From an uncultured Clostridia bacterium (GTDB lineage: Bacteria > Bacillota > Clostridia > Christensenellales > UBA1242): a stretch of DNA of 64,000 nt. The DNA is taken from positions 15,300-79,299 of the forward strand of contig CANREZ010000001.1 of assembly GCA_947629745.1 (NCBI GenBank), in the 5' to 3' direction. Made by a program: the position numbers and the translations under genes. This document shows, one piece after another, positions 1-64,000 of this stretch; position 1 is the first letter of the stretch, and every line of letters begins with the position of its first letter. The notes under the pieces were generated by a model, which made no database searches, had not been told where the DNA came from, and saw only the letters and a list, made by a program, of their open reading frames with translations.

Positions 1-885
1 ACGCTCGATATCTTCTCTCTGTACGCCACGGAGAAGTAATCCGATATTGTCACCTGCTTGTGCTTGGTCAAGCAATTTCCTGAACATTTCGACGCCGGTT
101 ACGACGGTCTTCATCTTGCCGCCTAGACCAACAATCTCTAGTTCGTCGCCGACCTTGACTGTTCCACGCTCAACACGGCCAGTAGCAACTGTACCACGAC
201 CGGTGATGGTGAACACATCCTCGACTGGCATCAAGAATGGTTTGTCATTCTCACGCACTGGATCTGGGATGTAGCTGTCGAGTGTTGCGATCAATTCTTT
301 GATAGCCTTGCAATTTGGACCATCTAATTGACCCTTGTCAACTTCCTCTAATGCCTTTAGAGCACTACCACGGATGATGGGTGTGGTGTCCCCTGGGAAT
401 CCATACTCAGTTAATAGGTCACGGATTTCCATTTCGACCAAGTCTAGTAACTCAGCATCGTCGACCATATCGCATTTATTCATGAATACGACAATGTATG
501 GCACACCGACCTGACGAGCTAGTAGGATATGCTCACGAGTTTGTGGCATAGGACCATCTGCTGCGGAAACGACTAGGATAGCACCATCCATCTGAGCAGC
601 ACCAGTAATCATGTTCTTAACATAGTCAGCATGTCCCGGGCAGTCGACGTGTGCATAGTGACGTTTCTCAGATTGATACTCAACGTGTGCGGTATTGATA
701 GTAATACCACGTGCCTTCTCTTCTGGAGCACCATCGATTTGGTCATAATTTTTACGCTCAGCTTTTCCTTCCTTAGCGAGCACTGCTGTGATAGCAGCAG
801 TTAGAGTTGTCTTACCATGATCGACGTGACCAATTGTTCCTACGTTGACATGGACTTTATCTCTATTAAATTTTTCTTTAGCCAT
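1..885 (-). CDS. tuf: Elongation factor Tu, N-terminal ~295 codons (3' end runs off the window)
   Basis: Reverse translation from the ATG at 885-883 reads [33 protein letters not shown], which contains the G1 P-loop. The gene lies directly downstream of fusA, as in the str operon. It is absent from the ORF track because no stop falls inside the window. Confidence 0.95.
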
Positions 886-922
886 TGTTTATTTTTTCCT
901 CCTTAAACATTTTTGCTAAATT

Positions 923-3001
923 TTAGCCTTTATTATGTTCGCCGATGATTTTATCAGCGATTTGTTTTGGAACTTCACTATAATGTGAGAATTCCATGCT
1001 GTAAGTACCACGACCTTGTGTGAGTCCGCGCAAGTCTCCGGCGTAACCGAACATCTCGCTAAGAGGCACATTGGCTGTGATTACCTGAGAGCCATTCCTC
1101 ATTTCTGTACCCGAAACCGTACCACGTCTGCGGTTTATATTACCCATGACATCTCCTAAGTATTCGTCTGGGATATCTACCTCTATCTTCATGATAGGTT
1201 CGAGTAAAACTGGATTTGCTTTCCTTGCTGCTTCCTTGTAAGCCATAGAACCAGCGATCTTGAAAGCCATCTCGGATGAGTCGACATCGTGATATGATCC
1301 GTCAAAGACTGTCACTTTGAAGTCAACCATCTCGTATCCTGCTAGAATTCCATTCTTTGCTGCTTCCTGTATACCATCATCGATTGCTGGGATGAATTCC
1401 TTAGGAATGACACCACCAACAATGTTATTGACAAATTGATAACCTGAGCCAGGCTCCATTGGTTCCATCTTGATCCAGCAGTGACCATACTGACCTTTAC
1501 CACCGGATTGCTTGATGTATTTACCTTCAGCCTCGACCGGCTTCCTGATTGTCTCACGGTATGCAACTTGTGGAGCACCGACATTGGTTTCCACTTTGAA
1601 TTCACGCTTTAGTCGATCCACAATTATTTCTAGGTGGAGTTCTCCCATACCTGCAATAATTGTCTGACCGGTCTCTTGATTGGTGAATGTCCTAAACGAT
1701 GGGTCTTCCTCAGCGAGTTTAAGCAAAGCTAGGATCATCTTTTCCTGATCAATCTTTGCCTTTGGCTCAATGCTCTCCTCGATAACTGGATCTGGGAAGT
1801 CCATGCGCTCTAACACTATTGGATATCTCTCATCACATAGAGTCTCACCTGTCGTGGTATCTTTTAATCCCACGATGGCCACTATGTCTCCTGCATACGC
1901 CTCGGTAATCTCCTCACGGTGATTAGCGTGCATACGGATGAGTCGACCAATACGTTCTTTCTTGTCCTTATTAGTATTTAGGGCATAACTACCAGCGGTG
2001 ATATGTCCGGAATAAACTCTAAAGAATGTGAGACGTCCGACAAATGGATCGGTCATGATCTTGAATGCTAGTCCTGCGAATGGATCTTCATCCTTTGGAT
2101 GGCAATCACGTTCCTCACCAGTGTCTGGGTTTGTGCCACGGATACTTGCAACATCAGTTGGTGCTGGCATGTAATCCACTATGGCATCAAGCAACTTCTG
2201 GACACCTTTGTTCTTAAAACTCGAACCGCAGATGACTGGCACTAGTTTATTTGTGACGCATCCTAGTCTTAGTCCGCGTTTAATACTCTCGATCTTTAGC
2301 GTTCCTGTCTCAAAGTATTCCTCCATAAGGGAGTCATCAAGCTCTGCCACAGCCTCTATCATCTGGGCACGATACTTCTCGACATCGGCTTTCATATCCT
2401 CTGGGATTGGACCTTCAATACGTTCATTTCCCATATCGTCCTTGTATGTCTCAGCGGTGAGATCTACTAGGTCGACAATTCCTCTGAATTCATCAGCTTG
2501 TCCAATTGGTAATTGGATAGGAACTGCGTTTGCGTTCAATCTCTTCTTCATCTGATCTACGACTCTTAGGAAGTTCGCGTCATTGATATCCATCTTATTA
2601 ATATATGCGAGTCTTGGGACAGAATATTTTGCAGCCAGTCTCCAGTTGGTCTCAGACTGTGCCTCAACTCCTCCACGTGCACTAAACACTGCCACTGCAC
2701 CATCTAGCACCTTTAGGCTACGCTCGACCTCGATAGTGAAGTCCACGTGTCCTGGGGTGTCGATGATATTGATCTGATGATCGCGCCATATACAAGTAGT
2801 AGCAGCTGAGGTGATGGTGATACCACGCTCCTGTTCCTGTGCCATATAGTCCATGGTTGCTGCACCATCGTGCACCTCACCAATCTTGTAGACCTTACCT
2901 GTATAATATAGGATTCTCTCAGTAGTAGTAGTCTTACCCGCATCTATGTGGGCCATAATTCCCACATTTCTCATCTTATCTAATGGGTGTGATCTTGGCA
3001 T
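923..3001 (-). CDS. fusA: Elongation factor G
   Basis: 692 aa. Motifs seen: [27 protein letters not shown] and NKMD. It sits in the rpsL-rpsG-fusA-tuf order. Confidence 0.97.
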
Positions 3002-3021
3002 AATATTTTCCTTTAATTTAT

Positions 3022-3492
3022 TTACCAGCGATAGTGTGCGAATGCTTTGTTACTCTCAGCGATTCTATGCACATCTTCTTTCTTCTTGAATGCACCACCG
3101 GTACTATTATATGCATCCATAATCTCAGCCGCTAGCTTATTCTCCATACCACGTTCATTACGTTGTCTAGCATAGGTTACTAACCATCTAATAGCGAGCG
3201 TCTGTCTACGACTATCACGCACCTCCATTGGCACTTGATAATTCGAAGCACCTACCCTACGACTCTTGGTCTCGAGGACAGGTTTTAAATTGTCTAATGC
3301 TTTCTCAAAATATTCAAGTGGCTCAACATTTTGCTTAGCTTGAATGATATCAAAAGCCTTATATACTACGGTTTCTGCAACTGACTTCTTGCCATCATAC
3401 ATCACTTGATTGATTAGTTTCATAACAACTTTGCTATGATACTTTGCGTCTGGCAATACGTCACGGGTTGCAACACCACTGCGTCTTGGCAT
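3022..3492 (-). CDS. rpsG: 30S ribosomal protein S7
   Basis: 156 aa, starting MPRR... and ending ...AFAHYRW, which is typical of S7. It lies between rpsL and fusA. Confidence 0.96.
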
Positions 3493-3555
3493 ATTATCCT
3501 CCTTGTCTTATTATAAGAATTGCTACTATGTAGCATAAATTTTCGTGTAACGATA

Positions 3556-3927
3556 TTACTTACCCTTCTTTACACCATACTTGCTGCGGCCTTGTTTACG
3601 CTTTGCCACACCAGCAGTATCTAGTGTACCGCGGATGATGTGATATCTGACACCTGGCAAGTCACGAACCCTGCCACCACGGATAAGTACAACACTGTGC
3701 TCCTGAAGATTGTGTCCCTCGCCTGGAATGTAGCAAGTACCTTCCTTGCCATTCGATAGCCTGACCTTTGCAATCTTCCTAAGTGCGGAGTTTGGCTTCT
3801 TTGGTGTAGTAGTACCTACACTCAAACATACACCACGTTTTTGCGGATTCTCGTCTAAGATAGGTGTCTTTGACTTAGCATCAACGGTCTTTCTGCCCTT
3901 TCGCACTAACTGATTAATTGTTGGCAT
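3556..3927 (-). CDS. rpsL: 30S ribosomal protein S12
   Basis: 123 aa. Signatures seen: [12 protein letters not shown]... and [10 protein letters not shown]. Confidence 0.97.
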
Positions 3928-4323
3928 TTCTCCTCCTTGAAATAATCTATCGCAAGACTACTTCGCAAACCCTAAAGCAATCTTACCAAAAAATCTACCT
4001 AGCACAGATGTATCATACACCTCTTATAATACGGTAGGAGCGACCAAATACATTGCACCGACAAGGTATTTTGATCACCGCCCAAACTATGCAAACATAT
4101 TTTTGGGCATACTATAATACGATAATGATTGTAGCAAATATAGTCCCAAGTGTCAACCCTTTTTAACGCTTTTTGTACATGAAAATCAATAGTTTTTCTG
4201 CGCACTTTTTCTGTCCGCTCGAAATAAAATTTGCCTGTCATAATTTTATAAATTTTTGAAGCGAATTTTGGCACAAAAAAATCCAACAAGCAACCTTGTT
4301 GGACTAATAATCTTATCACTAAA

Positions 4324-4611
4324 TTATTTTAACTCTAATACTTTTCCCTTATCATCTACGCTCACATCGACAAGGACTATATCTTTTCCCTTAAATTTGC
4401 TCCTAAGGAACGCAAATGTGGATGGCTCAGGAAATTCTGCATCAACCATAGCTGCTACCTCGACGTAGTTACCTAGTACTTCGACAGCCTCTGCGTGTGC
4501 CTGCTCCATAGTATCACCATAAGCAAAAATACCTAAATCCTCGAAATATAGGACAAATTGCTCATTGCTATCGTCATAATACACTATTGCTGGATAGATA
4601 AATTTCTTCAC
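4324..4611 (-). CDS. HicB-like (UPF0150) antitoxin-fold protein; no HicA partner seen
   Basis: 95 aa with the HicB-like N-terminal pattern YPAIVYYDDSNEQFVLYFEDLGIFAYGDTMEQAHAEA. It has a GTG start preceded by AGGAG. No ORF of 60 aa or more lies between it and the next gene. Confidence 0.55.
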   Translation of the reverse strand: MKKFIYPAIVYYDDSNEQFVLYFEDLGIFAYGDTMEQAHAEAVEVLGNYVEVAAMVDAEFPEPSTFAFLRSKFKGKDIVLVDVSVDDKGKVLELK

Positions 4612-4887
4612 TTTTCCACTCCTAAGTTACCAATATTTCAGCATTTTATATTAAAAATATATCACAATTTTCACCCTTTGTAAAATTGTTATGACAAAAT
4701 ACCTAAAAATAAATTAAATTGTACAGCACAAAATTTAATAGCTGAAACTATGGTTATAAAGTAAAGAATAAATTATATTATTGAAGATATCTGTATGATA
4801 TTCTATTATACAGAAAATAACACTGACCATTATATGGCCTCTGTTTGTACCAAAAATGGGTTATCTTATATCATCTTCTAGTGCAAC

Positions 4888-4925
4888 AAAAAAAGATGGG
4901 TTATCTTATTAGATCTTCCCATCTT
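4888..4925 (-). terminator. Intrinsic terminator after the 4991..5671 gene
   Basis: On the minus strand, an AAGATGGG...CCCATCTT stem of 8 bp is followed by a T-run. Confidence 0.6.
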
Positions 4926-4990
4926 ACTTTGTCTTTAAATATTGCAACTAATTTTGCTTCTTTGTCAAAATATGTTTTTCTATAAAGAGG

Positions 4991-5671
4991 TTATTCTCTC
5001 TCTTCCTCTTCCTCGATTTCCATTTCTTCTTCTATTGCAACGACTTCCCCGTTTCTGTCAAGATATGCATTCCTGCCATCTACGAGGTTAACACAGGTGT
5101 ATTCTTCTTTATTGAAGCTTGCCATCTTGTCAGGTCTAACTAAAAGCTTCCTTCCATCCTCTAGTGTAATTAAACCAAAATCATTCGTATTCACTTCTTC
5201 ACTCTCCTCAGTATTTTCCTTTTCATACTCTTTAGTAGCTTGAGCTGCTAATTCGTGGAGAGTGCGGACTCTATCACCTTTCCTAATATCAGTATTGTGA
5301 TAAGTGAATATCATATTCTGCAGTACGTCCTGTAATGCAGGATTCTTCGCAGCACTGGTCCTCTCAAGATATTTCATACATCTATCAAAACTAAACTGAA
5401 TATCAGGATTCTCCAACATTCTATCGTTAAAACATAATTGAAGCAAATATGCTACCTTGTCATACTTGTTTGCAACCTTTAGATAAATATCCTTATCTTC
5501 TTTATCTAGATTCACTATATCTATATCTGTGAATACTCCTGATGCCTCGCTAAGTGCCATCATGGATGTAGCAAAGGAGATGGATAGTTCTCTATTAGTA
5601 TACTCATTATAATCCCTATTGCTCTTCTTATTAATAAGTTCTTTGAATACATTCTCGTTAATTTTTGCCAT
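4991..5671 (-). CDS. Hypothetical protein with an acidic C-terminal tail
   Basis: Clean 226-aa ORF followed by a hairpin plus T-tract terminator. I recognise no family. Confidence 0.6.
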   Translation of the reverse strand: MAKINENVFKELINKKSNRDYNEYTNRELSISFATSMMALSEASGVFTDIDIVNLDKEDKDIYLKVANKYDKVAYLLQLCFNDRMLENPDIQFSFDRCMKYLERTSAAKNPALQDVLQNMIFTYHNTDIRKGDRVRTLHELAAQATKEYEKENTEESEEVNTNDFGLITLEDGRKLLVRPDKMASFNKEEYTCVNLVDGRNAYLDRNGEVVAIEEEMEIEEEEERE

Positions 5672-5781
5672 TTAATCTCTCCTAAGTATGACTAATTATA
5701 ACATATAAAAATTTATTTGTAAATACCCAACTTATAATTTTTAGCAAAAATAAAAAAGTGCTATATGTAGCACCTTTTTAT

Positions 5782-8700
5782 CTATTCGCTAATACTCGAA
5801 TCATCCTCAAAGTATTTGGTCATACTCTCGTCCACTGCACGTGTGTCAGATGGGACATCGTCCACGCTAGTGTACTCAGTATTCTTGATAGAAGCAAAAC
5901 CTGTACCTGCCGGGATAGGCTTGCCCACTATGACGTTCTCACTAAGACCACGCAAGTGGTCGACTTTGCCTTTTAGTGCAGCATCGGTTAGAGCCTTACT
6001 AGTCTCCTGGAATGATGCAGCGGCAAGGAAGCTCTCTGAGTGATTGGATGCCTTGGTGATACCTAGTACCTGTGCGCGCACAGTAGCTGGCACTCCGCCC
6101 TCGGCAAGTACCCTCTTATTCTCCTCTTCGAATACGCGGATATCCACGACATCGCCGGTAAGGAGATTGGTATCTCCAGCGTCCTTCACCTTCACTTTAC
6201 GTAGCATTTGTTTCACAATCACTTCGATATGCTTTGGATTGATCTTGACACCTTGTGGAGCATATGTTGCTAACACTTCGGATAACAAGTATTCCTCAAC
6301 AGCCTTTGTACCACGAGTGATGAGCAAGTCATTTGGATTGATAGATCCTGCAGTCAATACATCACCTGCCTCCACATGATCGCCGGTCTTAACCTTTAGA
6401 TTTAGTCCATATGGGATGATGTAATGGCCATCACCCTCTGGGTTCTTCACAAATATCTCATAATATTTGCCACCCTCTTTGGCTGAAGATTGTTTCTCCT
6501 CCACCACGACTTGTCCTGCCACCTCGGATATAGTTGCAGCACCTTTTGGATTGCGTGCCTCAAATATTTCCTCGACTCTTGGCAGACCTTGGGTGATGTC
6601 GGCAGCACTTGCGATACCACCAGTGTGGAAGGTACGCATGGTCAGCTGTGTTCCTGGTTCACCAATGGATTGTGCTGCGATGATTCCCACAGCCTCGCCG
6701 ATAGGAATGATATCGTTATTGACCATGTTCTTGCCATAACATTTCTGGCAAATACCTGTCTTTGACTTGCAGGTGAGCACAGTCCTGATATTCACTTTTT
6801 CTATCCCTGCTGCAATGATCTGCTCGGCCATAGCCTTGGTGATCATAGTGTCAGCTGGGACTATCACTTTCTTTGTCTTTGGATTTATCACATCATCTAC
6901 TGTGAATCTACCCACAATGCGCTCCTCTAGTGAGCAAACTGGAGTATTATCCTTCACAATAGTGCTGACTTCCATACCCTTTACTTTCTCGCCGTTATTC
7001 TTGAAGCAGTCATCCTCGGTGATAACCACATCTTGTGCGACGACGACAAGTCTACGGGTGAGGTATCCAGAGTCAGCAGTCTTTAACACCTTGTCTTGAA
7101 GACCTTTTCTAGCACCACGAGATGATATGAAATATTCTAGTGGTGATGCGCCTTCACGGAAGTTTGACTTGACAGGAATGTCAATAGGACGTCCAGAAGA
7201 ATTGGACATAATACCACGCATTCCGCATAGTTGTAACACCTGGCTAGACGAACCACGCGCTCCAGACTGGGACATGATACGAATAGGATTCATTGGATCC
7301 ATATTCTCGATCACTATCTTTTGGAGTTTATTCGTAGTCTCTTTCCACAGTGCGATATTCTTCTCGAGTTTCTCCTCATTAGTGAGTAGTCCTCGTGCAT
7401 AGAATTTCTCATTCTCAGAGACTTTCTTCTCAGTCTCCTCGATTAATTCTTTCTTTTGCTTTGGAATGACCATATCAAAGACGTTGATAGTGATAGCGCC
7501 GATTGTCGCATATTTGTATCCAAGTGTCTTGATATTGTCTAGCATCTTACTAGTCTCAGTCACGCCTAGATTGTCAAAACACGTGCTGATGATAGTGCTA
7601 AGTGACTTGTCAGTAATTGGGAATGTGACCTCATATTGATTCACATTCTCACGCTTTGTCCTATCGACCAAGCCGATATTCTGAGGAATCTTCTGATTGA
7701 ATATGATCTGACCAGCGGATGCACGTACTCTATCTGTCACCATCTTGCCATTAAACATACTGCTACGTCTAACGTATATAGGCGACTGTATGCCAATCTG
7801 CTTGTCAGCATATGCCATGAGCACTTCATCTTCGTCTTTAAAGTATCTATCTCTGCCTAGTGCGTCTGGCTTGTCATTTAGATAAGTCAAGTAGTATGAG
7901 CCAAGTATCATATCCTGAGTTGGGGTACAAATAGGTTTGCCCGTTGCTGGCTTTAGGATATTGTTGCTTGCGAGCATTAGTATCCTTGCCTCAGCAATTG
8001 CCTCAGGTGATAGTGGCACATGCACAGCCATCTGGTCACCATCGAAGTCTGCGTTAAATCCACCGCAAACTAGTGGGTGAAGCTTGATAGCCTTGCCCTC
8101 GACTAACACAGGCTCGAATGCTTGGATAGATAGTCTGTGAAGTGTAGGTGCACGGTTTAGTAACACTGGGTGGTCCTTGATGACCTCATCTAGTATATCC
8201 CACACCTCTGGCCTTCGTGCGTCAATAGCACGACGAGCACTACGGATATTGAGGGATACGTTTTGCTCAAGCAGTCTCCTCATGATGAATGGCTTGAATA
8301 ATTCAAGCGCCATGAGTTTTGGCAGACCGCATTGATACATCTTTAGTTCTGGTCCAACGACGATAACCGAACGACCGGAGTAGTCAACACGCTTGCCAAG
8401 CAAGTTCTGACGGAATCTACCAGTCTTACCCTTGAGTGCAGCAGTGAGGCTCTTTAGCTCTCTCTGCCTTGCGCCTTGCACAGCTTTGCCGCGCTTGCCG
8501 TTCTCGATAAGTGCGTCGACTGCTTCCTGCAACATTCTCTTCTCATTACGAATGATGACTTCTGGAGCACCAATCGATATGAATTTCTTTAACCTATTAT
8601 TGCGGTTGATAATCCTGCGATATAAGTCATTGATATCTGATGTGGCGAATCTGCCACCATCTAGTTGGATCATAGGACGAATATCAGGAGGGATCACTGG

Positions 8701-9396
8701 GATCACTTCGAGTATCATCCACTCTGGTCGATTGCCGGATCTGATGAATCCATCAACCATCTCTAATTTCTTCGCAAGCTTTGCTTCCTTCTGACCTTTT
8801 GCAGTCTTCAGTTGCTCGCGGATATTCTTGCTCTCTTGCTCTAGATTAATCTCGGATAATAGTTCCCTGATTGCTTCTCCACCCATGCCAGCTTTGAAAC
8901 TGCCTGGGCCGAACTTGTCTAGTGCCTCACGATACTCAGTATCGTTGATCAGTTGGAATTTTTGGAAATTGGTCTTGCCTGGGTCAATCACGATGAAATT
9001 GACGAAGTATATGACACGCTCTAGTTGCTTGGAATTTAGATTGAGCATAGTGCCGATACGGCTAGGAATATTTTGCATAAACCAAATGTGTGCCACTGGA
9101 GTAGCGAGCTCAATGTGTCCCATACGTTCACGACGCACAGCACTATTTGTGACCTCCACTCCGCACTTCGGACAGACAATGCCCTTGTGACGAATGCGCT
9201 TGTATGCACCGCAATGGCACTCCCAACTCTTCTTAGGTCCGAAGATCCTCTCGCAAAGTAGTCCTGCTGGCTCAGGCTTGTGAGTACGATAATTGATCGT
9301 CTCCGACTTTGTCACCTCGCCATGTGACCATGCACGAATCTTCTCCGGGGAGGCAATCGCTATCCTTATTGATGATAAATTATTTAATTCAAACAT
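5782..9396 (-). CDS. rpoC: DNA-directed RNA polymerase subunit beta'
   Basis: 1204 aa. It has the NADFDGDQM catalytic motif and an N-terminal zinc-binding CxC...CxxC. It immediately follows rpoB. Confidence 0.98.
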
Positions 9397-9408
9397 ATCT
9401 TACCTCTC

Positions 9409-12400
9409 CTAATCATCGATGTCATCAAATAGCAATGACTCATCAAATAAATTACCTTCATCAAATGACTCATCACCCTCGATGTCCTCAGTAGTTGTTT
9501 GTTCCTCAAAGTCAAGGCTGACCTCATCCATCTCTTCCTTTGGCTTGGACACTTCGCTGAATGTTTGCACAGTGTCTTGGTCAAATTCGGATAACTTGAA
9601 TTCCTTGCCATCTGCAGTCATGAGCTGCACATCTAGTCCTAGACCTTGGAGTTCCTTGATTAATACCTTGAATGTCTGTGGCACGCCTGGCTCTGGGAGG
9701 TTATTGCCCTCGACAATTGCCTTGTATGCCTTGTCTCTGCCATCTATATCGTCACTCTTGATAGTCATATTCTCTTGGAGCAACTTACTTGCACCATATG
9801 CCTCAAGTGCCCAGACTTCCATTTCGCCGAATTTCTGACCACCCATCATAGCTTTACCACCAAGAGGTTGTTGGGTCACATATGCGTATGGACCGACGCT
9901 CCTTGCGTGCATCTTGTCATCTACCATGTGTTCTAGCTTGATATAGTACATATATCCGACAGTGACTGGGTTCTCGAATAATTCACCGGTCCTGCCATCA
10001 TACAATTGGATCTTGCCATTGCTTGGGAAATTATTCTCCTCTAGCAAGTGTTGGATATCGGTCTCTCTCACTCCGTCAAAGACTGGAGTTGCGATCTTAA
10101 TGCCTAGTGACTTGCACACTAGTCCTAGGTGGGTCTCAAGGACCTGACCTATATTCATACGAGATGGGACACCTAGTGGATTTAACACTATATCCACAGG
10201 CTGACCATTTGGCATGAATGGCATATCCTCTACTGGCAATATTCTAGAAACTGTTCCTTTGTTTCCATGACGTCCGGACATCTTATCACCGATTTGGATC
10301 TTCCTCTTCTGTGCTATGATAACGCGGATTAAGCGATTCACACCAGTATCTAGTTCGTCATGATTTTTCCTTGAGAATTCCTGCACGTCGATGACCACAC
10401 CATCGATTCCGTGTGGCACACGCAGGGATGTATCCTTCACATCACGTGCTTTCTCACCAAATATTGCTCGGAGCAATCTCTCCTCAGGAGTTGGCTCAGT
10501 CTCACCCTTTGGCGTGACTTTTCCTACTAAGATATCACCTGTCGTGACCTCAGCACCTACACGGATGATACCATTCTCGTCTAGATCTTTTAGCGCTTCC
10601 TCTCCAGTATTTGGGATATCCCTCGTGATCTCTTCATCACCGAGTTTCGTTGTCCTACAAGCAATCTCCTCTTCCTTTAAGCAAATTGATGTATAGACGT
10701 CTTCTTTTACTAATCTTTCAGATAGCAGTATAGCATCCTCATAGTTGTAACCTTCCCAATTCATGAATGCTATTAGCATATTATGACCTAGGGACAATTC
10801 ACCACCACAAGTAGCATAACCGTCGGCGATAACCTCACCCTTCTTCACCTTTTGTCCAATCTTCACAATTGGCTTTTGGTTCATACAAGATTCTTGGTTA
10901 GTACGGTGGAACTTGATTAGCTCATACTCATCAAGGTCACCCTTGTCTGTCAATATTGTGATGTGGCTAGCATCTACGCTCTTTACCACACCGGAATTCT
11001 TTGCCACATGGATGCTGCCATTGTCTAGCGCTATCCTATATTCTGTACCGGTTGCCACAATTGGCGCTTCGGTACGGATGAGTGGCACAGCCTGTCTCTG
11101 CATGTTACAACCCATAAGTGCACGTCCACCCTCACCATTCTCTAGGAATGGGATGATGGATGCGGATATGGAGACAATCTCCTTAGCCGACACATCCATA
11201 TAATCTATCTTGTCTGCAGGCACGGACATAATAGTATCCATGTGACGTGCAGTGATATATTTATTCTTAAACGTGCCATCTTCATTTAGTGGCTCAGTAG
11301 CCTGAGCGATATAGCACTTCTCATCTTCGTCAGCCATGAGGTAGACGATGTTGTTCGTCACAACGTGCTTTTCCTTTGACTTGTCCACTGTGCGATATGG
11401 CACTTCGATGAATCCATATTTATTGACTTTAGCATATGTTGCGAGGTTGTTGATAAGACCGATATTCGATCCCTCAGGAGTCTCGACCACACATAATCTG
11501 CCATAATGGCTGTGATGGATATCACGGACCTCATCTGTTGCACGGTCTTTCTTGATACCGCCTGGACCAACTGCGGATAACCTCCTCTTCTGAGCAAGGC
11601 TCGATAAAGGATTCATCTCATCCATCAGCTGAGACAACTGGTGCCCTGCAAGGAAATCCTTGAATGCACGGTTGATTGGTCTTGCATTTAATACCTGAGA
11701 TGGAGTAATGTCATTTAGGTCATGAGAGTGTAGGCTCTCTTTTACCGTAGTAGACAATTTCATCATTCCACTAAATAAACTGTCACGGAGCAACTCACCT
11801 GCAGCCTTTATCCTACGATTGCATAGGTGGTCGACCACGTCGCAATATCCTATTCCCTCATTTAGATCTAGGAAGTATGACACTGTTGCGAGCAGGTCAT
11901 CCATAGTAGCAGTCGTGCCAACTAATTCCCCTGCATTTGCCTTGATTGCCTCGATCCTCTCGTCCTTGGTCTTATGTTCCTTTAATAATTCTTCTAGCAC
12001 TGGATAGTAGACTAATTGGTCGATGCCGAGTTCTTCCTCATTGCACTTGAATACTTCGGAGAGCTTCACACGGTTGTTGCCCACCATCTTGTGACGCTTG
12101 CCATCCACTAGCACCCACACTTCGTTGATGCCACTATTTTGCACCTTGTAGGCAATTTCCCTAGTAAACGTCTCACCTGCGCCGATGAGCTTAGTCTTCT
12201 TTGCCATGATGTCATCTGCTGAGACTAAACCCTCTAGACGATTAGCAAGAGACAGTTTCTTATCCACCTTGAATCTACCCACATCACCCATGCGGTATAG
12301 ATGCTCGTTAAAGAATTGTGAGAAAATAAATTGTTTAGTTGCCTCGACATTTGGAATCTCACTAGGACGTGTACGACGAGATAACTCGATGAGTGCATCC

Positions 12401-13104
12401 GCCTGTGTATCTATATGGTCGTGAGCAAGGGTCTCCTTCATGATATGGTTGTCGCCGAAGATCTCTAGTATCTTCTCGCCGGATAATCCAAAACATTTTA
12501 GGAAAACACCTAGACTGATCTTGCCACCTTTATTGAGTGACACGCGCAAATATTCTGGCTCACGCTCTCTCTGCTCTATCTCAAACCAACTACCACGAGT
12601 AGGGATGAGTGTGGAGTGATAAAGTTTCCTACCAGTCTTGTCTATAGTGTACTCATAGTATGCGCTAGGAGAACGAACGATCTGGGACACGACCACACGC
12701 TCAATGCCGTTGTAGATGAATGTACCCTCATCGGTCATATATGGCACATCTCCAAGGAATATATCCTGCTCGATGACCTCGCCAGTCTCCTTTAAAACTA
12801 GTCTGACTTTTACCTTTAGCGAAACAGAATAACTGCTTCCCTTACGCTTTGCCTCTTTCTTCGAAATCTTTGGCTTGTCATCTAGTGTGAAGCCCAAAAA
12901 ATATATATCCGCTTTACCTGCGTAATCGGATATAGGTGAAAATTCTTTTAGGACGTCACTGATTCCATGCTCGATAAAATTTTTGTAAGAGGTCTTTTGA
13001 ATATCAAGTAGGTACGGTATCTCCATCAGATCCTTTGACTTTCCGAAAGTGTAACGGACGTTATTGCCATACTTTACCTTCCTGACATTTTCGATATCTT
13101 GCAT
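9409..13104 (-). CDS. rpoB: DNA-directed RNA polymerase subunit beta
   Basis: 1231 aa. Conserved blocks seen: GRHGNKG, MNIGQ and GGQKFGEMEVWALEAYGA. The C-terminal tail is acidic. Confidence 0.98.
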   Translation of the reverse strand: MQDIENVRKVKYGNNVRYTFGKSKDLMEIPYLLDIQKTSYKNFIEHGISDVLKEFSPISDYAGKADIYFLGFTLDDKPKISKKEAKRKGSSYSVSLKVKVRLVLKETGEVIEQDIFLGDVPYMTDEGTFIYNGIERVVVSQIVRSPSAYYEYTIDKTGRKLYHSTLIPTRGSWFEIEQREREPEYLRVSLNKGGKISLGVFLKCFGLSGEKILEIFGDNHIMKETLAHDHIDTQADALIELSRRTRPSEIPNVEATKQFIFSQFFNEHLYRMGDVGRFKVDKKLSLANRLEGLVSADDIMAKKTKLIGAGETFTREIAYKVQNSGINEVWVLVDGKRHKMVGNNRVKLSEVFKCNEEELGIDQLVYYPVLEELLKEHKTKDERIEAIKANAGELVGTTATMDDLLATVSYFLDLNEGIGYCDVVDHLCNRRIKAAGELLRDSLFSGMMKLSTTVKESLHSHDLNDITPSQVLNARPINRAFKDFLAGHQLSQLMDEMNPLSSLAQKRRLSAVGPGGIKKDRATDEVRDIHHSHYGRLCVVETPEGSNIGLINNLATYAKVNKYGFIEVPYRTVDKSKEKHVVTNNIVYLMADEDEKCYIAQATEPLNEDGTFKNKYITARHMDTIMSVPADKIDYMDVSAKEIVSISASIIPFLENGEGGRALMGCNMQRQAVPLIRTEAPIVATGTEYRIALDNGSIHVAKNSGVVKSVDASHITILTDKGDLDEYELIKFHRTNQESCMNQKPIVKIGQKVKKGEVIADGYATCGGELSLGHNMLIAFMNWEGYNYEDAILLSERLVKEDVYTSICLKEEEIACRTTKLGDEEITRDIPNTGEEALKDLDENGIIRVGAEVTTGDILVGKVTPKGETEPTPEERLLRAIFGEKARDVKDTSLRVPHGIDGVVIDVQEFSRKNHDELDTGVNRLIRVIIAQKRKIQIGDKMSGRHGNKGTVSRILPVEDMPFMPNGQPVDIVLNPLGVPSRMNIGQVLETHLGLVCKSLGIKIATPVFDGVRETDIQHLLEENNFPSNGKIQLYDGRTGELFENPVTVGYMYYIKLEHMVDDKMHARSVGPYAYVTQQPLGGKAMMGGQKFGEMEVWALEAYGASKLLQENMTIKSDDIDGRDKAYKAIVEGNNLPEPGVPQTFKVLIKELQGLGLDVQLMTADGKEFKLSEFDQDTVQTFSEVSKPKEEMDEVSLDFEEQTTTEDIEGDESFDEGNLFDESLLFDDIDD

Positions 13105-13379
13105 AACCCATGCTCCTCACTTCAAAAAAATTTGCAATATTAAGATAAAAGATAAAGAAAAAACCTAGTAAAATCGTAGATTTTTTCCTCCTTTTTTCGC
13201 TAAAAAGACACTTTTAGCCCATTATGCATTGTTATTTTATCACACAAATTTATCCATTGTCAATGATAAAATCACTAATTATAGGAATTTTTTTGCGATT
13301 GTCAAGCAAAATTTTGCATGAAAATTAAAAAAGTTTATGCAGGTTGCACAAACTTTTTTGCATAATTATTAATTTTGCC

Positions 13380-14000
13380 CTACTTTGATGTTTCGTGAGG
13401 GTGTTTTATGACATATCTACTCTTGCGACCTTTCTTCACAGTAGCACGTGACCTACCTATCACGAAGTCCCCTGCCTCGGTGTCATCGGTGATCACCGAA
13501 CCCGCGCATATATATGTGTCATCGGCAATATTCAGTGGAGCAATGAGTATGCTATTTGACCCAATGAAGCACCTATTGCCCACAGTTATCTTGTGCTTTT
13601 CCTTGCCATCGTAATTAGCAAATACTACTCCGCAACCAATGTTGCAGTCCACACCAATTGTGGCATCGCCCACATATGCTAAGTGTGATACCTTCGACCC
13701 ATCACCTATAGTGCTATTCTTGATCTCAACGAAATTGCCAATCCGGCAATCTGAGCCAATATGAGACCCCTGTCTAATAGTGGCGAATGGCCCTACTGTG
13801 GTGTTCTCACCAACAGTGCTATCTATCACATTACTCTGTCTAACTACGCTAGCCCGGCCTATCACACTACCCTCTATATAATTATAAGGAAGGAGAGTGG
13901 CTAGTTCCCCTATCACGCACTGCCCCACAAGTACATTTTCCTTGTGAATAATAGCAGACTTATCCACCTTGCATTTATCGTCCAATATCTCTATCTTCAT
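13380..14000 (-). CDS. Left-handed beta-helix (hexapeptide) acetyltransferase resembling the C-terminal domain of GlmU, standalone
   Basis: 206 aa of hexapeptide repeats (IGxxxxIG pattern, e.g. VSHLAYVGDATIGVDCNIGCGVVFANYDG), similar to the GlmU acetyltransferase half. No N-terminal nucleotidyltransferase domain is present. Confidence 0.65.
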   Translation of the reverse strand: MKIEILDDKCKVDKSAIIHKENVLVGQCVIGELATLLPYNYIEGSVIGRASVVRQSNVIDSTVGENTTVGPFATIRQGSHIGSDCRIGNFVEIKNSTIGDGSKVSHLAYVGDATIGVDCNIGCGVVFANYDGKEKHKITVGNRCFIGSNSILIAPLNIADDTYICAGSVITDDTEAGDFVIGRSRATVKKGRKSRYVIKHPHETSK

Positions 14001-14035
14001 ATCTATTATCTATGCGATAGAGATAATTTTGGTGA

Positions 14036-15976
14036 TTAGATAATAGGCAGGATGAATGCTAGATAATAATCTTTTACAATCTCCGACTCTACTATGAGTA
14101 GTCGGAAGTTTGGATTGGTGCTCACAAGATTTGATATATCCTGTCTCTTTGTCTTACGGATTAGGATGTCATAAGAATTGCCAGTCTCGATAGCGCGTGT
14201 CATAATGGCCTTCATGTCACTATCTTCTCTTACAGTATAATCATTATAATATCCGTATTTATTTAGTGCTACACGACCATTATTTGTCTCGGATTTTGCT
14301 AAATGTGTGGAGGCGATATCTGCATCACTCACTAGGAAATATGCATGGGAGAGTGTGTCAATCTTGTCTGCACTAAATAGTCCACTACCAAGATTCACAT
14401 CAAGATTTGACCAAGTGATATCCACAATGTACCATTCACGCACACCGTCACCGTTTTTGTCAAGGGCTACTTTGTTCCACGCATGGCCGCCCCAATTATT
14501 TGGATTGCCTCGACCAGCCACTCCAGATATCTTCACGCAAGGGATGCCCAGTATATTCATCATGAATGCATATGCCTTGCTATATCCATCGCACACTGCC
14601 GAACCATCGTTGAATACTCCCTCTAGGTAGAAGCAATTGTACTTGGTAGGAAGATTGGTCTCGCTTAGATTATTGTACGTCGCATAATCGTATGAGGTGT
14701 TAGCCCCTATCCAGTCGAATACTGCAAGCGCTTTCTCATACTCAGTCATGTCGTCATATATGATAGTATCTAGCACATTTATCACTTTGTTATATAGCCT
14801 TGTGAGGCTACCAGTAGTGTCGTTGATGATAATTGGCTCAATGCCATAACTTACTGCCCAATATAGTTCCTCACTGGAGCTAACTGTGGCATACACTAGT
14901 CCTGTTGGTTTGCCCACTCCGTCTACTTTTGGACCCGAATAATTCTCATAGTATGGAGTCACGAGATTCTCTATCCTCGACTCTTGGTCTGACGGCTTGT
15001 GGCCGACAGTCGGCTTGATCACGCCGAAATAGTTGAATGAAATTTTTAGGATATTATTACCAAATCCCATATGTTCGATCTGGAAGTAACTAGTCTCTCC
15101 AATATTATCCATAGCAATGCGGATGTAATTATCCACAGCAGCCGTATTTAATGTGCTAAAGAATCCTGGCCTTATCACCACCTCTATTACATCCAGTCTA
15201 CTAATGAATGCATAGTAGACTACTTGATTCAATTCGTCTTGATTATTGATATACAGGTCATAGTACTTGTCGCCGAAGATAAAGTGAGTGCTAAGGTATT
15301 TATCCACCACATTGTCATCCTCGGTATTAACGTACACTTCGCTGCCGCGAGCGTATCTTAGCGTGTCATCTCCTACGTATTTCACAAGCACAGTTACTTG
15401 GTAGACCCTGTCTTTTTCCATCTCATCAGATAGGTCAAAACTAGTCTCCGTGCTCCTAAAATATCTAATATCTCTCCCGCCGCCGGCTATTGCAACTACG
15501 TAGTACTCCACATCGTCACTGGATATATTATTGAACATCAACACATCGTATATCACTCGTGCATTAACTGGTGTGACATTGGCTGATGGGGCAAACATTA
15601 CACTACTTATCTCCTGCCATCTACTGCTATCCACTGTGGTGTAGGCGTATGTGTGACTATCGTCAAATTCCCCACTAGGCTCAATTGCCCTAAGGTATAG
15701 CACATATTCACTCTCATCCGATGTGATGTATGGGCTAAAGTCAAAGGAATAATTCTTCTTGCCCCCATCGAATTCTCTCACCATGTGGTCATTGATATAC
15801 ACATCGTATTTCGAATATTTCTCCTCACCTGTCCAAGTGAGTGTAGTCTCATCCTTGATGAATAGTACAGAAAAAGTCGACTCGTCGTCATGAAAAACGC
15901 ATCCGCACCCAGTAAACGTGAGTGCGACAAATACAAATGATATGATGACAAGTAGTATCTTCTTGTACGTCTTCAA
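14036..15976 (-). CDS. Lipoprotein with a transglutaminase-like cysteine protease core
   Basis: It has a signal peptide plus lipobox (LTFTGC). A Cys...His...Asp core is seen as CDGYSKAYAFMMN ... GGHAWNKV ... VDITW. Confidence 0.7.
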   Translation of the reverse strand: MKTYKKILLVIISFVFVALTFTGCGCVFHDDESTFSVLFIKDETTLTWTGEEKYSKYDVYINDHMVREFDGGKKNYSFDFSPYITSDESEYVLYLRAIEPSGEFDDSHTYAYTTVDSSRWQEISSVMFAPSANVTPVNARVIYDVLMFNNISSDDVEYYVVAIAGGGRDIRYFRSTETSFDLSDEMEKDRVYQVTVLVKYVGDDTLRYARGSEVYVNTEDDNVVDKYLSTHFIFGDKYYDLYINNQDELNQVVYYAFISRLDVIEVVIRPGFFSTLNTAAVDNYIRIAMDNIGETSYFQIEHMGFGNNILKISFNYFGVIKPTVGHKPSDQESRIENLVTPYYENYSGPKVDGVGKPTGLVYATVSSSEELYWAVSYGIEPIIINDTTGSLTRLYNKVINVLDTIIYDDMTEYEKALAVFDWIGANTSYDYATYNNLSETNLPTKYNCFYLEGVFNDGSAVCDGYSKAYAFMMNILGIPCVKISGVAGRGNPNNWGGHAWNKVALDKNGDGVREWYIVDITWSNLDVNLGSGLFSADKIDTLSHAYFLVSDADIASTHLAKSETNNGRVALNKYGYYNDYTVREDSDMKAIMTRAIETGNSYDILIRKTKRQDISNLVSTNPNFRLLIVESEIVKDYYLAFILPII

Positions 15977-15985
15977 TCCTTCTCC

Positions 15986-16396
15986 TTATAGTGTCTTTAC
16001 GTGCTCAATATATCTATGCGGTAGCAATTCGTCTAGTGACACTTTCCTCTTCCCAGCATCGGTATCTATGATGATATTGATACTAGGTGCATACTCCGAC
16101 AAAAATTGTCTGCAATTGCCACATGGGGCAAGCACTTTGAAATCTTTTCCAATAACGCCTACAGCCACTATTGTGTCAAAATCTAATTGCCCTCTAGTGT
16201 AGCAACCCGATATTGCAGTCTGCTCAGCGCATATGGAGTGAATACCATCTAGATTGATGCCATAGACGATATCACCCGACTTCATACGTATAGCACACCC
16301 GACTGTATGCCTGGTGTGCCCGCGTTTATATTTAGATTTTATTATATTTTTCGCCTCTTCGATTAACATCTCGTCGGCTTTGGTCAAACTTTTCAT
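15986..16396 (-). CDS. cdd: Cytidine deaminase
   Basis: 136 aa with the zinc-ligand motifs CAEQTAI and PCGNCRQFL. Confidence 0.85.
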   Translation of the reverse strand: MKSLTKADEMLIEEAKNIIKSKYKRGHTRHTVGCAIRMKSGDIVYGINLDGIHSICAEQTAISGCYTRGQLDFDTIVAVGVIGKDFKVLAPCGNCRQFLSEYAPSINIIIDTDAGKRKVSLDELLPHRYIEHVKTL

Positions 16397-16406
16397 TTAT
16401 CCTCAC

Positions 16407-17879
16407 TTATGATAGTGTCAGTATCACTCGTCTCCACTCTTCTGGTGCGAATACCCAATAAGTATTTGGGTCAAGGTCACTTGTCTCACCCTCGGTGAGC
16501 ACAGCCTGACCTTCGTCGTCCACGTCAAATCCTCTGCGCTCTAGTATGAGGTCTCGGTGTGCTCTGGATACAGCCTGCACCTCGACTACCACCTCTAGGG
16601 TCTTGCCTGCAAATTCCTCAGTGAACATCTCCCCATCAAATGTGATGGAGTCAATTAGGCTGATTGCCTCGCCATAACCTAGATAATTTGAATAGTAGAA
16701 CCATCCATCATCGATGGTGACTGGGGAATTTAGCTCGGCTTCTTTATCAGCATCATATTTGATCCAATAATGAGTGCTTGATAGATTATTCGTGTCATCC
16801 TCAGGCACTTTTGGCACAACATGTATTGCACCATTTAGTGTCACTCCATCCATCTTGACTGATGCACGGAATCTTAGCATGAGTGGGTCACCTTCGCTGG
16901 ATATGCCACCCTCAATCTGCGCGCTATTCCTTAAGACAATATTTGGATTTATTGTATCCCCTGGGTTGATCTTCCTATTTTTGTAACTCGACTCATCTAT
17001 ATCATATTCATACCACGTGTCGCGATCAAAGTCCATTGTCACACTCACTTTTCCAGTAAGTGGCTCACTAAGGGTGCTTACATAGTAATACCATATGCCA
17101 ATTCCAAGGCCGATTAGTAGCGCCACAGCAAGCAGCAGTATCACTATGAATAACACGCCGGATTTCCTGCCCTTGACATCCGAAGCCTCGAGCAGCAACT
17201 CGTTCTTTAGGTCCCACTTCTCCACTTCGGAGAGTTTCCTATTTAGCTTCTTTTCCTTCTTCTCTATCTCAAACTTAGCACGAACGCCGACTGTCTGGTC
17301 AAGCCTTGTAGCACGTGCTCGGTATGCCTTTTGCGCACTAGATAGTGCCTCATGCAGGAGTGTAGTCATCTCGACTATCTCAGCATCGCCCATCTTTGCC
17401 ACTGCCTTCTCATTAGCACGCAAAAGCAGTGGTCTATAATCAATCTTCTCAGAATCGATTATTCGATCACATTTCTTATCAATCTTTAAATCCTTGTCGT
17501 AACGTGACTGATACGCATCTAGGGTATTAGCGAGTCCCAGTATCTCCTTCTTCCTCGCGTCGTCAAAGATATTTGCCTTTGGCTTCTCCGGTTTCTTTGG
17601 AGCAGGAGATTCACCCTTTGCAGGTTTTGCACTGTCCTTTTGTGCAGGTTTATTCTGTGCACTAGGACTACTCTGCGAAGGTGCTGGTGCAGATTTCTTC
17701 GTTGATTCGCGTTCCGCTTGCAATTTCTTTAAGCTGTCACTTGGCAGGATATTGCCTTGCTCGCGGTCACGAGACTTGGCATCATTCATCTGCAACTCAT
17801 TTAGCCTATCAAAGATAGACCCTGAGCCTGCGCCCGAGCCTTTACCCTTTTCTAGATCCTTGTCGTCTTTCTTTCCCAA
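16407..17879 (-). CDS. Single-pass membrane protein with a disordered Lys/Pro/Ser-rich N-terminus and an extracytoplasmic beta-rich domain (possibly camelysin/TasA-like)
   Basis: 490 aa with one hydrophobic helix (LFIVILLLAVALLIGLGIGIWYYYV). The C-terminal pattern INPGD...LEVVVEVQAV recalls TasA/camelysin-type domains. The family call is tentative. Confidence 0.5.
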   Translation of the reverse strand: MGKKDDKDLEKGKGSGAGSGSIFDRLNELQMNDAKSRDREQGNILPSDSLKKLQAERESTKKSAPAPSQSSPSAQNKPAQKDSAKPAKGESPAPKKPEKPKANIFDDARKKEILGLANTLDAYQSRYDKDLKIDKKCDRIIDSEKIDYRPLLLRANEKAVAKMGDAEIVEMTTLLHEALSSAQKAYRARATRLDQTVGVRAKFEIEKKEKKLNRKLSEVEKWDLKNELLLEASDVKGRKSGVLFIVILLLAVALLIGLGIGIWYYYVSTLSEPLTGKVSVTMDFDRDTWYEYDIDESSYKNRKINPGDTINPNIVLRNSAQIEGGISSEGDPLMLRFRASVKMDGVTLNGAIHVVPKVPEDDTNNLSSTHYWIKYDADKEAELNSPVTIDDGWFYYSNYLGYGEAISLIDSITFDGEMFTEEFAGKTLEVVVEVQAVSRAHRDLILERRGFDVDDEGQAVLTEGETSDLDPNTYWVFAPEEWRRVILTLS

Positions 17880-18285
17880 TATATTTACCTCAAATTATAG
17901 TTACACATATTGTAACAAAAAAAATGTAATATTCAAACAATATTTGCGCTGGTTAGGATAAATTAAACTATTTTTAATAATTAGCATTTATGCGCCCTTT
18001 TAGACTAATCGTCAAAGCCTTGCGATTGGATAAACATTTACCCATGTTTGAATTTTGTCACATATTGTCAAAAAGATGATGTATTTTGTCAAAAGTATAA
18101 TATCTATTTTTAGAAACTAGACTATCGATTCGATTATATTTTACTTCTTACATGTCGCAATCTTAGTACCATCGCCTCCTTATATCTTAATATTTAGCAC
18201 CTAAAATATATATGCAAGTTGCACAAATTTACAAAAAAATAGTGCGAAAAGTAGGCATTTTGCAATTTTTCGCTAAAATTAGGTA

Positions 18286-18314
18286 TTGACGGAAGTGAAT
18301 TTTTGATTTACACT
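18286..18314 (+). promoter_or_regulatory. Candidate sigma-A-type promoter in a 700-bp ORF-free gap
   Basis: TTGACG, a 17-nt spacer, then TACACT. A terminator-like hairpin lies about 75 nt downstream. Confidence 0.25.
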
Positions 18315-18385
18315 AAAAGTGCATTTTATATGTAGTGTATAAAGTGTTTTCCATTTTTATTTACCTATATTTTTATAGGACAAGA

Positions 18386-18417
18386 AGCACCAACTTTACC
18401 TAGGTGCTTTTTGTTTT
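18386..18417 (+). terminator. Terminator-like hairpin (AGCACC...GGTGCT followed by TTTT)
   Basis: A 6-bp stem is followed by TTTTGTTTT. No CDS lies upstream on this strand. Confidence 0.35.
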
Positions 18418-18545
18418 GTAAAAATTGGAGTGTTTACACTCCATATTTTGCAACCTTCCACAAGAATTATCTTTTTTTGTTTTGTCTAAAACAAGTATGT
18501 GTATATTTTTGTATACAACAAAATTATTTAACTTTTTAACATATT

Positions 18546-18574
18546 AAAAAATGAAGTGTAAAAATGCACTTCAT
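18546..18574 (-). terminator. Intrinsic terminator after recD2 (flanked by A- and T-runs, so possibly bidirectional)
   Basis: An ATGAAGTG...CACTTCAT stem lies directly after the recD2 stop codon. Confidence 0.65.
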
Positions 18575-18579
18575 CTTTT

Positions 18580-20877
18580 TTATTCGTCGTTATCAAAATT
18601 TTGGAGGAGTTTATCAAGCTGCTCGACATCTAAGTCGTCTTCCTGATTACTATTACTTGATGTCTTATCTCCGCCAAATATTCGGTCATAAGTCTCCTTG
18701 GTGTCTTTTAGGAAACGACCAAGCATACTATATCGCACTTGAGTGTAATTATTGTGCACCATCATGCCGATATTTTTCTTGCTCCCTACTAGCACCACCA
18801 TTTTCTTCGCACGAGTCACTGCGGTGTAAAGTAGATTGCGAGTGAGTAGCATATATGCACCTGACACAACTGGGATAATTACCACGTCAAATTCACTACC
18901 TTGACTCTTGTGAATAGTGATAGCATAGCTCAGCACCACCTCACTCATATCGTTTGGCATATACTGTGCCACGCGTCCATCCTCAAAGGTGATGGTTACC
19001 TCCCTTGTCGCACGCTCGATATGCGTGATCGTGCCGATGTCTCCGTTGAATACTCCGCTTCCACGCTCTCTATCACGTGTCCATACACGCTCGTAGTTAT
19101 TGGATGTCTGCATCACGCGGTCATACAATCTAAATATTATATCCCCTATCACTATCTCTTGCTTGTCAAGTGAAGTTGGGTTTAACACATCCTGTAGTTT
19201 GCGATTGATATTCTCCACGCCACACACACCGGCTTTCATCGGGCAAAGCACTTGAATCTTGGAACTATCACAGTGCAGGTAATTTGGTATACGCTTAGTA
19301 ACTAGTGCTAGCACGCTATCTAGCATTGCACTGCCGTCATCGTATTGCTCAAAGAAGAAGTCTCTACTTGCGTTAGTGAGTATTGGCATCTTGCCAGAAT
19401 TGATAAGATGGGCATTTGTGACAATAAGTGACTTGTCATCCTGCCTATAAATATGAGTTAGTGACACAAAAGGCACTACCCCACAATTTAGTATATCAGC
19501 AAGGACGTTGCCTGCGCCCACGCTTGGCAGCTGGTCTTTATCCCCCACAAGGATTAGTCTACAATTGCGCTTCAAGGCTCTAAGCAGGAAGTATGCTAGT
19601 TGCACATCCACCATACTCACCTCGTCCACTATCACCACATCATATGGCATTTTGTTTGACGCGTGGTAGAAGAACATATTTGGACTACTGTAGTCCACAC
19701 CCAGTGCGCGGTGAATAGTCGATGCGTCCGAATCCGTGCTCTCAGATAATCTCTTGCTAGCACGACCAGTTGGGGCTAGGAGTTTGACGGATAAATGCAT
19801 ATTATTGAAGATATTTAGTATTGCCTTGACAATAGTTGTCTTGCCTGTTCCCGGTCCGCCAGTTATCACACACACGCCGGAGTTTACTGCGAGTTTCACT
19901 GCTTCCTTTTGCGTGTCGTGCATCTTGATGTGATTCATTTCCTCGAATATCTTGATGTCCTCATCTACATCAACGGAAACCAAACTCTTTGTGAGAAGAT
20001 TATTTAGCAGTCCTGCCACATTTTTCTCAATATTGAACATCTTGTAGGTCATGACAACCGGTGTGTCTTCCACATCAAATAACTTGATCTGCATATTTAG
20101 TGCGAGCTCGTCTAGGATTGCGCCAAACTTCCCTTCATCACAATCTATTTTTAGTAGAGTTGCTAGGTCCTCAATCAGATTGGTCTTTGGGATATAAGTG
20201 TTGCCGGATTTATCGCTATTTTCTTTTAGCAGATGAATGATCCCCGCTTTGATCCTAAACGGACTATCTGCGTCTATCCCCATAGACTGAGCAATGCGGT
20301 CCGCTGTGGCAAAACCCACGCCCTCCACATCTTCAACTAATTTGTATGGATTGGTGCTTAAGACATTCTCCGTCCTCTCACCATAAGTATTGTATATTTT
20401 TAAGGCAAGATTGGTAGAAATATTATATTTTTGCATCATCATGATGCTATCTTGCATTCCGCGGATTTGCCCAAACGCACGGATGATATCCTCGGCTTTA
20501 TTCTTGCTAATACCCTTTACCTCAGTCAATCTATATGGGCTATACTCGATGATATCCAGGGTTGCTTTGCCAAAGTGATTAACAATATTTTGCGCAGTCA
20601 CTGGCCCGATCCCAGGGATTAAGCCACTACTAAGGTATCTAATTATGCCATCTAGGGTATCTGGTGGGGCGACTTTGCAATTCGTGGCAGAAAATTGCTC
20701 GCCATATTTTGCGTGCTTGGTGAATGATCCCACCATCTCGACATTTTCTCCCTCATTTAGGACAGGAAAACGCCCAACGGCGGTAATCATCTCGCCATTG
20801 TAATCCAGTATTATTACGCTGTAACCATTGTCGGGGTTGCGATAAATAATCTCCTCGACAACACCATTAATTATCAT
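18580..20877 (-). CDS. recD2: RecD2-type SF1B ATP-dependent DNA helicase
   Basis: Walker A GGPGTGKTT, a DEVSMVD motif, and the C-terminal SF1 motifs TIHKSQGSEF and LLYTAVTRAKK. The start is set at the ATG at 20877 (MIINGVVEEIIYRN, typical RecD2 N-terminus). The ORF track extends to a TTG at 20940. Confidence 0.9.
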   Translation of the reverse strand: MIINGVVEEIIYRNPDNGYSVIILDYNGEMITAVGRFPVLNEGENVEMVGSFTKHAKYGEQFSATNCKVAPPDTLDGIIRYLSSGLIPGIGPVTAQNIVNHFGKATLDIIEYSPYRLTEVKGISKNKAEDIIRAFGQIRGMQDSIMMMQKYNISTNLALKIYNTYGERTENVLSTNPYKLVEDVEGVGFATADRIAQSMGIDADSPFRIKAGIIHLLKENSDKSGNTYIPKTNLIEDLATLLKIDCDEGKFGAILDELALNMQIKLFDVEDTPVVMTYKMFNIEKNVAGLLNNLLTKSLVSVDVDEDIKIFEEMNHIKMHDTQKEAVKLAVNSGVCVITGGPGTGKTTIVKAILNIFNNMHLSVKLLAPTGRASKRLSESTDSDASTIHRALGVDYSSPNMFFYHASNKMPYDVVIVDEVSMVDVQLAYFLLRALKRNCRLILVGDKDQLPSVGAGNVLADILNCGVVPFVSLTHIYRQDDKSLIVTNAHLINSGKMPILTNASRDFFFEQYDDGSAMLDSVLALVTKRIPNYLHCDSSKIQVLCPMKAGVCGVENINRKLQDVLNPTSLDKQEIVIGDIIFRLYDRVMQTSNNYERVWTRDRERGSGVFNGDIGTITHIERATREVTITFEDGRVAQYMPNDMSEVVLSYAITIHKSQGSEFDVVIIPVVSGAYMLLTRNLLYTAVTRAKKMVVLVGSKKNIGMMVHNNYTQVRYSMLGRFLKDTKETYDRIFGGDKTSSNSNQEDDLDVEQLDKLLQNFDNDE

Positions 20878-20965
20878 TCTGCCACCTACACATATATTAT
20901 CACTTTTTAGCAATCTTTCCAAAACATTTGCCCCGTGCAAAATGAATTCTTGTATAAATTCACTA

Positions 20966-20994
20966 TTGACAAACTATCCTACTCATAATAAAAT
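20966..20994 (+). promoter_or_regulatory. Candidate promoter of the PHP-domain operon
   Basis: TTGACA, a 17-nt spacer, then TAAAAT, in the recD2/PHP divergent intergenic region. Confidence 0.35.
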
Positions 20995-21092
20995 AAAGTA
21001 TATATTTTAGAAAAATAATCTAAACAACGGTATAAATATTACTACAATTATCGATTATTAGACAAATGAAAAATTAGAGGAGGTCATCTGCA

Positions 21093-22580
21093 TTGGGGAA
21101 GTCGGATATGCATATCCACTCGCTAGAAGGTTCTATTGACGCGTTTCTGCCTATCAAGAAAATTATATACCTTCTAAATGTATTCAATATAAACGATGCT
21201 GCCATCACCGACCATGATGGTTTCCGTGCAGTGACTAGCCTTGCTAAAGAATATGGCATACCGCTAAAGAATTTCTGCTACACCTTTGGCAATGTCCGTA
21301 TCTACCCAGGTGCAGAATTTAGAGCCTACGTCAATACCTCGTCAAGGTCTTGTAAATATAGCATGGCGGATAACGATACAATTACCGCTAGCTCTAGTGG
21401 CAACCAATATCCCAGTGTCCATATAATCGCGCTGTGCCCGACCCCTGATTCTTGCAAAATAACTGCCGATTTATTCGACACATACACTAGGTACAGCAGG
21501 CTTAGCAATTATCCAGTGCTGGACATTTTGAATAACGAACTAAGATTTAATATTACCCCTCAAGATATTGCGACATACAAATATTTGGCTGGCAAGAAAA
21601 GTCTTGCTGACAAAGATTATATAGACCTTGTAAAGAAATTGTATCCAAACGAAATATCTAGCGATATGGAGGAAGAACTAAAGGAAGTATTCGGCGACCT
21701 AAAGAGACCAAAGTCACTGATACTATCTGCCAAGCAGGTGATCGATGCCATTCACATGGCAGGAGGCCTTGCCCTACTCGCTCACCCAAATTTCACATTC
21801 AAGAAGAAATCTCAGACGGAGACTTGGCTCATTATCAATACCCTAAAGGAACTAGGCCTCGATGGATATGTGTCCGATATAAAGGATGAGAATGGTGTGA
21901 AAGTATTCCAAGATCTCAATTCCACACAGTCAATGGTAAGAGTGGCTGGAAGTGACTTCCACAACTTAGTATCCAATCTGCATCTAGGCACACTACTAAA
22001 TTCCTCCGAGAGTGTGAAATTCTCAAAGAATATCCTATCAGAGAGAGATTATAATATCTTGACCGACACATTAAAGAGCAACTACAATTATCGCAATAAG
22101 CGCCGCAAATTTCATATCGACCAAAATCTAATTTTGCGTGCTACAGCAATAATGGGCGAACAAAATGAGGTGTACGGAGATAATGTAAATATGATGCATG
22201 ACAAGCTCAACAATTTTACTAAAAACGACTATTACACCGAGATTAGGCAGTATGCTTGGCATAGTATCAAGCAGACTTGGGAGGACTTCAATAAGTACTT
22301 TGTCCTAGACGAGAATGCGGTAAAACCTGAGTATAATAGGAAGAGAATGCTATCCAATATGAATAGACATTTCCTAAAATACATGAATGCAAGATTGGCA
22401 GATATAGATACTATATACTTCCTGCCAGAATTATTCCACACTAAGGTCATGCCAAATTATGACCCATACAAGGATATCCCCGACTGGACACCAGATACTG
22501 TGATTGACCCGAAGAATAAGCAAAAAGTAGTAAAGATACTAGACGGAGTTAAAAAAAGTTATAACGAATTACACAGCTAA
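21093..22580 (+). CDS. PHP-domain (polymerase/histidinol-phosphatase family) metal-dependent phosphoesterase with a ~200-aa uncharacterised C-terminal extension
   Basis: PHP motifs appear in order: MHIHS, ITDHDGF, GAEF, HIIAL, LAHP, GSDFH. It has a TTG start 9 nt after AGAGGAGG. Confidence 0.7.
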   Translation: MGKSDMHIHSLEGSIDAFLPIKKIIYLLNVFNINDAAITDHDGFRAVTSLAKEYGIPLKNFCYTFGNVRIYPGAEFRAYVNTSSRSCKYSMADNDTITASSSGNQYPSVHIIALCPTPDSCKITADLFDTYTRYSRLSNYPVLDILNNELRFNITPQDIATYKYLAGKKSLADKDYIDLVKKLYPNEISSDMEEELKEVFGDLKRPKSLILSAKQVIDAIHMAGGLALLAHPNFTFKKKSQTETWLIINTLKELGLDGYVSDIKDENGVKVFQDLNSTQSMVRVAGSDFHNLVSNLHLGTLLNSSESVKFSKNILSERDYNILTDTLKSNYNYRNKRRKFHIDQNLILRATAIMGEQNEVYGDNVNMMHDKLNNFTKNDYYTEIRQYAWHSIKQTWEDFNKYFVLDENAVKPEYNRKRMLSNMNRHFLKYMNARLADIDTIYFLPELFHTKVMPNYDPYKDIPDWTPDTVIDPKNKQKVVKILDGVKKSYNELHS

Positions 22581-22600
22581 AAATATATAGGAGACAGGAT

Positions 22601-24679
22601 ATGGAAAAGACCATAAATATCAAGAGCACGAAACGCGATTTTGATCTTCAATCCCCATCAGCTTTTAAGAGGCTAAAGAGTGAGGAGAGGGAATTAGTAG
22701 CCCGCAATTATCTAAGGAAATTAATATCCCACAATAACAAGGCCATCAATGCGTCATTTCATCAATTTAACCCAAAGTTATTTATAGATATAGCAAATGA
22801 ACGTTATTCTACCCTAAATGACCCAATAACTGCAGCACGCCAATATGTGCACAGGAATATCATGGGAATATTTAGCGGAATATTCGTTAATAGCAGCATA
22901 CAGAATAAGAATCCCGACCTAAATAGCTTGTACAATACCATCATGGATATCCACGAACAGGCGAAGAATCCAAATTCCATCATCTCACTAAGCGACCTGC
23001 CAAAGATGGTGGAGTACTACGATATCTACACCCTATATTGCTTTAACGAAGTACAAAAGACTTTCCTAGAACTCCTGCCATATGTGGGCAAGGAATTCCG
23101 TACCGTTAACGACATAACTACCTTTGTCAATAAAGTGTTAGTCAATTCACTATTCCTAAACAATCCATACTACGGCTGGCCATACTACACAATTGGTGCT
23201 ATGAATTATCCTGCTGGATGTTTTAATATAAAGAAATTCCGTTGTCACACAACTACTGCGGGTATCAAGTATCCGCTTGGTGTACCCTTTGACTATTATC
23301 AGCTAGGTTACTGCAAAGATAGTATCTCAAAGAGCACACTAAAATTCGAGGGTTCGGATAAAATTGAGGAAATATTAGCCGACCACCTAAAAGACGACCG
23401 TGCATTTTACGACGTAGAGATCCCAGTAATCAGTGACACCGAACTTGAGATACAAAAGTATATCAAGACGCACATTGCAAAGAAATTAAATGACCATATC
23501 CGCCGCGTCTACGAAGCTCACGAGGGCAGACGTGACCAATACAATTATCATTCATGGGGAATGATGCCTGAGGATATCATCATCCGTGCATATCCTGATG
23601 ACCTACTACCGGTAAAGCGCACCCTCCAATACGACACATTCCACAAGTATTTGGACGAAAACGCAAGGGCCATAAGACTTGAGGAATTGAGGCAAGATAG
23701 TTATCCAAATATTATCCGTGACAAGGATTATAGCGATAGACTAAATAGAGATGATTTCAATAATTGGCCGGGGTCAAAGAAAGACAATTTATTCAAGAAA
23801 ACTGCCGATGATGAGAAGTTCCTTGGAGACAAGATATTCCCTGTGACAATTGATGACCAATTGAGGCATGAGACCAGGTTGACATACCGCGGAATACTAT
23901 TCGCACTAAATAGAACTCCTGAACATGTCATATGCAATACTAGTAGGAATTATCTCGATGAGTACGAAGCGCTATATCATACTGGAGTAAAGATCTATCT
24001 ATACAAGAATAGTGACCAGATATATAGAGGTGCCATTTGCTACCGCATGGTGAATGAAGAAGGTGCCGACGCTGTGTACAAATTCTATGACAGCACGGCC
24101 GACAAACAATTCGAAGGTGCGGAGCCTATCAATAGCGACGATTATCACTACATCTACGATGGAGATTTCCCAAATACTAAGCGAGATAACCAAGATGAGA
24201 CCATATCCAGTGATGACAATAATGATGACACTATTGACACCAACTATGAGGATATTGACACAGAAAATACTTCAAAGGAACTTGCTCAAGACGTAATAGA
24301 CAATCTATCAAGGAAGAAAGAAAATACCGCTGCGGATAACACTGCTACAAATTATGAAGATAATTTGGATAATAGCACCGCACGAGAGAATGACGATAGA
24401 GACGCATCAGATAATTCTAGTACAAATAGTGACGCATTAACTAACAAGAAAGTTATATTTAATGATGAAGAAAAGAAAGCGCGTATTGCAAAGGAACTTG
24501 AGAAGTACATGGATGTGCGCGAAAAACGCATCGCTGTACTACAAGCAAGGCTCTATACCCTTCGCTTGCAGGAACTAGGCACACCTCTATCAATTGCCGA
24601 ACGCAATGAGATACTCTCAATTCTTTCCGAACTAAAATCTCTCGGCGTCTCCACTGATGAGCACTCCACTGATGACTAG
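22601..24679 (+). CDS. Large hypothetical protein (692 aa) with an Asp/Asn-rich low-complexity region and a C-terminal coiled coil
   Basis: The long clean ORF starts 21 nt after the PHP gene behind GGAGAC, so it is probably co-transcribed. I recognise no family. Confidence 0.6.
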   Translation: MEKTINIKSTKRDFDLQSPSAFKRLKSEERELVARNYLRKLISHNNKAINASFHQFNPKLFIDIANERYSTLNDPITAARQYVHRNIMGIFSGIFVNSSIQNKNPDLNSLYNTIMDIHEQAKNPNSIISLSDLPKMVEYYDIYTLYCFNEVQKTFLELLPYVGKEFRTVNDITTFVNKVLVNSLFLNNPYYGWPYYTIGAMNYPAGCFNIKKFRCHTTTAGIKYPLGVPFDYYQLGYCKDSISKSTLKFEGSDKIEEILADHLKDDRAFYDVEIPVISDTELEIQKYIKTHIAKKLNDHIRRVYEAHEGRRDQYNYHSWGMMPEDIIIRAYPDDLLPVKRTLQYDTFHKYLDENARAIRLEELRQDSYPNIIRDKDYSDRLNRDDFNNWPGSKKDNLFKKTADDEKFLGDKIFPVTIDDQLRHETRLTYRGILFALNRTPEHVICNTSRNYLDEYEALYHTGVKIYLYKNSDQIYRGAICYRMVNEEGADAVYKFYDSTADKQFEGAEPINSDDYHYIYDGDFPNTKRDNQDETISSDDNNDDTIDTNYEDIDTENTSKELAQDVIDNLSRKKENTAADNTATNYEDNLDNSTARENDDRDASDNSSTNSDALTNKKVIFNDEEKKARIAKELEKYMDVREKRIAVLQARLYTLRLQELGTPLSIAERNEILSILSELKSLGVSTDEHSTDD

Positions 24680-24842
24680 GACTTGCTTTGTTACTTATGG
24701 ATTAAGGCTATAAGTATTGAATGATATATGTAATATTGTTTTATTTATCTAAGTTTTATATTTTATTATTTCCATATTCTTTATATAGCAAATCTATATA
24801 TAGGCCGAGAGTGTAGGTACTTGACTGGAGTAAGAATGCCAG

Positions 24843-24894
24843 TTCAATCCCCTCAGACCGCAGACGCGGCCAGCTCCCCCTACTACGGGGCGCC
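24843..24894 (-). repeat. Solo arm of the GGGGAGCTG/CTGAGGGGATTGAGC repeat family (core only)
   Basis: As written the sequence reads TTCAATCCCCTCAG-ACCGCAGACGCGGC-CAGCTCCCCCTACTACGGGGCGCC. This is the reverse complement of the family core. Confidence 0.85.
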
Positions 24895-24928
24895 TTATAA
24901 TTATAAGGTTAAAAGCAAATTTTAATAC

Positions 24929-24959
24929 AAAAAAGTCTACCAGGACGGTAGACTTTTTT
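24929..24959. terminator. Bidirectional intrinsic terminator between convergent genes
   Basis: A GTCTACC...GGTAGAC stem is flanked by an A-run and a T-run. Confidence 0.7.
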
Positions 24960-25011
24960 ATAATTAATATACATAAGTTATATTGCGCATTACCCTAATA
25001 GGATCGAATTT

Positions 25012-26070
25012 TTAATTCCTCAAACTATCCTCATAGTCGATGCCCATAGCCTTTTTCACACGACGGAGAGTGGATTGTGCACGCACTCTTGCCTTGGCAC
25101 TGCCCTCAAATAATATTTTATACACTTCGTCGGTGTGCTCCTCATAATACTTCCTACGAGTCCTAATTGGCTCCAAGATATCGTTTAGGATATTAGCTAG
25201 TGTTCGCTTTAACATCACGTCGCCTAGACCACCACGTTTGTAATGCGCTTCGAGTTCAGCCACATTGTTGTAACCTGGAGCATATTTTTGGATATCCGCG
25301 TCAGACGCAAATACTCTAAGGTAGGTGAATACCACATTGCCCTCAACTTTCCCCGGATCACTTACTTTGATATGGTCAGGGTCGGTGTACATACTCATCA
25401 CTTTAGCTCGCACTGTATCTGCATCATCGGATAGATAAATGCAGTTGCCGAGTGACTTGCTCATCTTTGCTTTACCGTCTGTGCCAACTAATCTTTGACC
25501 ATCTTTATTCTCTGGCAGGATGGACTTTGGCTCAACAAGAGTTGGTCCATACATAGTATTGAATGTGCGCACAATATCTCGTGTTTGCTCTAGCATTGGC
25601 TCTTGGTCGTTGCCGACAGGCACAATATTCGCATCAAACGCCGTTATATCTGCTGCTTGGCTAATTGGATAGCACATGAATCCAACTGGCAGGCTCTGGC
25701 CATTTGCTTCCTTTTGCTTGATCTCTTCCTTGACAGTAGGATTTCGCACTAACCTAGAGTACGTCACAAGATCCATGTAGTAAAATGTAAGCTCAGTTAA
25801 TTCCGGCACCATGGATTGGATGAAGATTGTCACCTTGTTTGGGTCTATCCCACAGGCTAGGTAATCACAAGCAACTTCGCGGATATTCTCACGGATTTTG
25901 CCGATATTATCTGCATTGTCACCCAATGCTTGCGCATCGGCTATCATGATGTAGTATTCGTCATAGTCACCTTGATTTTGTAGTAACACACGATTCTTTA
26001 GTGAGCCGATATAATGCCCTATGTGCAACTTCCCAGTAGGCCTATCTCCTGTCAAAATAATATTTCCCAT
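25012..26070 (-). CDS. trpS: Tryptophan--tRNA ligase
   Basis: 352 aa. It has the class I HIGH-type motif (GKLHIGHYIGS) and KMSKS. Overall it looks like TrpRS. Confidence 0.9.
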   Translation of the reverse strand: MGNIILTGDRPTGKLHIGHYIGSLKNRVLLQNQGDYDEYYIMIADAQALGDNADNIGKIRENIREVACDYLACGIDPNKVTIFIQSMVPELTELTFYYMDLVTYSRLVRNPTVKEEIKQKEANGQSLPVGFMCYPISQAADITAFDANIVPVGNDQEPMLEQTRDIVRTFNTMYGPTLVEPKSILPENKDGQRLVGTDGKAKMSKSLGNCIYLSDDADTVRAKVMSMYTDPDHIKVSDPGKVEGNVVFTYLRVFASDADIQKYAPGYNNVAELEAHYKRGGLGDVMLKRTLANILNDILEPIRTRRKYYEEHTDEVYKILFEGSAKARVRAQSTLRRVKKAMGIDYEDSLRN

Positions 26071-26091
26071 AGTTTCCTCTTATTTTAGTAC

Positions 26092-26121
26092 ATTATAATC
26101 TTAAAATTATTTCCCTGTCAA
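26092..26121 (-). promoter_or_regulatory. Consensus-like promoter of trpS
   Basis: On the minus strand: TTGACA (26121-26116), an 18-nt spacer, then TATAAT (26097-26092). It lies about 25 nt upstream of the RBS and ATG. Confidence 0.6.
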
Positions 26122-26186
26122 ATTATTTCCACGCCCACACTTATCCATATCCTAATATAGCACAAAATTTATCGTTGTATAGCAAT

Positions 26187-26212
26187 CAAAAAGGCTATGA
26201 GTTACATAGCCT
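26187..26212 (-). terminator. Intrinsic terminator after the CvpA-like gene
   Basis: On the minus strand, an AGGCTATG...CATAGCCT stem is followed by a T-run. Confidence 0.6.
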
Positions 26213-26219
26213 AATAGAT

Positions 26220-26924
26220 TTATTTTATAGTATAAGTGAATGTCTCATCCGATGCTGTAGATGACACAACTATCACATTTTCAGTCTCTTCCATTGGAGC
26301 GCCGTTGGTACTCGACTTCTTATCATCATCTTTGTCGGTAATCTTGTCTGCCCAATCGTGGACCATGTCGGATACGTGTTCGCGGACCCATGGGTCAAGA
26401 TATTTGTAAATAACTTTGGTGACAACAGTGTTATTCCTAATCCATTCGTCCATGACACCTAGATTGAATGTGCCAAGCAGGCTCACGACAGATAGACCAA
26501 TTGCTACGAACAATCCACCTTTAACGAATCCAAATACACCACCAAACACACGGTTTAGAGTGGATAATGTGCTAGAATTTGCTGTGACTGAGCTGAATAA
26601 TTTGCTCACTAGTAGTATCACTATCTTTAGTATAATCCACACAAGTAGCATGGATAGCAAGAACGTGATGCATGATGCGATATTTTCTCTGCTAAATCCA
26701 CCTACGCTCTCACCTAGTCCCCAACTGCCTAACATATTGGAGAACATCTTATTCACGTGGAACCAATTATCTAGGAGTGTTGCAACGTATTTTGCAAGGA
26801 AATATGACACGACGAGGGACACGAGCGAACTAAATATAGATAGCACGCTATCTACGAATCCACGCACTATTCCCACTATCGCAAATATTATTATTAAAAC
26901 TGCAAGTATTATATCACACCACAT
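26220..26924 (-). CDS. cvpA: CvpA-family membrane protein
   Basis: The N-terminus MWCDIILAVLIIIFAIVGIVRGFV and a multi-TM layout are typical of CvpA. The start is set at the internal ATG (Met16 of the ORF-track ORF 26220..26969). Confidence 0.65.
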   Translation of the reverse strand: MWCDIILAVLIIIFAIVGIVRGFVDSVLSIFSSLVSLVVSYFLAKYVATLLDNWFHVNKMFSNMLGSWGLGESVGGFSRENIASCITFLLSMLLVWIILKIVILLVSKLFSSVTANSSTLSTLNRVFGGVFGFVKGGLFVAIGLSVVSLLGTFNLGVMDEWIRNNTVVTKVIYKYLDPWVREHVSDMVHDWADKITDKDDDKKSSTNGAPMEETENVIVVSSTASDETFTYTIK

Positions 26925-27109
26925 AATATTCACCTCACAACTAAAATAGTTTATATCATCATACCACAAAAATTGTCGTTTGTCACTATTTTGTTTTAAC
27001 GAAATTGCACAATTTGCATTTTGTGCATATTACTACATGACATGGATAATAAATAGTTTGATAAATAAAGTAGGAATAATTTCGCAGGTGTTATACTAGA
27101 TATTCCTTC

Positions 27110-27991
27110 TTATCTACTACTTCGCTCAGCCTTTGATGCGATTTGTTTCATATCCTCTATTTTATCCATGAGTTTTGAGATCTTCTTGTCACTATTCTTT
27201 TCTGGATATTCCATAATGTCTTCAAGCAACTTATATTCCTCAAATCTCATCTTGCAGAAATTTTCGATATTCTCTACTATAGTTTTGTCTTCTTCTAATT
27301 CTGCTAAACTATCTTTCTCATCTGCATTTTTTGCCCTAAGTACTAATCCTTTGTACGCAGCTTTTAATAGATTATTTATGAGTTTAAGTTCTTCGAATGA
27401 GTAGTAATTTAGCTTTAGGAAATTACTAGGATACTGTCGGATGAGATCTACTAGTCCTCTCTCGTCCTTATATTTAGTTTCTCCGTCGAATATTTCCTCA
27501 TCAACTATATTACAGAGCGTTACTCTACCATTTACTTTTACTAAGGCATATCCTAGATAAGTGCCATAGTACTGGTCAAATACACACTTTCCTGATACTT
27601 TCCTTGTCCCAAGATTGAATATAGTCCACTTCCCATTAGCCAATTTGACAACTGCACTATCATGTGAAGCGCGGTCACAATCCACGAATCTCTCACTTAG
27701 TAACTCACCATCTATGCTATCAAAATACGTCCAAGTATAATTATTTAACCATACACGACGATATCCATTATAAAGAGCCTCAACCCAGATAAATCTCTCA
27801 TCTAATATATTAGCTGTCTTTGCAACAAAAAATGTCATACTGCCATCTTTTAAAATCACAAGACCATGACCATCACTAATATGTGTACAGAATTTAAAAT
27901 CAAAATTTAACAACTGTCCAGTTTTAGTATCCTTGTATGTCCAATTACCATTTGGATTTATGCATGGCTCATAACTATAATCCAACTTCAT
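27110..27991 (-). CDS. WG-repeat (KWG-like) containing protein
   Basis: Repeated segments with a W/F-T/V-aromatic pattern are seen: NWTYKDTKTGQLL, YTWTYFDSIDGELL and GKWTIFNLGTRKV. Confidence 0.5.
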   Translation of the reverse strand: MKLDYSYEPCINPNGNWTYKDTKTGQLLNFDFKFCTHISDGHGLVILKDGSMTFFVAKTANILDERFIWVEALYNGYRRVWLNNYTWTYFDSIDGELLSERFVDCDRASHDSAVVKLANGKWTIFNLGTRKVSGKCVFDQYYGTYLGYALVKVNGRVTLCNIVDEEIFDGETKYKDERGLVDLIRQYPSNFLKLNYYSFEELKLINNLLKAAYKGLVLRAKNADEKDSLAELEEDKTIVENIENFCKMRFEEYKLLEDIMEYPEKNSDKKISKLMDKIEDMKQIASKAERSSR

Positions 27992-28134
27992 TTCATCCCC
28001 TCACTTATACTTAGATTATATAGCCCAATACTAAGTAAAGTCAATATGCAAAATACAATATTTTAAGACTTAGTAAGTCTACATATTTTAGTAGAAATAT
28101 TTTATCTTTTTGGTCACTGGCAATAATAACTATT

Positions 28135-28671
28135 ATGAAAAAGTGTGTGAAGATTAGTATGAGCACTCTGCCAACTCTCATAGATGGCATATGCGAAGTT
28201 TTTAATAGTTTGTGTGATTTTGTAATTATCCCCATTGGCAATAGTGAGGTATTAGTGGATAGCATTGGGAGGCAAACTATGAGAAAATGCATATCTAGGT
28301 ACAATATGCCCCGCGAGTTATTCCCAATAGATTATGATATAACGCCCGAGAATATAGACGATATTCTAGATATGCTATCCAGAGAGAATATAGGTCACAT
28401 TATCCTAGATAGTGCTATTGGGCAGGAAATGAATATTTGCACGCTATCTACTTGTGGCGCGTATGTGTGCAGTCTAAGTGAACCAAAGCTAATTGGTGAC
28501 GCATCGATCCTAGTATCTACCGTGACCGATAAGGCCAATATGTCAAGCCTAGATATTATCCACGCGTCGGATATCCTATCCTATGCACTTTGGCGGGCAT
28601 ATAAAGAGTGTAAAAGTCATTATTCGCCACATTTTTTGCGGGATTATAGCGTACCATATAGTACGTTGTGA
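28135..28671 (+). CDS. Hypothetical protein
   Basis: 178-aa ORF upstream of ftsH. It has no PRPP-binding motif, so it is not hpt. The family is unknown. Confidence 0.4.
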   Translation: MKKCVKISMSTLPTLIDGICEVFNSLCDFVIIPIGNSEVLVDSIGRQTMRKCISRYNMPRELFPIDYDITPENIDDILDMLSRENIGHIILDSAIGQEMNICTLSTCGAYVCSLSEPKLIGDASILVSTVTDKANMSSLDIIHASDILSYALWRAYKECKSHYSPHFLRDYSVPYSTL

Positions 28672-28816
28672 ATATTTTACTTCGTCTAGATAAAATTTTG
28701 GTGTATAATCCAACATGGAGTTTGAAAAAAGTGTCACTTATGATAATATTATTAGTGTACAAAAGCAAACGAATATGTTAGAATATGGAAACAAATTATT
28801 TTTGGAGGACTAAGTT

Positions 28817-31105
28817 TTGGAGAAAAGTAACAAAAAGCGAAGTATAGGTGGCATAATATCTTTTATCACCATACTTATCCTTATATTAGCCGTGGTATTT
28901 ATAGCCAGCCGGCCAAACTATGGATCTGAGATCGAGATGATCCCAGAATTTCAGGAATTAGTGAATAGTGGCGAAGTATCCGATGTGTATGCCGAGGGTG
29001 GCAGAGCACTCGTGAGACTAAAAGAAAGTGAGATATCCGACAACGATTGGTCACGTCATAGGAAAGCCGATTGCTATGTGATGTATACCTCGTCTACAGA
29101 TATCAAGGACATTATCACGGAATACAACAATACCGTCGATGCAGCAGCTAAAGTATCCTACGTCAATCACCCTGCAAGTGAGAGCCTCATCTCCACCATC
29201 GCACCATATATATCTATCATCATCATGATAGCCCTTGCTGTGATGTTCTGGAGAATGCTAAAGAAAGCAACTAATGCAGGTGGCACAAACAATTTTGGCA
29301 AGAGCACTGCTCAAGTTGAGCGCAGCAGTATCAGGTTCTCAGATATAGCAGGTGCTGATGAGGAAAAGGAAGAGACTGCAGAGATAGTAGAATTCCTAAA
29401 GAATCCACAAAAATTCCGCGCAGTGGGAGCAAGAATTCCAAAAGGCGTGCTACTAGTTGGCCCTCCAGGGACAGGTAAGACGCTTCTTGCAAAAGCTGTG
29501 GCTGGAGAGAGCAATGTGCCATTCTTCTCAATGTCAGGTAGTGACTTTGTGGAATTGTACGTCGGTGTGGGTGCTAGCCGTGTGAGAGATCTATTTAGTA
29601 CCGCACAGCAGCACGCTCCATGTATCATATTTATAGATGAAATAGACGCTGTTGGTCGTCGTCGTGGCTCAGGTCTCGGCGGTGGACATGACGAGAGAGA
29701 GCAAACGCTAAATCAATTGCTAGTCGAGATGGATGGTTTCAATAACAATACCGGAATCATCGTGATGGCTGCAACAAACCGTGCAGATATCCTAGACCCT
29801 GCACTGCTCCGTCCAGGTCGTTTTGACAGACAAATTCATGTCAATGTGCCAGATGTGAAAGGCCGTGAGGGAATACTGAAGATTCACGCACGTGGCAAGC
29901 CTATTGACAAATCTGTCGACTTTGGCGCAATCGCAAGGCTCACCAGCGGCATGACAGGTGCGGATATTGAGAATTTCTTGAACGAAGCAGCTATCCTTAC
30001 CGCACGTGATGGGCGTAGCACTATCACCATGGCAGATATTACAGAGGGCATCAACAAAGCAACTATGGGCCCACAGAAGCGCAGCAACTTGGTTACCGAA
30101 GAGGACAAGAAGCGCACCGCTTATCACGAGTCGGGCCATGCTATACTGATCAAATCACTTAATACTGGAGAGACTGTGCACGAAGTCTCCATCATCCCAA
30201 GAGGACAGGCAGGTGGATACACCAGCATGCGTACTTCAAAGGATACATCGTATTACACAAAAGATGTCCTGCTCAATAAAATTTGTGGTGCAATGGGTGG
30301 AAGAATTGCCGAAGAAATTGTCTTTGGAGAATTATCCACAGGCGCTGCAAACGATATCAAGCAAGCTACACAGATCGCTCACTACATGGTCGTAGAATAC
30401 GGCATGAGTGACCTAGGATTCGTAAACTATGGTGAGGACGCCGAGATATTCGTCGGTCGTGATTACCAGAAGAAGACAAGCTACAGCGAAGAGACCGCAG
30501 CAAAGATCGATGAGCAAGTGCAAAAGATCTTGTCCGAATGTTACGCAAAGTCAAAGAAATTACTTGAATCCAAACGTGACATTATGGACAATATGGTAAA
30601 ATTATTGCTTGAGAAAGAGACTATCTACTCTGACGAGATAGACATGATCATCAGTGGCAAAGACCCAAAAGATGTGTCAAAGCATATCGAAAAACGTGCC
30701 AAGGCTGAGAAACGCCGCAACGACAAACTAAGAAAAGTGCAGGAAGTAGAACAAGCGAAGAAACTGCAGGAAATCAAACTCCAAGCAGCTACAGCACTAA
30801 ACAAAGCAGGAATACTCTCAAAGAGCGAACTGGACCTAATCAAGTCTGAGATAGACAAGACTGAGACTGCCCTGCCTGCTGCTCCAAAGAAACGCGGCCG
30901 CCCTAGGAAGAATCCTCTAACGTCTACAGATAGCAAGGAATCCTCTGCATCCAAAGATTCTACTACAAAATCTGCTGCCCCAAAGAGCACAAGCACTAAG
31001 GCAAAGACCGCATCAAAGCCAAAGACTGCAAAGAAGTCTGCTACCAAGGAAAAACAAGAGAAAAAATCTGAAAAGAAGGATAATTCCACAAAGGATAGCA
31101 AGTAG
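28817..31105 (+). CDS. ftsH: ATP-dependent zinc metalloprotease FtsH with a long Lys/Ser/Thr-rich C-terminal tail
   Basis: Walker [14 protein letters not shown], Walker B IIFIDEID, an SRH region and the HESGHA zinc motif. It has a TTG start after GGAGGAC. Confidence 0.95.
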
Positions 31106-31207
31106 TGCTAACTATTTGACATTTTCGTCCCAAATGGTTATCATATATTAGGTTGTGGGGAATAGATTATATATCCCCTAGCCAAATAGATATAATATGA
31201 GGAGATT

Positions 31208-31783
31208 ATGAATAACACAAAGAAAATAGCATCAATTATTGCACTTGTATTCGTTGGACTCATTGCAGCAACTGCAATACTCCTAGCCATTATCCCTATT
31301 AGTTTCAACAAACAAATTGTGGCAAGCGACGCTGTGGGAGTTACTGTGAAAGTATTCGATATAGGAGAAAATTATTTCACAAGGGACACCAATGAATTCA
31401 AAGAAATTTCAAAATTGTATGACAAATCCCACAATGAGAATATCCTGCTATCCTTATTCCAAGGAATGTTTGGCAAGGATGCAAAAGTTGAGGAGAAACA
31501 CGTTAGTTCCACAACATATGATTCAGCTACATCAATAAGATTCGAGTATGGGTCAGCAAACAAACATACTCTATCCATCAAGGGCAAGACTTATACATCT
31601 ACTTCGAATAGCAATGGTATAGAGTACACTAGCCTAGTTGTCACAGTGTCAAACTCAAAGAATATGGATGAATACACCATTTATCTACTAAATGACAACA
31701 ACTGCAATTGCTCAATCACCGCATACGCCGAGCAGACCAAGTTGTACAACTACCTAACCTCTCTCGACCTCCACTCTGCTTAG
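31208..31783 (+). CDS. Membrane-anchored hypothetical protein
   Basis: 191 aa with an N-terminal TM helix (IASIIALVFVGLIAATAILLAII). A terminator lies downstream. Confidence 0.55.
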   Translation: MNNTKKIASIIALVFVGLIAATAILLAIIPISFNKQIVASDAVGVTVKVFDIGENYFTRDTNEFKEISKLYDKSHNENILLSLFQGMFGKDAKVEEKHVSSTTYDSATSIRFEYGSANKHTLSIKGKTYTSTSNSNGIEYTSLVVTVSNSKNMDEYTIYLLNDNNCNCSITAYAEQTKLYNYLTSLDLHSA

Positions 31784-31831
31784 TGGGTAGACAGTGATTG
31801 TCTAACGAAATTGAAAACAATACACCTAAAA

Positions 31832-31857
31832 AGTCCAAGACTATCTTGGACTTTTTT
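31832..31857 (+). terminator. Intrinsic terminator
   Basis: An AGTCCAAGA...TCTTGGACT stem is followed by TTTTTT. Confidence 0.7.
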
Positions 31858-31884
31858 CTTAAATCAATTAGACTAATGCAACAA

Positions 31885-31914
31885 AAAACGAAGCGCCAAT
31901 CTTCGTTTTTTTTT
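31885..31914. terminator. Bidirectional terminator-like hairpin
   Basis: An ACGAAG...CTTCGT stem is flanked by an A-run and a long T-run. Confidence 0.55.
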
Positions 31915-31926
31915 AATGCTAAAATA

Positions 31927-32241
31927 TTATTTTAATTTCTTAATAAGATCTACAATTGTGCGTTTGTTATCGCTAGATAGAGAGTTGAATAGATCTAGCA
32001 TATATTTATCGTCTTTGTTATACTCTTTACCTAGATAGAAAAAGTCCTGAATAGAAATATCCACGATATCGCAAAAATCCAAAAGGGTCTTTACTTTTAA
32101 TTCAATTTGTTTACTCTCGATAGTTTTCATAAATTGTGGATTCATACCTAGTCTACCACTAAGATCTCTCATAGATAAATTAGCTTTATTCCTAAAATAT
32201 CCAATCCTATTTATCACTTCATCATAATCTATCTTATCCAT
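31927..32241 (-). CDS. XRE-family helix-turn-helix transcriptional regulator
   Basis: 104 aa. The N-terminal HTH pattern is IGYFRNKANLSMRDLSGRLGMNPQFMKTIESKQ. Confidence 0.75.
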   Translation of the reverse strand: MDKIDYDEVINRIGYFRNKANLSMRDLSGRLGMNPQFMKTIESKQIELKVKTLLDFCDIVDISIQDFFYLGKEYNKDDKYMLDLFNSLSSDNKRTIVDLIKKLK

Positions 32242-32440
32242 ATCATCACCTCTTTCTTATATTCTAAGATACTTTCTCAATCTTATTGAAAGAGTGATTA
32301 CACCAAATTTTAGTAAATTAACTATTTTTGATATACTCATTGTCTCATTTATGATATATTGTATTTATAATTAGTATAATTTGTTTTAATGATTGTCTCA
32401 TTTAACCAATTTTATACTATTCAATATATCAGGATGTTAG

Positions 32441-32905
32441 ATGGGAAATAGAACTGCCTTTATTGGTCATAGACATATTTTTGATAAAAACATTAGTGAG
32501 AAGTTACGAGATGCAATAATACAAGAAATTAATAATGGATGCAAACATTTTGTAGTAGGCACCCATGGAGATTTTGATCGAGCGGCACTCAATGTTTGTC
32601 GCAAACTTCGAGAGGATTATAAGGACATAAATATAGATGTAGTAATCACAAGTTTATCACAAATAAAATATAATAATAGCGTTGACTATTTGCCTAGTCC
32701 ATATAGTGACACAAATATAATAATGTATGAGATAGAGGAAACTCATTTTAAAAGAAAAATTATTGAAAGTAACAAACAAATGATTGATTCTTGTGATACT
32801 CTAATATGCTTTGTTGATGAGAATTATAAATATTCAAGTGGCGCAAAAAATGTATATCAGTATGCTAAGAAAAAAGGATTACACATTGTAAACCTCCATT
32901 CCTAG
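32441..32905 (+). CDS. SLOG-fold protein (YpsA/DUF1273-like)
   Basis: 154 aa. The TAFIGHR ... FVVGTHGDFDRAALNVCRKL ... pattern resembles DUF1273/SLOG Rossmann-like proteins. It is divergent from the XRE gene. Confidence 0.45.
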   Translation: MGNRTAFIGHRHIFDKNISEKLRDAIIQEINNGCKHFVVGTHGDFDRAALNVCRKLREDYKDINIDVVITSLSQIKYNNSVDYLPSPYSDTNIIMYEIEETHFKRKIIESNKQMIDSCDTLICFVDENYKYSSGAKNVYQYAKKKGLHIVNLHS

Positions 32906-33011
32906 ACACCCACAAGTTTAAGTATCTTCATAAAGCACTCTATTTTAAGTGATTATGATAAGCAAAATTGTTATAAAATCATATCTGATACTCTTATATC
33001 TTATCCTTATA

Positions 33012-33068
33012 GACGCCCACGAGTTCGGGGAGCTGGCAACTTTCGTTGTCTAAGGGAATTGAGCAAAC
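33012..33068 (+). repeat. Degenerate solo arm of the repeat family
   Basis: The sequence reads GACGCCCACGAGTTCGGGGAGCTG-GCAACTTTCGTTGT-CTAAGGGAATTGAGC. Confidence 0.75.
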
Positions 33069-33140
33069 TTTTCACTACCTTTCATTCGTGCATTCTGTCC
33101 TCTTATATTTTTTAATTCTATCAATATTATCTCTTCCTTA

Positions 33141-33210
33141 TTAGGCCGCCCTTAGTAAGGGGGCTGGCGGTGAAACCGCCTGAAGGGATTGAGCGGGCTT
33201 ATGTGCTTAC
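33141..33210 (+). repeat. Solo arm of the repeat family
   Basis: The sequence reads TTAGGCCGCCCTTAGTAAGGGGGCTG-GCGGTGAAACCGC-CTGAAGGGATTGAGCGGGCTTATGTGCTTAC. Confidence 0.85.
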
Positions 33211-33375
33211 ATCATATGCCAACTCTTCACTCAAAAGAAAATTGATTGTAAGGAACGCAGTGACGGAATAACGAGCACAAGTATCCTACATTAGTATAGT
33301 ACGCTTAATGCGAGTGTCACATAATTCGGCGTCCGGCTTTTCGCGCCACGCTATGCGGCGAGATATTATAGACAT

Positions 33376-33409
33376 AAAAAATGCACATTTATTTAATGTG
33401 CAATTTTTT
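33376..33409. terminator. Hairpin terminator downstream of tRNA-Ser
   Basis: A TGCACATT...AATGTGCA stem is flanked by an A-run and a T-run. Confidence 0.6.
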
Positions 33410-33434
33410 GTGGCTCATTCAACGAGCCGCAAGC

Positions 33435-33524
33435 TGGCGCAGAGAATAGGATTTGAACCTACGGAACCCTTCCGGGTTCGCACGCTTTCCAAGCGTGTGC
33501 CTTAAACCACTCGACCATCTCTGC
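33435..33524 (-). tRNA. tRNA-Ser (anticodon GGA), CCA encoded
   Basis: The reverse complement folds by eye as a tRNA. Acceptor stem GCAGAGA/TCTCTGC; anticodon arm CACGC-TTGGAAA-GCGTG; a long variable arm; T-arm GTAGGTTCAAATCCTAT; and 3' GCCA. Confidence 0.85.
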
Positions 33525-33675
33525 ATATAACTTTTCGCCTAAAAGAAGATTGCAATGTGACACAATAAATTTCTAGGTCAGTCACATTATATCAAAAAAT
33601 TTTCTTTGTTGCAATATTTTATTGAGATAATTATAATTATTTGATTTTTCTAGCAAAATATTTTACAATATTTGC

Positions 33676-34194
33676 ATGATAACAAATACGACGAAATTAA
33701 CCAAAACTATTCTACAAAAGCTAAGCTATCCCTTTGCCTTTCGCGCATTTTTGATGCTAGGCATAGTGAATGTGATAGTGGGAACATTGTGTATAATAGG
33801 TGTTATATTCGTGCCGGATATAAAATCGACTATAATATTTTGCCTAGTGATAGTGAGTGTGTGCGATATAGCTATGGTGCTAATACAAGTAGCTGCCCGC
33901 AAAATGAATTCAAAAGTCGCTGCAGAAAATATAACCTATCAATACACCTTTGACAAAAATGGGTTTGTGATACACATTGACCGCGGAGAACTATCTAATA
34001 ATAGGAATTTCCGCTACAATGAGTTTAGGAAGTTTATCGACCGACCAGATGTAATCATTTTGATGCAAGCTCCTCGATCAATGCTCCCGATAGACAAATC
34101 TGGCATGAGCGAGCAAGATCTCATGATCCTCTATGGATTGCTTTGTGATAACATGAAAGGCCATATCAGGAATATCAAATATAAGAAAAAATAA
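33676..34194 (+). CDS. YcxB-like membrane protein
   Basis: 172 aa with two N-terminal TM helices followed by a small soluble domain. The family call is tentative. Confidence 0.4.
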   Translation: MITNTTKLTKTILQKLSYPFAFRAFLMLGIVNVIVGTLCIIGVIFVPDIKSTIIFCLVIVSVCDIAMVLIQVAARKMNSKVAAENITYQYTFDKNGFVIHIDRGELSNNRNFRYNEFRKFIDRPDVIILMQAPRSMLPIDKSGMSEQDLMILYGLLCDNMKGHIRNIKYKKK

Positions 34195-34200
34195 TTAATT

Positions 34201-34226
34201 AAAAAGGCATCCACAGGATGCCTTTT
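34201..34226. terminator. Bidirectional terminator between convergent genes
   Basis: A GGCATCC-ACA-GGATGCC stem is flanked by an A-run and a T-run. Confidence 0.65.
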
Positions 34227-34299
34227 CTTTTCTATATTTAATATCGTATTTACAATATAATTTTTATTTAATCTCGTCATATTTTTTACTACACAAATA

Positions 34300-36660
34300 T
34301 TATTCTTCCCAAAGGAAGTTTTCAATTTCTGGCATATCCACGCCGTATTCGGTGACGTAGGCTTTGTGCTCGCGGAGTTTCTCATCCATGATATCGCAAA
34401 TGCGTTCTCTCTCCATGTCATCCATATCTAGGTACTGAAGACATTTTTTCACCAAGTGGAATCTATCCACATGATTTCTCACGCGCATATCAAATGGCGT
34501 GGTGATAGCACCCTCTTCCCTATAACCAACCACATGAATATTGTTGTTCGTGCGGTTGTATGTTAGCTGGTGAATGAGCGAGCCATAGCCATGGAAATTG
34601 AATATAATTGGCTTGTTAGTAGTGAATATCTTGTCATACTCTGCATCGGTCATGCTGTGTGGATAGTTCTTGGATAATTTCAGTAAATCCACGACGTTTA
34701 CAAACCTCACATTGAGGCGTGGCAAATATTTCTTTAGCAGAGAAATAGTAGCAAGTCCCTCGATAGTAGGAGTAGACCCACAAGTGACTAGCACTAGGTC
34801 CGGATCATCCTGATCATTCATGCCAGCCCATTTGAATACTCCAACGCCGGCTTTCACTAAGGCTTTTGCTTCCTTCATGCTTAGCCACTGCGCAGTTGGA
34901 TGTTTCGATGCTACCATGATATTTATTCTATTCTTCGACTTAGTGCATTCGTCATACACTGCAATAAGTGTATTGGCGTCAGCAGGCAGGTACATTCTAA
35001 CTCCTCCCACATATTTTGTCACCATATGATCGAGGAACCCTGGATCTTGGTGAGTGAAGCCATTGTGGTCCTGCTGCCAGACGTTGCTAGTAAGAAGTAA
35101 ATTTAGCGAAGATATTGGTGCGCGCCATGGGATATCGTCGCACATAGATAACCACTTTGCGTGCTGGGTAACCATGCTATCCACCACCCTTATGAAGGCT
35201 TCATAGCTATCGAACATGCCATGTCTACCTGTGAGTAAATATCCCTCCAGCCAACCCTCGCACATATGCTCGGATAAGTAGGAATCCATTATCCTGCCAT
35301 CGCGTGCTAATTTGTCATCATCAGGCAAAATAGTTGCGTTGAAGTCGCGATTCTCAGCATCAAACACACGGTAAAGTCTATTGCTCATAGCCTCGTCTGG
35401 GCTAAATATCCTATAATTCTTATTCTTTTCATTCAGTTTGAAAACATCTCTAATGTAGCCGCCAAGTTCTAGCATATCCTGAGTCATGTGATGACCACGT
35501 TTGCCTATCTTTATCTCATAGTCCTCGACCTTTGGCGTCTTTAGAGGTTTCAATAATTTGCCACCATTTGCATATGGGCTAGCGCTGATGCGTTTGTCCC
35601 CTGTTGGCAATATCTCGCGCAAATCTTCGCGTAGCCTATAATCCTTGTCAAATACTTTCTCTGGGTGATAACTAGTTAGCCATGCCTCAAGCATTGCTAT
35701 ATCCTCATCATTATCAATAGTTAGTGGCACTTGGTGGGCACGGAATGTCCCCTCAATTTTCTTGCCATCCACTACTTTTGGTCCTGTCCAACCCTTTGGA
35801 GTGCGGAGGATGATCATTGGCCAAGATGGCCTTGCAAAATGTTTGCTGGTGCGAGCCTGCTCCCAAATATCTCGGATAGACTCAATACATATATCCATAG
35901 TCTTTGCCATAGCAGCGTGCATACTGCTTGCATCCGACCCTTCCACAAAATATGGCGTATAACCATATCCCTCAAACAATTTCTTTAGTTCACTAGATGA
36001 TAGTCTAGATAGTATCGTTGGATTATTTATCTTGTAACCATTTAGATGCAGTATTGGTAGCACTGCCCCGTCGGTCTTTGGATTAACGAATTTGTTACTA
36101 TGCCAAGATGTGGCAAGTGGCCCAGTCTCGGCCTCACCATCGCCCACAATTACTGCTGCGATGAGATTTGGGTTATCGAATATCGCGCCATATCCATGGG
36201 CGAGACTATAACCTAACTCCCCACCCTCATTTATCGACCCTGGAGTCTCAGGTGTACAATGCGAACCAATCCCCCCTGCGAATGAGAATTGCTTGCAAAG
36301 TCTCTTCATGCCGTCATGGTCGGCTGATATATTTGGATAATACTCGCTATATGTCCCCTCTAGATAACTATTTGCCACAAAGAAATTCCCGCCATGACCT
36401 GGACCAGATAGCAGTATGATATCTTGGTCGTATTTTTTTATAACACGGTCTAGATGCGCATAGACGAAGTTTTGCCCCGGCACTGTGCCCCAGTGACCGA
36501 CGATCTTTTGCTTGATATCCGCCCTGCATAATGGGTGGTCACGAAGTAGTGGATTGTCCCTAAGGTACAATTGTGCGGCCGACAAATAATTTGCCGCATT
36601 CCAATACTCGTTTAATTTCTTCAGATATTCCGTAGTGCTAAAATAATCTTTTGTCTTCAT
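34300..36660 (-). CDS. xfp: Xylulose-5-phosphate/fructose-6-phosphate phosphoketolase
   Basis: 786 aa. The N-terminus has the characteristic YWNAANYLSAAQLYLRDNPLL and GHWGTVPG blocks. ThDP-binding regions are present. Confidence 0.92.
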   Translation of the reverse strand: MKTKDYFSTTEYLKKLNEYWNAANYLSAAQLYLRDNPLLRDHPLCRADIKQKIVGHWGTVPGQNFVYAHLDRVIKKYDQDIILLSGPGHGGNFFVANSYLEGTYSEYYPNISADHDGMKRLCKQFSFAGGIGSHCTPETPGSINEGGELGYSLAHGYGAIFDNPNLIAAVIVGDGEAETGPLATSWHSNKFVNPKTDGAVLPILHLNGYKINNPTILSRLSSSELKKLFEGYGYTPYFVEGSDASSMHAAMAKTMDICIESIRDIWEQARTSKHFARPSWPMIILRTPKGWTGPKVVDGKKIEGTFRAHQVPLTIDNDEDIAMLEAWLTSYHPEKVFDKDYRLREDLREILPTGDKRISASPYANGGKLLKPLKTPKVEDYEIKIGKRGHHMTQDMLELGGYIRDVFKLNEKNKNYRIFSPDEAMSNRLYRVFDAENRDFNATILPDDDKLARDGRIMDSYLSEHMCEGWLEGYLLTGRHGMFDSYEAFIRVVDSMVTQHAKWLSMCDDIPWRAPISSLNLLLTSNVWQQDHNGFTHQDPGFLDHMVTKYVGGVRMYLPADANTLIAVYDECTKSKNRINIMVASKHPTAQWLSMKEAKALVKAGVGVFKWAGMNDQDDPDLVLVTCGSTPTIEGLATISLLKKYLPRLNVRFVNVVDLLKLSKNYPHSMTDAEYDKIFTTNKPIIFNFHGYGSLIHQLTYNRTNNNIHVVGYREEGAITTPFDMRVRNHVDRFHLVKKCLQYLDMDDMERERICDIMDEKLREHKAYVTEYGVDMPEIENFLWEE

Positions 36661-36743
36661 ATTTGCTCCCTATACTACTCCTATTATACCCTAAATGTTC
36701 ATTAGGATAAAAACATTTTAGTGAATTACTATCCAAACTTTTA

Positions 36744-36779
36744 TAAAAAAAAGATGGGCCAAAAAAACTTGACCCATCT
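36744..36779 (-). terminator. Intrinsic terminator after the 36795..37265 gene
   Basis: On the minus strand, an AGATGGG...CCCATCT stem is followed by an 8-nt T-run. Confidence 0.6.
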
Positions 36780-36794
36780 ATGTAATGCAAAAAT

Positions 36795-37265
36795 TTATTT
36801 CTTAGATGCTAACAAACCAAATACGCCTGATAGTATCAGTAGCATCTCAAGGAATCCACCAACGCCTGGCGTGACGAATGATGACATCTGGCCAAAAGTC
36901 GTCATGGTAGCATAAATAGTAACGAATGCTAAGATGGTGTAGACGATTGCAAGTACTAAAGTTGCAATAGCAGCAATCTTCTTGACTAGTGCAATCCAAT
37001 TGCCTTTTACGCCAGCAACTTCTAGGATGAACATCACAAAGTAGCATGCCACAGTAACTAGCAACACAATAGCTAGCACATATAGCACAGTGCAAAGAGC
37101 GCCATTCTTTAATCCTGTTGTATCAAAGAAGAAGTCTAGTGCATTTGTCTCTGTTCTGTCACCAACTGATACAGCGCCCATGAGCATGCTGACAAATGGA
37201 GCAAAGAATGCTACACAGCCAAACACCAAAGCTAGTATGTTAAATACTAATTTCTTACCTTTCAT
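36795..37265 (-). CDS. Small integral membrane protein (about 4 TM helices)
   Basis: 156 aa, hydrophobic throughout. The family is unknown. Confidence 0.55.
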   Translation of the reverse strand: MKGKKLVFNILALVFGCVAFFAPFVSMLMGAVSVGDRTETNALDFFFDTTGLKNGALCTVLYVLAIVLLVTVACYFVMFILEVAGVKGNWIALVKKIAAIATLVLAIVYTILAFVTIYATMTTFGQMSSFVTPGVGGFLEMLLILSGVFGLLASKK

Positions 37266-37408
37266 TATCGCATTACCCTCCTTATAATATTTGGATAATG
37301 TGATAACAACGCTAAAAATTCGCAGATCTTTTCACACATCCACCTTAGTATAACAAATATGAAATAATCTAGCAAATATATACCTACAATTATCCAAACA
37401 ATTTTACC

Positions 37409-38266
37409 TTAGGACTTATCCTGAGTAGTGTATTTTAGGAAAGTCGGCTCGCATGTTAGTGTCTTGCCATTTAGATAACTAAGTGCACTATCCCCAAAAT
37501 TTAGCGTGAGAGAATATGCACATAAGCATTGCTTCTTGACACCAAAGTGTGCGTTTGTGTCATGGTCTCCATACTTTTCGTCGCCAATTACTGGATAACC
37601 CAGATAACTTAGATGTGCGCGGATCTGATGGGTCCTACCCGTGCCAAGCACCACCTCGACTAGTGTAGTAGTATTGTAATGCTCCAGTGGAACAATCGTT
37701 GTGATAATTTCTTTGCTATCTGCAACCTTAGATCTTGTAATATGCACAGTGGAGTTTGCGGCATCCTTAGTTAAATACGCCTTGTATGTTCTTGATTTAC
37801 CGCTTATTATGCCTGATACCCAGGCTAGATATTTCTTCACAATTAGTTTATTCTTTATAGCGCGGGATGCGATATTTTCTGCTTCCCTGGTCCTTGCGAA
37901 TATCACCAATCCCTCAGTATTCCTATCCAGTCTATGGATAGGATATATCTCCCCATATGTTTCACGCAGGATATCCGCCAAGTTTTCCTCGCCATCGCAC
38001 GTCTCGATATTATTAGGCTTCACCACCACTAAAATATTCTCATCCTCAAAGGCAACTGAATAATTGCACTTGTGGGTATCAAAATTGTAATACACGGCAA
38101 CCGTGTCACCCACGTTTAGCCTAATATCCTCACCTACACGCTTGCCATTTACCTTGATATCACGCTTGCGAAGTAACTTGCTAAAAGTATTGTGATTGAT
38201 ACTAGGCGCGACACTCGATATATATCTAGACAACCTAAAAGATTTTTCTACAACAAACTCTCTCAT
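37409..38266 (-). CDS. RluA-family pseudouridine synthase with an N-terminal S4-like domain
   Basis: It has the HRLDRNTEGLVIFA catalytic Asp motif and GRTHQIRAHL. Confidence 0.85.
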   Translation of the reverse strand: MREFVVEKSFRLSRYISSVAPSINHNTFSKLLRKRDIKVNGKRVGEDIRLNVGDTVAVYYNFDTHKCNYSVAFEDENILVVVKPNNIETCDGEENLADILRETYGEIYPIHRLDRNTEGLVIFARTREAENIASRAIKNKLIVKKYLAWVSGIISGKSRTYKAYLTKDAANSTVHITRSKVADSKEIITTIVPLEHYNTTTLVEVVLGTGRTHQIRAHLSYLGYPVIGDEKYGDHDTNAHFGVKKQCLCAYSLTLNFGDSALSYLNGKTLTCEPTFLKYTTQDKS

Positions 38267-38400
38267 ACACCTATTATAAACTCTAAAACATAATTTTACA
38301 AAATATTGTAACTAAATCTTTTAAAGTATGTCACATTTTGGTCTAATTATTTGGAGAAAACTCTTCTAAATTATATAATATATATGTGAGGTGAAATATT

Positions 38401-39132
38401 ATGTCAAATACACCAACTCCGCACAATAGTGCAAATATAGGAGACTTTGCAAAAGTCGTCATCATGCCAGGTGATCCACTAAGGGCTAAGATGATCGCAA
38501 AGAATTTCCTAAATAAATACAAACTAGTCAACGACGTCCGTGGCATACAGGGTTATACCGGATACTACAAGGGAACGAAAGTATCCGTCATGGCCTCAGG
38601 CATGGGCGCACCTAGCATGGGGATATACAGTTATGAATTATTCAATTACTATGGCGTGGACTACATCATCCGTGTGGGTAGCGCTGGAGGATATCTAGAC
38701 ACATTAGATCTAGGCGATATAGTGATTGGAGAAAAGATAGTAACTGATACTAATTATCGCGGTCTCGTGACAAAAAACAACGGTCTCGTGACATTAAAAT
38801 GTGATGAAGTGTTAAGAGATATTACACTTGCTATAGCAAAGGACAAGGGACTAAACACTGTGTGTGGCAAGATATTATCCACTGACACATTCTATGAGTC
38901 GGATATCTCGCCGAAGATGGCTGCAAGTAGGAAATATCTAGCAGTGGAGATGGAGAGTGGCGCACTGTATTATAACGCCGACACATCACACAAACACGCA
39001 ATAACCATTTGCACCATATCTGACCTACCACTAAAGAATATTGCAAGTGACAGTCTCACTAGGCAAAATACTTACTCGGATATGATCACTCTAGCGCTGG
39101 ATGTGGCAAAATGTATAATTGATTCTAAATAA
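38401..39132 (+). CDS. deoD: Purine nucleoside phosphorylase, DeoD type
   Basis: 243 aa. Blocks seen: VIMPGDPLRAKMIA, GYTGYYKGTKVSVMASGMGAPS and VEMESGALY. Confidence 0.88.
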   Translation: MSNTPTPHNSANIGDFAKVVIMPGDPLRAKMIAKNFLNKYKLVNDVRGIQGYTGYYKGTKVSVMASGMGAPSMGIYSYELFNYYGVDYIIRVGSAGGYLDTLDLGDIVIGEKIVTDTNYRGLVTKNNGLVTLKCDEVLRDITLAIAKDKGLNTVCGKILSTDTFYESDISPKMAASRKYLAVEMESGALYYNADTSHKHAITICTISDLPLKNIASDSLTRQNTYSDMITLALDVAKCIIDSK

Positions 39133-39140
39133 AAAATAAA

Positions 39141-39167
39141 GATAGATGGGACTCATCTATCTTTTTT
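39141..39167 (+). terminator. Intrinsic terminator after deoD
   Basis: A GATAGATG...CATCTATC stem is followed by TTTTTT. Confidence 0.7.
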
Positions 39168-39305
39168 ATGCAATAATGTCTTCCACAATAATTATATATC
39201 TAAATTTATATTCATTTTGCATTGATACTAACAGCGCACTATATTTGCTTGCAATTATATATTCTTGCAAACGACTAGCCTATTTATGCTTTCACTAAAA
39301 TATTT

Positions 39306-40091
39306 TTATTTATATTTTTTGTTCAGCTTTTGTTGGCGAATCCAAGTGCTCATCACGAATTTGTGTGGCATTAGTTTTACCATTAGACACTGCATCTTTG
39401 ACTTCATGCCGATGACAGCAAGGTCTTTCCTCTTCATAGCAGCGCGCATTGCGTGATCTGCCACATATTCTGGCGTGTACATTGCAGTATATTTAGTGAC
39501 AACCTCGTTTTTTGCCTTAGTATCTTTTGCGCGGTCGAAGAATTTTGTCTTGGTCCAGAATGGGCAGATGGTGGTGACAGAGATTTTCCTGCTTTTTAGT
39601 TCCCTATTTAGTGCACGGCTGTAGCTTATGACAAAAGCTTTTGTTGCGCCGTATGTTGCAATATATGGGATAGGCTGCCAACCGGCTACGCTAGATATTT
39701 GCACTATTCTGCCACCCTCGTGCATGAATGGTAGCACGCGCTCTGTCATAACGAGCAATGCTTTGCAATTGAGGTCCACCATGTTTGCCGATTGCTTCAC
39801 GTCTATTTCGTCATATCTGCCGAATTTCCCGAATCCGCTTACATTGAATAACCAAGCTACATCACATTGCTCATCATTTAGTTTATTTACTATGTTATCT
39901 ATGCTGTCATCTTTTGTCAGGTCACAGGCAAATATCTGAGTAGGCGTATTACACTGTCTAGCAGTTTCATTCAATCCCTCAATATCTAGGGCCACTAGCC
40001 ACATCTCATCTAGCCCCATATGATCGACACGATTGACAAATTCCTTGCCAATACCACTCGATGCTCCGGTAATTATTGCGATTCTCTTCAT
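39306..40091 (-). CDS. Short-chain dehydrogenase/reductase (SDR) family oxidoreductase
   Basis: It has the TGASSGIGKEF cofactor motif and a YxxxK motif (YGATKAF). Confidence 0.85.
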   Translation of the reverse strand: MKRIAIITGASSGIGKEFVNRVDHMGLDEMWLVALDIEGLNETARQCNTPTQIFACDLTKDDSIDNIVNKLNDEQCDVAWLFNVSGFGKFGRYDEIDVKQSANMVDLNCKALLVMTERVLPFMHEGGRIVQISSVAGWQPIPYIATYGATKAFVISYSRALNRELKSRKISVTTICPFWTKTKFFDRAKDTKAKNEVVTKYTAMYTPEYVADHAMRAAMKRKDLAVIGMKSKMQCLMVKLMPHKFVMSTWIRQQKLNKKYK

Positions 40092-40648
40092 TTATTCTCC
40101 TCCAATTTACTTTCAAAAACTACTGTTTGGTAAGTCCTTTTCATGTATTTCCTATTAAATATATATTTCTCGCCGTGCTCGGCAAGGTCCTTCACACATT
40201 GTAGGATAAACGCTTTGATCTTAGGATGAACTATTAGGTATTCTAATATCTTTGTCTGATACTCTAGTGGTGCGGTGACAGTAAAATCTTTTCCCTTGTA
40301 TGCTTTACTTGCAGAAATACTATCACAAATGTATTCCACAGCATATTTGTATGGAATGATTATTGGCTCTTTGTTTTGGAAGTCATACCAATACTCCAGA
40401 TGGTGTTTGTTCCTACCCTTGTGATGTAGCCATGCTAGGCTGTAACCACGATCTTGCCTGCAATCATTGATAGGTGAATGTGTACCATTGTAGTACTTCA
40501 CACTCTCAAAAAATTCCGTAGGACTGTATTTGGATAAGTCATGCACCAGTCCTCGCCAAGGCATGCCACATCTTAGGCAATATCTAAAGACTAGGAATCT
40601 ATGCTTATTCACTTTGTGAAAATGTCGTATAGCCTTAAATTTCATCAC
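40088..40648 (-). CDS. DUF5662-like protein (His-rich, HDLSKY ... HHKGRNKHHLEYW)
   Basis: 186 aa. The motif pattern matches my memory of the DUF5662 family. It has a 4-nt ATGA overlap with the downstream SDR gene. Confidence 0.5.
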   Translation of the reverse strand: MMKFKAIRHFHKVNKHRFLVFRYCLRCGMPWRGLVHDLSKYSPTEFFESVKYYNGTHSPINDCRQDRGYSLAWLHHKGRNKHHLEYWYDFQNKEPIIIPYKYAVEYICDSISASKAYKGKDFTVTAPLEYQTKILEYLIVHPKIKAFILQCVKDLAEHGEKYIFNRKYMKRTYQTVVFESKLEENK

Positions 40649-40843
40649 TTTTCCTCTGTATAGTAGATTATATCATAAGCTTGGGTAAAAATTATATCAA
40701 AAAAGCGCACATTGTAGGAAAATGCACAACCTTTGCATAAATACAGCTTGTACTAATTCATATAATGGACGAAATTGTTTGCTTAAAATTATAATATTTG
40801 TTATATTTAAAGTGTAAAATATAGATATTAATAGGAGAATAAA

Positions 40844-41755
40844 ATGGGATTACTTTTTAACTCACGCAGATACAGTGACCGCTTCCGCACGAGAATCCAA
40901 CATTCGAAGTTGTATCGCGCATTACTATCCACTGCTATCACAGGATTGCTTGTGGCAGTTGGTTTCATCATTACTCAATTTACTGGGCTTCTGCCAAACA
41001 ATCGTTACATCGTATTTGCGCTCGCTTGTGTGGCAATACTATGTATGGGTTGTTTATTAACTCTTCCATGGGTGGAGAGACTTGAGAAGAAGAAATTAGT
41101 CAAGACGTCGATTGTCTTCCTCTCACTAATTGGTGTAGCTGTAATACTTTGGATCACATCAGCTATAGTCATCCTCTGCCTGTACAATGTAGTGTCAAAG
41201 GGTGGAGACCTAGAGGATCATGTCGGACAATTCGCATCATCCACTATATTCCTACAAATAGTTGTCATATTCTCACTACAATTTGTGGTGGCAACCCTCG
41301 TCGGCACGAACGTCCTTCGTTACAAAAAGTCTTGGGTTGTATTCCAAGGCGTGATGTATGCGAGCTACTTATTCATCGACTTCTACCTAACATATGCTCT
41401 ATGCATGGTGAAGATCACTGCTTCTACTGAGAATATGATAGACTTCCGCCAAGGCAGTGCACTGCTATTGAATAGATATGTCATAGGCATACTTGCTCTA
41501 GCTGTCGTGTATAGCTTACTTGCAACACTTATCATCAACCGCGTAGATTATAGGCGTGGACATTCAGTGATACAAGCAGTGGAAGATACTGTAGGTGACG
41601 ATGATGACGACGATGACGATGATAACAATCGTTCAAAGAAACCTGAGTCAACTACCAAGGAAAAACTCGCCGAGCTAAAGGAAATGCTCGACCAAGGCTT
41701 AATCACTGAAGAAGAATACAATCAAAAACGCGAAGACCTACTAAATAAGATGTAA
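40844..41755 (+). CDS. Multi-pass membrane protein with a poly-Asp linker and a C-terminal SHOCT domain
   Basis: About 6 TM helices, then a DDDDDDDDD run, then KEKLAELKEMLDQGLITEEEYNQKREDLLNKM, which is the SHOCT signature. Confidence 0.6.
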   Translation: MGLLFNSRRYSDRFRTRIQHSKLYRALLSTAITGLLVAVGFIITQFTGLLPNNRYIVFALACVAILCMGCLLTLPWVERLEKKKLVKTSIVFLSLIGVAVILWITSAIVILCLYNVVSKGGDLEDHVGQFASSTIFLQIVVIFSLQFVVATLVGTNVLRYKKSWVVFQGVMYASYLFIDFYLTYALCMVKITASTENMIDFRQGSALLLNRYVIGILALAVVYSLLATLIINRVDYRRGHSVIQAVEDTVGDDDDDDDDDNNRSKKPESTTKEKLAELKEMLDQGLITEEEYNQKREDLLNKM

Positions 41756-41802
41756 AAATACATCTTAAAAAATATAGATAATAAATATCTATAAAATAAA
41801 AA

Positions 41803-41837
41803 TAAAAAAAAGACTATCAAGCGATAGTCTTTTTTTA
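41803..41837. terminator. Bidirectional terminator between convergent genes
   Basis: An AGACTATC-AAGC-GATAGTCT stem is flanked by an A-run and a T-run. Confidence 0.7.
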
Positions 41838-42932
41838 TTTCTTTCCATTAACTTCCTTTAGATACTGGTCGATGGCCTCGGCGATGATGTGTGCACCGTC
41901 GTTACATTTGCTATTTAACACGTTTGCTAGATATCTATCTAAGTCATGTTCTATCATATGGCGAAGACTTGCAGCAATCTTTTTCGGATTCTCACACTTG
42001 ATGCCAAAATCATTCTCAGTGACATAGAGGTAGTTATTTGCCTCTTGCCCTGGGATATGGCCAGTGACCACAATCGCTGTGCCACTGCGTGCACCCTCGA
42101 GTATCATATTTGGTCCAGCTTTGGTGAGCAGGATGTGTGCATCACTTAGTCTCCTATTCATATCCTTGATGAATCCCACAACCTCGACGTTCGCTAGATT
42201 ATATTTTTCTTTTAGTGCGCACGCCATATTGTATAGTCTCTCATCCCTGCCACACACGAGGGTAATATTCGCACCCTCTATACTCGACACTTCTAGCAAA
42301 AACTTTTTATTCTTTCGCAAGTTAATTGATGGATTGACCATGAGAATATTTACTTTGCCATCTACCTTCTTTGGCTTGCTTGGTACTATGATGTCTTCCC
42401 TGATTGGGAAGCCGGATACTACGAGCTTATCTGGGCTAAATCCGAGGTCGATATATTCATTTTTTATCTCCTCAGTTGGCAAGAACACTCTATCTGCCCT
42501 CTTGTCTCGCCAGATGACTGGTGGATGCACTAGGTCGATCACGTCTATCATAAAAGGTGTCTTTCGGTGCATTTTACGTAAAATTCTAGATATAGCGCGT
42601 GTGAACATCCCATGAACAGTAATTATTAGATCTGGGTCAAATTCGCTGATTATTCTTTCAAAATTTTTGTTCGAGAGGGTGTACATCATCCCACTAATAA
42701 ACCATGGACAAACTTGGGAAAAACTGTATGTCACTTTCCACAGATTTGGGTGCTTGGTGGTAAGAGGGATATAACTAGCCTCCATTTTCTTGCCAAAATA
42801 GCCCGACTGCTCGAAGCAATTCACTTGCATTGTGGTATGACCCAAAGACTTCAAATGTTTCTCAATCGCATTTGCCGAAGACTTGTGTCCTGTGCCTGTC
42901 CTCTCGGCTGTTAATATCAATATCTTTGCCAT
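41835..42932 (-). CDS. Glycolipid (MGDG-synthase/UgtP-like, GT28-type) glycosyltransferase
   Basis: 365 aa. The N-terminal ILILTAERTGTGHKSSANAI matches the MGDG-synthase N-domain pattern. The C-terminal domain looks GT-B type. Confidence 0.65.
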   Translation of the reverse strand: MAKILILTAERTGTGHKSSANAIEKHLKSLGHTTMQVNCFEQSGYFGKKMEASYIPLTTKHPNLWKVTYSFSQVCPWFISGMMYTLSNKNFERIISEFDPDLIITVHGMFTRAISRILRKMHRKTPFMIDVIDLVHPPVIWRDKRADRVFLPTEEIKNEYIDLGFSPDKLVVSGFPIREDIIVPSKPKKVDGKVNILMVNPSINLRKNKKFLLEVSSIEGANITLVCGRDERLYNMACALKEKYNLANVEVVGFIKDMNRRLSDAHILLTKAGPNMILEGARSGTAIVVTGHIPGQEANNYLYVTENDFGIKCENPKKIAASLRHMIEHDLDRYLANVLNSKCNDGAHIIAEAIDQYLKEVNGKK

Positions 42933-43071
42933 ACTCCTCCACCAAACTATCTATATCTTCACCATTTAGTATACCACAAACCTAATATTTTTAATAACAT
43001 AATAGACAGGGAGAAGAAAAAAGAGTAGATAGCTATTCTAGAAAGTCACAAGATATCTCAAATGATTTAAA

Positions 43072-44547
43072 CTAAATATTTACTATCTTGTTTGCTAAAT
43101 TTTTAATAAATGCCGCATCATGCTCAACAAAAATAATCGTTATATCTGAATTTCTCAGGAGTTGTTCAATCTGAATGCGAGAAATTACGTCAATATAGTT
43201 TAGAGGTTCATCCCAAATATACAAATTTGCCTCCTCACACAAACTTTTTGCTATTAAAACTTTCTTTTTTTGTCCGGCACTAAAACTCCTAATATCATCA
43301 TCAAATTGCTCTTTTTTAAAACCTAATCTATAGAGCATTGTCAAAAACTTTGTCTGATTTATGTTATTTTCATGCGCAAAATCAGCGAGCATGCCATCAA
43401 GCCAATCATATTGCTGACTAATATAAGAAATTTTGAGTCCGCTGCTCTTATAAATATTTCCAGTATGACTGATATTTTCTCCACAAATTAGTTTTAACAA
43501 ACTAGTTTTGCCGCTTCCGTTTTGTCCGCAAATTGCGACCTTGTCTCCTCTTTCTACATCAAAATTTACACCACTTACAACGAGTTTTTCTCCATAATAG
43601 ATAGATAAGTCTTTTATAGATAAGACAACATCATCTCTAGACTTTGTGGAATTTAGGAATAATTCATCTTGTGTATCTATATTTTTAAGTAATTTAGATT
43701 TTTCCTCTATTGCTTTATTTTGTCTTTTTTCTATAACTTTGCTTCTCTTTGCCATTTTAGCCGCTTTATGCCCAACTTTACCTTTGTCTGGTTTGATGCC
43801 GGATACGCGCATATTTTTAGATCTCTCAACTCTATCCGACCAAATTTTCTTTTGCCTTGCACTTTTTTGTAATTTAACAATATCTTTCTTCAATTGTGCA
43901 TTTTGCATAAGTTCAAAATTATCTTGATTTTGTTTATTTTTCCACCACGTAGAGAAATTTCCTTTTTGAATATCTATATTTTTTCTGTTTATAGAAATTA
44001 TATGATCCACACAACTATCAATAAAATCTCTATCATGTGATACAACAATAAAGCCTTTTTGCTTATTTAAAAAATTTTTTACACAATCACGACTTGCATA
44101 ATCAAGATGATTTGTCGGTTCGTCTATAAGCAAGAAGTTATTTTCTTTAGTAAATAAAATCGCTAGCAATAATTTTGTCTGCTGTCCATTGGATAGCGTC
44201 TCAAATGGTTGATATAAACAATCATCATCTAATTCCAAGTCTTTGAATTTTTTCATCACTTCCCATAATTCTATCTCTAGGCTAATATCTGCAATCAAAT
44301 CTATTGCAGGTTTACTTTTATTTTTAATTTCATAAGGGAAATAGTCAAAATTTACTGTGCTAGAAATTTTTCCTCTATATTCATACTTGCCTAAAAGTAA
44401 ATTTAATAAAGTTGTCTTGCCACGACCATTTCTCCCTATTAATCCTATCTTCCAATCTGTATCAAAAGAAAGACTTATATTCTCGAAAATATTTTCACTA
44501 CTGCCATCGTATGCGAATGTTAAATTTTTTATATTAATTTGAGTCAT
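43072..44547 (-). CDS. ABC-F ribosomal-protection-type ATPase, Lsa-like
   Basis: 491 aa with two ABC cassettes (GRNGRGKTT and GQNGSGKTS), a Lys/Arg-rich interdomain linker and no TM domain. The N-terminus closely resembles Lsa-family proteins (NLTFAYDGS...DWKIGLIGRNGRGKTTLLNLL). Confidence 0.8.
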   Translation of the reverse strand: MTQINIKNLTFAYDGSSENIFENISLSFDTDWKIGLIGRNGRGKTTLLNLLLGKYEYRGKISSTVNFDYFPYEIKNKSKPAIDLIADISLEIELWEVMKKFKDLELDDDCLYQPFETLSNGQQTKLLLAILFTKENNFLLIDEPTNHLDYASRDCVKNFLNKQKGFIVVSHDRDFIDSCVDHIISINRKNIDIQKGNFSTWWKNKQNQDNFELMQNAQLKKDIVKLQKSARQKKIWSDRVERSKNMRVSGIKPDKGKVGHKAAKMAKRSKVIEKRQNKAIEEKSKLLKNIDTQDELFLNSTKSRDDVVLSIKDLSIYYGEKLVVSGVNFDVERGDKVAICGQNGSGKTSLLKLICGENISHTGNIYKSSGLKISYISQQYDWLDGMLADFAHENNINQTKFLTMLYRLGFKKEQFDDDIRSFSAGQKKKVLIAKSLCEEANLYIWDEPLNYIDVISRIQIEQLLRNSDITIIFVEHDAAFIKNLANKIVNI

Positions 44548-44559
44548 ATTCTACCTCCT

Positions 44560-44595
44560 AAAATAAAAAGGCCACAAGAAAGTTATCTCGTGACC
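44560..44595 (-). terminator. Leader (attenuator) terminator immediately upstream of the ABC-F RBS
   Basis: On the minus strand: GGTCACGAGA-TAACTT-TCTTGTGGCC, a 10-bp stem with 2 G.U pairs. It is followed by TTTTTATTTT, then TAGGAGGTAGAATATG. Confidence 0.7.
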
Positions 44596-44701
44596 TATCT
44601 AGTAAATTCTATTAATCTAATAAGAATTCGTTTTGCTAACTTTCTCGTTTTGCACAACAAAAAAGAAAGTCTCTAAAAACTCAAATTTTAGCTGTGCATA
44701 T

Positions 44702-44728
44702 TTAATTTTTAGCAAAACTATTTCTCAT
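44702..44728 (-). CDS. Candidate 8-codon leader peptide (MRNSFAKN) of the ABC-F attenuator
   Basis: AAGGGAG lies 6 nt upstream of ATG AGA AAT AGT TTT GCT AAA AAT TAA. An in-frame upstream ATG at 44734 is an alternative start. Confidence 0.4.
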   Translation of the reverse strand: MRNSFAKN

Positions 44729-44816
44729 TCGCATCTCCCTTAATCAATATTATTTTGGCATAATTCACTATTATTGTCAATATTTTTAGTGTAGATATTC
44801 ATTTTGAGTCAATCCA

Positions 44817-45113
44817 CCGCGAAACCTGGAAGTTAGCTGAGCGCATAAAAAATGCGAAGCCGAGCGTATAAACGAGCGCGTGCCATTTGGGGCCCCCACA
44901 AAAATAGCTCGCGGCCTTTTGTGGAAAAAGCGAAACCCGCTAAATTCTTAATAAATCCTTATTTAAAAACCTACTTCTGGGCCAACTAAAAACTCCAGCA
45001 AAAATAGCGGAGCGGTCTTTTGCTGGAAAAGAGGCGAAGCCGCGCGAAACCTGGAAGTTAGCTGAGCGTATAAAAAATGCGAAGCTAACGCTTAAACGAG
45101 CGCGTGCTTCGCC
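44817..45113. repeat. Duplicated hairpin-rich units between tRNA-Gly and the ABC-F leader
   Basis: A ~68-nt segment (CCGCGAAACCTGGAAGTTAGCTGAGCG.ATAAAAAATGCGAAGC...AAACGAGCGCGTGC) occurs at 44817-44884 and 45040-45113. A ~48-nt hairpin segment (C.CAAAAATAGC..GCGG.CTTTTG.GGAAAA) occurs at 44893-44940 and 44993-45045. Confidence 0.8.
45070..45112 (-). terminator. Terminator-like hairpin directly after tRNA-Gly
   Basis: On the minus strand, a GCGAAGC...GCTTCGC stem of 7 bp is followed by ATTTTTTAT. Confidence 0.5.
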
Positions 45114-45115
45114 TC

Positions 45116-45189
45116 TGGAGCAGGTAGCGGGAATCGAACCCGCAACCAAAGCTTGGGAAGCTTTTATTTTACCACTAAACTATACCTGC
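45116..45189 (-). tRNA. tRNA-Gly (anticodon CCC), CCA encoded
   Basis: In reverse complement: acceptor stem GCAGGTA/TACCTGC; anticodon arm AAAGC-TTCCCAA-GCTTT; T-arm GCGGGTTCGATTCCCGC; and 3' TCCA. Confidence 0.85.
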
Positions 45190-45207
45190 ATATTTAGCAC
45201 AGATGTG

Positions 45208-45438
45208 CTATTTATCTAAATCTTGTTGTCTCTCCTCTGCTTCCTCTACCGAGTAGACAACCTCAATTGCACCTGGAGTGGTCACTGATGCACACGCTCC
45301 GCATGAGATGCACTTCTCATTATCCCAAGATAGTGTATCGCTCTTTGGGTCATATGTGTACACACCCATAGGACAAATGCTTGCCACAGTGGATTTATCC
45401 GCCTTCTTTATAACCTTTTTATTAACAACTACTGCCAT
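45208..45438 (-). CDS. Small ferredoxin-like 4Fe-4S domain protein
   Basis: 76 aa with a CISCGAC cluster motif and an upstream ICPMG. Confidence 0.55.
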   Translation of the reverse strand: MAVVVNKKVIKKADKSTVASICPMGVYTYDPKSDTLSWDNEKCISCGACASVTTPGAIEVVYSVEEAEERQQDLDK

Positions 45439-45617
45439 AATATTCCCTCACAAATTTATTCTATCACAAAAATGAATTTTGTCAAAAGGATAAATAGTTA
45501 TTATTTTGTAATAATATAGCATATCCAATAATCTTTACAATAGATAACTTTTGTGATAATATATTATTGTAGCAGATTGGTCTAAAGAGTGAGGAAGACT
45601 GTCGGCTACTTTCTTTT

Positions 45618-45702
45618 GCATCTGTGGCGAAATTGGCAGACGCGTACGATTCAGGTTCGTATGGGGCGACCCATGCTGGTTCAAGTCCAGTCAGATGCAC
45701 CA
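45618..45702 (+). tRNA. tRNA-Leu (anticodon CAG), CCA encoded
   Basis: Acceptor stem GCATCTG/CAGATGC; anticodon arm TACGA-TTCAGGT-TCGTA; a long variable arm; T-arm GCTGGTTCAAGTCCAGT; and 3' ACCA. Confidence 0.85.
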
Positions 45703-45709
45703 AAACTCA

Positions 45710-45734
45710 AGACGGGGTTATACCCCGTCTTTTT
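45710..45734 (+). terminator. Intrinsic terminator after tRNA-Leu
   Basis: An AGACGGGG-TTATA-CCCCGTCT stem is followed by TTTT. Confidence 0.75.
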
Positions 45735-45794
45735 ATTGGTCTAATATGGCCTACAAAAAACACCCACTAATGGGTGTTTTTGATTAATTATTGC

Positions 45795-46709
45795 TTAGCT
45801 TAGGAAGTTCTCGATAATTGCGGTGGATGTCGCGACAGGATAATTCCTGCTACTATAAGTATTCAGCGTGTCATACACTGTGCCAAGCTTGGTACTCTCG
45901 TTATCGAATAACTCGGTGCAAGAGAGTATGAATTCTGGTGTCTGGTCGGCAAATTTATCGCTAAGTCCACTATTCGTCGTGCCGTCCACTCCATTAAACG
46001 AATATGTGTAGGAGTCATCCATATTCGTGCCACGTGCCTCAAAGTACAATGCTCCGTTTTGCCTCTTATAGTATGTCACCACGTCACGGTCTAGAGTATT
46101 CATATCTCTAGTTATAGTGGTCACTACATATTCTTTAAACTTCGTATCGTAAAATACTATAGTTTTAATTTCTTCTCTCGTCTCATCAGGATATATATGG
46201 ACGTTACTAATAAGTATGCTAGAATGTTCGTGGCTAACGTATGTCCATATTTCATGGTCTGACAATTTCTGCCCCTTGCCATAGAGTACTCCAAATTGGA
46301 ATCCGTCCGTTCCCACCAATCTTGCGGCAATACCTATATAGTATAGCGACTCTGCTCTATCGTACTGTCTGCCACCACCGGTGATAAATTGTTTCATTAT
46401 ATCGTCATAACCAAAAGTAGTAGGAGACTCTATCATGCTCTCTCTCACTCTATTAGGTGAGATAGTGTCATTGTAGATTCCATCTAAGACACCTGCTATG
46501 CTAGACTCCGGGATATCCTCATAGTGGCGATTGCCATTGATCTCATGATGGAAATAAAGCATGAGAAAGACACCCACGCCCAGCAAGACGATGAGTGCTA
46601 TAGATATTCCCATAAAGATCTTTTGATTGCGTGTTAACATTTCTGCCTCACCATTATGATAACATATTTTGTGCAAATTGCCAAAAATTTTCTCATATAT
46701 TCGCTGCAC
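45795..46709 (-). CDS. Membrane-anchored hypothetical protein
   Basis: One TM helix (IFMGISIALIVLLGVGVFLMLYF). The real start may be the internal ATG at 46640 (MLTRNQK), which lies behind GGTGAGG. Confidence 0.55.
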   Translation of the reverse strand: MQRIYEKIFGNLHKICYHNGEAEMLTRNQKIFMGISIALIVLLGVGVFLMLYFHHEINGNRHYEDIPESSIAGVLDGIYNDTISPNRVRESMIESPTTFGYDDIMKQFITGGGRQYDRAESLYYIGIAARLVGTDGFQFGVLYGKGQKLSDHEIWTYVSHEHSSILISNVHIYPDETREEIKTIVFYDTKFKEYVVTTITRDMNTLDRDVVTYYKRQNGALYFEARGTNMDDSYTYSFNGVDGTTNSGLSDKFADQTPEFILSCTELFDNESTKLGTVYDTLNTYSSRNYPVATSTAIIENFLS

Positions 46710-46873
46710 ATTACCCTAATTTTTTACATAACAATAATTACACCACATTTTTTATAATTCCCTCATGCTTTAATATCTAAAAATCAACATGGTCCCGTGC
46801 CAAATAATACACGAAAATATTGACAATTGTGTACAATTTTTGTAATATACAATGTGATAGGAGATGATGCGAT

Positions 46874-49330
46874 ATGCTTAGTTTAAGGAATATAGTAAAA
46901 GAATATAAATCATCAGATTTTTCTGTCACCGCGCTAAAAGGTATCTCGGTAGATTTTCGCGAGAACGAATTCGTATCTATCCTTGGCCCTAGCGGTTGCG
47001 GCAAGACTACTCTACTAAATATCATAGGTGGGCTAGACCACTACACTAGTGGAGATATGAGCATAAAAGGCACTAGCACCAAGGAATTTAAGGACCGTGA
47101 TTGGGATAGTTATCGCAATCACAGTGTAGGCTTTGTCTTCCAGTCTTACAATCTCATCCCGCACCAAAGTGTGGCAAAGAATGTGGAACTCGCCCTCACC
47201 ATCAGCGGAATGTCCAGGAAAGAGCGCAAGGCCAAGGCAATACAAGCATTGGAGCGTGTGGGACTAGGCAAAGAGATCAATAAACGCCCAAATCAATTAT
47301 CTGGTGGGCAGATGCAACGTGTGGCAATTGCACGTGCCATCGTCAATGACCCAGAGATATTGCTAGCGGATGAGCCAACCGGCGCACTCGACACAGCAAC
47401 AAGTGTGCAGATATTGGACCTGATAAAGGATATTTCCAAGGAACGTCTGGTCATCATGGTGACCCACAATCCTGACCTTGCTACAAAATATTCTAATAGG
47501 ATCATAAAACTGCTTGACGGCGAAATCGTAGATGATTCTCACCCATATGATGAGTCAAAATCTAAGAAGAAAAAACCAAAAGAAGAAAATATCTTTACTT
47601 GCGATACTTCAAAGAAAGATACTACTAAACTTAAGAAAAAACGCACTAAGACATCAATGTCTATGTTCACAGCACTTAGTCTTAGTTTTAGGAACTTACT
47701 TGCCAAAAAAGGTCGCACTATACTCACATCTATCGCAGGCTCGATAGGAATCATCGGCATTGCACTAGTCCTAGCCCTTGCTAATGGATTCGATATGTAT
47801 ATAGACAAGATGCAGGCAGACACCCTGTCATCCTACCCTATGACAATTAGTGAGAATGCGCTCGATACCGAGAGTATTGTGAATATGTTGCAATCGGGCA
47901 ACGAGCGTGAGCAATACACGGATGAACAAAAAGTTTTCGTCAACGACATCACCTCGCGCATGAGCCAAATGTTTCACCAATCCACTATCACCCAAGAATA
48001 TGTCGATAATGTGATAAAGCCTATTAATCCCGACCTATACAACGACATTGTATACAGCACGGGTGTGAACCTTGAGAGTAACTTCTATGTAGGGCACACT
48101 TTTGGGGAGAGCACTTACTATACCCCACTACAATCCGAAGTTGTGTCTAGCGAGAGCGGTGGCATGATGAGTGAAGTGATGGATATGTCGCTCCTTAGTA
48201 GGCTATCCGTCAATCGTGAATTCGTCGAGAGCCAATATGATGTGATATATGGCAATTATCCAACAAAAGCATCCGACCTAGTGTTAATCGTGGATAGGTA
48301 CAATCAGATTAGTGATATCACGCTAAAATCCCTTGGAATGCTAGGCATCAACGACACCGAGACCAAGGAATTAGATTTTGATAAACTACAAGATTTCTCA
48401 TATCTATTAGTCCCAAATGACCAGAAGTACAGTAAAGTGGGTGACAAATTTGCAACCAGCCTCCAGATGGGAACACTTGATCCAAACGGCCTCGATCCTG
48501 ATATAGTAGATCTAAAAATTTGTGGCGTAATGCGTGCCAAGGAGACTACGCAGACTCCTATGTACTCCTCTGGGCTATGCTACACAAATGCTCTATATGA
48601 TTATCTAGTAGAGAAGAATATTGACTCCGAGATAGTCTCATTCCTAAAAGACCCAGCAACACGCTTGACCAATCCTTTCCTAGGGCAAGGCTCTACTACA
48701 ATGGATAGTACTCTGAGTGAAGAAAATGCAAATAAATTGCTTCGCGCACTCGGTGGATACACTGTGCCAAACGAGATAGATATCTATGCAAAAGACTTCG
48801 AATGCAAAGCTCGCATCAAGCAAATACTTGATGAATACAACGCTACTCAAGAGGAAGCAAACAAGATATATTATAACGATATTATGCAGATAATGGCAGA
48901 TACCCTATCCACCATGATAGATGCTATTAGTTATGTGCTAATCGCATTTACTTCCATCTCCCTTGTGGTGTCAAGCATCATGATCAGCATCATCACATAT
49001 GTGTCCGTGATAGAACGTACTCGTGAGATTGGAGTGCTAAGAAGTATTGGTGCTAGGAAGAAGGATATCTCTAGAGTCTTCAATGCTGAGACATTCATCA
49101 TCGGCCTCACCGCCGGACTCATCGGAGTGGTAGTCACATACATCCTCACTATTCCTATCAATCTATTGCTATCAAGCTTGCTGCCAAGCATCGGCAATCT
49201 TGCAAATCTATCAATCATCAGCGCAGTTATTCTCGTTGCAATCAGCACGGTGCTTACCATCATATCCGGTCTCATCCCATCGTATATCGCAAGCAGGAAA
49301 GACCCAGTGGAAGCTTTGCGTACTGAATAA
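46874..49330 (+). CDS. Fused ABC transporter ATPase + FtsX/MacB-type permease
   Basis: The N-terminal cassette has GPSGCGKTT, LSGGQMQRVAIARA and LLADEPTGALD. It is followed by a TM helix, a large extracytoplasmic region and a C-terminal FtsX-like 3-TM bundle. Confidence 0.88.
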   Translation: MLSLRNIVKEYKSSDFSVTALKGISVDFRENEFVSILGPSGCGKTTLLNIIGGLDHYTSGDMSIKGTSTKEFKDRDWDSYRNHSVGFVFQSYNLIPHQSVAKNVELALTISGMSRKERKAKAIQALERVGLGKEINKRPNQLSGGQMQRVAIARAIVNDPEILLADEPTGALDTATSVQILDLIKDISKERLVIMVTHNPDLATKYSNRIIKLLDGEIVDDSHPYDESKSKKKKPKEENIFTCDTSKKDTTKLKKKRTKTSMSMFTALSLSFRNLLAKKGRTILTSIAGSIGIIGIALVLALANGFDMYIDKMQADTLSSYPMTISENALDTESIVNMLQSGNEREQYTDEQKVFVNDITSRMSQMFHQSTITQEYVDNVIKPINPDLYNDIVYSTGVNLESNFYVGHTFGESTYYTPLQSEVVSSESGGMMSEVMDMSLLSRLSVNREFVESQYDVIYGNYPTKASDLVLIVDRYNQISDITLKSLGMLGINDTETKELDFDKLQDFSYLLVPNDQKYSKVGDKFATSLQMGTLDPNGLDPDIVDLKICGVMRAKETTQTPMYSSGLCYTNALYDYLVEKNIDSEIVSFLKDPATRLTNPFLGQGSTTMDSTLSEENANKLLRALGGYTVPNEIDIYAKDFECKARIKQILDEYNATQEEANKIYYNDIMQIMADTLSTMIDAISYVLIAFTSISLVVSSIMISIITYVSVIERTREIGVLRSIGARKKDISRVFNAETFIIGLTAGLIGVVVTYILTIPINLLLSSLLPSIGNLANLSIISAVILVAISTVLTIISGLIPSYIASRKDPVEALRTE

Positions 49331-49337
49331 TATAAAG

Positions 49338-49372
49338 AAAGAGAAAGCATTTAATGCCTTCTCTTTTTTTTT
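49338..49372 (+). terminator. Intrinsic terminator after the ABC gene
   Basis: An AGAGAAAGCAT...ATGCCTTCTCT stem is followed by a long T-run. Confidence 0.75.
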
Positions 49373-49536
49373 CTCTAAAATAATGTTATCTTTAGAGATT
49401 CATATATAGTTACTCAATATTATTTTTAGGAATATATATTTACGCAATAATTAATTTATCACGCTAATACACATCTGCCACCTATCAATAAAAAAGAGAG
49501 GTTTACTCTCTCTCCAATTAGTGGATAGGGTGTGCT

Positions 49537-49998
49537 TTACTCTCTCCAATTATCTCCCACATCTTCGGTATACATGGTGTGTGTGTCATTCAAATTTTGT
49601 GTGATGTGGCCCATGCCGCGGATCCAATCACTTGGCATTGCACTGAGTGCATCAGAATTGTACTTGCCTGTAGCGGTGAAGTACTCGGTGTTGTCCCTAC
49701 TGCCAACAGGTTTTTTGATGTAAAAGCAATTGACTAGCCTCCCATCAGTTGTCGTCCTGAGGAACTCAGATAGTGACTCAATCTGATCCTCGGATAAGTT
49801 CAGTGATAGGTCGGTGTTCTTGTCAATCACATCTTTGATGCTCATATCATTCTTATCTTTATCATGTCTTATGCATTTGTACATCACGCGCTTTGCTCTT
49901 GCTATCTTGACAATGCGCATTTTCTCTAACTTGAAATTATAACTCAACAAATCTGCAGCGGATAAAGTGTACAAATCAAAAATCTCTTTTAATCTCAT
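49537..49998 (-). CDS. Hypothetical protein
   Basis: Clean 153-aa ORF. I recognise no family. Confidence 0.5.
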   Translation of the reverse strand: MRLKEIFDLYTLSAADLLSYNFKLEKMRIVKIARAKRVMYKCIRHDKDKNDMSIKDVIDKNTDLSLNLSEDQIESLSEFLRTTTDGRLVNCFYIKKPVGSRDNTEYFTATGKYNSDALSAMPSDWIRGMGHITQNLNDTHTMYTEDVGDNWRE

Positions 49999-50130
49999 AG
50001 TCTTTGTCCTTACTGTATTTTAGCACAACTTTTTACATTTTACAATATCCTATTTTTTATATTTCAGAATTTTTTAAAAGCCCAAAAATTACATATTGAA
50101 TTATCCTTATCTTGTGTGTTATAATTAGTC

Positions 50131-50535
50131 ATGGGCAAAATGAATTTAAAAAATATGACACGGGATATATCTGTGTCTGGACATCTTAGGACTTACAAGA
50201 AACTAAAGGCCGATGCGGATAATAGAGTATCTTCCACACGTTTTGGCAAAATGTCTATAATATACGGCGTGCTTGCTATCATATGCAGCGTCATACTTGC
50301 CTTTGTGCCGGAATTATCTACATATGCTAATAGCAATCTTGCGCTCGGCATTGCAATTATATTTATTGGATACATTCTTCCAATACTATTTATAATACTC
50401 TCTACAAGTGCCATGATATTCCAGTTGTTGCTCAATCGCAAAGTGATTAGTTTCTTCTCTGTCATGATAACTGTCACCGCGATTAGCCTTGCGCTGTGTT
50501 TATTTATCTGTACGGATATTAACCTGTTATTCTAG
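50131..50535 (+). CDS. Small membrane protein (about 3 TM helices)
   Basis: 134 aa with hydrophobic segments after a basic N-terminus. Confidence 0.5.
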   Translation: MGKMNLKNMTRDISVSGHLRTYKKLKADADNRVSSTRFGKMSIIYGVLAIICSVILAFVPELSTYANSNLALGIAIIFIGYILPILFIILSTSAMIFQLLLNRKVISFFSVMITVTAISLALCLFICTDINLLF

Positions 50536-50643
50536 GGGTCAAAACCCTTTCCTGCATAAGCTATGTCCTAAGACTAACTAATCTTGCAGACATATGGGGC
50601 AAAACACTGTCATAGGTTAAAATAAATTATAATGATATAATTA

Positions 50644-51120
50644 TTAGAGGGTATCGAGTTGATAGCAAGAAAGATAAAAGCTTGCTCAATCCCCTCAGAT
50701 TGCATACGCAATCAGCTCCCCCTACTACGGGGCGCCTAAATGAGGTTATAAGCAGATAGGATAAAGATATACAAATATAAATATAAATATAATTTTAACC
50801 GATATATATTTGTCTTTTAATCAGCAGATGATAAAAAATTAGATTTATTATTGTTTCTTTCATTTTTATATTTAATATGACGACCTCATAAAGGCTCCCT
50901 TTAGTAAGGGGAGCTGGCGGAGACTTCCGCCTGAGGGGATTGAGCCGACTTACGTGCTTTCTTAGGTTCGCGCTCATGACCCACTTGTATAATTTCATAT
51001 TTATATAGGTTAAAATTAATTAAAATGAAGATATAGTATTAACTATTAACATAAAAGATAAAAATAAATTATTAACACAAGAAAATTTATTATAATCAAG
51101 GAGAGTGGCGTGCCACAAAA
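50644..51120 (-). repeat. Full-length ~470-nt composite element (copy D, inverted relative to copies F and G)
   Basis: The parts, in window order, are: an arm at 50644-50747 as reverse complement; an AT-rich core; an arm at 50881-50985; a conserved AT-rich module; and ATTATAA plus GTGGCGTGCCAC at 51089-51116. The 52-nt arm core 50685-50736 is the exact reverse complement of 62125-62176. Confidence 0.85.
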
Positions 51121-51151
51121 AGTAAATTAGAAGAGTATTAACTCTTCTTTT

Positions 51152-52279
51152 TTATTGCATCTTGGAGTGATAGAGTTTCTCATTATCTAGGGCGGCGGGG
51201 TCGTATGGTTTGGCTAGAACGGCCAAGTGATTGTACTCGTATGCACGCTTGAAATCTCCAATATAGTAATAGCACATCCCTAGCATAAATGCTGGGATAT
51301 ACTGGTCGTAATCCATATTGTGGAAGGCGCCGGTGTGGGTGTCACATTTGGTGATTAGCCCCACGCTATACCAATATATGGCACGCGAGTAGTCTCGCCT
51401 ATCAAAATACGTATCACCCATTAGGCACACACCCTCCCCTCGTGGTGTGTCTAGGCTAAAACTATAAGCTAGAGCTTCGCGGCACTTAGCAGCATCTCCC
51501 TTCAAGCTATATATCTTTGAGATATTGTAACAAGAGGATATTTTGTTCTCCACATAACTATCCTTATCGTCCAACACTTTGGTGTAATATTTTAGCGCCT
51601 CATCGTATCTACTATGATAAAATAGTTCATTCGCGTAGTAGAAGTTTTCTCGTGCGGAGAAATGTTTCTTACTCTTTCTCAAATTCTCGTATATCTTAAT
51701 ATTCCTATCTGGGTCACCCTCACCTATCTTCCTGTGCTCGATGGGATGATCTAGGAAGATAATATTCCCGCTTGGTGTGATGCACTCATGCACTGCACCA
51801 ACGAATCTAAATCTCTCATCATTCCTACAAATTCTCTCCCTATAGTAACTAAATGTTGGGTTGCCGGCGCTATCAAACTGGATATTATATGGCATCATCA
51901 CGCAGTCAAATTGCCTGTCACTTGATAGCAATTCACGTATAGCCTCCCCTGTACTATCCGGCACTACGTCGTCAGCATCAAGCCACATGAAATATTCCAT
52001 AGAGCATAGACTAATTGCATAGTTTCGCGCTTTGCTAAAATCGTCGCACCAATTAAAGGTATACACTCTATCGGTATATTTCCTTGCAATATCCATAGTA
52101 TTATCTGTACTGCCAGTATCCACTATCACTATCTCATCAGCAAAATCCTTTACCCCAAGTAGGGCGCGCTCGAGGACATTTTCCTCATTTCGCACTATCA
52201 TACACACACTAATTTTTCTCATAATAATATTTACGCTAACCGAGGCAAAAATGTTTTTAGGAATTACATATTTTTCCAA
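51152..52279 (-). CDS. Family-2 glycosyltransferase with C-terminal TPR repeats (SunS-like architecture)
   Basis: GT-A motifs are seen (ISVCMIVRNEE, VIVDTGSTDNT, WLDADD). TPR-like helices follow. The start is either the TTG at 52279 or the ATG at 52222. Confidence 0.75.
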   Translation of the reverse strand: MEKYVIPKNIFASVSVNIIMRKISVCMIVRNEENVLERALLGVKDFADEIVIVDTGSTDNTMDIARKYTDRVYTFNWCDDFSKARNYAISLCSMEYFMWLDADDVVPDSTGEAIRELLSSDRQFDCVMMPYNIQFDSAGNPTFSYYRERICRNDERFRFVGAVHECITPSGNIIFLDHPIEHRKIGEGDPDRNIKIYENLRKSKKHFSARENFYYANELFYHSRYDEALKYYTKVLDDKDSYVENKISSCYNISKIYSLKGDAAKCREALAYSFSLDTPRGEGVCLMGDTYFDRRDYSRAIYWYSVGLITKCDTHTGAFHNMDYDQYIPAFMLGMCYYYIGDFKRAYEYNHLAVLAKPYDPAALDNEKLYHSKMQ

Positions 52280-52350
52280 CCACTTTATGCTTTACAAACC
52301 TTACCTCGGGTGATATAATGTTATAGAACAAATGTTTTATAGGAGGGAGT

Positions 52351-53604
52351 ATGAGATACATTTTGCACAGTGACCTAAATAATTTCTACGCTAGTTGCGA
52401 ATGTCTATACAATCCCTCTATTAGGAACAAAGCCGTAGTCGTGGTAGGTGATGCGGAAAAGCGTCACGGCATAGTCCTAGCGAAGAATTATATCGCAAAG
52501 AAATACAATATTAAGACCGGCGACACCATATATGAAGCGCGCAACAAATGTGAAGGGGAACTCGTGTGCGTCAAGGCAGATTTTGAGAAATATTTGCGTA
52601 TATCCCATATGGTAAAGGATATCTACAAGGAATATTCCGACCAGATGGAGAGCTTCGGGATAGACGAGGCGTGGATAGATATATCCCACCGGGCAAAAAA
52701 TTTTGACGAAGCATATGCTATTGCAGACGAGATACGCCTGCGCGTGTTTGACGAGATCGGTCTCACTGTGAGCGTGGGTGTGTCATTTAACAAAGTTTTT
52801 GCGAAACTCGCCAGTGACCTAAAGAAGCCAAATGCCGTGACCGTCATAACGGACAAAAATTTTAAAGACATCATCTGGCCACTGCCGGTTAGCGACCTAC
52901 TATATGTGGGTCATGCGACGGCGGAAAAATTATTAAAATTTAACATAAATACCATAGGCGACCTTGCAAAATGCGATACAGGACTACTAAAGAGCATTCT
53001 TGGCAAGAACGGCCTTATGATACAGTCCTTTGCGCGCGGGGAAGATTCTAGCCCGGTGCATAGCATATACGACAAAGAGGATATCAAGAGCATCGGAAAT
53101 TCCGTGACTCTCCCACATGACCTAGAGAAACTAGATGAGATTCTTGCTACATTCACCACACTTGCACATAGCGTGTCAAAGAGGATGAGTGACCACCACT
53201 TTAGGTGCAAAGGTATCGCTATATCAGTAAAGGACAAGGACCTAAATACTGCCGAACACCACACTAGGCTCGTCCGCCCTACAAATAGTGTGTCGGAATT
53301 AACTCATGCGGCCTACGACCTATTTTGCCACAATTATCCCTCATTCCCGCCAATTCGTGCACTGGGACTACGTGCGTGCGATCTAGTTCCTGACTCCGAC
53401 CCTGTGCAGTATAGCCTATTCACAGATATGGATAAGATTATCAAATTGCAGAAACTGGACAGTGTGGTAAATTCCATTCGCGATAAGTTTGGCCCGCAGT
53501 CCATATATCACGCAGACACCCGCACTTGCGATATATCCGACGCCACCCCGGATGACGAGAAACACTCCATCCACCCCGTGGGATATAGGAGGGATAGATC
53601 ATGA
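52351..53604 (+). CDS. dinB: Y-family DNA polymerase (Pol IV/DinB-like)
   Basis: Y-family signatures are seen: ILHSDLNNFYASCE and SIDEAWIDIS. It is 417 aa and has an AGGAGGGAG RBS. Confidence 0.88.
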   Translation: MRYILHSDLNNFYASCECLYNPSIRNKAVVVVGDAEKRHGIVLAKNYIAKKYNIKTGDTIYEARNKCEGELVCVKADFEKYLRISHMVKDIYKEYSDQMESFGIDEAWIDISHRAKNFDEAYAIADEIRLRVFDEIGLTVSVGVSFNKVFAKLASDLKKPNAVTVITDKNFKDIIWPLPVSDLLYVGHATAEKLLKFNINTIGDLAKCDTGLLKSILGKNGLMIQSFARGEDSSPVHSIYDKEDIKSIGNSVTLPHDLEKLDEILATFTTLAHSVSKRMSDHHFRCKGIAISVKDKDLNTAEHHTRLVRPTNSVSELTHAAYDLFCHNYPSFPPIRALGLRACDLVPDSDPVQYSLFTDMDKIIKLQKLDSVVNSIRDKFGPQSIYHADTRTCDISDATPDDEKHSIHPVGYRRDRS

Positions 53605-53846
53605 CGAGGAAAGAGTACGTCGACGTCATAGCATTCTTTGACACTCAGGGAAAACTCAATCCTATCAAGATTCGCTTATCTGACGGGTCAAGCCATATGA
53701 TAGACAAAATTTTGGAAGTGAAGAAATGTCCTGACTTAATCCTAGGTGGCATAGGCACGAGATATTCGGTGAGAATCGGGAGCAACAATATCCATCTATA
53801 TTTGCAAGATGGCAGATGGTATATACACACTGCTTGTGCATTGTGA
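53601..53846 (+). CDS. Small hypothetical protein translationally coupled to dinB
   Basis: 81 aa. Its ATG overlaps the dinB TGA (ATGA). Confidence 0.5.
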   Translation: MTRKEYVDVIAFFDTQGKLNPIKIRLSDGSSHMIDKILEVKKCPDLILGGIGTRYSVRIGSNNIHLYLQDGRWYIHTACAL

Positions 53847-53962
53847 CACTATCAATTCACTTTTTGTCAAATAGTATATATATGGTGACAATATTATTTT
53901 AATTATTAGTTAGTACCTATCAAACACTTGAAAATTTATGCAATGTGAGGTAATATTATTGT

Positions 53963-54562
53963 ATGGACAAATTCGAATTTCAAGCATTCCTGGATAGTAT
54001 AGATACGAGCCATAAGCCAACCCTCCTACTGCATGTGTGTTGCGGGCCGTGTAGTAGTTATTGTATGGAATATCTAAATAAGTATTTTGATATCACCCTA
54101 TACTATTACAATCCAAATATTTACCCTAAGGCTGAGTACGACAAGCGAGCGGAGGAACTAACAAACCTAAATTCCAAGATGTACAATCTGCCTATAGTCT
54201 ATGGCACATATGAGACTGAGAAATATTATGCGGCAATACGGGACCACATAGATGACCCCGAGGGAAGTCTTAGGTGCTACGATTGTATGTCACTTAGGAT
54301 GGATGAGGCGGCAAAATATGCGCGTGATCACCATTTCGATTACTTCACCACTACTCTATCCATCAGCCCACACAAGAATAGCAAGTGGATCAACGAGATT
54401 GGCTACAGCTTACAAGATAAGTATGGGATAAAATATCTCTACAGTGATTTTAAGAAGAATAATGGATATCTTAGGTCCATTGAGCTGTGCAAAAAATACA
54501 ATGTGTATCGACAGGACTACTGTGGATGTAGTATGTCAATGAAGCGAGTGAACCATGAGTGA
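53963..54562 (+). CDS. queH: Epoxyqueuosine reductase QueH (DUF208)
   Basis: Signatures seen: LLLHVCCGPCSSY, CYDCMSLRM, TTTLSISPHKNS and YRQDYCGC. Confidence 0.88.
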   Translation: MDKFEFQAFLDSIDTSHKPTLLLHVCCGPCSSYCMEYLNKYFDITLYYYNPNIYPKAEYDKRAEELTNLNSKMYNLPIVYGTYETEKYYAAIRDHIDDPEGSLRCYDCMSLRMDEAAKYARDHHFDYFTTTLSISPHKNSKWINEIGYSLQDKYGIKYLYSDFKKNNGYLRSIELCKKYNVYRQDYCGCSMSMKRVNHE

Positions 54563-54923
54563 GTTCTTTCATGCAAATTATTTCAAGGTCCACAACCTGC
54601 GACTCTGTGCCATCCACGAATATTACTTTAGTAGGATAGACCAAGTGGAGCAAAATTTTGATGTCGACCAAGCAATAGGACTTATCAACGAGATTATCGG
54701 AAAATTTGGCACAACTATCGAGCAAGTGGGCAAACTGCAAGCAAGTTATGTCATAATACACTCAGAGGATATCAAGCGAGATCTCTATGACGCAAAGACC
54801 GAACAAGATATCCTAGACGACCTAGAGTATATGCGAGACTGCGTCTTAGTCGATGCTCTAGTCCGCGCCGGGCATTACCCTTCTGTCCCCGCCGTCATCC
54901 GCGCCATGAATAAGAAGGTATAA
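54555..54923 (+). CDS. Hypothetical protein overlapping the queH 3' end
   Basis: 122 aa. Its start overlaps the queH stop region and a terminator follows. Confidence 0.5.
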   Translation: MSEFFHANYFKVHNLRLCAIHEYYFSRIDQVEQNFDVDQAIGLINEIIGKFGTTIEQVGKLQASYVIIHSEDIKRDLYDAKTEQDILDDLEYMRDCVLVDALVRAGHYPSVPAVIRAMNKKV

Positions 54924-54924
54924 A

Positions 54925-54954
54925 AAGAACTCTCATATTCGAGAGCTCTTTTTT
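54925..54954 (+). terminator. Intrinsic terminator
   Basis: An AGAACTCTC...GAGAGCTCT stem is followed by TTTTTT. Confidence 0.7.
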
Positions 54955-55046
54955 ATTTATAATCAATTATTATCTGTTGTTTTAAATTAGCTATTATCTA
55001 TTGTTATATTTATTTTATGTTGTTTTATTTCTCTACTACTCTATCC

Positions 55047-55280
55047 TTATTCCTTCCCGTTACCTTCGCCCAGTTTGTCAAACTCCTCAGCTATTCTCAT
55101 AATCTCTTTCTGATCCGTTAGGAAGTGGACTTTGTTATTTTCGACATACGCCATCTCTAGGTCCATGGTCTTTATATCATAAAGCACTAAGTATTCTAGA
55201 TTCTTTGGTCCTAACTTTGCTGTACGTTGCACAGTATAGTAGTTGCCTTCTTTTGTCTTGATTACATCATTTATTTCCAT
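55047..55280 (-). CDS. Small acidic protein (possibly DUF1292-like)
   Basis: 77 aa. It lies 14 nt downstream of the 55295..56179 gene, so it is probably co-transcribed. Confidence 0.45.
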   Translation of the reverse strand: MEINDVIKTKEGNYYTVQRTAKLGPKNLEYLVLYDIKTMDLEMAYVENNKVHFLTDQKEIMRIAEEFDKLGEGNGKE

Positions 55281-55294
55281 TTTTATTCTCTCCT

Positions 55295-56179
55295 CTATTC
55301 TCTCTCACTCTCAACCTTTCCATCGCGCTGTGCTTCAAGTTTCTCTACTTCAGCTTTTATTTGATCAAAGACTACCTCGAATGCTTCATCTTTAAGTTCA
55401 TTATGTTTTTTATTGTTTTTTATATTTCTAACAACATCTATACCCGAAGATATCAAATACATTACGATTGAAGTTATTGCAACCAAACCAAAAGCTGAAA
55501 TGAAAAAATTTACAGCCTCTCTACCAAGATCTGGCCATAATAGTGACACAACAGTAGGAATAGGAATTAAACCCATCATCCCAAGAGTGAGTGCACGAGT
55601 AGCATTTGAAGGATGTAATATAGACCTATCATGTGAGAATTTATCTAGCACATGCAACGCATTACCATCACTGTGGCGTTGCAGTAAATTCCTAATTGCT
55701 TGGCTTACGATCTCCGGATCATGTAACTCGATGATTTCATCTATTTCTTCATTAGCTTTTTTACTACGTTCTTTACCGATACTTTTCTTGCTAAATGCTG
55801 CGGCAACATTATGATTAATAAGTTTCTTTGTAGATTCATTCAATTTAGCTTGTTCCAATGTAATTGTTAAATTAATAATATCTTCAGTCGAAGGTGGCAT
55901 ACCCCATCTGTCAATGAGCGGGTTGTCATTCATAAATTCTGTCATCCCCTCACTTAATAAAACAACAGCATCCGTTCGTGCTATTTTATCGTAATTTTTA
56001 CTTTTGATTTTACTTTCTACAGTATCAATTGTTTCGGTCCTTCTGCGTTTTTGTGCAAGTAACATTTCATTATACAGTCTCTTTAACTTTATCTCCTTGT
56101 AATTCTCTGCAAGATCACTGTATTTTGATAGCCTCTTTACTGCAATATCTGGTGATACTTTTAGGACATTTTCATCCAT
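55295..56179 (-). CDS. Hypothetical membrane protein (two C-terminal TM helices)
   Basis: The start is set at the ATG at 56179, which lies 7 nt after GGGAGGAAG. The ORF track begins 5 codons earlier, at 56194. Confidence 0.55.
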   Translation of the reverse strand: MDENVLKVSPDIAVKRLSKYSDLAENYKEIKLKRLYNEMLLAQKRRRTETIDTVESKIKSKNYDKIARTDAVVLLSEGMTEFMNDNPLIDRWGMPPSTEDIINLTITLEQAKLNESTKKLINHNVAAAFSKKSIGKERSKKANEEIDEIIELHDPEIVSQAIRNLLQRHSDGNALHVLDKFSHDRSILHPSNATRALTLGMMGLIPIPTVVSLLWPDLGREAVNFFISAFGLVAITSIVMYLISSGIDVVRNIKNNKKHNELKDEAFEVVFDQIKAEVEKLEAQRDGKVESERE

Positions 56180-56237
56180 ATCTCTTCCTCCCATTACTTA
56201 TACTTTTCTTTTAGCGTATCATGCTATACTTACCTAA

Positions 56238-56268
56238 AATATATCACCCCCCCCCCCAGAAAAGTCAA
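56238..56268 (-). promoter_or_regulatory. Promoter with a G11 homopolymer inside the -35/-10 spacer
   Basis: On the minus strand: TTGACT (56268-56263); a 19-nt spacer TTTCT-G11-TGA; then TATATT (56243-56238). The TGA provides an extended -10 TG. Confidence 0.55.
56247..56257. repeat. Homopolymeric C11 (G11 on the minus strand) tract
   Basis: This is a direct count in the sequence. I saw no other long G/C homopolymer in this AT-rich window. Confidence 0.95.
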
Positions 56269-56343
56269 CATAAAAATAAAAAACTTTCAAATTTTGGTAA
56301 ATTTTACTAATTTTATCTAAAATACATATAAAACAACAATTGT

Positions 56344-56532
56344 AGAGTGCAGTACACTACTTTCCCAGTTCTAATCAATTGTATCTTGTGTTGATGCTGT
56401 AATTCTATTTTTATCCTAATTATTTAGTGGGTCATGAGCGCGAACCTAAGTGGGTACGTAAGCCGCCTCAATCCCCTCAGGCGGTGATAAACACCGCCAG
56501 CTCCCCTTACTAAAAGGGAGCCTTATGAGGTT
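56344..56532 (+). repeat. Truncated composite element (copy E): hairpin/TTCTAAT module + AT-rich module + one arm
   Basis: The arm at 56426-56532 reads AGTGGGTCATGAGCGCGAACCTAAG...CTCAATCCCCTCAG-GCGGTGATAAACACCGC-CAGCTCCCCTTACTAAAAGGGAGCC. It ends about 100 nt before the vanW start. Confidence 0.85.
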
Positions 56533-56632
56533 TTATCTTCATTTGAGCACATAAGTGCCACACAATCCTATCTCAATCCTTTACATAAATAGTTCTCATT
56601 TACACATAATAAATGTAATTTTAGAGGGTATT

Positions 56633-58039
56633 ATGGAAAGAGGTAAGAGAAAGTCTATAACAATCTGGATAGTGGCGCTAGTGACGCTACTGCTATTCCT
56701 TGCAATTGGTGGGAATATTATCCTTGATTCCACCGATGTAGAGAGGGATAATTCGGTAAAAATTAACGGCGTGAACGTGAGTGGTGTGGACCGCACGACA
56801 GCTATCGAGACGCTAGCACAGAGATTTAACGAGCAGGCGGAGAACTTAGAAATTGTGTTACATCACGATGATCGCACCTGGCAGATAAAGGGCTCGGATT
56901 ACGAGATAAATTCAGATATCTACACTATCATCGACGAAGCGCAGAGGCGAGAAATTCTAGCCAGTGACTTCGAGGAGTCTAGAGATTTTGTGACAAACGC
57001 CAATGACGGCGACCTCGTAGTGAATTTCGATTACTTATTCGTAGGGCTATCTGACACACTAGATGAGATCATAAGTGACGTCACAGTAGAGCCGGTCAAT
57101 GCCCGTGTGGAGTTTGATACCAATGTCGACTCTGGATACATAATTTTTGATGCGCAAGTCGGCACTACAGTGGACCGCGATGCCCTATATTCTAGCATAA
57201 ATAGCCAGTACCAGTCATCAAATAGGATAGATATTGACTTGCCAATGATGGATCTTCCAGCCCAGATTGACTCCAGCGATATAGCTGGTGCGATGAACAA
57301 AATTGCATCGTTTTCCACATCCGTATCCGACAGCACGGGTAATAGGAAATACAATGTGAATCTCGCGCTATCCAAATTCGACGGAATGGTAGTTTTGCCA
57401 CATGAAAATGTTTCATTCAATAGCGTCACTGGTCCGCATACTAAGGAAAATGGCTACAAAGTGGCCACCATCATCCTGCAAGGAAAATTCACCGAGGGCG
57501 TAGGTGGTGGGATTTGCCAAGCAAGCACCACTCTATACAATGCCCTACTACTTGCCGGTCGCGATGTAACTGATGTGCAGCGCCACACCCTACCCGTACA
57601 TTATGTACCACTAGGTCTTGATGCGATGGTCGCTGAGGGTATTTCTGATATGTGTTTCTACAATAATAGTGATAGCCCGCTAATCATCCACACTTACCAC
57701 GATTCAGACAACGTGTATGTCGACCTATACAGCGCCGACCTTGACGGAGTTTCCTACAAAACTCGCAGTGAAGTGGTCCGCACTATCCCTGCAAATGACA
57801 AGGTGATATTAGATACCAACCAAAATTATTCCTCACACGTCCTCTACAAAGGTGAGCGTTACCGCATAGCTTATGCTAAGGATGGTTATGAAGTGAAAAG
57901 TTATCTCGACCGCTACGAGGGTGATACACTTACCAAGTCCACCCTACTTCGCCATGATACCTACCAACCACAAGATGGTCTAGTCGTAGAAGGCGCACTT
58001 GATATGCCCGAGGACTTCACCACAAACGATGAGCAGTAG
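56633..58039 (+). CDS. VanW-family protein (membrane-anchored)
   Basis: The VanW core GVGGGICQASTTLYNALLLAG ... HYVPLGLDAMV is present, with an N-terminal TM helix. The start is set at the ATG at 56633 (MERGKRKS), which lies behind AGAGGG. Confidence 0.8.
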   Translation: MERGKRKSITIWIVALVTLLLFLAIGGNIILDSTDVERDNSVKINGVNVSGVDRTTAIETLAQRFNEQAENLEIVLHHDDRTWQIKGSDYEINSDIYTIIDEAQRREILASDFEESRDFVTNANDGDLVVNFDYLFVGLSDTLDEIISDVTVEPVNARVEFDTNVDSGYIIFDAQVGTTVDRDALYSSINSQYQSSNRIDIDLPMMDLPAQIDSSDIAGAMNKIASFSTSVSDSTGNRKYNVNLALSKFDGMVVLPHENVSFNSVTGPHTKENGYKVATIILQGKFTEGVGGGICQASTTLYNALLLAGRDVTDVQRHTLPVHYVPLGLDAMVAEGISDMCFYNNSDSPLIIHTYHDSDNVYVDLYSADLDGVSYKTRSEVVRTIPANDKVILDTNQNYSSHVLYKGERYRIAYAKDGYEVKSYLDRYEGDTLTKSTLLRHDTYQPQDGLVVEGALDMPEDFTTNDEQ

Positions 58040-58107
58040 GTGACATGTCACGGTCCTAGACTATAAGAAAACTTTATATATAGTCAGTATACGTGAATTA
58101 AAAGATA

Positions 58108-58580
58108 CCCCCAATCCGGCGTCAGCCACTTTCCTCGTTATAATCAGTAACATCTTGTATTAATAATTTATTTTTATCTTTTATGTTAATATTTGTTATT
58201 CTAATATTTCATCCTTTATTTATTTTATTATTTAGCAGGTCATGAGCGTGAACCTAAGTAAGCCCGTAAGTCGGCTCAATCCCCTCAGTCGGTGATAAAC
58301 ACCGCCAGCTCCCCTTACTAAAAGGTAGCCTTTATGAGGTCGTTATATTAAATATAAAAATGAAATAAACAATAATCAATTTAATTTTTGTATCATTGAC
58401 CTTATAAGAGAATGATAAGAATTTGTTGTAATTATATTTTTTATTAAGTAATTAATTTTTCCCTATTTATTTTAACCTTATTTAGGCGCCCCGTAGTAGG
58501 GGGAGCTGCCACCGATTAGGTGGCTGAGGGGATTGAGCGGGCTCTTCATCCAACTTTGCTACCAACTTCACACCCACTAA
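58108..58580 (+). repeat. Full-length ~470-nt composite element (copy F)
   Basis: The parts are: a hairpin/TTATAAT module at 58108-58147; a conserved AT-rich module; an arm at 58234-58342 as reverse complement; an AT-rich core at 58343-58481; and an arm at 58482-58580. Confidence 0.85.
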
Positions 58581-58660
58581 AAATAATATCAGTATACTAT
58601 ATTATCAACCCACGAATTATTCCATGTCACTTTATACCCTACTCAGAATTTATATATTTA

Positions 58661-58689
58661 TTGACAAAGTAACTTAATATAGATACAAT
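58661..58689 (+). promoter_or_regulatory. Near-consensus promoter abutting the LRR lipoprotein start codon
   Basis: TTGACA, a 17-nt spacer, then TACAAT. The -10 ends 6 nt before the ATG at 58696 and there is no Shine-Dalgarno sequence. Confidence 0.5.
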
Positions 58690-58695
58690 GTAGGT

Positions 58696-60750
58696 ATGAA
58701 GAAGAAATGGTATACATTAATAGTAGCAATGGTGGCATTTTTGCTGCCAATTTTTACTTTGGTTGCATGTGGAGACAAACCTAATACTCCACCAAAAGAC
58801 CCAAGTGGTGACCCACCACCAGTCACGAGCACAAGTTTTCACAACATATATAGTGATAAGAAATCTATATTAGAGCAATTCTATGGCAATGAGACGAACA
58901 CTATACTTGCAGCAAATGCTCTAGGTGAAGATGGTGAGCCAAGTAATGACTCTACAGAGGAGGAAAACACCCCAAGTGAGGAGACATCATCAAATCCTGA
59001 GGAGAATAATCCAAGTGAAGAGAATCCGACTAATCCTGAGGAAAATACTGAGGAGGGTGAGGAGAATCCCGATGGCAATCCTGAGACTGACCCAAACGAG
59101 GGTGACGACGGGAATGACACACTCGATGACCTAGAACAACCTGAGGATGATTACTCCGAACCGGGTATCACTTTCTCATATTACTGCCACGAAGATGCAA
59201 ATGAAGTACTTAGCAAATATCTAATCAATCCTGACAACGTCTACTCCTGCATCACCTACAATGATGAACTAGTGTGTGTGGAATTTTACAATGACATATC
59301 CATGCAGGAATTAGTGGCTCTTAGGAAAAACCTCGAGGAATGTTATCAATTCTACAACGCAAGGAAAGACCATGGTGAAAATTTCGCTAATTACACAGAG
59401 GACTATTTCCGCCCAGGGTTATTCTACTATATTAATCACCTAGCCTTCATCAACGAAGTGCCAATCAGTGCAATACTTGGTGATGAAATAGAAAAAGACG
59501 GCCCATGCTATATCGCTAAGAAATCTCACACCCTTTTGAAATTCGTAGACGATAGATACGTCCCAGAAGATTTTGACTGGACGAATGACGAATTAAGACA
59601 CGAGACATTTGGAGGCTCTTACACCCTCCCTGAGGGAATAGAAACCATTGCCTCACAAGCCCTTGTATGTGGTGACTTTTATTATGAAAAATTGATACTC
59701 CCAAGCACAGTTAGAGTGATTGAAGATCATGCTCTATATGTGCCAGATATAGAGTTAAACGATGGACTGGAATTCATCGGCGACTATGGGATAGAGGGCC
59801 TGTCTCATACACCTCAGATCCCATCCAGTGTCACATATATTGGCGCATACGGAATATTTAATCGCGCTGAATTTTATGGGATAAATCAAGACTCATTCTA
59901 TATCGTGGATAATTGGATCTTATATAGTAAATTTGCATTAACTCCAAAGGCTTTACACATACCAGAAGGAATAGTAGGAATTGCTAAATTAAGTTTATTA
60001 AATTCCCCTACAAAATATTATATCCCAGAGAGCGTAGAATACATTTGTTACAATTTCGCAACTGGCACTGGACACATAGGATTATTCTTCGAAGCAGATA
60101 GCATGAAGGATGGTTGGACTGACGAATTGTTCGTTACTTCTTCCTTTAGAGATAATACGCGTAGATTGCATATATATTATAATTACACTGAGGCCGACGA
60201 AGAAGACTTCGAAAATGCATTAAATCGTGGTGGCAGGACTATTTGTGATGAGATGGATGAATACTACTGTTACGGACCAGAACACAACACTGACACACTA
60301 TATATCGATGCTGATGTAGAATTTATCGCCCAAGGTCTCTATTACACCGAAGTGGAGCAGATAATCGTTGACCCAGACAATCCATATTATTGCAGTGTGG
60401 ATGGCGTGATGTATTCCAAGGATATGAAGACTCTAATCTGCGTGCCATCTGCTCGCAAAAAGCCATACTCTATCCCTGAGACTGTGACAGGAATTTACAA
60501 CTTAGCACTAAATAACTTCTACGTTCATCAGAAATACATCTTCATTCCAAAAGAAGTGGTATCCTTTGGTTGGGGAATATTCTATTTCTGGGATACAACT
60601 TGCACAGTGTATTTTGAGACAAAAACTGTGAGCCCAAGTATATTGTTTAATGATATTGCATGGTCATGCTCCACAAATATGGAATTTGGCGTGACATATG
60701 AGGAATATTTGGAGGCAATCAACACTAAATACAATGCACAAATTGCATAG
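58696..60750 (+). CDS. Surface lipoprotein with an acidic Pro/Glu/Asn linker and BspA-type leucine-rich repeats
   Basis: It has a lipobox (LVACGD). LRR_5-like repeats recur: IPSSVTYIGAYGIF, IPEGIVGIAKLSL, IPESVEYICYNF and IPETVTGIYNLAL. Confidence 0.75.
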   Translation: MKKKWYTLIVAMVAFLLPIFTLVACGDKPNTPPKDPSGDPPPVTSTSFHNIYSDKKSILEQFYGNETNTILAANALGEDGEPSNDSTEEENTPSEETSSNPEENNPSEENPTNPEENTEEGEENPDGNPETDPNEGDDGNDTLDDLEQPEDDYSEPGITFSYYCHEDANEVLSKYLINPDNVYSCITYNDELVCVEFYNDISMQELVALRKNLEECYQFYNARKDHGENFANYTEDYFRPGLFYYINHLAFINEVPISAILGDEIEKDGPCYIAKKSHTLLKFVDDRYVPEDFDWTNDELRHETFGGSYTLPEGIETIASQALVCGDFYYEKLILPSTVRVIEDHALYVPDIELNDGLEFIGDYGIEGLSHTPQIPSSVTYIGAYGIFNRAEFYGINQDSFYIVDNWILYSKFALTPKALHIPEGIVGIAKLSLLNSPTKYYIPESVEYICYNFATGTGHIGLFFEADSMKDGWTDELFVTSSFRDNTRRLHIYYNYTEADEEDFENALNRGGRTICDEMDEYYCYGPEHNTDTLYIDADVEFIAQGLYYTEVEQIIVDPDNPYYCSVDGVMYSKDMKTLICVPSARKKPYSIPETVTGIYNLALNNFYVHQKYIFIPKEVVSFGWGIFYFWDTTCTVYFETKTVSPSILFNDIAWSCSTNMEFGVTYEEYLEAINTKYNAQIA

Positions 60751-60883
60751 ATTAGCTTATAGATTTAGTACAAAACAATCGAGAGTTATATGAGTTTCAG
60801 CGCACAAAATGTGTAAATTGTATTATAGTTTAATGCCTCAATATTTTGTGCAAAAAAACACGTGACTATAATTAAGATAAAAA

Positions 60884-60909
60884 ATGAGTACTTCCTGGTA
60901 CTCATTTTT
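60884..60909 (+). terminator. Intrinsic terminator after the LRR gene
   Basis: An ATGAGTAC...GTACTCAT stem is followed by TTTT. Confidence 0.65.
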
Positions 60910-61072
60910 ATGTAATATTTAGCAAATATTTTGAAACTTTTAATCTTATGTTATATGTAATTATCTACTATATCCTAATACTATTGCTGCCTATATTCTA
61001 ATATGCAAGAAATGAGTAGTGGCAAATTGTATATTAGTCAAATAAGATTTCTTTATCAATTACGTGATAAGA

Positions 61073-61618
61073 CTAATCGCGTGAAGTTTCTTTCTTTTGA
61101 TCAGCGAGATATTCCTCTAGCATAGCTTCCATTGCCTCTTTGAACTTGCCATATGGCTCAATCAAGTGGAGCTCTTGACAAATCATCTCAACAATTAGCT
61201 CTTCCTTGTCAGATGCCTCAGCTGCAATATTTTCTAGCTTTGTCAATCTCCTAGATGCCTTTCGATAACGATTTGCAAGCATGGATAGAATAGCCTTGTT
61301 GCAATGTCCACGTTCCCTTGCGTGCTCTATATATTTATACATATGACTACGAGCAGAAATTAGCGGCCAATATTGCTTGAAGTATTTATCACAAGCCTTC
61401 TCTATCTCCTCTGTATGCTCTAGTGGTGCTAGCCCCAGACCTGCAAAATATCTATTGATTATACCCACTGCCTGATAACCACGCCTTATCGCATTGTACA
61501 TTGATTCATGCAACTCATAGTCTGGCAAATCATCTGTACAAAGCGTAATATCTGACTCGAGTTTTATCTTCTTCTCCTCTTCAATTTCCTTTATGATCTC
61601 TTCACTTTTGTTTCTCAT
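61073..61618 (-). CDS. Hypothetical helical protein
   Basis: Clean 181-aa ORF. I recognise no family. Confidence 0.5.
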   Translation of the reverse strand: MRNKSEEIIKEIEEEKKIKLESDITLCTDDLPDYELHESMYNAIRRGYQAVGIINRYFAGLGLAPLEHTEEIEKACDKYFKQYWPLISARSHMYKYIEHARERGHCNKAILSMLANRYRKASRRLTKLENIAAEASDKEELIVEMICQELHLIEPYGKFKEAMEAMLEEYLADQKKETSRD

Positions 61619-61724
61619 ATTTTCCCCTCATCCTTATTGTATAACAAATAAATTTTTTGTCAAGATGTAATTTTTCGGGATAGGTGTAACTGCTTTTGTA
61701 AACCGAGCAAACATAAAAGTATTA

Positions 61725-62220
61725 AGTGGGTCATGAGCGTGAACCTAAGTAGGTCCGTAAGCCGGCTCAATGTGGCACGCCACTTTCCCAGTTATAATTA
61801 ATATATCTTGTATTAATAATTTATTTTTATCTTTTATGTTAATATTTCTTAATTCTAATATTTCATATTTATATCACTTTTTTAGTGGGTCATAAGCATG
61901 AACCTAAGTAGGTCCGTAAGCCGGCTCAATCCCCTCAGTCGGTGATAAACATCGCCAGCTCCCCCTACTACGGGGCGCCTCTAAGCGGTTGAATATAAAT
62001 AAAAATTAGGTCAAAAGAACTAATCAAAAAATATTGTAATTAGTAATGACTAAAAGAGTTTCAATTTAACTTTTATATATTTTATGTGGATATAACTTTT
62101 ATCTCTAAATAATAACCTCATTTAGGCGCCCCGTAGTAGGGGGAGCTGATTGCGTATGCAATCTGAGGGGATTGAGCGTGCCTTTTTACTATCTTATGTT
62201 CCAACTCCTCTACCCTCTAA
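61725..62220 (+). repeat. Composite element (copy G) preceded by a truncated arm fused to the GTGGCACGCCAC module
   Basis: The parts are: a truncated arm at 61725-61771; GTGGCACGCCAC-TTTCCCAG-TTATAAT at 61772-61798; an AT-rich module; an arm at 61884-61979 as reverse complement; a core; and an arm at 62121-62220. Confidence 0.85.
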
Positions 62221-62265
62221 ATATATGCAATCCTCTTACTTTTTACTATTCACTTCTACCTCATT

Positions 62266-62365
62266 AAAGGCCGCCCTTAGTAAGGGGGGCTGGCAACTTT
62301 CGTTGCCTGAGGGGATTGAGCCGGCTTTTTCTCTCTTGCTACCAACTCATGTACTCTCTATCTAT
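62266..62365 (+). repeat. Solo arm (tandem, same orientation as the 62121 arm)
   Basis: The sequence reads AAAGGCCGCCCTTAGTAAGGGGGGCTG-GCAACTTTCGTTGC-CTGAGGGGATTGAGCCGGC followed by a tail. Confidence 0.85.
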
Positions 62366-62424
62366 ATAGGTTAGCTAAACAAAAATAATAAAAATATAAT
62401 AATTAGTTAAATTAAAATAATCTA

Positions 62425-62505
62425 CCCCAGAAAAGTGGCGTGCCACCTGAGGGGATTGAGCGGGCATACATTCCCATCTTATATTCCAACTATATTCCCA
62501 CCACA
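62425..62505 (+). repeat. Variant arm: the left half is replaced by CCCCAGAAAA-GTGGCGTGCCAC
   Basis: The sequence reads CCCCAGAAAAGTGGCGTGCCAC-CTGAGGGGATTGAGCGGGC followed by a CCAACT-containing tail. Confidence 0.8.
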
Positions 62506-62535
62506 TAGTTACATAAGTACACATAATTTACATTT

Positions 62536-62595
62536 AGGAAAGTGGCGTGCCACATTGAGCGGGCTTTTTTTCCATCTGGCTACTAACTTTATTCC
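62536..62595 (+). repeat. Variant arm: AGGAAA-GTGGCGTGCCAC-ATTGAGCGGGC
   Basis: The same junction (CTCAAT|GTGGCACGCCAC) is seen in reverse complement at 61766-61783. Confidence 0.75.
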
Positions 62596-62652
62596 TTTTA
62601 AAAATAATATCATCACATTATATTATTAACCCAGAAAAGTGACATGCTACAC

Positions 62653-62678
62653 AAAAAAGACCCACCTAATGGTGAGTC
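62653..62678 (-). terminator. Intrinsic terminator after the 62783..63271 gene
   Basis: On the minus strand, a GACTCACC-ATTA-GGTGGGTC stem is followed by TTTTTT. Confidence 0.6.
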
Positions 62679-62782
62679 CTTTAACTACTGCTTATACATC
62701 TAATACTAAGATAAACTTTTTCTATCCTATATCAAGATACAACTATATCCTATCAGTGCATCAAATATCAAGATACAGTACT

Positions 62783-63271
62783 CTATTTCCTTGACACATC
62801 TAGGTTATCTAGAGCATCAGTTCCTGTATATGTACCGCCAAATGGCATAGATTGAGCGATTGATGCAAGAGTTGGATTGGCGTTTGCCTTCTCCTCAATA
62901 GCATACAGGCTCATCATAAGACTAGTAAACTTCGAATCAACAGATGCGCCTCTAGCGCCCAGCTTGATAGGAAGATACTGCCCTGCATTCTCAGCCTCGA
63001 CTAATACTTCCCTATATTTGCCGATAGCCTCATCCATTGGCTCTACATTGTCCTCAAAATTCTTAATAAGTTTGTAAAACTCTCTCGCAAATGTGAGATT
63101 CTCTAACTTATCTAGATATTCAGGACTCTCACAAATGCTATCCATACTATCCTTGTACACTCTCACTCTATCCTTCATATGCTTCACAATAGCACAAAGC
63201 CCATCAAGATTCTTGTACATAGTCCAAAATTTTTGGTCTAATTCTCTTGCTTCACACTCTTTCGTATCCAT
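62783..63271 (-). CDS. Hypothetical protein
   Basis: The start is set at the ATG at 63271 (MDTKECEA), which lies 6 nt after AGGAGTG. The ORF track extends to 63304. A TATAAT lies at 63298-63293 on the minus strand. Confidence 0.5.
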   Translation of the reverse strand: MDTKECEARELDQKFWTMYKNLDGLCAIVKHMKDRVRVYKDSMDSICESPEYLDKLENLTFAREFYKLIKNFEDNVEPMDEAIGKYREVLVEAENAGQYLPIKLGARGASVDSKFTSLMMSLYAIEEKANANPTLASIAQSMPFGGTYTGTDALDNLDVSRK

Positions 63272-63399
63272 AAAATTCACTCCTATAGTAGTATTATAAA
63301 ACAAAATAAAATATTGTCAAGACCCAAATTAAAAAAGTCTAGTCACATAGCTGCATATTATACACGGTGCGAATTCTGGACAATTTGTGCCAAACCCTC

Positions 63400-63618
63400 G
63401 GTGGATAACTATAAGATTTCCACAAATATTTGGGCACTTCTCATAAATTATAGAACACTTTTGGAACAACAATTGTGGACAACTGTGCCAAAAATTGTGG
63501 ATAAGTGGATAACTTTTGAGGATAAGGGGTCAAAATATTCATTTTTATGCAAAAAAATACACTTTGTGCATTTTATTCACAGAAATTTATAATTCATGCA
63601 TTGTGGATAAGTGGATAA
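63400..63618. promoter_or_regulatory. DnaA-box cluster (candidate oriC segment or DnaA-titration/regulatory cluster)
   Basis: Boxes complementary to TTATCCACA are as follows. Perfect TGTGGATAA occurs at 63496-63504 and 63602-63610. Each abuts a 1-mismatch AGTGGATAA (63504-63512 and 63610-63618). Other 1-mismatch boxes are at 63400-63408, 63474-63482 and 63517-63525, plus 63573-63581 in the opposite orientation. AT-rich DNA flanks the cluster. Confidence 0.65.
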
Positions 63619-63937
63619 TTTATATTTATGCATCCATGCATAAATACTTTATGAATAAAAATAAAGAATCCCGCACCGAATTTGTGCAGGATTCTCCTCC
63701 TAAATACAGGAGTTATTCAAAACAATCACTTAGATTGGGAACGGGAGAGTGTATAAAATGTATAAAAATTTATACACCTTATACACTTCATGCTATGAAT
63801 AAAATAAATTTTTGGTGCAATGTATACCAAAATTCATATTTGTGCCCCAAATTGTTTTTACTAAATTCCCCCGCCTGTGCTAATATATTAATAAAGTATT
63901 ACTAATTATATAGTATCTAATTAATATCGAGGTCCTA

Positions 63938-64000
63938 TGAAGAAGAATATTAGTCGAGTGGTGGTCATCACCGGCTCTACCAGCGGCATCGGCAAGACTA
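63938..64000 (+). CDS. SDR-family oxidoreductase, N-terminal fragment (runs off the window)
   Basis: It reads ATG AAG AAG AAT ATT ... and translates to MKKNISRVVVITGSTSGIGKT, which contains the TGxxxGIG cofactor motif. Confidence 0.7.

What the first reader, a model, noticed from the sequence alone, without database searches (positions are those of the whole stretch)
24843..62652. Multi-copy ~100-nt structured repeat unit with a conserved core (at least 14 copies in 64 kb)
One unit recurs in both orientations, and only in intergenic DNA. Its form is [TTA]GGCGCC-CCGTAGTAGGGG-GAGCTG-[hairpin]-CTGAGGGGATTGAGCGGGC, followed by a ~40-nt tail containing CCAACT or ending in ACCCACT. Copies lie at 24843, 33012, 33141, 50644, 50881, 56426, 58234, 58482, 61725, 61884, 62121, 62266, 62425 and 62536. 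Shared stretches run for tens of nucleotides; for example, 50685-50736 is the exact reverse complement of 62125-62176. The unit starts with a hairpin that has a conserved TAGTA loop (CTCCCTTTAGTAAGGGGAG or CGCCCCGTAGTAGGGGGAG). I see no transposase, integrase, cas gene or other autonomous partner in the window. The unit matches nothing I recognise: not REP, BOX, ERIC, Correia or attC elements, nor any riboswitch I can recall. It could be a MITE/BOX-like non-autonomous element, or a family of small structured RNAs or insulator elements.
Basis: seen in the sequence. Interest (0 to 1): 0.8.

Follow-up and report, generated by a model that had tools for sequence, protein, structure and literature searches.

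The report
Two-hairpin intergenic repeat family in Clostridia
The ~100-base repeat is real and belongs to a widespread, apparently unnamed family of two-hairpin intergenic DNA repeats that also litters phage genomes of related bacteria; it most resembles the selfish REP/BIME- or MITE-type repeats of other bacteria, and its copying mechanism is unknown.

Summary
The window holds 11 full, 1 partial and 2 fragmentary copies, all intergenic, on both strands, at the reported coordinates. A model built from the copies finds no others.

Each unit has these parts:
- a conserved 5' ACCTCAT motif
- hairpin H1 (GGC[T/G]CCC..GGGGAGC)
- the dinucleotide TG
- hairpin H2, variable in sequence but always self-complementary
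- the core CTGAGGGGATTGAGC
- one of two tail types, each ending in a degenerate inverted copy of the core.

Three ~500-nt composites pair a type-A and a type-B unit head to head.

Nothing in Rfam 15 matches, and the window encodes no recognisable transposase or integrase. Syntenic DNA of the nearest relatives (about 55% amino-acid identity) has no copies and much shorter spacers.

The H1-TG-H2-CTGAGGGG module is not private to this genome. A model built only from window copies finds 143 matches in 495 kb of high-GC phage contigs, mostly between phage structural genes. An Oscillospiraceae MAG carries it as the inverted ends of a ~155-nt element. Related phages differ by presence or absence of units. 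The stems are almost purely Watson-Crick.

Best reading: a new family of REP/BIME/MITE-like non-autonomous DNA repeats. A structured-RNA role is not excluded. Interest is moderate.

The parts
24795..24904 (-). Solo unit with a variant tail. It lies 108 nt downstream of the class I (Trp/Tyr-type) tRNA synthetase gene 25012-26070 and has the same orientation.
   Evidence: Model R1 hit 24838-24898, 79.2 bits; sequence.
33002..33110 (+). Diverged unit with core CTAAGGGAATTGAGC. It is the first of a tandem pair downstream of 32441-32905.
   Evidence: R1 hit 33008-33068, 63.8 bits.
33134..33236 (+). Type-B unit, second of the tandem pair.
   Evidence: R1 hit 33140-33198, 65.9 bits.
50643..50746 (-). 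Type-B unit of composite c50k. Its 74-nt core region is 96% the reverse complement of 62112-62185.
   Evidence: R1 hit 50680-50740, 82 bits; inverted repeat I1.
50747..50882 (.). AT-rich spacer between the two heads of composite c50k. Its A-proximal half is 93% identical to the c58k spacer.
   Evidence: Inverted repeat I3, 50834-50902 with 58321-58389; alignment A1.
50883..50990 (+). Type-A unit of composite c50k, with tail ...TTAGGTTCGCGCTCATGACCCACT.
   Evidence: R1 hit 50889-50949, 82.9 bits; fold -43.9 kcal/mol, z = -3.7.
51032..51117 (-). Conserved AT-rich block plus palindrome GTGGCACGCCAC (called Z here) at the outer end of composite c50k.
   Evidence: Inverted repeats I2 and I11; A1.
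56340..56421 (+). Degenerate Z palindrome and AT-rich block of the partial composite c56k.
   Evidence: Alignment A1; direct repeat D1.
56422..56531 (-). Type-A unit in the divergent spacer between 55295-56194 and the VanW-like gene.
   Evidence: R1 hit 56462-56526, 70.7 bits; fold z = -4.3.
58116..58229 (+). Degenerate Z palindrome and conserved AT-rich block of composite c58k. Positions 58152-58198 are 98% identical to 61805-61851.
   Evidence: Direct repeat D11; A1.
58230..58339 (-). Type-A unit of composite c58k.
   Evidence: R1 hit 58270-58334, 68 bits.
58340..58474 (.). AT-rich head-to-head spacer of composite c58k.
   Evidence: A1.
58475..58586 (+). Type-B unit of composite c58k, about 110 nt upstream of ORF 58696-60750.
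   Evidence: R1 hit 58481-58542, 80.1 bits.
61720..61803 (-). Truncated unit: Z palindrome joined directly to ATTGAGC and a type-A tail. It has no H1 and no CTGAGGGG.
   Evidence: R1 fragment 61761-61787.
61804..61879 (+). Conserved AT-rich block of composite c62k.
   Evidence: D11 and I2.
61880..61989 (-). Type-A unit of composite c62k.
   Evidence: R1 hit 61920-61983, 75.5 bits.
61990..62114 (.). Head-to-head spacer of composite c62k.
   Evidence: A1.
62115..62222 (+). Type-B unit of composite c62k.
   Evidence: R1 hit 62121-62181, 81 bits.
62259..62362 (+). Type-B unit, in tandem with the previous one. Its H1 carries a compensatory T-A to C-G change.
   Evidence: R1 hit 62265-62325, 81.1 bits.
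62420..62500 (+). 5'-truncated unit. The Z palindrome (GTGG-CGTG-CCAC) sits where H2 normally is, followed by CTGAGGGGATTGAGC and a B-type tail.
   Evidence: R1 hit 62402-62465, 28.8 bits.
62524..62600 (+). Fragment: Z palindrome, ATTGAGCGGGC and a B-type tail.
   Evidence: R1 hit 62533-62564, 11 bits.
62601..62652 (+). AT-only hairpin plus a degenerate Z copy (GTGACATGCTAC). This is the end of the array, just before the terminator of 62783-63304.
   Evidence: Direct repeat D10; sequence.

Best explanation
The units are copies of a non-autonomous, non-coding DNA repeat. They form a Gram-positive, two-hairpin analogue of REP/REPIN/BIME or MITE elements. The functional module is about 50-60 nt: hairpin H1 with a conserved sequence (GGCTCCCC-loop-GGGGAGC), the dinucleotide TG, hairpin H2 in which only self-complementarity is kept, and the core CTGAGGGG. 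In this low-GC genome the module has gained ATTGAGC and a 35-45-nt tail. The tail ends in a decayed inverted core, which looks like the remnant of an inverted-doublet (REPIN-like) ancestor such as the one still intact in an Oscillospiraceae MAG.

What is shown: copies accumulate in spacers, preferentially next to one another. They exchange segments by recombination or gene conversion, which produces mosaic arrays and three A/B composites.

What is inferred: spread needs a factor encoded elsewhere in the genome that recognises H1 and the junction sequences on folded single-stranded or cruciform DNA. The most plausible candidate is an HUH/Y1-type or other structure-specific nuclease or transposase. 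Unequal recombination and slippage between units would then amplify arrays locally. Any effect on host gene expression, such as an RNA-decay barrier or the supply or occlusion of a Shine-Dalgarno sequence, would be secondary.
For: - Copy number and family: the window has 14 copies, all intergenic, with no other hits. The same module forms the inverted ends of a ~155-nt element at three MAG loci between housekeeping genes. It occurs as single or paired copies in high-GC metagenome contigs. It gives 143 hits at E<1e-3 in 495 kb of phage contigs with a model built only from window copies. Those contigs encode portal, terminase, capsid and holin proteins.
- No coding capacity or partner: the only candidate peptide in the AT-rich leader, read by eye from the A1 alignment, is frameshifted between copies, and no transposase is present.
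- Insertion-like behaviour: syntenic relatives L009 and L010 have no copies, and a 77-nt spacer stands where the window has 617 nt. The related phage contig L078 lacks a unit that L020 (+67 nt) and L037 (+143 nt) carry at the same site. L017 and L018 differ by +85 and +82 nt unit indels.
- No fixed orientation to genes: in the window 8 copies are on the + strand and 6 on the - strand. In phage contigs about 64 are antisense and 27 sense.
- Structure is conserved but looks DNA-like: 92.7% of cells are paired across 125 distinct copies, and 10 of 14 pairs show double changes, with 0 of 500 shuffles reaching the score. Only 12 G.T and 5 A.C pairs occur in about 1600 cells.
- Mosaicism: different segments of the three composites have different nearest relatives, at 96%, 93% and 98% identity.
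Against: - No mobilising enzyme has been identified in the window, the MAG loci or among 140 ORFs flanking phage units.
- No clear target-site duplication is seen. The MAG copies show none. The one 10-nt direct repeat (L017) is itself part of a unit core, so it fits slippage or recombination equally well.
- The polarity of the presence/absence differences (insertion or deletion) is not established.
- The orientation bias in phages (about 2-3:1 antisense to genes) and the frequent position right before a Shine-Dalgarno sequence (38 of 99 units against 13% in controls) could mean selection at the RNA level.
- In the window copies, G.T pairs outnumber A.C pairs on the 'forward' strand by 10 to 3, and forward folds are usually more stable. 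This hints at one functional strand.
Confidence: 0.6

Rival explanations
1. The units act as RNA. On this reading they are intercistronic or UTR structured elements that stabilise or process polycistronic mRNA or tune translation. The C-rich strand (CCCCUCAG) can pair with a Shine-Dalgarno-like GAGGGG, and the element carries its own SD-like sequence. Alternatively they are a multi-copy sRNA family.
For: - Compensatory changes occur in both hairpins.
- In phage contigs the units mostly lie antisense to their 'forward' strand in spacers between co-directional genes. By my own inspection of the listing, the arrangement often reads stop codon, CCCCTCAG, H2', H1', SD, then ATG.
- An SD-plus-start pattern on the reverse complement is found upstream of H1 in 38% of units, against 13% in controls.
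- In L020 and L037 the unit sits between the old SD and the ATG and supplies a new SD.
- Intact type-A window units fold with z = -3.7 and -4.3.
Against: - Orientation is not fixed: about 30% of phage units are sense, and the window has 8 on + and 6 on -.
- Most window copies are not adjacent to a start codon.
- Promoter-like and terminator-like motifs do not flank the units consistently.
- The long-range closing helix P0 is no better than a composition-matched control: 5.36 against 4.84 +/- 0.29, and 5.26 against 5.15.
- Wobble pairs are almost absent, which is atypical of RNA-selected helices.
- Arrays of about 18 tandem units are hard to explain as regulators.
- No Rfam family matches.
Confidence: 0.22
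2. The units are domesticated protein-binding DNA sites. Candidates are sites for a nucleoid-associated protein, a topoisomerase or an insulator or terminator factor, maintained by the host rather than by a mobile-element life cycle.
For: - The H1 and junction sequences are strongly conserved across genomes of 40-70% GC.
- Location is strictly intergenic.
- Known REP/BIME elements bind IHF, gyrase and Pol I (established knowledge; BIMEs as protein-binding sites are noted in the abstract of PMC2817692, listed).
- The Z palindrome GTGGC-N2-GCCAC looks like a dimer-binding site.
Against: - Copies are absent from the nearest relatives.
- Distribution is very uneven: none in the first 24 kb and 10 copies within 12 kb.
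- Presence in many unrelated phages and indel polymorphism fit a selfish element better.
- No binding protein is known.
Confidence: 0.1
3. The units are CRISPR-repeat mimics: solitary repeat units or RNA anti-CRISPR-like decoys, or decayed mini-arrays.
For: From memory only: H1 followed by ...GGATTGA resembles type I-C repeats (GCTCCCC-loop-GGGGAGC-GTGGATTGAAAT). The family is frequent in phage genomes.
Against: - The ATTGA motif is present only in the window, MAG and a few metagenome copies. Most of the family has GGGGTTG, GGGGTTA or GGGGTCG instead.
- An extra hairpin H2 and CTGAG interrupt the putative repeat.
- The window has no cas genes and no regular repeat-spacer array.
- The resemblance was never tested against real repeats.
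Confidence: 0.03
4. The copies are an assembly artefact, such as collapsed or chimeric joins.
For: In the MAG, the copies lie near contig ends.
Against: The window copies differ from one another. They are embedded in unique flanks inside conserved gene order. The same contig is on record at NCBI at 222,597 bp. The family recurs in independent assemblies from many projects.
Confidence: 0.01

Closest known systems
REP / REPIN elements with RAYT transposases (Enterobacteria, Pseudomonas)
   Same: Both are short, GC-rich, hairpin-forming extragenic repeats at high copy number and on both strands. Inverted doublets occur (the MAG element, and decayed inverted cores in the window tails). No transposase lies next to most copies, and copies cluster.
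   Different: REPs are single 20-40-nt palindromes preceded by a conserved GT(A/G)G (PMC2817692). Here there are two adjacent hairpins with conserved junctions GAGCTG and CTGAGGGG, and no conserved GTAG. The hosts are Clostridia and their phages, not Proteobacteria. No RAYT has been found.
BIMEs (bacterial interspersed mosaic elements, E. coli)
   Same: Both are mosaic arrays built from two unit types (A and B, comparable to Y and Z), often in opposite orientation and separated by conserved linkers. The window has three head-to-head A/B composites with a conserved ~135-nt spacer.
   Different: The alternation is not regular: four same-orientation units lie at 62115-62600. The units are about 105 nt rather than about 35 nt. 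The linker sequences are unrelated.
BOX elements of Streptococcus pneumoniae (boxA-boxB-boxC)
   Same: Both occur in Firmicutes. Both are modular, with modules that can be missing or swapped (Z replaces H1/H2; CTGAGGGG is deleted in two copies). Both are intergenic, predicted to fold, and have no known transposase.
   Different: There is no sequence similarity that I can see or that any search returned. BOX folds by pairing boxA with boxC, whereas here there are two local hairpins. This comparison rests on my own knowledge of BOX and was not tested against BOX sequences.
MITEs (for example Correia or RUP)
   Same: Both are small, non-coding, multi-copy elements. The MAG version has ~60-nt terminal inverted repeats. 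Presence/absence polymorphism is seen between related genomes.
   Different: No target-site duplication has been demonstrated, and no parent IS with matching ends is known. The window units lack good terminal inverted repeats.

Membership tests
REP/REPIN-RAYT | A single imperfect palindrome of 20-40 nt with a conserved 5' GT(A/G)G | tested here: not met
   The units have two hairpins. GTAG occurs only inside the H1 loop of one subtype (CCGTAGTAGG) and is absent from the other subtypes and from the high-GC family. REP consensus sequences are taken from PMC2817692.
REP/REPIN-RAYT | A cognate RAYT (Y1/HUH) gene in the genome, typically flanked by REPs | tested here: inconclusive
   No Y1_Tnp or other transposase appears among about 45 window ORFs, the MAG flanks, or the top families of 140 phage-flank ORFs. 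Only 64 kb of the genome was available, from a contig of at least 222 kb.
REP/REPIN-RAYT | Inverted doublets (REPINs) as the replicating unit | tested here: inconclusive
   The MAG element is a heads-out doublet. L073 pairs type-1 units with inverted type-2 units. Window units keep only a decayed inverted core, and the window pairs are head to head.
BIME | Two or more unit types in regularly alternating orientation with specific linkers | tested here: inconclusive
   Three A(-)/B(+) pairs share a conserved linker, but tandem same-strand runs occur at 33002-33236 and 62115-62600.
MITE | Terminal inverted repeats | tested here: inconclusive
   Present in the MAG element. In the window units the only inverted pair is the core against a degenerate inverted core at the tail end.
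MITE | Target-site duplication | tested here: not met
   None at three MAG copies. None at the L078/L020/L037 empty and filled sites. The 10-nt direct repeat in L017 is part of a unit core.
MITE | An autonomous IS with matching ends | not testable with these tools
Any Rfam 15 RNA family (including ROOL, GOLLD, HEARO/omega RNAs and ribozymes) | A covariance-model match at or near the gathering score | tested here: not met
   The window at gathering threshold returns only 3 tRNAs. At E<=10 over 50-64 kb nothing real appears; the MIR7533 hits are an artefact of the inverted pairs. Twelve phage loci at gathering threshold, and L073 at E<=1, return nothing relevant.
CRISPR array or solitary repeat | Regular repeat-spacer periodicity, cas genes, and repeat identity to a host array | tested here: not met
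   Spacings are irregular, there are no cas domains, and the resemblance to the I-C repeat is from memory only.
BOX (S. pneumoniae) | Sequence similarity to the boxA, boxB and boxC modules | not tested
The comparison is architectural only.

The most novel reading that the evidence does not exclude
The two-hairpin module is the recognition site of a dedicated, still unidentified protein shared by Clostridia and their phages. One form would be a Gram-positive and phage counterpart of the REPIN-RAYT partnership. Another would be a structure-guided element that homes to the position just after a Shine-Dalgarno sequence and carries a replacement SD, so it can colonise intercistronic gaps of phage late operons without killing expression. 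Either would be a new mobile-element strategy and would explain the arrays between phage structural genes.
Probability: 0.2. Interest if true: 0.7.

Novelty: new member of a known kind. Interest (0 to 1): 0.45.

Why it matters
Interspersed hairpin repeats (REP, BIME, BOX, MITE) are well studied in Proteobacteria and streptococci, but hardly at all in Clostridia.

This family has several unusual properties. Its sequence is conserved across genomes of about 40-70% GC. It is abundant inside phage genomes, with roughly one unit per 3.5 kb in the contigs retrieved by matching the module itself. It forms tandem arrays of up to about 18 units. It often sits exactly between a stop codon and the next Shine-Dalgarno sequence.

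Three consequences follow:
- It breaks metagenomic assemblies. The MAG copies sit at contig ends.
- It may seed spurious ORF calls (inferred; not tested here).
- It may shape phage operon expression or module exchange.

Identifying its mobilising or binding factor would open a Gram-positive counterpart to REPIN-RAYT biology. For this window alone, the result is a solid annotation: repeat family, copy table and mosaic structure.

Tried and rejected
- Rfam: four searches found no family. The MIR7533, MIR1858 and whalefall-1 hits are sub-threshold and come from inverted or tandem units.
- Small toxin-like ORF in the AT-rich leader: read by eye from the A1 alignment, it is a 20-aa hydrophobic peptide in c58k but is frameshifted in c62k and c50k, so I rejected it.
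- Sigma-70 promoters and intrinsic terminators: motifs near the Z palindrome (GTGGCA-N16-TATAAT) and in the spacers are inconsistent between copies, and promoter-like sites are only modestly above shuffles, 74 against 52.
- Sigma-54 reading of TGGCAC-N5-TTTC: one base off the consensus and degenerate in two copies, so probably coincidence.
- Closing helix P0 (CCTCA with TGAGG): attractive by eye, with apparent covariation in 33050 and 33180, but no better than composition-matched controls.
- Hammerhead-like reading of CUGAGGG and CUGAUGAGG: position 9 is wrong and no GAAA is present; Rfam is silent.
- The 684-aa ORF flanked by composites as a possible transposase: it has no Pfam or NCBIfam match, and its sequence looked to me like a repeat-rich lipoprotein.
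- Partner search in the MAG flanks and in 140 phage-flank ORFs: only housekeeping and phage structural genes turned up.
- blastn against plasmids and phages: no match.
- Literature: searches by sequence string and by topic found no description.
- Source genome: exact-protein look-ups found no contig.

Full report
OBSERVATION

The repeat exists as described. The 15-nt core CTGAGGGGATTGAGC occurs 12 times with at most 2 mismatches. The scan at up to 3 mismatches found 13 matches against 1.1 expected in shuffles, and no shuffle reached that number. The 24-nt H1 module occurs 5 times exactly, against 0 expected.

I built a covariance model (R1) from the 11 full copies and ran it without filters on both strands of the whole window. 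It recovers those 11 at 64-83 bits, one 5'-truncated copy (62402-62465), two fragments (62533-62564 and 61761-61787), and nothing else above noise. The quoted exact 52-nt reverse-complement pair is correct.

All copies lie between ORFs. None lies in the first 24.8 kb, and ten lie within 50.6-62.7 kb. The units are 51-66% GC inside spacers of a 33-42% GC region. Copies are diverged and sit in unique flanks, so they are not assembly artefacts.

ANATOMY IN THE WINDOW

I call 'forward' the strand that reads GGCGCC...GAGCTG...CTGAGGGG. On that strand a unit has these parts:
- a conserved (A)ACCT[C/T]AT motif, then 2-3 A/T bases
- hairpin H1, either GGCTCCCTTT-AGT-AAGGGGAGC or the GGCGCCCCGTAGTAGGGGGAGC variant
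- TG
- hairpin H2, with a 5-6-bp stem whose sequence differs almost completely between copies but stays complementary
- the core CTGAGGGGATTGAGC
- one of two tails.

Tail A (five copies) is CGGCTTACG...TTAGGTTCGCGCTCATGACCCACT. Tail B is pyrimidine-rich and has ...CCAACT...ACCC[T/A]CT. RNAalifold pairs GAGGGG/GAGC of the core with the end of either tail. By inspection, GCTCATGACCCACT and ACCCTCT are decayed inverted copies of the core (GCTCAATCCCCTCAG). Each ~105-nt unit is therefore a full half-element plus the stump of an inverted partner.

On the 11 copies, 84.7% of the H1/H2 cells are paired, 7 pairs show changes on both sides, and the covariation score is 0.43 against 0.19 in shuffles (0 of 500 reach it).

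The elements are mosaic. A 12-nt palindrome GTGGCGTGCCAC ('Z', four good copies) can take the place of H2 (62430-62461). It can also abut ATTGAGC directly, with CTGAGGGG deleted (61720-61803 and 62524-62600).

Three ~500-nt composites (50560-51151 reversed, 58040-58695 and 61690-62300) share one layout:
- the Z palindrome, followed by TTTCC, a TTATAAT motif and a ~100-nt AT-rich block
- a type-A unit in reverse orientation
- a ~135-nt AT-rich spacer
- a type-B unit in forward orientation.

A fourth copy (56195-56554) stops after unit A. Different segments of the composites have different nearest relatives, at 96%, 93% and 98% identity. This indicates recombination or gene conversion among copies.

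SURROUNDINGS

The window is ordinary Firmicutes-type chromosome. The 1204-aa and 1231-aa ORFs at 5782-13104 and the 692-aa ORF at 923-3001 have the sizes and order expected of rpoC, rpoB and fusA (assigned from size and position, not tested). Pfam identifies a RecD2-type helicase, FtsH, phosphoketolase, a class I (Trp/Tyr-type) tRNA synthetase, QueH, a Y-family polymerase and a VanW-like protein. No transposase, integrase, reverse transcriptase or Cas domain was found among about 45 ORFs, and NCBIfam adds nothing.

Units show no fixed relation to genes. They occur downstream in sense (24.8 kb, 33 kb), between convergent genes (50.7 kb), between divergent genes (56.4 kb), upstream of genes (58.5 kb) and antisense to both neighbours (62 kb). 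Eight are on the + strand and six on the - strand. Promoter-like and terminator-like motifs do not flank them consistently. A possible short hydrophobic ORF in the AT-rich block, read by eye from the A1 alignment, is frameshifted between copies.

RELATIVES OF THE HOST

The window's VanW-like protein is on record (NCBI, contig of 222,597 bp). The next relatives are only 55-56% identical. Their contigs (L009 of 21 kb, L010 of 9 kb) keep the gene order: a 131-aa gene, GT2-TPR, IMS, QueH, a 125-aa gene, VanW. They have no unit by regex or by model R1. The spacer that is 617 nt in the window is 77 nt in L009. The units are therefore lineage-specific additions.

THE WIDER FAMILY

Scanning the species-representative genomes for GAGCTG-N10-20-CTGAGGGGATTGAGC found one 59%-GC Oscillospiraceae MAG with three true loci. 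There the module forms both ends, heads outward, of a ~155-nt element between housekeeping genes, near contig ends, with no target-site duplication. JGI metagenomes gave five more high-GC contigs.

Dropping the ATTGAGC requirement (AAGGGGAGCTG-N10-20-CTGAGGGG) returned 66 stretches of IMG/VR viral contigs, with 47-71% GC and a median of 60%. A regex finds 136 units in them. The window-derived model R1 finds 143 hits at E<1e-3 in 495 kb.

Across 125 distinct sequences, 92.7% of stem cells pair and 10 of 14 pairs carry double changes, totalling 200 cells; 0 of 500 shuffles reach the score. The slid-register controls fall to 40-58% paired. This alignment is fitted to the model, which inflates pairing somewhat.

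The contigs are genuine phage: they encode P22-like portal, terminase, capsid, scaffold, holin and endolysin proteins. One of them, L073, has units in every gap of its morphogenesis module and a ~1-kb tandem array with a 49-nt period upstream of terminase. That array mixes the standard unit with an inverted variant.

No Rfam family matches these units either. Searches of plasmid and phage records found nothing, and I found no paper describing them.

BEHAVIOUR

Related phage contigs differ by units.
- L078 has an empty site that reads GAGGAG-N8-ATG on the gene strand. L020 carries a 67-nt insert there and L037 a 143-nt insert. The insert lies between the old Shine-Dalgarno sequence and the ATG, pairs with the old SD through CCCCTC, and brings a new SD (AAAGGA).
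- L017 has 85 nt more than L018 at one site, flanked by a 10-nt direct repeat that is itself part of a unit core.
- At a second site L017 has 82 nt more than L018, which looks like unit-to-unit recombination.

With my crude gene calls, units in phage contigs are antisense to flanking co-directional genes about 64 times and sense about 27 times. A reverse-complement SD-plus-start pattern lies within 45 nt upstream of H1 in 38 of 99 units, against 13% of random 45-mers.

DNA OR RNA?

The helices are kept almost entirely by Watson-Crick pairs. In about 1600 stem cells of the family there are 12 G.T and 5 A.C pairs. RNA-selected helices normally tolerate many G.U pairs on one strand only. A near-absence on both strands is what palindromic DNA gives, whether through hairpins on either strand, cruciforms or intra-palindrome correction.

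The window copies show a weak forward-strand bias: 10 G.T against 3 A.C, and forward folds are usually more stable. Many of these copies are near-duplicates, so the counts are not independent.

A three-way-junction closing helix (CCTCA with TGAGG) looked attractive, but it is no better than composition-matched controls.

INTERPRETATION

The best-supported reading (about 0.6) is a non-autonomous DNA repeat of the REP/REPIN/BIME/MITE kind. Its functional module is H1-TG-H2-CTGAGGGG. It has expanded locally in this low-GC lineage, with an added ATTGAGC and a tail left over from an inverted partner.

These points are shown: copy number, structure conservation, mosaic recombination, absence from relatives, indel polymorphism in phages and lack of coding capacity. 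These points are inferred: mobilisation in trans by an unidentified structure-specific enzyme, and local array growth by unequal recombination.

The main rival (about 0.2) is an RNA-level role as an intercistronic or UTR element, suggested by the orientation bias and SD adjacency in phages. A host-domesticated protein-binding role (about 0.1) overlaps with both. CRISPR-repeat mimicry is only a resemblance recalled from memory, and it applies only to the ATTGAG subfamily.

COMPARISON AND MEMBERSHIP

The family works most like REP/BIME, but it fails the defining REP features. It lacks the single palindrome with a 5' GT(A/G)G (PMC2817692), and no RAYT was found. It also fails the MITE criterion of a target-site duplication. 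I therefore file it as a new family within the known kind 'interspersed hairpin repeats', not as a member of REP, BOX, Correia or any Rfam family.

VERDICT

Novelty is a new member of a known kind. Interest is 0.45. The cross-GC conservation, the abundance in phage genomes and the SD-adjacent insertion are worth a follow-up, but no new mechanism has been demonstrated.

Noticed in passing
window 44818-45110: A second, unrelated repeat lies just downstream (on the minus strand) of tRNA-Gly(ccc) at 45116-45189. The 43-nt copies at 44818-44860 and 45043-45085 are 98% identical and belong to a ~225-nt duplicated block (CGCGAAACCTGGAAGTTAGCTGAGCG...).
   Followed up: no
window 61772-61788, 51100-51116, 62430-62446, 62537-62553: The Z palindrome with its flank reads TGGCAC-N5-TTTC on one strand. 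That is one base off the sigma-54 -24/-12 consensus as I remember it. Two other copies are degenerate, so this is probably coincidence.
   Followed up: partly
L073 7100-8010 (IMGVR_UViG_3300032167_004945): A phage morphogenesis module (terminase, scaffold, P22-like coat) carries a ~1-kb tandem array of about 18 two-hairpin units with a 49-nt period upstream of terminase. It also has units in every other intergenic gap, including an inverted variant type (CCCCTCCGTC-hairpin-CCACCTCCCC-loop-GGGGAGGT).
   Followed up: partly
L078 12440-12530 vs L020 1290-1450 and L037 290-520: An empty site and two filled sites in related phages. The unit lies between the original Shine-Dalgarno sequence and the start codon, can pair with the old SD, and brings a replacement SD.
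   Followed up: partly
window 63568-63697: Weak sub-threshold Rfam hits (BTnc231 at 27 bits, Leu_leader at 21 bits) overlap a 14-bp terminator-like hairpin on the minus strand at 63663-63697.
   Followed up: no
window 56555-58039 (VanW-like) and whole window: The host lineage is very sparsely sampled. Apart from the window's own protein, the best homologue among 5.8 billion proteins is 55-56% identical, and exact-protein look-ups returned no contig for the source genome.
   Followed up: partly
window 58696-60750: This 684-aa ORF is flanked on both sides by repeat composites. Its sequence has a lipoprotein-like N-terminus (by eye) and an acidic Pro/Glu/Asn-rich low-complexity linker. It has no Pfam or NCBIfam match.
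   Followed up: partly

Follow-up and report, generated by a model that had tools for sequence, protein, structure and literature searches.

Genes and features of the locus

The window, by which we mean the whole 64-kb stretch of DNA that was analysed, contains a run of 11 G residues on the minus strand upstream of a two-gene cassette (Table 1). The two genes, which encode proteins of 294 aa (56179..55295) and 77 aa (55280..55047), lie as they had been described in the original prediction. They are separated by a gap of 14 nt, and the 77-aa gene is probably part of the same operon. Neither open reading frame is disrupted, and the cassette has a strong ribosome-binding site and a terminator; the latter can serve both the cassette on the minus strand and the 122-aa gene on the plus strand.

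Table 1. Features at and around the G11 tract, with positions in the window.
Feature	Position	Strand	Basis
-35 hexamer TTGACT (5/6 vs TTGACA)	56263..56268	minus	sequence, hexamer scan
TTTCT (5 nt) between -35 and G tract	56262-56258	minus	sequence
G11 homopolymer (C11 on plus strand), proposed length-variable part of spacer	56247..56257	minus	sequence, homopolymer census
TGA between G11 and -10	56246-56244	minus	sequence
19-nt promoter spacer, TTTCT-G11-TGA	56244..56262	minus	sequence, hexamer scan
-10 hexamer TATATT (5/6)	56238..56243	minus	sequence, hexamer scan
Tract plus flanks, TGTTGACTTTTCT-G(n)-TGATATATTTTAGG			
A/T-rich stretch abutting -35 upstream, putatively UP-element-like	56269..56300	minus	read from sequence
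Predicted 5' UTR	56180..56237	minus	sequence
Gene, 294-aa protein, all-helical in model	55295..56179	minus	ORF, predicted model
Gene, 77-aa protein, co-oriented	55047..55280	minus	ORF, predicted model
Hairpin terminator, A run and T run at its sides	54921..54950		sequence, standard scan
Apparent lineage-specific 1.7-kb insertion between 122-aa gene and VanW	54924..56632		synteny with L007/L008, GC
VanW promoter-like site TTGGTA-18-TAAAAT	56294-56323	plus	scans
VanW promoter-like site TTTACA-19-CATAAT	56580-56610	plus	scans
Dispersed repeat, copy	56419-56530	plus	
Dispersed repeat, copy	58227-58340	plus	
Dispersed repeat, copy	61881-61990	plus	
Dispersed repeat, copy	50878-50985	minus	
Dispersed repeat, partial copy	61720-61771	plus	
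Dispersed repeat, short pieces	near 62305, 62446, 62163, 58524, 50685, 33175		

The AlphaFold2 model of the 294-aa protein was all-helical, with a pLDDT of 59. Two hydrophobic segments, at residues ~196-216 and ~221-250, are joined by a loop of a few residues, and no signal peptide was detected by topology analysis. The protein is thus probably a two-segment membrane hairpin with both ends in the cytoplasm, a topology that leaves almost no exposed loop. Searches of Pfam, NCBIfam, and PADLOC yielded no match for it; PHROGs gave a marginal match only, to phrog_19792 (membrane protein; E 0.041). A protein search of 5.8 billion clusters returned only the protein itself, and a full HMMER search of 1.8 billion representatives recovered two remote homologues at ~30% identity. 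No homologue was found in phages or plasmids by tblastn or in a scan of IMG/VR, and the model had no fold match in the PDB with E < 1. The 77-aa protein was modelled as five strands and a C-terminal helix (pLDDT 78); it had no phage match, and its model no PDB match with E < 0.1.

Probable insertion of the cassette

The locus was compared with those of two relatives, L007 (Logan SRR9850976) and L008 (ENA ERZ17292905), in which VanW is 56% identical to that of the window. In both relatives the gene order is glycosyltransferase(-)-DinB-81aa-QueH-125aa-VanW, with VanW starting 5-73 nt past the 125-aa gene. The window keeps the same genes, but 1.7 kb (54924-56632) parts its 122-aa gene from VanW. 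Since DinB-81aa-QueH-125aa-VanW are directly adjacent in both relatives, we regard the cassette block as a lineage-specific insertion. Besides the cassette, this block contains the G11 promoter and a single copy of a dispersed repeat; its GC content is 0.34, compared with 0.41-0.46 for the flanking genes. The arrangement in the two relatives, together with this GC difference, suggests that the event was an insertion in the lineage of the window and not a loss in the relatives. The promoter lies within the insertion and thus belongs to lineage-specific accessory DNA; the cassette, as a lineage-specific, low-GC insertion, is accessory as well, and is of the gene type usually placed under contingency switches. 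Two loci from 'uncultured Clostridia' MAGs (L004 and L005; VanW ~40% identical) had only VanW in common with the window and were uninformative on the insertion.

Several observations concern the VanW side of the locus. VanW in the relatives, directly after the upstream gene, probably has no promoter of its own. In the window, scans located two plus-strand promoter-like sites ahead of VanW (Table 1), one of which, at 56294-56323, stands back to back with the G11 promoter, the two -35 boxes being 26 nt apart. This site would give VanW a leader of ~300 nt containing a copy of the dispersed repeat. Beyond VanW, the region 58040-60750 consists of a 650-nt intergenic region with a repeat copy, followed by a gene for a predicted lipoprotein of 684 aa, with a signal peptide ending LVACGD and an acidic low-complexity region encoded in part by a 39-nt tandem repeat (58960-59045, 2.2 copies). 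This gene is absent at the L007 and L008 loci, where other genes take its place, and the region looks like a second lineage-specific insertion.

The dispersed repeat is GC-rich and ~110 nt in length, and its copies in the window are 86-90% identical; besides the copy in the insertion, the window has at least three full ones and several fragments. Hairpins within it are conserved (e.g. GGCGGTG-ATAAA-CACCGCC and CTCCCC...GGGGAG), with compensatory changes at two base pairs among the four copies, and stable folding was predicted on both strands (z = -2.6 on the plus strand and -4.6 on the minus strand). The repeat had no Rfam match and was absent from the L007 and L008 loci and from IMG/VR. Its copies occupy intergenic stretches longer than their counterparts in L007 and L008, one of them within the 1.7-kb insertion. 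It could be a REP/MITE-like element or a new small RNA family.

Anatomy of the putative promoter

Upstream of the 294-aa gene, the minus-strand order and coordinates of the elements given in the original prediction (TTGACT, TTTCT, G11, TGA, TATATT) proved correct, as did the 19-nt spacer and the TG of an extended -10. The TG, at 56246-56245, occupies the extended -10 position, with one base between it and the -10 hexamer. The end of the -10 is followed after 58 nt by the ATG at 56179, itself preceded at a distance of 4 nt by a strong ribosome-binding site, GGGAGGAAG, at 56192-56184. Judging from these positions, transcription would be expected to start near 56231. The sequence around the -10, GGTGA-TATATT, is similar to that seen elsewhere in the window at sites resembling promoters, such as GGGTGA-TATAAT ahead of DinB.

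The length of the spacer on the minus strand equals 8 plus the number of G's, so the deviation in spacing is set by the tract. Apart from that spacing, 2 nt off the optimum, the elements of a strong promoter appear to be complete. The hexamers that span G11 are likely the promoter in use for the 294-aa gene; standard and custom scans found no rival good minus-strand promoter between this gene and ~56630, at the start of VanW. The standard scan accepts spacers of 16-18 nt only, and the G11 site is missing from its results for that reason. No known RNA was matched when the intergenic region was compared with Rfam. A tiny minus-strand open reading frame running across the tract (ATG at 56271, 13 codons), which lacks a ribosome-binding site, was judged to have arisen by chance.

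A remote homologue of the 294-aa protein, P0003 (269 aa), was found in a different context on L006, after glmS. Its promoter is TTGACA-16-TATAAT, with a spacer, ATGCGGCAGGAGGCGG, that is G-rich and not a homopolymer. The 294-aa family thus appears to use a promoter of this layout, and the P0003 promoter supports the assignment made in the window; its G-rich spacer also suggests a possible route by which a G tract could originate. P0003 (L006 407-1470) stands alone, with glmS on one side and a convergent gene on the other; the 77-aa partner is missing, and a consensus promoter and a terminator serve this gene by itself. It therefore appears that the family moves between intergenic sites as a self-contained unit of one or two genes. 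A likeness between the cassette terminator and the terminator that follows the L006 homologue was considered and rejected as not significant (BLAST E ~0.04-0.6).

Rarity of the tract and of the hexamer pair

In a homopolymer census, the C11 of the plus strand was the sole G/C homopolymer longer than 6 in the 64 kb, the next-longest in the window being single runs of 6. From the base frequencies of the window (G 0.18, C 0.22), ~0.003 G/C runs of at least 11 nt would be expected per window. The description of the surrounding DNA as AT-rich held only moderately (GC 40% in the window and 35% in the intergenic region).

A custom scan of both strands (128 kb) for hexamers matching at no fewer than 5 of 6 positions each, plus the TG, returned 14 pairs, among them TTTACA-17-TATAAT ahead of DinB, with GGGTGA right before the -10. 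Spacers of 17 nt formed the peak (7/14), which implies that the organism uses canonical SigA-type spacing with an extended -10; the 17-nt optimum invoked in the original prediction accordingly suits this window, being the commonest length among the 14 promoter-like pairs. The G11 site was the only 5/6+5/6+TG pair in the window with a spacer of 19 nt. The probability of such a pair falling by chance on the two sides of one particular 11-nt tract is, by our estimate, ~1e-3. A single tract in 64 kb gives no hint that repeat-controlled genes are spread across the genome.

Tract length in other contigs

Searches of JGI metagenomes gave 0 matches, both with the two flanks joined by a variable gap and with the downstream flank alone. 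Exact-protein look-ups led to three short ENA contigs of ~2x coverage, all 100% identical to the window, and thus of the same strain, none of which spans the G tract. One of them, L001, begins with the last four G's of the tract (GGGG) and then matches exactly; another, L002, begins 14 nt downstream of the tract. No further independent contig comes as far as the promoter from the side of the gene. The probability that two of two contigs would end within ~70 nt upstream of the gene by random breaks was estimated at a few percent. At ~2x coverage these breaks are suggestive only, and what they suggest is that sequencing or assembly is probably halted at the tract, either by homopolymer error or because its length is heterogeneous. 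The consensus figure of 11 G's may be off by 1-2. On the VanW side, the full VanW protein was on record from the window's own contig only, and a search with an N-terminal fragment of VanW returned no contig. The final 63 nt of L001 (1132-1194) are an inverted copy of window positions 55081-55143; this low-coverage SPAdes contig was probably folded back on itself during assembly.

A proposed spacer switch

From the layout of the sequence, we think it probable, though by no means assured, that G11 is the slipped-strand-variable, length-setting part of the spacer in a SigA-type extended -10 promoter that drives the inserted cassette. G/C homopolymers of at least ~8-9 nt are counted as hypermutable, and the tract at 56247-56257 has 11 G's; it lies between a -35 and a -10 that are suitably distant from a gene (TTGACT-19-TATATT, TG, 58 nt to the ATG). 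Under the proposed mechanism, a sigma-70/SigA-type promoter with an extended -10 would transcribe the genes for the 294-aa membrane-hairpin protein and the 77-aa protein, and slipped-strand mispairing at G11 would alter the spacer (8 + n). For the assembled allele, G11, with a spacer of 19 nt, the prediction is a weak or inactive promoter. Activity is predicted to be intermediate at G10 (18 nt), maximal at G9 (17 nt), and reduced again at G8 (16 nt). To our knowledge, G/C runs of such length slip at high rates during replication in every bacterium studied; some cells, a minority, would thus be expected to have a shortened tract and hence an active promoter. The outcome would be a switch or dimmer that is stochastic, reversible, and heritable. 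Some activity may persist at 19 nt owing to the extended -10, making the response graded instead of on/off, and the TG may make the promoter partly independent of -35 spacing, such that the effect of length is small. Variation in tract length and its effect on expression are both predictions from the sequence of a single assembled allele.

The promoter-spacer switch of the original prediction is thus partly supported, in that the anatomy of the site (the hexamers, the distance to the ribosome-binding site, and the tract) agrees with it. The accompanying analogy to surface antigens fared poorly, given how little loop would be exposed: the 294-aa product is predicted to be N-terminally cytoplasmic, hairpin-anchored, and minimally exposed, and it belongs to no known family. 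A stronger proposal would make this a true repeat-type contingency locus, in which the G tract stochastically switches a horizontally inserted, near-orphan module of two genes, the helical hairpin protein and its small beta-rich partner, that is costly when on and only intermittently useful, such as a new phage-exclusion, abortive-infection, or toxin/immunity pair; we consider that improbable.

Alternative explanations

The tract could instead be accidental and non-adaptive, a G-rich spacer expanded by slippage that has put the promoter out of register, leaving it decaying or silenced, and hypermutable without having been selected as a switch. The spacer of the P0003 homologue is already G-rich, the assembled allele sits 2 nt above the optimum, on the 'off' side, and the cassette is a near-orphan insertion without known function, all of which would be in keeping with such a history. 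So would the identity of the sequence in all four samples that contain it, although only the window's own contig spans the tract. Decay should, however, have eroded the other promoter elements, which are near consensus, and the cassette retains intact open reading frames, a strong ribosome-binding site, and a terminator; moreover, an unmaintained 11-nt G run in DNA of 35-40% GC should contract quickly. We therefore hold an accidental expansion to be rather doubtful.

Error in sequencing or assembly would have to take the form of a miscalled length, the true spacer being a stable 17-18 nt, or of a false join at poly-G. Homopolymers of 11 are error-prone on most platforms, and two low-coverage SPAdes contigs break at the tract. 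The tract is, however, internal to a contig of 222,597 bp, and its flanks both belong to one insertion bounded by the syntenic 122-aa gene and VanW. The -35 and -10 on either side of it fit as one promoter. A two-colour Illumina poly-G artefact was likewise rejected: the GGGG of L001 stands at the 5' end, unlike the 3'-end signature of such artefacts. The two flanks are thus unlikely to have been falsely joined, the count may be wrong by 1-2 G's, and we think an artefact improbable overall as the source of the apparent switch. The remaining alternative has the extended -10 drive the promoter irrespective of -35 spacing, with the tract as a rigid GC-rich spacer that influences open-complex formation, a protein site, a buffer between the divergent promoters of the cassette and VanW, or without any role. 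The TG is correctly placed for this, TRTG-type contexts recur at other promoter-like sites in the window, and a plus-strand promoter-like site (56294-56323) lies 26 nt from the -35. Yet a 5/6 -35 box exactly 19 nt off, together with a unique homopolymer, would then be coincidence; no binding-protein motif or partner was found, and the hexamers of the plus-strand promoter are not overlapped by the tract. There is, in our judgement, little chance that the tract is irrelevant to promoter strength in this way.

Comparison with known systems

A close precedent for the proposed spacer switch is porA of Neisseria meningitidis, in which a G homopolymer of ~9-11 nt between the -35 and -10 sets the spacer and slipped-strand mispairing shifts transcription from high to none (PMC7864442). 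In Treponema pallidum tp0126, the number of G's differs in vivo, from 7 to 11, even within an isolate, and for the poly-G between -35 and -10 of both tp0126 and porA, transcription is best at 17 nt (PMC7864442). The poly-C of N. meningitidis opc is grouped with porA as a close system. The present locus shares with porA the poly-G in a promoter spacer. It differs in that the porA product is a porin in the outer membrane of a Gram-negative pathogen, with variation and expression effects shown experimentally, whereas here the host is an uncultured Clostridia-like organism, the product is a predicted hairpin-anchored protein, and the locus is known from its sequence alone; in addition, the spacer of the reference allele exceeds the optimum by 2 nt and an extended -10 is present. 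The poly-G promoters of tp0126 (an OmpW homologue) and of the tpr genes are alike in the same respect, although they occur in a spirochaete with many poly-G-associated genes genome-wide, mostly for outer-membrane proteins, as opposed to one tract in 64 kb here, and there is no sequence homology between those loci and this one. As regards the length of the tract, its place between the two hexamers, and how far it lies from the gene, the locus appears to conform to the class represented by porA, tp0126, and vlp.

Repeats in promoter spacers also yield on/off or graded expression in Mycoplasma hyorhinis vlp, through poly(A), and in Haemophilus influenzae hifA/hifB, through (TA)n. The repeat units in these cases are A or TA, and the products are surface lipoproteins or fimbriae. 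At hif, two divergent promoters overlap and share the repeat. The present locus appears to resemble hif in having divergent promoters, but the repeat here is G, and the plus-strand promoter-like site excludes the tract.

In Clostridia and gut commensals, phase variation is known to proceed through invertible promoters, as reviewed in PMC11868660. Those of Clostridioides difficile and gut Bacteroidales have the same population-level outcome as the switch proposed here; they operate by site-specific inversion by a recombinase between inverted repeats, and no convincing inverted repeats flank the G11 promoter. The only inverted matches were of 12-13 nt, consisted of A/T only, and lay >800 nt apart, and no recombinase was present among the neighbouring genes examined (DinB, QueH, VanW); an inverton was rejected as an explanation.

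Implications

The mechanism proposed for this promoter is a textbook one; no principle would be added, and the gain would be a wider taxonomic range and a pointer to a single orphan module. If the tract varies in length, an uncultured Clostridia-like commensal would have a promoter switch driven by a repeat; the review cited above (PMC11868660) describes phase variation in Clostridia solely through DNA inversion. Variation of the tract would also mark the orphan cassette as worth expressing at random, and thus make it a candidate for a phage- or envelope-related function.

Follow-up and report, generated by a model that had tools for sequence, protein, structure and literature searches.

Structured intergenic repeats form mosaic clusters in a Clostridia chromosome and have core relatives in phage contigs

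REP/BIME repeats and PeSL cassettes have been extensively characterized in Proteobacteria and their phages; for Clostridia-like bacteria and gut phages, in contrast, catalogs of intergenic repeats and recombination cassettes are, to our knowledge, poor. Here, we describe a repeat family in a 64-kb window, that is, the whole stretch of DNA analyzed, from the genome of an uncultured Clostridia bacterium. Like the REP/BIME/REPIN repeats, it is strictly extragenic, multi-copy, non-coding, and built of hairpins, and its copies occur singly, in tandem, and as inverted doublets with linker motifs, a few modules being combined in a mosaic. The differences concern size, structure, and host: the units are 55–105 nt long and contain two to three hairpins and a conserved unpaired box, whereas REP is a single palindrome of 20–40 nt; no REP-associated tyrosine transposase (RAYT) was found among the scanned ORFs of the 64-kb window; and the present repeat resides in a low-GC Firmicute-like chromosome, with its core abundant in phage contigs.

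PeSLs are small promoter/terminator motifs, recombination at which mediates gene insertions and deletions (PMC4122927). As in the PeSLs of T4-type phages, the motifs of the present family are small, conserved, and intergenic, with promoter-like and stem-loop parts (PMC2839356, PMC4122927); they lie at the borders of variable genes and would likewise be points of homologous exchange yielding gene insertions and deletions. On the other hand, the sequences are unrelated, the promoter in the present family is putative, and this family, which is also present in a bacterial chromosome, is characterized by two adjacent hairpins, the second of which has a variable stem. Bacterial MITEs and related repeats (Correia, ERIC, RUP, and BOX) are similar in being intergenic and 100–500 nt long, with imperfect inverted ends and an AT-rich interior; they could likewise supply neighboring genes with promoters or RNA hairpins, and BOX is modular too. 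In contrast to them, neither a target-site duplication nor a parent insertion sequence was found for the repeats of the window, and the long arms are units with an internal structure, which are also found alone.

The initial annotation of the window described composite elements of ~470 nt (D, F, and G) with one common architecture, plus a copy (E) reduced to the left half. The shared architecture and the inverted arms stand, whereas the notion of one dedicated element does not, the composites being instead clusters of a ~105-nt repeat unit. The modules of D (as the reverse complement), F, and G can be aligned one by one, and the alignment of D (reverse complement of 50630-51135), F (58090-58600), G (61750-62235), and E (56325-56560) has a mean column identity of 68%. 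The common order of the outer part in all four copies is a hairpin, TTTCC(C/T)NG, TTATAAT, and an AT-rich module, followed in D, F, and G by a reverse-orientation arm, an AT-rich core, and a forward-orientation arm (Table 1). E has TTCTAAT in place of TTATAAT and stops after the first arm, so it is indeed the left half only. Where the annotation had allowed for the architecture to dissolve upon computational alignment, the alignment instead reveals one shared order, and the proposed positions erred by at most 1 nt (the TTATAAT of F had been placed at 58139-58145).

Several further properties ascribed to the composites were reproduced. The AT-rich module is strongly conserved between F and G, the core of G is unrelated in sequence to those of D and F, and the arms form an imperfect inverted repeat of ~60 bp, with 72–75% complementarity over 60–63 nt (75% over 63 nt in D). 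The potential for a long hairpin or cruciform with side hairpins is strong, the predicted fold of F reaching −116 kcal/mol on the plus strand and −119 kcal/mol on the minus strand (z = −7.8 on each). Part of the core of D had been described as matching the F core in reverse complement; this is literally true because the whole of D is inverted, and the cores are collinear in the element orientation, without any flip. The identity among copies is mosaic: G shares its right arm with D and its AT-rich module with F, whereas D shares half of its core with F (Table 1).

Both arms are copies of a single unit of ~105 nt in opposite orientations. Since this unit is also found alone, in tandem, and truncated, the composite is best described as a repeat cluster. 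D, F, and G are inverted pairs of units with their hairpin ends inward and an AT-rich spacer between them, and a second AT-rich spacer links each pair to a truncated third unit. The latter constitutes the head, where a GTGGCRYGCCAC hairpin replaces the second hairpin. With the covariance model R1, which was built from the arms, 14 units were identified across the window at E-values between 1.7e-28 and 6.5e-3; all of them are intergenic (14/14) and distributed over six intergenic regions.

In the forward reading, the unit starts with ACCTCAT and the first hairpin P2 (GGC-CCCC ... GGGGAGC), which are followed by TG, the second hairpin P3, the box CTGAGGGGATTGAGC, and a ~45-nt tail terminating in ACCCACTAAA. 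The 15-mer of the box occurs 13 times with three or fewer mismatches, compared to 1.1 occurrences expected. The core of the unit, formed by two different hairpins and the box, has ~55 nt, and the units of the window reach ~105 nt with the tail, which is of two types: the B-type is pyrimidine-rich, and the A-type adds a third hairpin, P4. The sequence of P3 is free while its pairing is kept: seven distinct stem sequences were observed among the copies, nearly all fully paired, and for the outer pairs the pairing amounts to 93.9%, both sides of the stem having changed. In the first helix, one pair is altered two-sidedly in the tandem units at 33001..33237 (CCTCA/TGAGG to CCTTA/TAAGG). The pairing kept among the copies despite two-sided stem changes indicates that the unit hairpins are under structural selection. 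In addition, the start of the box could pair back to ACCTCA; with this helix, P1, the unit would form a three-way junction.

Table 1. Repeat units and associated modules of the 64-kb window (positions are counted from its first nucleotide; R1, score of the unit covariance model)
Feature	Position	Strand	Evidence and remarks
Solo unit	24806..24912	-	R1 71 bits; between convergent genes 22601-24679(+) and 25012-26070(-)
Two solo tandem units	33001-33105, 33131-33237	+	R1 68.0 and 75.4 bits; site 33001..33237 is 3' of gene 32441-32905 and adjoins tRNA-Ser
D right arm, B-type unit	50644..50749	-	R1 103.4 bits, E = 5e-27; 96% identity to G B-type unit over 74 nt
D AT-rich core	50750..50879	.	Alignment; half nearest the A arm 93% identical to F core over 69 nt
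D A-type unit with P4	50880..50987	+	R1 107.7 bits; fold -43.9 (forward) vs. -37.0 kcal/mol (reverse)
D AT-rich module	50988-51088 (of 50988..51117 with head)	-	Alignment
D head	within 50988..51117	-	Alignment, hairpin location; TTATAAT 51095-51089, hairpin GTGGCGTGCCAC 51105-51116
Strong bidirectional terminator-like hairpin, neighbor of D	51129-51148		Beyond the head
E half element	56344..56534	-	Alignment; R1 95.5 bits; between divergent genes 55295-56194(-) and 56633-58039(+)
E head hairpin	56347-56359		
E TTCTAAT	56369-56375		Followed by short AT-rich module
E A-type unit	56424-56534		
F degenerate head and AT-rich module	58108..58231	+	TTATAAT 58138-58144; module 98% identical to G over 47 nt
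F left arm, A-type unit	58232..58343	-	R1 94.2 bits
F AT-rich core	58344..58471	.	Alignment
F B-type unit	58472-58580	+	R1 100.5 bits
F trailing conserved AT-rich module	58581-58612	+	Recurs at 62579-62633 with 78% identity
G truncated unit, A-type tail	61723..61798	-	R1 34.5 bits, E = 1.4e-7; alignment; GTGGCACGCCAC hairpin 61772-61783; without first hairpin or box; outer part is the head, TTATAAT 61792-61798
G AT-rich module	61799..61881	+	Alignment
G left arm, A-type unit	61882..61992	-	R1 102.9 bits
G AT-rich core	61993..62111	.	Alignment; unrelated to D and F cores
G right arm, B-type unit	62112..62220	+	R1 108.7 bits
Tandem trio right of G	62255..62601	+	R1 89.5, 34.6, and 18.0 bits; full B-type unit 62255-62361, truncated units 62421-62504 and 62533-62601, both with GTGGCGTGCCAC hairpin

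Five genes of the window have no counterpart in the syntenic relatives, and E, F, and G abut four of these five; three of the four composite loci (E, F, and G) thereby adjoin genes that the relatives lack. In these relatives, whose protein identity is ~56%, the corresponding intergenic regions are compact.

Outside the window, the unit core was found in an Oscillospiraceae genome bin (L075), where it forms an inverted pair arranged tail to tail (E = 4e-7); in the scan of genome contigs by the 15-mer CTGAGGGGATTGAGC, this was the only real case among the matches listed, the others being due to chance. The core is present in more than 120 IMG/VR contigs, which is a lower bound, and a looser pattern retrieved at least 237 copies with at least 102 distinct P3 sequences from IMG/VR (91% Watson-Crick paired among the matches listed). 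The A-type tail, the AT-rich module, and a stricter gapped pattern had no match in the viral contigs. Since the tails and AT-rich modules of the window were found nowhere else, the link to the phages runs solely through the ~55-nt core. Four matches of the stricter pattern in metagenome contigs, all of them inside high-GC coding sequence, were rejected as chance, BLAST searches with F or one unit as the query yielded nothing meaningful in plasmids and GenBank phages, and full-text literature searches for the motif strings returned unrelated papers only. A likeness to the CRISPR type I-C repeat (hairpin followed by GGATTGA) was also rejected, as ATTGA is not conserved across the phage copies.

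The two densest contigs, both checked with Pfam, encode terminase, portal, and coat proteins. The density of units in phage contigs is up to 14 copies in 14.7 kb, or ~1 per kb, and in the contigs examined the units are located between long ORFs or at ORF ends. Phage arrays alternate in orientation, and one contig (L143) contains doublets at a fixed spacing of 125 nt. Of the ends of homology between related contigs, 14.0% lie no more than 30 nt from a unit vs. 2.2% for random positions (200 trials, maximum 4.0%), a ~six-fold enrichment that may be partly due to the generally higher variability of intergenic DNA. In one case, a unit-bearing segment of ~140 nt is present in contig L218 and missing from three contigs with 93–99% identical flanks; no duplication was seen at this difference in the comparison with L164.

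On balance, we consider it probable, by a narrow measure, that this family of structured intergenic repeats in mosaic clusters is a system similar to the REP/BIME elements of enterobacteria or the PeSLs of T4-type phages, spread and reshuffled by recombination. Alternating clusters with conserved linkers are represented by the inverted pairs of D, F, and G, the doublets of contig L143, and the inverted pair of the Oscillospiraceae bin. According to the proposed mechanism, the units would encode nothing and carry no transposase, and they would be spread and reshuffled mainly through recombination between copies. Units recombining in this way would become portable joints where accessory genes come and go, and their hairpins, either transcribed or extruded from DNA, would be barriers affecting termination or mRNA stability; we infer both this mode of spread and any effect on transcripts. 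One structured motif is common to a bacterial chromosome and over 120 IMG/VR contigs, and gene content changes at the motif in both. If the unit is a recombination joint, it would provide a handle on the movement of accessory genes in gut phages and their hosts.

The fallback offered by the initial annotation, an ordinary MITE, is not supported, because neither a target-site duplication nor a parent insertion sequence was found. No direct repeat was detected at the ends of D, E, F, G, and the solo units, although this test loses power because the flanks are AT-rich and exact empty sites are lacking. Nor did the scanned ORFs of the window reveal an insertion sequence with matching ends, and the 28 ORFs searched with Pfam or NCBIfam include no transposase. 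A reading in which the ~350-nt segment is MITE-like and is moved by a transposase encoded elsewhere, with the solo and truncated units as decayed copies, appears unlikely to us. The length of ~350 nt, the AT-rich interior without coding capacity, the outer termini with the imperfect inverted repeats TTTAGTGGGT ... ACCCACTAAA, and the several copies at unrelated intergenic sites are all consistent with it. However, the flanks of D, F, G, and the solo units, besides containing no direct repeat, continue the inverted repeat; the presence/absence case in phages involves no duplication; the units of the Oscillospiraceae bin and contig L143 form opposite, tail-to-tail pairs; and the ~100-nt arms hold hairpins conserved via two-sided stem changes, which decaying repeats would lose. 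A trans-acting enzyme, e.g., a REP-associated transposase, could be encoded outside the 64-kb window, and the nearest relatives are too distant (~56% protein identity) for exact empty sites, so that transposition may play a part.

It was also proposed that the TTATAAT of the head serves as a −10 element for a ~350-nt transcript, and each composite might accordingly be a gene for a structured non-coding RNA of this length, which we regard as improbable. Such a transcript would start either at the head TTATAAT or, running inward, from an extended −10-like TGATAT(A/T)AT outside the B tail, and pairing between its inverted arms would yield a long duplex with hairpins on its sides, on which RNase III or a protein would likely act. 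The TTATAAT is kept in D, F, and G. In a scan for sigma-70 promoters, the D head alone was reported (GTGGCA-16-TATAAT, 10/12 positions), and the F and G heads were not; by reading, the latter have a spacer of 15 nt to the nearest −35-like hexamer, which is poor. Equally good promoter-like motifs facing the opposite direction, TGATATAAT or TGATATTAT, occur 2–8 nt beyond three of the right-hand tails (50633-50641 and the reverse complements of 58583-58591 and 62604-62612). Promoter-like hexamers are expected in such AT-rich DNA, with 5 found around D vs. 4.0 expected. A promoter role of the head TTATAAT is putative and weakly supported.

The fold of the composite is very stable, the A-type units fold 6–8.5 kcal/mol better on the forward strand owing to G-U pairs, and a strong terminator-like hairpin follows D. 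Nonetheless, the fold of the whole element is equally good on both strands, the better fold of single units is that of the strand opposing the proposed TTATAAT transcript, the core of G is unrelated to those of D and F, and the solo, tandem, and truncated units do not fit a single RNA gene. No T-tract terminator is present in the units. The repeat matches no Rfam family, the gathering score being reached by tRNAs only in the window and eight phage loci, and permissive Rfam scans of D and one phage locus (L139) produced only spurious long-hairpin or terminator matches. A small peptide encoded in the AT-rich module was rejected, since the ATG frames, 10 to 20 codons long, differ among D, F, and G and lack a ribosome-binding site; sigma-54 (TGGCAC-N5-TTTC) and TcdR-type promoters were dropped due to poor fit.

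Another possibility, which we find doubtful, is that the unit is a strand-specific signal of folded single-stranded DNA in phages of Clostridia, with the window composites as derived copies; a priming site, a hairpin promoter, and a substrate of a further enzyme could be considered as candidates. It would explain the mini-hairpin loops, the density of ~1 unit per kb, and the template-strand position upstream of gene starts. In a specific form that has little probability in our estimation, the three-way junction would be read by a primase, a hairpin-promoter polymerase, or an HUH-type transposase, and the chromosomal clusters would derive from the phage-borne signal. P3 of the phage relatives is typically GCGAAGC-like, and slightly more than one-half of the distinct phage P3 hairpins (33/63) carry, on one defined strand, a GNA or GNNA loop closed by C-G (28 GNA and 5 GNRA), vs. 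4 hairpins of the reverse-complement type. Such GNA-type mini-hairpins are unusually stable in DNA and mark known signals, namely the priming site of phage G4, ssiA of RSF1010, and the hairpin promoters of phage N4 (PMC13037366; PMC3201870). For the flanking genes, the loop-bearing strand often serves as the template, as a gene start follows a reverse-oriented unit in 35 cases and a forward-oriented one in 6.

The known mini-hairpin signals, however, occur once or a few times per replicon, in contrast to ~1 unit per kb. Moreover, the P3 loops of the window units (TTTAT, GTAT, TTTC, GATTA, and others) include no GNA, the orientation relative to genes is not uniform (the units of contig L143 are mostly forward), neither an HUH transposase nor an unusual polymerase was identified, and GNRA loops stabilize RNA as well. 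If the loop signature does reflect single-stranded-DNA activity, it would point to an undescribed mechanism of initiation or mobilization.

Finally, an invertible promoter switch, with a site-specific recombinase flipping the AT-rich core between GCTCAATCCCCTCAG and CTGAGGGGATTGAGC, is highly improbable: perfect 15-bp inverted repeats do surround 235–250 bp of AT-rich DNA with promoter-like hexamers, but in D, F, and G the inner parts, namely the core and the two hairpins, are always combined with the same tails in the same orientation, units are also found singly and in tandem, and no recombinase gene is present among the scanned ORFs, including those flanking D, E, F, and G.

A covariance model of the unit should improve the annotation of these genomes, and the hairpins would no longer be miscalled as spurious ORFs or terminators. 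The 40-kb stretch of the window in which the units are located lies near a cluster of DnaA boxes.

A dense set of related repeats spans 50.6-62.6 kb of the window and includes the composites D, F, and G and the half element E. Set in one orientation, the arm-like sequences align as a single family of ~105 nt, hereafter the unit, whose forward strand reads ACCTCAT .. AGGC-CCCC-(loop)-GGGGAGC TG (hairpin of any sequence) CTGAGGGGATTGAGC.GGCTT ... ACCCACTAAA. Searching the 64 kb with a covariance model derived from 11 copies gave exactly 14 units, all of them intergenic; 11 are full-length (68-109 bits, E-values from 5e-17 to 1.7e-28), and the other three, which are truncated, score 18-35 bits (E at most 6.5e-3). 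Allowing up to three mismatches, the 15-mer CTGAGGGGATTGAGC is present at 13 places in the window, where 1.1 would be expected. Pairwise identity of the repeats reaches 96-98% across 47-74 nt, and the similarity among the composites is far above chance. The best-supported reading, which we regard as slightly more probable than its negation, is a structured intergenic repeat system of the BIME/PeSL kind that is spread by recombination and located at accessory-gene borders. The units would be non-coding, with hairpins under selection, and would assemble with AT-rich linkers into inverted pairs and larger mosaics, recombination being the main route of both their spread and their reshuffling. The example of REP and PeSL elements suggests that the hairpins may affect termination or mRNA stability.

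Coordinates of repeats, genes, and other features in the window
Feature	Position	Strand	Remarks
Solo unit	24806-24912		
Tandem unit pair	33001-33237		
43-nt direct repeat	44818-44860 / 45043-45085		98% identical, 225 nt apart
tRNA-Gly	45116-45189		
Gene without counterpart in relatives	49537-49998	-	tblastn
Composite D	50644-51120		opposite orientation
Gene without counterpart in relatives	55295-56194	-	tblastn; 299-aa membrane protein, lineage-specific
Run of 11 C	56247-56257		
Half element E	56344-56532		
Inserted block	58040-63310		~5.3 kb
12-mer akin to head hairpin	58040-58051		GTGACATGTCAC
Composite F	58108-58580		
Gene without counterpart in relatives	58696-60750	+	tblastn
39-nt tandem repeat	58960-59037		72% identity
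Gene without counterpart in relatives	61073-61618	-	tblastn
Head of G with complete tail	61723-61795		
Composite G	61766-62220		
Three more units	62255-62601		right of G
12-mer akin to head hairpin	62639-62650		GTGACATGCTAC
Gene without counterpart in relatives	62783-63304	-	tblastn
DnaA-box-like sites	63400-63618		nine sites in ~220 bp

The unit has a first hairpin (P2), a second hairpin (P3), and a conserved box following P3, with a possible further helix (P1). The different P3 stems of the window copies (n = 7: GGCAAC, GGCGGT, GATTGC, GGCGGA, GCCACC, GGCCGC, and GTGG) are nearly all fully complementary, with 93.9% of the outer pairs paired and changes on both sides; P2 is more conserved than P3 among these copies. 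P1 could join the beginning of the box to the upstream ACCTCA; this pairing is kept in one copy through changes on both sides (CCTTA/TAAGG) and amounts to only 75% in the MAFFT alignment. For single A-type units, the forward strand folds more stably than the reverse by 6.4-8.5 kcal/mol, via G-U (G-T) pairs, and for B-type units the strand difference lies between -4.2 and +2.3 kcal/mol. From arm to arm, core included, F forms one long imperfect hairpin, equally well on both strands (-116.2 and -118.8 kcal/mol, z = -7.8 each), so the initial annotation was correct about the potential for a cruciform or long helix, a potential that favours neither strand. An RNA gene is an unlikely explanation. 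At the Rfam 15 gathering threshold, three tRNAs alone match in the window, and the phage copies have no Rfam match (eight loci scanned); a permissive Rfam scan of D returned only spurious long-hairpin (microRNA precursor) matches, and a catalogued RNA family was rejected.

In the alignment, D (as its reverse complement), E, F, and G have one common module order: a short hairpin, TTTCC(C/T)NG, TTATAAT (TTCTAAT in E), an AT-rich module of 50-100 nt, a reverse-orientation arm, an AT-rich core of 120-130 nt, and a forward-orientation arm. E ends past the first arm, without the core and the second arm. The architecture first described for D, F, and G, with E as the left half, is thereby borne out, and the element coordinates were accurate to within 1 nt; the reverse-complement relation between the cores of D and F also exists, merely because all of D is inverted. 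Each composite couples a reverse A-type unit with a forward B-type unit, the A-type tail (CGACTTACG...TTAGGTTCGCGCTCATGACCCACT) forming an additional 12-bp hairpin and the B-type tail being pyrimidine-rich (...CTTGCTACCAACT...ACCCNCT). Judged by its sequence, the composite head is a truncated unit: in G, read in unit orientation, the hairpin GTGGCACGCCAC is followed directly by ATTGAGC and a complete tail. At 62435 and 62542, this 12-mer stands in for the second hairpin. Two extra 12-mers akin to the head hairpin, one of them (58040) immediately 3' of the VanW stop codon, indicate that the short palindrome GTGRCRYGYCAC (7 sites versus 0.9 expected) recurs outside units; GTGACATGTCAC differs from GTGGCACGCCAC on both sides with pairing kept.

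The window is ordinary chromosome, with genes for a class I (W/Y) aminoacyl-tRNA synthetase, FtsH, phosphoketolase, DinB, QueH, and VanW-like proteins. After one identical database entry, the next relatives of the VanW-like protein are merely 56% identical, and two contigs carrying such relatives are syntenic with the window (ABC/FtsX transporter, small gene, GT2-TPR glycosyltransferase on the opposite strand, DinB, 81-aa gene, QueH, 126-aa gene, VanW, DnaA-box cluster, short-chain dehydrogenase). Neither contig contains a unit. Their intergenic regions are compact; the site of D, for example, measures 76 bp, with one bidirectional terminator, as against 617 bp in the window. For five window genes these relatives lack a counterpart, and E, F, or the G cluster adjoins four of the five. 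The inserted block separates VanW from the DnaA-box cluster and is absent from the syntenic relatives; besides F and the G repeat cluster it holds three of these five genes, encoding a lipoprotein of 684 aa and proteins of 181 and 173 aa, none of which has a Pfam or NCBIfam match. The tandem repeat within the lipoprotein gene encodes an acidic E/N/P/S-rich low-complexity stretch.

Genome contigs were scanned with the bare 15-mer and the matches, mostly due to chance, were sorted with the covariance model. Among the matches listed, one real locus was picked out, in an Oscillospiraceae genome bin (L075), with two units tail to tail beside a gene that resembles, by eye, one for a phage tail fibre. 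IMG/VR was scanned with the high-GC core form from this locus (GGGAGCTGTCA-N4-14-TGACTGAGGG), and at least 120 contigs match, with less than one chance match expected by our estimate. In the contigs listed, a looser pattern finds 237 copies, whose second hairpins are of 102 distinct kinds and 91% Watson-Crick paired over their first six positions. The window-derived model recognizes 45 of the listed copies at E <= 0.01, including their first hairpin, which lies outside the search pattern. Among the listed contigs, copies are densest in L201 (14 in 14.7 kb) and L143 (13 in 12.8 kb), both true phage genomes that encode terminase, portal, P22-type coat, and tail proteins. The IMG/VR contigs display tandem arrays and inverted doublets with a fixed 125-nt spacing. 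In L143, the doublets at 2794/2919, 6163/6288, and 9140/9265, whose units face each other exactly 125 nt start to start, follow the portal gene, precede the gene of the siphovirus protein DUF859, and follow the latter, respectively, and resemble REPINs. In another contig (L129, 6470-6625, minus strand), one core copy lies within a plausible 48-codon lysine-rich ORF (MKEAVEKTPEANSLSQPIADSSLKKGAKVEAKPAAVKKAGRPAKK), so small genes may coincide with some copies, or the repeat may give rise to artefactual ORFs of this sort.

The composites share identity in a mosaic fashion: G resembles D in the right arm and F in the AT-rich module, and half of the D core resembles the F core. Recombination or gene conversion between copies would be expected to produce such a pattern; had transposed copies decayed independently, it would not arise. 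In related phage contigs, 5.9% of internal homology ends fall inside a unit versus 1.1% of random positions, and 14.0% versus 2.2% (random maximum 4.0%, 200 trials) within 30 nt of one, an enrichment partly expected, intergenic DNA being more variable anyway. A ~140-nt intergenic segment with a unit is present in two contigs (L218 and L222), and three others (L164, L172, and L190) have ~13 nt at this site between flanks 93-99% identical, with no duplication on either side of the difference. That the inverted arm pairs are true MITEs is unlikely, since no target-site duplication was found by reading at any unit or composite end in the window, and the flanks tend instead to extend the inverted repeat (TTT/AGTGGG ... 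CCCACT/AAA). A transposon with a nearby enzyme was rejected, as the 28 window ORFs scanned, element-adjacent ones included, encode no transposase or recombinase.

The second-hairpin loops bear on another alternative, a signal acting as single-stranded DNA, which we consider quite unlikely. Among the copies listed, 33 of 63 distinct second hairpins have a C-G-closed GNA/GNRA loop on the forward strand of the unit, and four are of the reverse-complement type. The commonest one, TCAGCGAAGCTGA, contains GCGAAGC, the classic DNA "mini-hairpin" of the phage G4 priming site, RSF1010 ssiA, and the phage N4 hairpin promoters (PMC13037366; PMC3201870). Should this strand-specific signature prove functional, the unit would be of greater interest. 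Of 168 non-redundant copies listed, 35 are reverse units that precede a ribosome-binding site and start codon by 8-70 nt, and only six are forward units that do so; the bias is incomplete, the L143 units being mostly forward. In the listed IMG/VR copies, the length of the G-run within the box follows that of the first-hairpin C-run, which fits either alternative pairing or a three-way junction.

The TTATAAT of the head had been proposed as a promoter. The sigma-70 scan reports one composite head, that of D (GTGGCA-16-TATAAT), and no match in those of F and G, where a 15-nt spacer and a poor -35 were found by reading. Just outside three tails, and pointing inward, are equally good extended -10-like motifs (TGATATAAT or TGATATTAT), and promoter-like hexamers near D are not enriched over shuffles (5 versus 4.0 ± 2.2). 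The head is a weak candidate promoter. An invertible promoter is very improbable, and such a switch was rejected, since in all three composites the interior is oriented alike with respect to the two distinguishable tails.

Extragenic palindromic repeats, mosaic clusters, and recombination cassettes are already known as kinds of element; for this particular unit, no description was found in Rfam or the searchable literature. Its distinctive features are the double hairpin, whose second stem is free in sequence, with its conserved box, the extension by tails in the source genome, and a core found both in a low-GC chromosome and in many phage contigs of high GC.

Several other features were observed in the window. 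The direct repeat lies in a non-coding stretch just upstream of tRNA-Gly. The 11-C run is within the spacer of a minus-strand promoter-like site (TTGACT ... TGATATAT) upstream of the 299-aa membrane-protein gene and could be a slipped-strand phase-variation switch. The plus-strand GC skew is negative throughout, and the right edge of the window, with its DnaA-box-like sites (TTATCCACA, up to one mismatch), is probably oriC or a DnaA-box region; a DnaA-box cluster between the VanW and short-chain dehydrogenase genes is also present in two syntenic relatives, on contigs L125 (~11780-11970) and L126 (~6310-6530).

Follow-up and report, generated by a model that had tools for sequence, protein, structure and literature searches.

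The described repeats closest to the one considered here are BoxC, PIT and TMECO of E. coli and other Proteobacteria (Hoyne et al. 2000; Holder et al. 2015, PMC4666352). These class II Y-R-RH repeats form triplexes in vitro, lie between genes with no preference for a strand, and mark variable loci; RNA does not form purine-motif triplexes, and in vivo DMS footprinting of TMECO gave no protection (PMC4666352). Another comparable group is represented by REP/BIME elements and REPINs, which are short GC-rich imperfect palindromes located between genes, single or clustered, in alternating orientation and with mosaic linkers; REP/BIME elements are found after stop codons in either orientation and are thought to act as folded single-stranded DNA. 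REPINs are mobilised by RAYT, a Y1 transposase, and the REPIN-RAYT systems are described mainly from Proteobacteria.

The window, i.e., the whole stretch of 64,000 nucleotides analysed here, comes from an AT-rich, Firmicutes-like host genome in which a GC-rich repeat of about 100 bases is dispersed between genes. Patterns with slightly degenerate flanks revealed 11 full repeat units, and the pattern GAGCTG-N8-30-CTGAGGGG had 8 matches in the window compared with 0.01 expected from shuffles. Read on one strand, the unit consists of a pyrimidine arm (Y, CTCCCC-like), a loop of 3–9 nt, a purine arm (R, GGGGAG), CT, a hairpin closed by a G-C pair (H2), a single T, and a purine tail (GAGGGG). Y and R are complementary and give the first hairpin (H1), the stem of which adjoins H2 and is constant in sequence, while H2 is a self-complementary insert present in each of the 11 units between ...GGGGAGCT and TGAGGGGATTGAGC. 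Counting full and partial units (Table 1), all 14 are intergenic, 6 of them on the minus and 8 on the plus strand, and their relation to genes is inconsistent.

Table 1. Repeat units and composites in the window (H2 coordinates include the closing G-C pair)
Feature	Position	Strand	Description
Full unit with the reported hairpin	58476..58538	+	TTAGGCGCCCC-GTAGT-AGGGGGAG-CT-(G CCACC GATTA GGTGG C)-T-GAGGGGATTGAGC; H2 58508-58524
Full unit, class-a tail	58274..58338	-	H2 58288-58306, GGCGGTG-TTTAT-CACCGAC; G.A at second pair
Full unit, class-a tail	56466..56530	-	H2 56480-56498, pairing perfect
Full unit, class-a tail	61924..61988	-	H2 61938-61956, two mismatches (G.A and A.C)
Full unit, class-b tail	62116..62177	+	H2 62148-62163, GATTGC-GTAT-GCAATC
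Full unit	62260..62321	+	H2 62292-62307, GGCAAC-TTTC-GTTGCC; purine arm GGGGGG, without A
Full unit, class-b tail	50684..50745	-	H2 50698-50713, identical to H2 at 62148
Full unit, class-a tail	50884..50945	+	H2 50916-50931, GGCGG-AGACTT-CCGCC
Degenerate full unit	33003..33064	+	H2 33035-33050 with G.T pair; tail CTAAGGGAATTGAGC
Degenerate full unit	33133..33194	+	H2 33166-33180; flanks GGGGGCTG and CTGAAGGG
Full unit, between convergent genes	24842..24903	-	H2 24856-24871 with G.T pair; tail end ATTGAAC
Partial unit	62430..62461	+	Palindrome AAAGTGGCGTGCCAC then CTGAGGGGATTGAGC; without first hairpin
Partial unit	62537..62560	+	Palindrome AAAGTGGCGTGCCAC joined directly to ATTGAGC
Partial unit	61717..61788	-	Palindrome joined to ATTGAGC, plus class-a tail
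Composite, about 480 bp (R58)	58125..58603	+	Degenerate palindrome, TTATAAT, conserved AT-rich stretch, inverted class-a unit, AT spacer of about 130 nt, class-b unit
Composite, second copy	50621..51117	-	76% identity to R58
Composite, third copy	61771..62225	+	72-74% identity to the other two; further units behind, to about 62640

A first-pass annotation of this DNA had proposed that a hairpin at a fixed place of the repeat keeps its pairing while its sequence changes, and this was borne out: all five basal positions are paired in 9 of the 11 inserts (shuffle probability 0.002–0.04 per insert), RNAalifold found compensatory double changes at 5 of the 6 H2 pairs, and no unpaired insert was seen among the 11 full units or the 12 GGGGATTGAGC-like intergenic sites of the window, each of which has a palindrome just upstream. 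Its statement that all copies are self-complementary holds in that every full unit has a palindromic insert, two of them being imperfectly paired. The variety of stems also stands, with five or six stem families (GCCGC, GCAAC, GCGG(TG), ATTGC and CCACC) in place of at least six unrelated ones, and some stems are common to more than one copy, ATTGC and GCAAC being present twice each and GCGGTG three times. Other details need correction. The three copies of GGCGGTG-TTTAT-CACCGCC are not equal, the one at 56480 being perfect while those at 58288 and 61938 carry G.A at the second pair and G.A plus A.C, respectively. The flanks are not invariant, as demonstrated by GGGCTG and CTGAAGGG at 33166, CTAAGGGA at 33035 and GGGGCTG at 62292. 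Finally, GTGGC-GT-GCCAC at 62435 is not a variant of H2 but a separate module with neither a preceding GAGCTG nor the first hairpin, which is also present at 51105, 61772 and 62542.

When the patterns are relaxed, an Oscillospiraceae MAG and IMG/VR viral contigs of 41–74% GC yield hundreds of units built in the same way (at least 120 loci for each of three patterns in IMG/VR, where the contigs may include misclassified chromosomal DNA). The MAG bridges both forms, combining the viral-type H2 with the window-type ATTGAGC tail. With the exact pattern, one MAG gave the true match in a collection of 185,579 species genomes, the other 15 matches being due to chance, and the JGI metagenome contigs gave chance matches only; therefore, the exact window-type flanks are rare. 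The H1 loops of the family are variable (TGTGTAA, CTCTG, TTGTCA and others), and an example of its consensus is GGCTCCCCTGTGTAAGGGGAGCTGTCAGCGAAGCTGACTGAGGGGTT. The window repeat is best read as one diverged and AT-adapted representative of a very large family of dispersed, non-coding, mosaic intergenic repeats. Literature searches, both for the sequence itself and for Faecalibacterium REP elements, returned nothing relevant and no paper describing the repeat, and the family is apparently undescribed so far.

This family permits an analysis of H2 in which units are picked by the first hairpin and the tail position and not by H2 pairing. Among 51 distinct 15-nt hairpins, 96.4% of cells are paired compared with 78.6% for shuffled partners, and the covariation score of 0.43 (0.097 after shuffling) was reached in none of 500 shuffles. 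Flank-defined inserts, taken with no pairing filter, comprise 201 distinct sequences of 11–25 nt; the total H2 length in the family reaches 11–35 nt with stems from 4 to at least 10 bp, and single contigs contain hundreds of differing stems. The mismatches in the 201 inserts include 14 G.T, 1 A.C and 108 G.A/A.G, every other kind together amounting to at most 12, so that, seen from the purine-rich strand, the non-Watson–Crick pairs are almost only G.T and G.A. Such an imbalance between the strands speaks against a palindrome bound by a protein as double-stranded DNA and for folding of the purine-rich single strand. Thus, the level of selection, which the first-pass annotation had left between RNA, single-stranded DNA and a palindromic protein site, is narrowed towards a folded single strand.

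More than half of the family H2 loops (54%) are GNA triloops, namely GAA, GCA, GTA or GGA closed by C-G, as in the d(GCGAAGC)-type DNA minihairpins reportedly characterised by Hirao, Yoshizawa and co-workers. This likeness covers the loop alone, and the window loops (GTAT, TTTC, TTTAT and GATTA) are AT-rich and not of the GNA type.

Beyond the hairpin described by the first-pass annotation, the unit is a three-block architecture with mirror symmetry, in which the hairpin is one part. In the window, where R reads A(A)GGGG(G)AG and the tail GAGGGGA, 9 of the 11 units have a mirror identity of 6–7 of 7 between these blocks, and the tails of two units are degenerate. In the family, exact 6-mer mirrors between R and the tail occur in 149 of 203 units, and mutual information is found on the anti-diagonal (0.67 bits for R1-T7, 0.74 for R2-T6 and 0.40 for R4-T4, where T denotes the tail). 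The mean identity over seven positions is 6.38 for the mirror and 4.79 for the direct arrangement; shuffled partners give 5.46 ± 0.05, and none of 2000 shuffles reached the mirror value. We thus rejected Watson–Crick pairing of the tail with the pyrimidine arm, which needs a direct repeat of R.

Scans of arm classes, in which units were chosen by H1 only, gave the following partners. For R = GGGAGAG the tail is GAGAGG in 39 units and GAGGGAG in 1, for R = GAGGGAG it is GAGGGAG in 41 and GAGAGG in none, and for R = GGAGGAG it is GAGGAGG in both units. In the GGGGAAG class the tail has GAT or GAA in 60 of 63 units but GAG in none, the allowed triads being T*A-T and A*A-T. A T opposite an A-T pair cannot be Watson–Crick, which also speaks against pairing of the tail with Y. 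The same class has an unexplained A at tail position 5, and in 28 units H1 carries a compensated T-A to C-G change with the tail keeping its A, which results in an A*G-C mismatch. The mirror covariation may rest on about 4–6 historical subfamily events.

The blocks of the unit (Y, R as the reverse complement of Y, and a third block mirroring R) have the arrangement of class II. The mirror symmetry between R and the tail allows the two to run antiparallel, with the tail as a third strand in the H1 major groove that is joined through G*G-C, A*A-T and T*A-T triads. We suggest that Y, R and the tail would thereby form an intrastrand purine-motif triplex of class II, the kind known from BoxC/PIT/TMECO. 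Its stem would be short, with 6–8 triads at the lower end of a range that starts at 6 nt. H2 would occupy the place of the BoxC-type 3-nt loop as a structured connector turning the strand back, and for such a connector only pairing would matter, leaving the sequence free to drift. BoxC works with a 3-nt loop, and the need for a hairpin is unexplained by the triplex model. The folding molecule would be the purine-rich strand, most likely single-stranded DNA and less likely RNA, and this DNA could be transiently unwound or extruded, or represent an intermediate of replication or recombination. Of the two senses of the unit, the plus sense folds better, at -45.6 kcal/mol (z = -3.5) compared with -37.3 kcal/mol (z = -2.6) for the reverse sense.

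In our opinion, the chances are about even that the unit is a REP/BoxC-like intergenic repeat which folds as single-stranded DNA into a class II triplex with the hairpin as its structural connector. The data show the repeat itself, the covariation of H2, the strand asymmetry, the mirror covariation of R with the tail and the absence of units from syntenic relatives; we infer from them that the folding molecule is single-stranded DNA and not RNA, that a triplex forms, and that the units may have some part in mobility or in the instability of the genome. A broader proposal, which we advance with some reserve, is that the units represent a new intrastrand DNA triplex architecture with a free-sequence hairpin connector in the place of the second loop, forming a very large superfamily in gut Clostridia-type bacteria and phages that was missed by searches allowing loops of at most 6 nt, and that they may act as single-stranded DNA, for example as a pause site of replication or recombination or as a substrate of a mobilising enzyme.

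The units share with BoxC/PIT/TMECO the order of pyrimidine arm, purine arm and mirror purine block on one strand (class II, purine motif). Both are G-rich, multi-copy and strictly intergenic, without strand bias or a known associated transposase, both are enriched at loci differing between relatives, and one mismatched triad is common in both. The differences concern, first of all, the second linker, which is 3 nt in TMECO and here comprises CT, a hairpin of 4–10 bp and T (11–35 nt in all), beyond the loops of 1–6 nt allowed in the ITxF search. The arms are 9–10 nt in TMECO but 6–8 nt here, and their sequences are dissimilar: on inspection, the units did not match the TMECO consensus CCCTCNCCC-N3-6-GGGNGAGGG-N3-GGGNGAGGG, their blocks being shorter and separated by H2. 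The hosts are Clostridia-type genomes and their phage contigs instead of E. coli and other Proteobacteria, and the triplex, demonstrated in vitro for TMECO, is predicted here from the sequence.

Alternatively, the unit may act as RNA, being either a small RNA or an mRNA element (stabiliser, processing site or terminator) in which H2 is kept by selection for RNA structure. We consider this unlikely, although several data are compatible with it. The excess of G.T (G.U) fits RNA equally; the fold of the unit has z = -3.5; and the composite contains a promoter-like GTGGCA-16-TATAAT. For the window units, RNAalifold offers a three-way junction in which the GGGG of the tail pairs with an upstream CCUC, although this helix has 4 bp and no covariation. 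In one viral locus (L144), five units lie between cistrons with a stop codon abutting one end and a Shine–Dalgarno sequence after the other; however, its mRNA is the pyrimidine-rich strand, in which H2 would have A.C and pyrimidine–pyrimidine mismatches. Units are enriched right behind stop codons, and about equally so in either orientation (36 units forward and 44 reverse, the controls giving about 16, counted on crude ORF maps of high-GC contigs in which no orientation bias relative to genes was seen), which agrees with the mixed strands and inconsistent gene relations in the window. Moreover, GNA triloops are typical of minihairpins of DNA and not of RNA hairpins, and the mirror of arm and tail is not explained by an RNA fold. 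RNA does not form purine-motif triplexes (PMC4666352).

Searches for known RNA identities point in the same direction: in the window and 22 family loci, Rfam at gathering and permissive thresholds returned tRNAs and no family matching the units. One match to a microRNA model below the threshold was spurious and caused by the inverted repeat. A hammerhead ribozyme, considered for the class with CTGATGAGG after H2, was rejected because no model matched and the would-be cleavage nucleotide is G. Intrinsic terminators were likewise dismissed, since the units have no T-runs (U-tracts), their tails are purine-rich and none is among the terminator-like sites. The tail is not the Shine–Dalgarno sequence of a downstream gene, as 20 starts follow it compared with 25.8 in controls.

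It is rather improbable that the pairing is kept without selection, i.e., that the hairpins comprise a few clonal subfamilies or that palindromes are preserved by hairpin-templated correction (quasi-palindrome, template switch) or by gene conversion from one unit to another. Among mutational processes, the template-switch repair of quasi-palindromes is well established, the sharing of stems among the window copies agrees with clonality, and in the commonest 15-nt class only two of six pairs vary much. Nevertheless, one pair of this class has all four Watson–Crick combinations. In the class-b units of the three composites, which are about 75% identical, the flanks are 100% identical while H2 is wholly different (ATTGC-GTAT-GCAAT versus CCACC-GATTA-GGTGG), and the GCAAC stem is found in two window units with differing flanks; therefore, the variants are not simply clonal subfamilies, and the diversity of the 201 inserts leads to the same view. 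Mechanical correction would be strand-symmetric, in contrast to the observed mismatches, and as H1 is constant next to the variable H2, a difference between the two hairpins needs selection. Taken with the family covariation, the exchange of H2 between identical flanks supports selection for structure over sequence, as the first-pass annotation had suggested.

We find it still less plausible that the composites of about 480 bp are MITE-like elements, in which inverted units serve as terminal repeats for a transposase encoded elsewhere and H2 is part of the recognition site. There are three composites (72–76% identity), each with two inverted units and with a shared core of about 63–74 nt, and they are absent from the syntenic relatives L044 and L045, which have short intergenic regions without units. 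Compared with these relatives, the window units sit at the edges of lineage-specific insertions, and two composites in direct orientation flank a lineage-specific segment of 3.2 kb. However, neither target-site duplications nor sharp ends are definable, since the relatives are only about 55% identical in protein and the ends and duplications of composites are unreadable from the comparison. The two tails of a composite differ (class a versus class b), and units also occur singly, in tandem and tail-to-tail. The Pfam families listed for the window ORFs (the best 25 of 60 in one scan) include no transposase or integrase domain, and no RAYT was seen among these families and the larger ORFs of the 64-kb window, which is part of a contig of at least 222 kb. 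The composite had no blastn match in plasmids and phages. With the MITEs of Firmicutes and other bacteria (RUP, BOX, bcr1 and Correia), the composites share the intergenic, modular, structured and lineage-specific organisation and a size of a few hundred bp, but have neither defined terminal inverted repeats with target-site duplications, nor a parent IS, nor any sequence similarity found. A MITE-like nature would be compatible with the folded-repeat reading and does not exclude it.

It is hardly credible that a dimeric protein binds H2 as a double-stranded palindrome, with the swapped stems conferring different specificities: the near-perfect inverted repeat and its conserved flanks would suit such a site, but strand asymmetry would be meaningless in duplex DNA, the length of stem and insert varies too widely, single contigs contain hundreds of differing stems, and the GNA loop preference indicates a folded strand.

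Being intergenic, clustered and present in both orientations, the units behave like REP/BIME or BoxC elements. Further traits shared with REP/BIME and REPINs are the short GC-rich imperfect palindromes, the occurrence alone or in clusters with mosaic linkers, the position behind stop codons in either orientation and the supposed action as a folded single strand of DNA. Unlike REP/BIME, which has a conserved 5' GTAG head on an imperfect palindrome of 20–40 bp, the repeat is composed of two hairpins and a mirror tail, and GTAG in the window units is found only within the H1 loop of class-b units. A resemblance to integron attC sites, in which conserved flanks enclose a central structure that varies in sequence and length and is read in the folded single strand of DNA, is also limited: GAGCTG and CTGAGG are not complementary, RYYYAAC/GTTRRRY core sites and a cassette-array orientation are absent, and attC-like folding was rejected as the flanks do not pair with each other.

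If the predicted fold is real, intrastrand triplex repeats would gain a second natural class, far more widespread than the first and found in another phylum as well as in the genomes of phages. The connector hairpins, which number in the hundreds, and the several variants of arm and tail would then be a built-in natural experiment, making the formation and effect of such triplexes in cells, a long-standing question, directly testable. In the window, the units also mark the edges of lineage-specific gene insertions. They break metagenomic assemblies, copies in the Oscillospiraceae MAG sitting at contig ends, and since they give rise to spurious small ORFs, a model of the units would improve the annotation of gut genomes.

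In the window, each repeat unit reads along one strand as a pyrimidine arm (Y), a loop, a purine arm (R), CT, a variable hairpin (H2), T and a purine tail, and the pattern GAGCTG-N8-30-CTGAGGGG is matched eight times against 0.01 expected. Once slightly degenerate flanks are permitted, 11 full units are recognised, which in their own orientation read AACCTCAT-wwAGGC-[CCCC...loop...GGGG]AG-CT-[hairpin H2]-T-GAGGGGATTGAGC and continue into one of two tails, class a (CGACTTACG...CTTAGGTTCGCGCTCATGACCCACT, forming a hairpin itself) or class b (GGGCTTTT...CTTGCTACCAACT); three partial units each start with another palindrome, AAAGTGGCGTGCCAC. All five basal positions are paired in 9 of the 11 H2 inserts, the shuffle probability per insert is 0.002–0.04, and RNAalifold places compensatory double changes at five of six pairs. 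These data confirm the variable hairpin and support the suggestion of the first-pass annotation that structure rather than sequence is selected, and the unpaired inserts that it named as counter-evidence are absent from the window units. Its hairpin list is correct save for details: the three copies read as GGCGGTG...CACCGCC are present but two contain mismatches, the flanks called invariant hold in most units but vary in three, and the palindrome at 62435 is not an H2 variant but part of another module.

Exact matches to the window-type pattern are rare. In GTDB, with one genome per species, the true ones lie at three contig ends, all from a single uncultured Oscillospiraceae MAG (60% GC), 15 other matches being chance occurrences inside genes, and JGI metagenome contigs yielded chance matches only. 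The MAG units read GGCTCCCC-TTGCGGCA-AGGGGAGCTG-[TCACC-GAA-GGTGA]-CTGAGGGGATTGAGC, with an inverted unit placed tail-to-tail after each. All three (L002, L005 and L009, from CAKUJL01) lie no more than about 450 nt from a contig end, suggesting that short-read assemblies break at the repeats. The relaxed pattern GGGAGCTG-N8-24-CTGAGGGG is found at no fewer than 120, that is at least 120, IMG/VR loci, with about 60 distinct true units among the matches listed, on contigs of 41–74% GC; patterns fixing the first hairpin alone, with other arm sequences, each gave about 120 or at least 120 loci. The unit is thus a member of a very large family.

Family units were chosen by their first hairpin and by where the tail lies, H2 pairing playing no part. 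Among the matches listed, H2 is 11–35 nt long, most commonly 15 nt, and pairing reaches 96.4% in 51 distinct 15-nt hairpins versus 78.6% with shuffled partners; their covariation score is 0.43 versus 0.097, a value reached in none of 500 shuffles, and the signal collapses in slid controls. The consensus G-T/G-C-N-N-C-GNA-G-N-N-G-A-C concentrates the variation of this class in two pairs, and one variable pair shows all four Watson–Crick combinations. In 201 distinct inserts defined by their flanks without a pairing filter (among the matches listed), the first six positions comprise 1050 Watson–Crick pairs, 14 G.T, 1 A.C, 108 G.A/A.G and 12 others. G.A recurs at the second pair (GG...AC), and in the window both 58288 and 61938 carry it. 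The mismatch spectrum has a strong strand asymmetry, which implies that the hairpin is read as a single purine-rich strand and not as duplex DNA. H2 pairing is conserved through many sequence changes in a dispersed intergenic repeat, and the folding strand is the purine-rich one. The loops (n = 273, matches listed) are mostly GAA (71), GCA (48), GTA (15) and GGA (13), followed by GNNA tetraloops; C-GNA-G triloops are a hallmark of very stable DNA minihairpins, for example d(GCGAAGC).

The purine arm and the tail covary as mirror images. In a variant unit of the viral locus L144, GGCTCTCCC-TCT-GGGAGAGCTG-[H2]-CTGAGAGGG, the tail GAGAGGG mirrors the arm GGGAGAG, as GAGGGG mirrors GGGGAG. An exact 6-mer mirror occurs in 149 of 203 parsed units (among the matches listed), and mean identity is 6.38/7 in mirror versus 4.79/7 in direct orientation and 5.46 ± 0.05/7 with shuffled partners (0 of 2000 shuffles as high). 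G-runs of arm and tail are both four long in 32 units, five in 13, three in six and one in two (GGGAGAG / GAGAG(G/A)G variants), and disagree or are not scorable in nine. Over 7 arm by 7 tail positions, mutual information has anti-diagonal maxima at R1-T7 (0.67 bits), R2-T6 (0.74) and R4-T4 (0.40). When units are selected by the first hairpin alone (matches listed), arm GGGAGAG has tail GAGAGG in 39 cases and GAGGGAG in one, arm GAGGGAG has GAGGGAG in 41 and GAGAGG in none, both units with GGAGGAG have GAGGAGG, and GGGGAAG has GAT... or GAA... in 60 of 63 and never GAG.... For this last class a Watson–Crick alternative is excluded by the T opposite an A-T pair, a canonical reverse-Hoogsteen triad instead. 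Same-loop units within one contig change all three blocks together (CTCCCT/AGGGAG/GAGGGA versus CTCCCC/GGGGAG/GAGGGG). Exceptions are 28 units in which the first hairpin has changed from T-A to C-G, with compensation, and the tail retains its A, and the GGGGAAG class, whose tail carries an unexplained A at position 5. In the window, arm A(A)GGGG(G)AG and tail GAGGGGA have a mirror identity of 6–7/7 in 9 of 11 units, and in class-a units the mirror continues to an eighth triad, T*A-T. The GGGGAAG-arm tail CTGATGAGG (L173, L498–L515 and others) equals the hammerhead core CUGAUGA directly after a GUC...GAC hairpin; a hammerhead was rejected, with no Rfam hammerhead found and a G where cleavage would have to occur.

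Three blocks along one strand, a pyrimidine block, the purine block that is its reverse complement and a further purine block that mirrors the second, define the class II intrastrand purine-motif triplex, whose repeats are named BoxC, PIT elements or TMECO, CCCTCNCCC-N3-6-GGGNGAGGG-N3-GGGNGAGGG (PMC4666352). TMECO forms a triplex that is very stable in vitro by CD and NMR and was not seen by in vivo DMS footprinting; it occurs exclusively between genes, shows no strand bias, has no associated mobility genes and is enriched at loci rearranged between strains (PMC4666352). The same paper states that RNA does not form purine-motif triplexes. Our unit has the same three-block order but departs from the short-loop criterion and the TMECO consensus, and the genome-wide ITxF search, with loops limited to 1–6 nt (PMC4666352), could not have found it because its second linker is CT, a hairpin and T. 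It also behaves like REP elements but lacks their GTAG head, and no RAYT was seen among the Pfam families listed for the larger ORFs of the window. Our literature search turned up no subsequent description of intrastrand triplex repeats that have a hairpin linker, and nothing relevant on the unit sequence or on REP elements in Faecalibacterium.

The structural reading can be sharpened to a BoxC-like repeat of three blocks in which H2, on the purine-rich single strand, serves as connector hairpin. Triplex formation by the unit is possible, with the balance tilted somewhat against it. Y and R would form the first hairpin, the tail would lie back along R, and H2 would stack at the base and reverse the strand, its sequence being free because only its geometry would be constrained. 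The strand would fold as DNA, given the GNA loops, the absence of a transcript orientation and a mirror explicable only by a purine-motif triplex, said to exclude RNA. By analogy with TMECO, the units may stall polymerases or promote rearrangement, which would fit, as a correlation only, their position at insertion edges.

An RNA element is compatible with the excess of G.U, the z-score of the fold and the placement of the L144 units between cistrons, but the L144 mRNA is the wrong strand, units lack U-tracts, no Rfam family matches any unit in the window or in 22 family loci, and the mirror tail would be left unaccounted for. Unit orientation is also random: 6 window units lie on the minus and 8 on the plus strand, family units follow stop codons 36 versus 44 times in the two orientations, and neither set is consistently oriented relative to genes. 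In L144, the upstream gene's stop codon adjoins CCCCCTCAG, and a Shine–Dalgarno sequence and ATG lie within about 20 nt of the other end; units can fill intercistronic space almost completely.

A rival in which palindromes are kept up mechanically in a small number of clonal subfamilies fits in part. It accords with stems common to several window copies and is at odds with the strand-asymmetric mismatches and with the constant sequence of the first hairpin, unlike H2. Three composite copies of about 480 bp (72–76% pairwise identity) run palindrome, TTATAAT, conserved AT-rich stretch, inverted class-a unit, spacer of about 130 nt, class-b unit. Their class-b units are identical over 35 nt 5' and 15 nt 3' of H2, which is ATTGC-GTAT-GCAAT in two and CCACC-GATTA-GGTGG in one, and a GCAAC stem occurs in two window units with differing flanks; H2 type is therefore not simply co-inherited with the flanks.

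The composites resemble a MITE and may be the vehicle of the units in this genome, but neither ends nor duplications are definable; plasmid and phage collections contained no DNA similar to the composite. The window is ordinary bacterial chromosomal DNA of about 40% GC. Its spacers are AT-rich, and it carries three tRNAs and genes for EF-G, S7, rpoB/rpoC, an FtsH-type protease, phosphoketolase, VanW, a Y-family polymerase and QueH. The nearest VanW homologues have only 55–56% identity and come from metagenome assemblies. Two syntenic contigs, L044 and L045, share the gene order around VanW, and their short intergenic regions contain no units; window units sit at the edges of DNA inserted relative to L044. 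The units are lineage-specific and located at insertion edges. The 684-aa, 181-aa and 173-aa proteins of the largest insertion have no Pfam match. Both the strand asymmetry and the widely varying stem lengths contradict a duplex protein site at H2.

Coordinates of the features (window positions unless a locus is named)
Feature	Position	Remarks
Unit core	58503-58531	GAGCTG-CCACCGATTAGGTGG-CTGAGGGG
Extra DNA versus L044	about 49.3-51.2 kb	
Extra DNA versus L044	54.9-56.6 kb	two small genes, one unit
Extra DNA versus L044	58.0-63.4 kb	684-aa lipoprotein gene, two small genes, most units
Interval from VanW to next gene common with L044	58040-63420	5.4 kb; two direct composite copies flank 684-aa and 181-aa genes, then unit cluster, then 173-aa gene
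Tandem duplication	58960-59037	39 nt, in 684-aa lipoprotein gene; codes for acidic EENxPSEE low-complexity stretch
Composite	50621-51117	reversed
Composite	58125-58603	
Composite	61771-62225	
Palindrome GTGGCGTGCCAC	51105-51116, 61772-61783, 62435-62446, 62542-62553	four copies
Palindrome GTGGCGTGCCAC, degenerate	about 58133-58141, 62643-62654	
Direct repeat	44818-44860, 45043-45085	43 nt, 98% identity, 225 nt apart; includes GCGCATAAAAAATGCG, a small hairpin
tRNA-Gly	45116-45189	just downstream of the direct repeat
Unit cluster	62116-62640	spacings 144, 140, 99 nt
Spurious ORFs in unit cluster	62150-62374, 62435-62629	74 and 64 aa, peptides such as ...SLPEGIEPAF...
Tandem arrays, L296/L316	5833/5991/6150, 8807/8966/9127	examples; period about 159 nt
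L144 units	5700-6860	five, all oriented alike and antisense to consecutive short genes

The loci L296 and L316 (IMG/VR 3300010283_000406 and 3300010279_000474) have eleven units each, some in short tandem arrays that resemble the window unit cluster. Many false small proteins in databases probably derive from family units.

The palindrome GTGGCGTGCCAC is preceded on one strand by GGAAA or GAGA and followed in composites by TTTCC-n-TTATAAT, and in partial units it can take the place of both the first hairpin and H2. As TGGCAC-N5-TTTC it differs by one base from the sigma-54 consensus TGGCAC-N5-TTGC; a promoter scan further picked it up as GTGGCA-16-TATAAT, which resembles a sigma-70 site.
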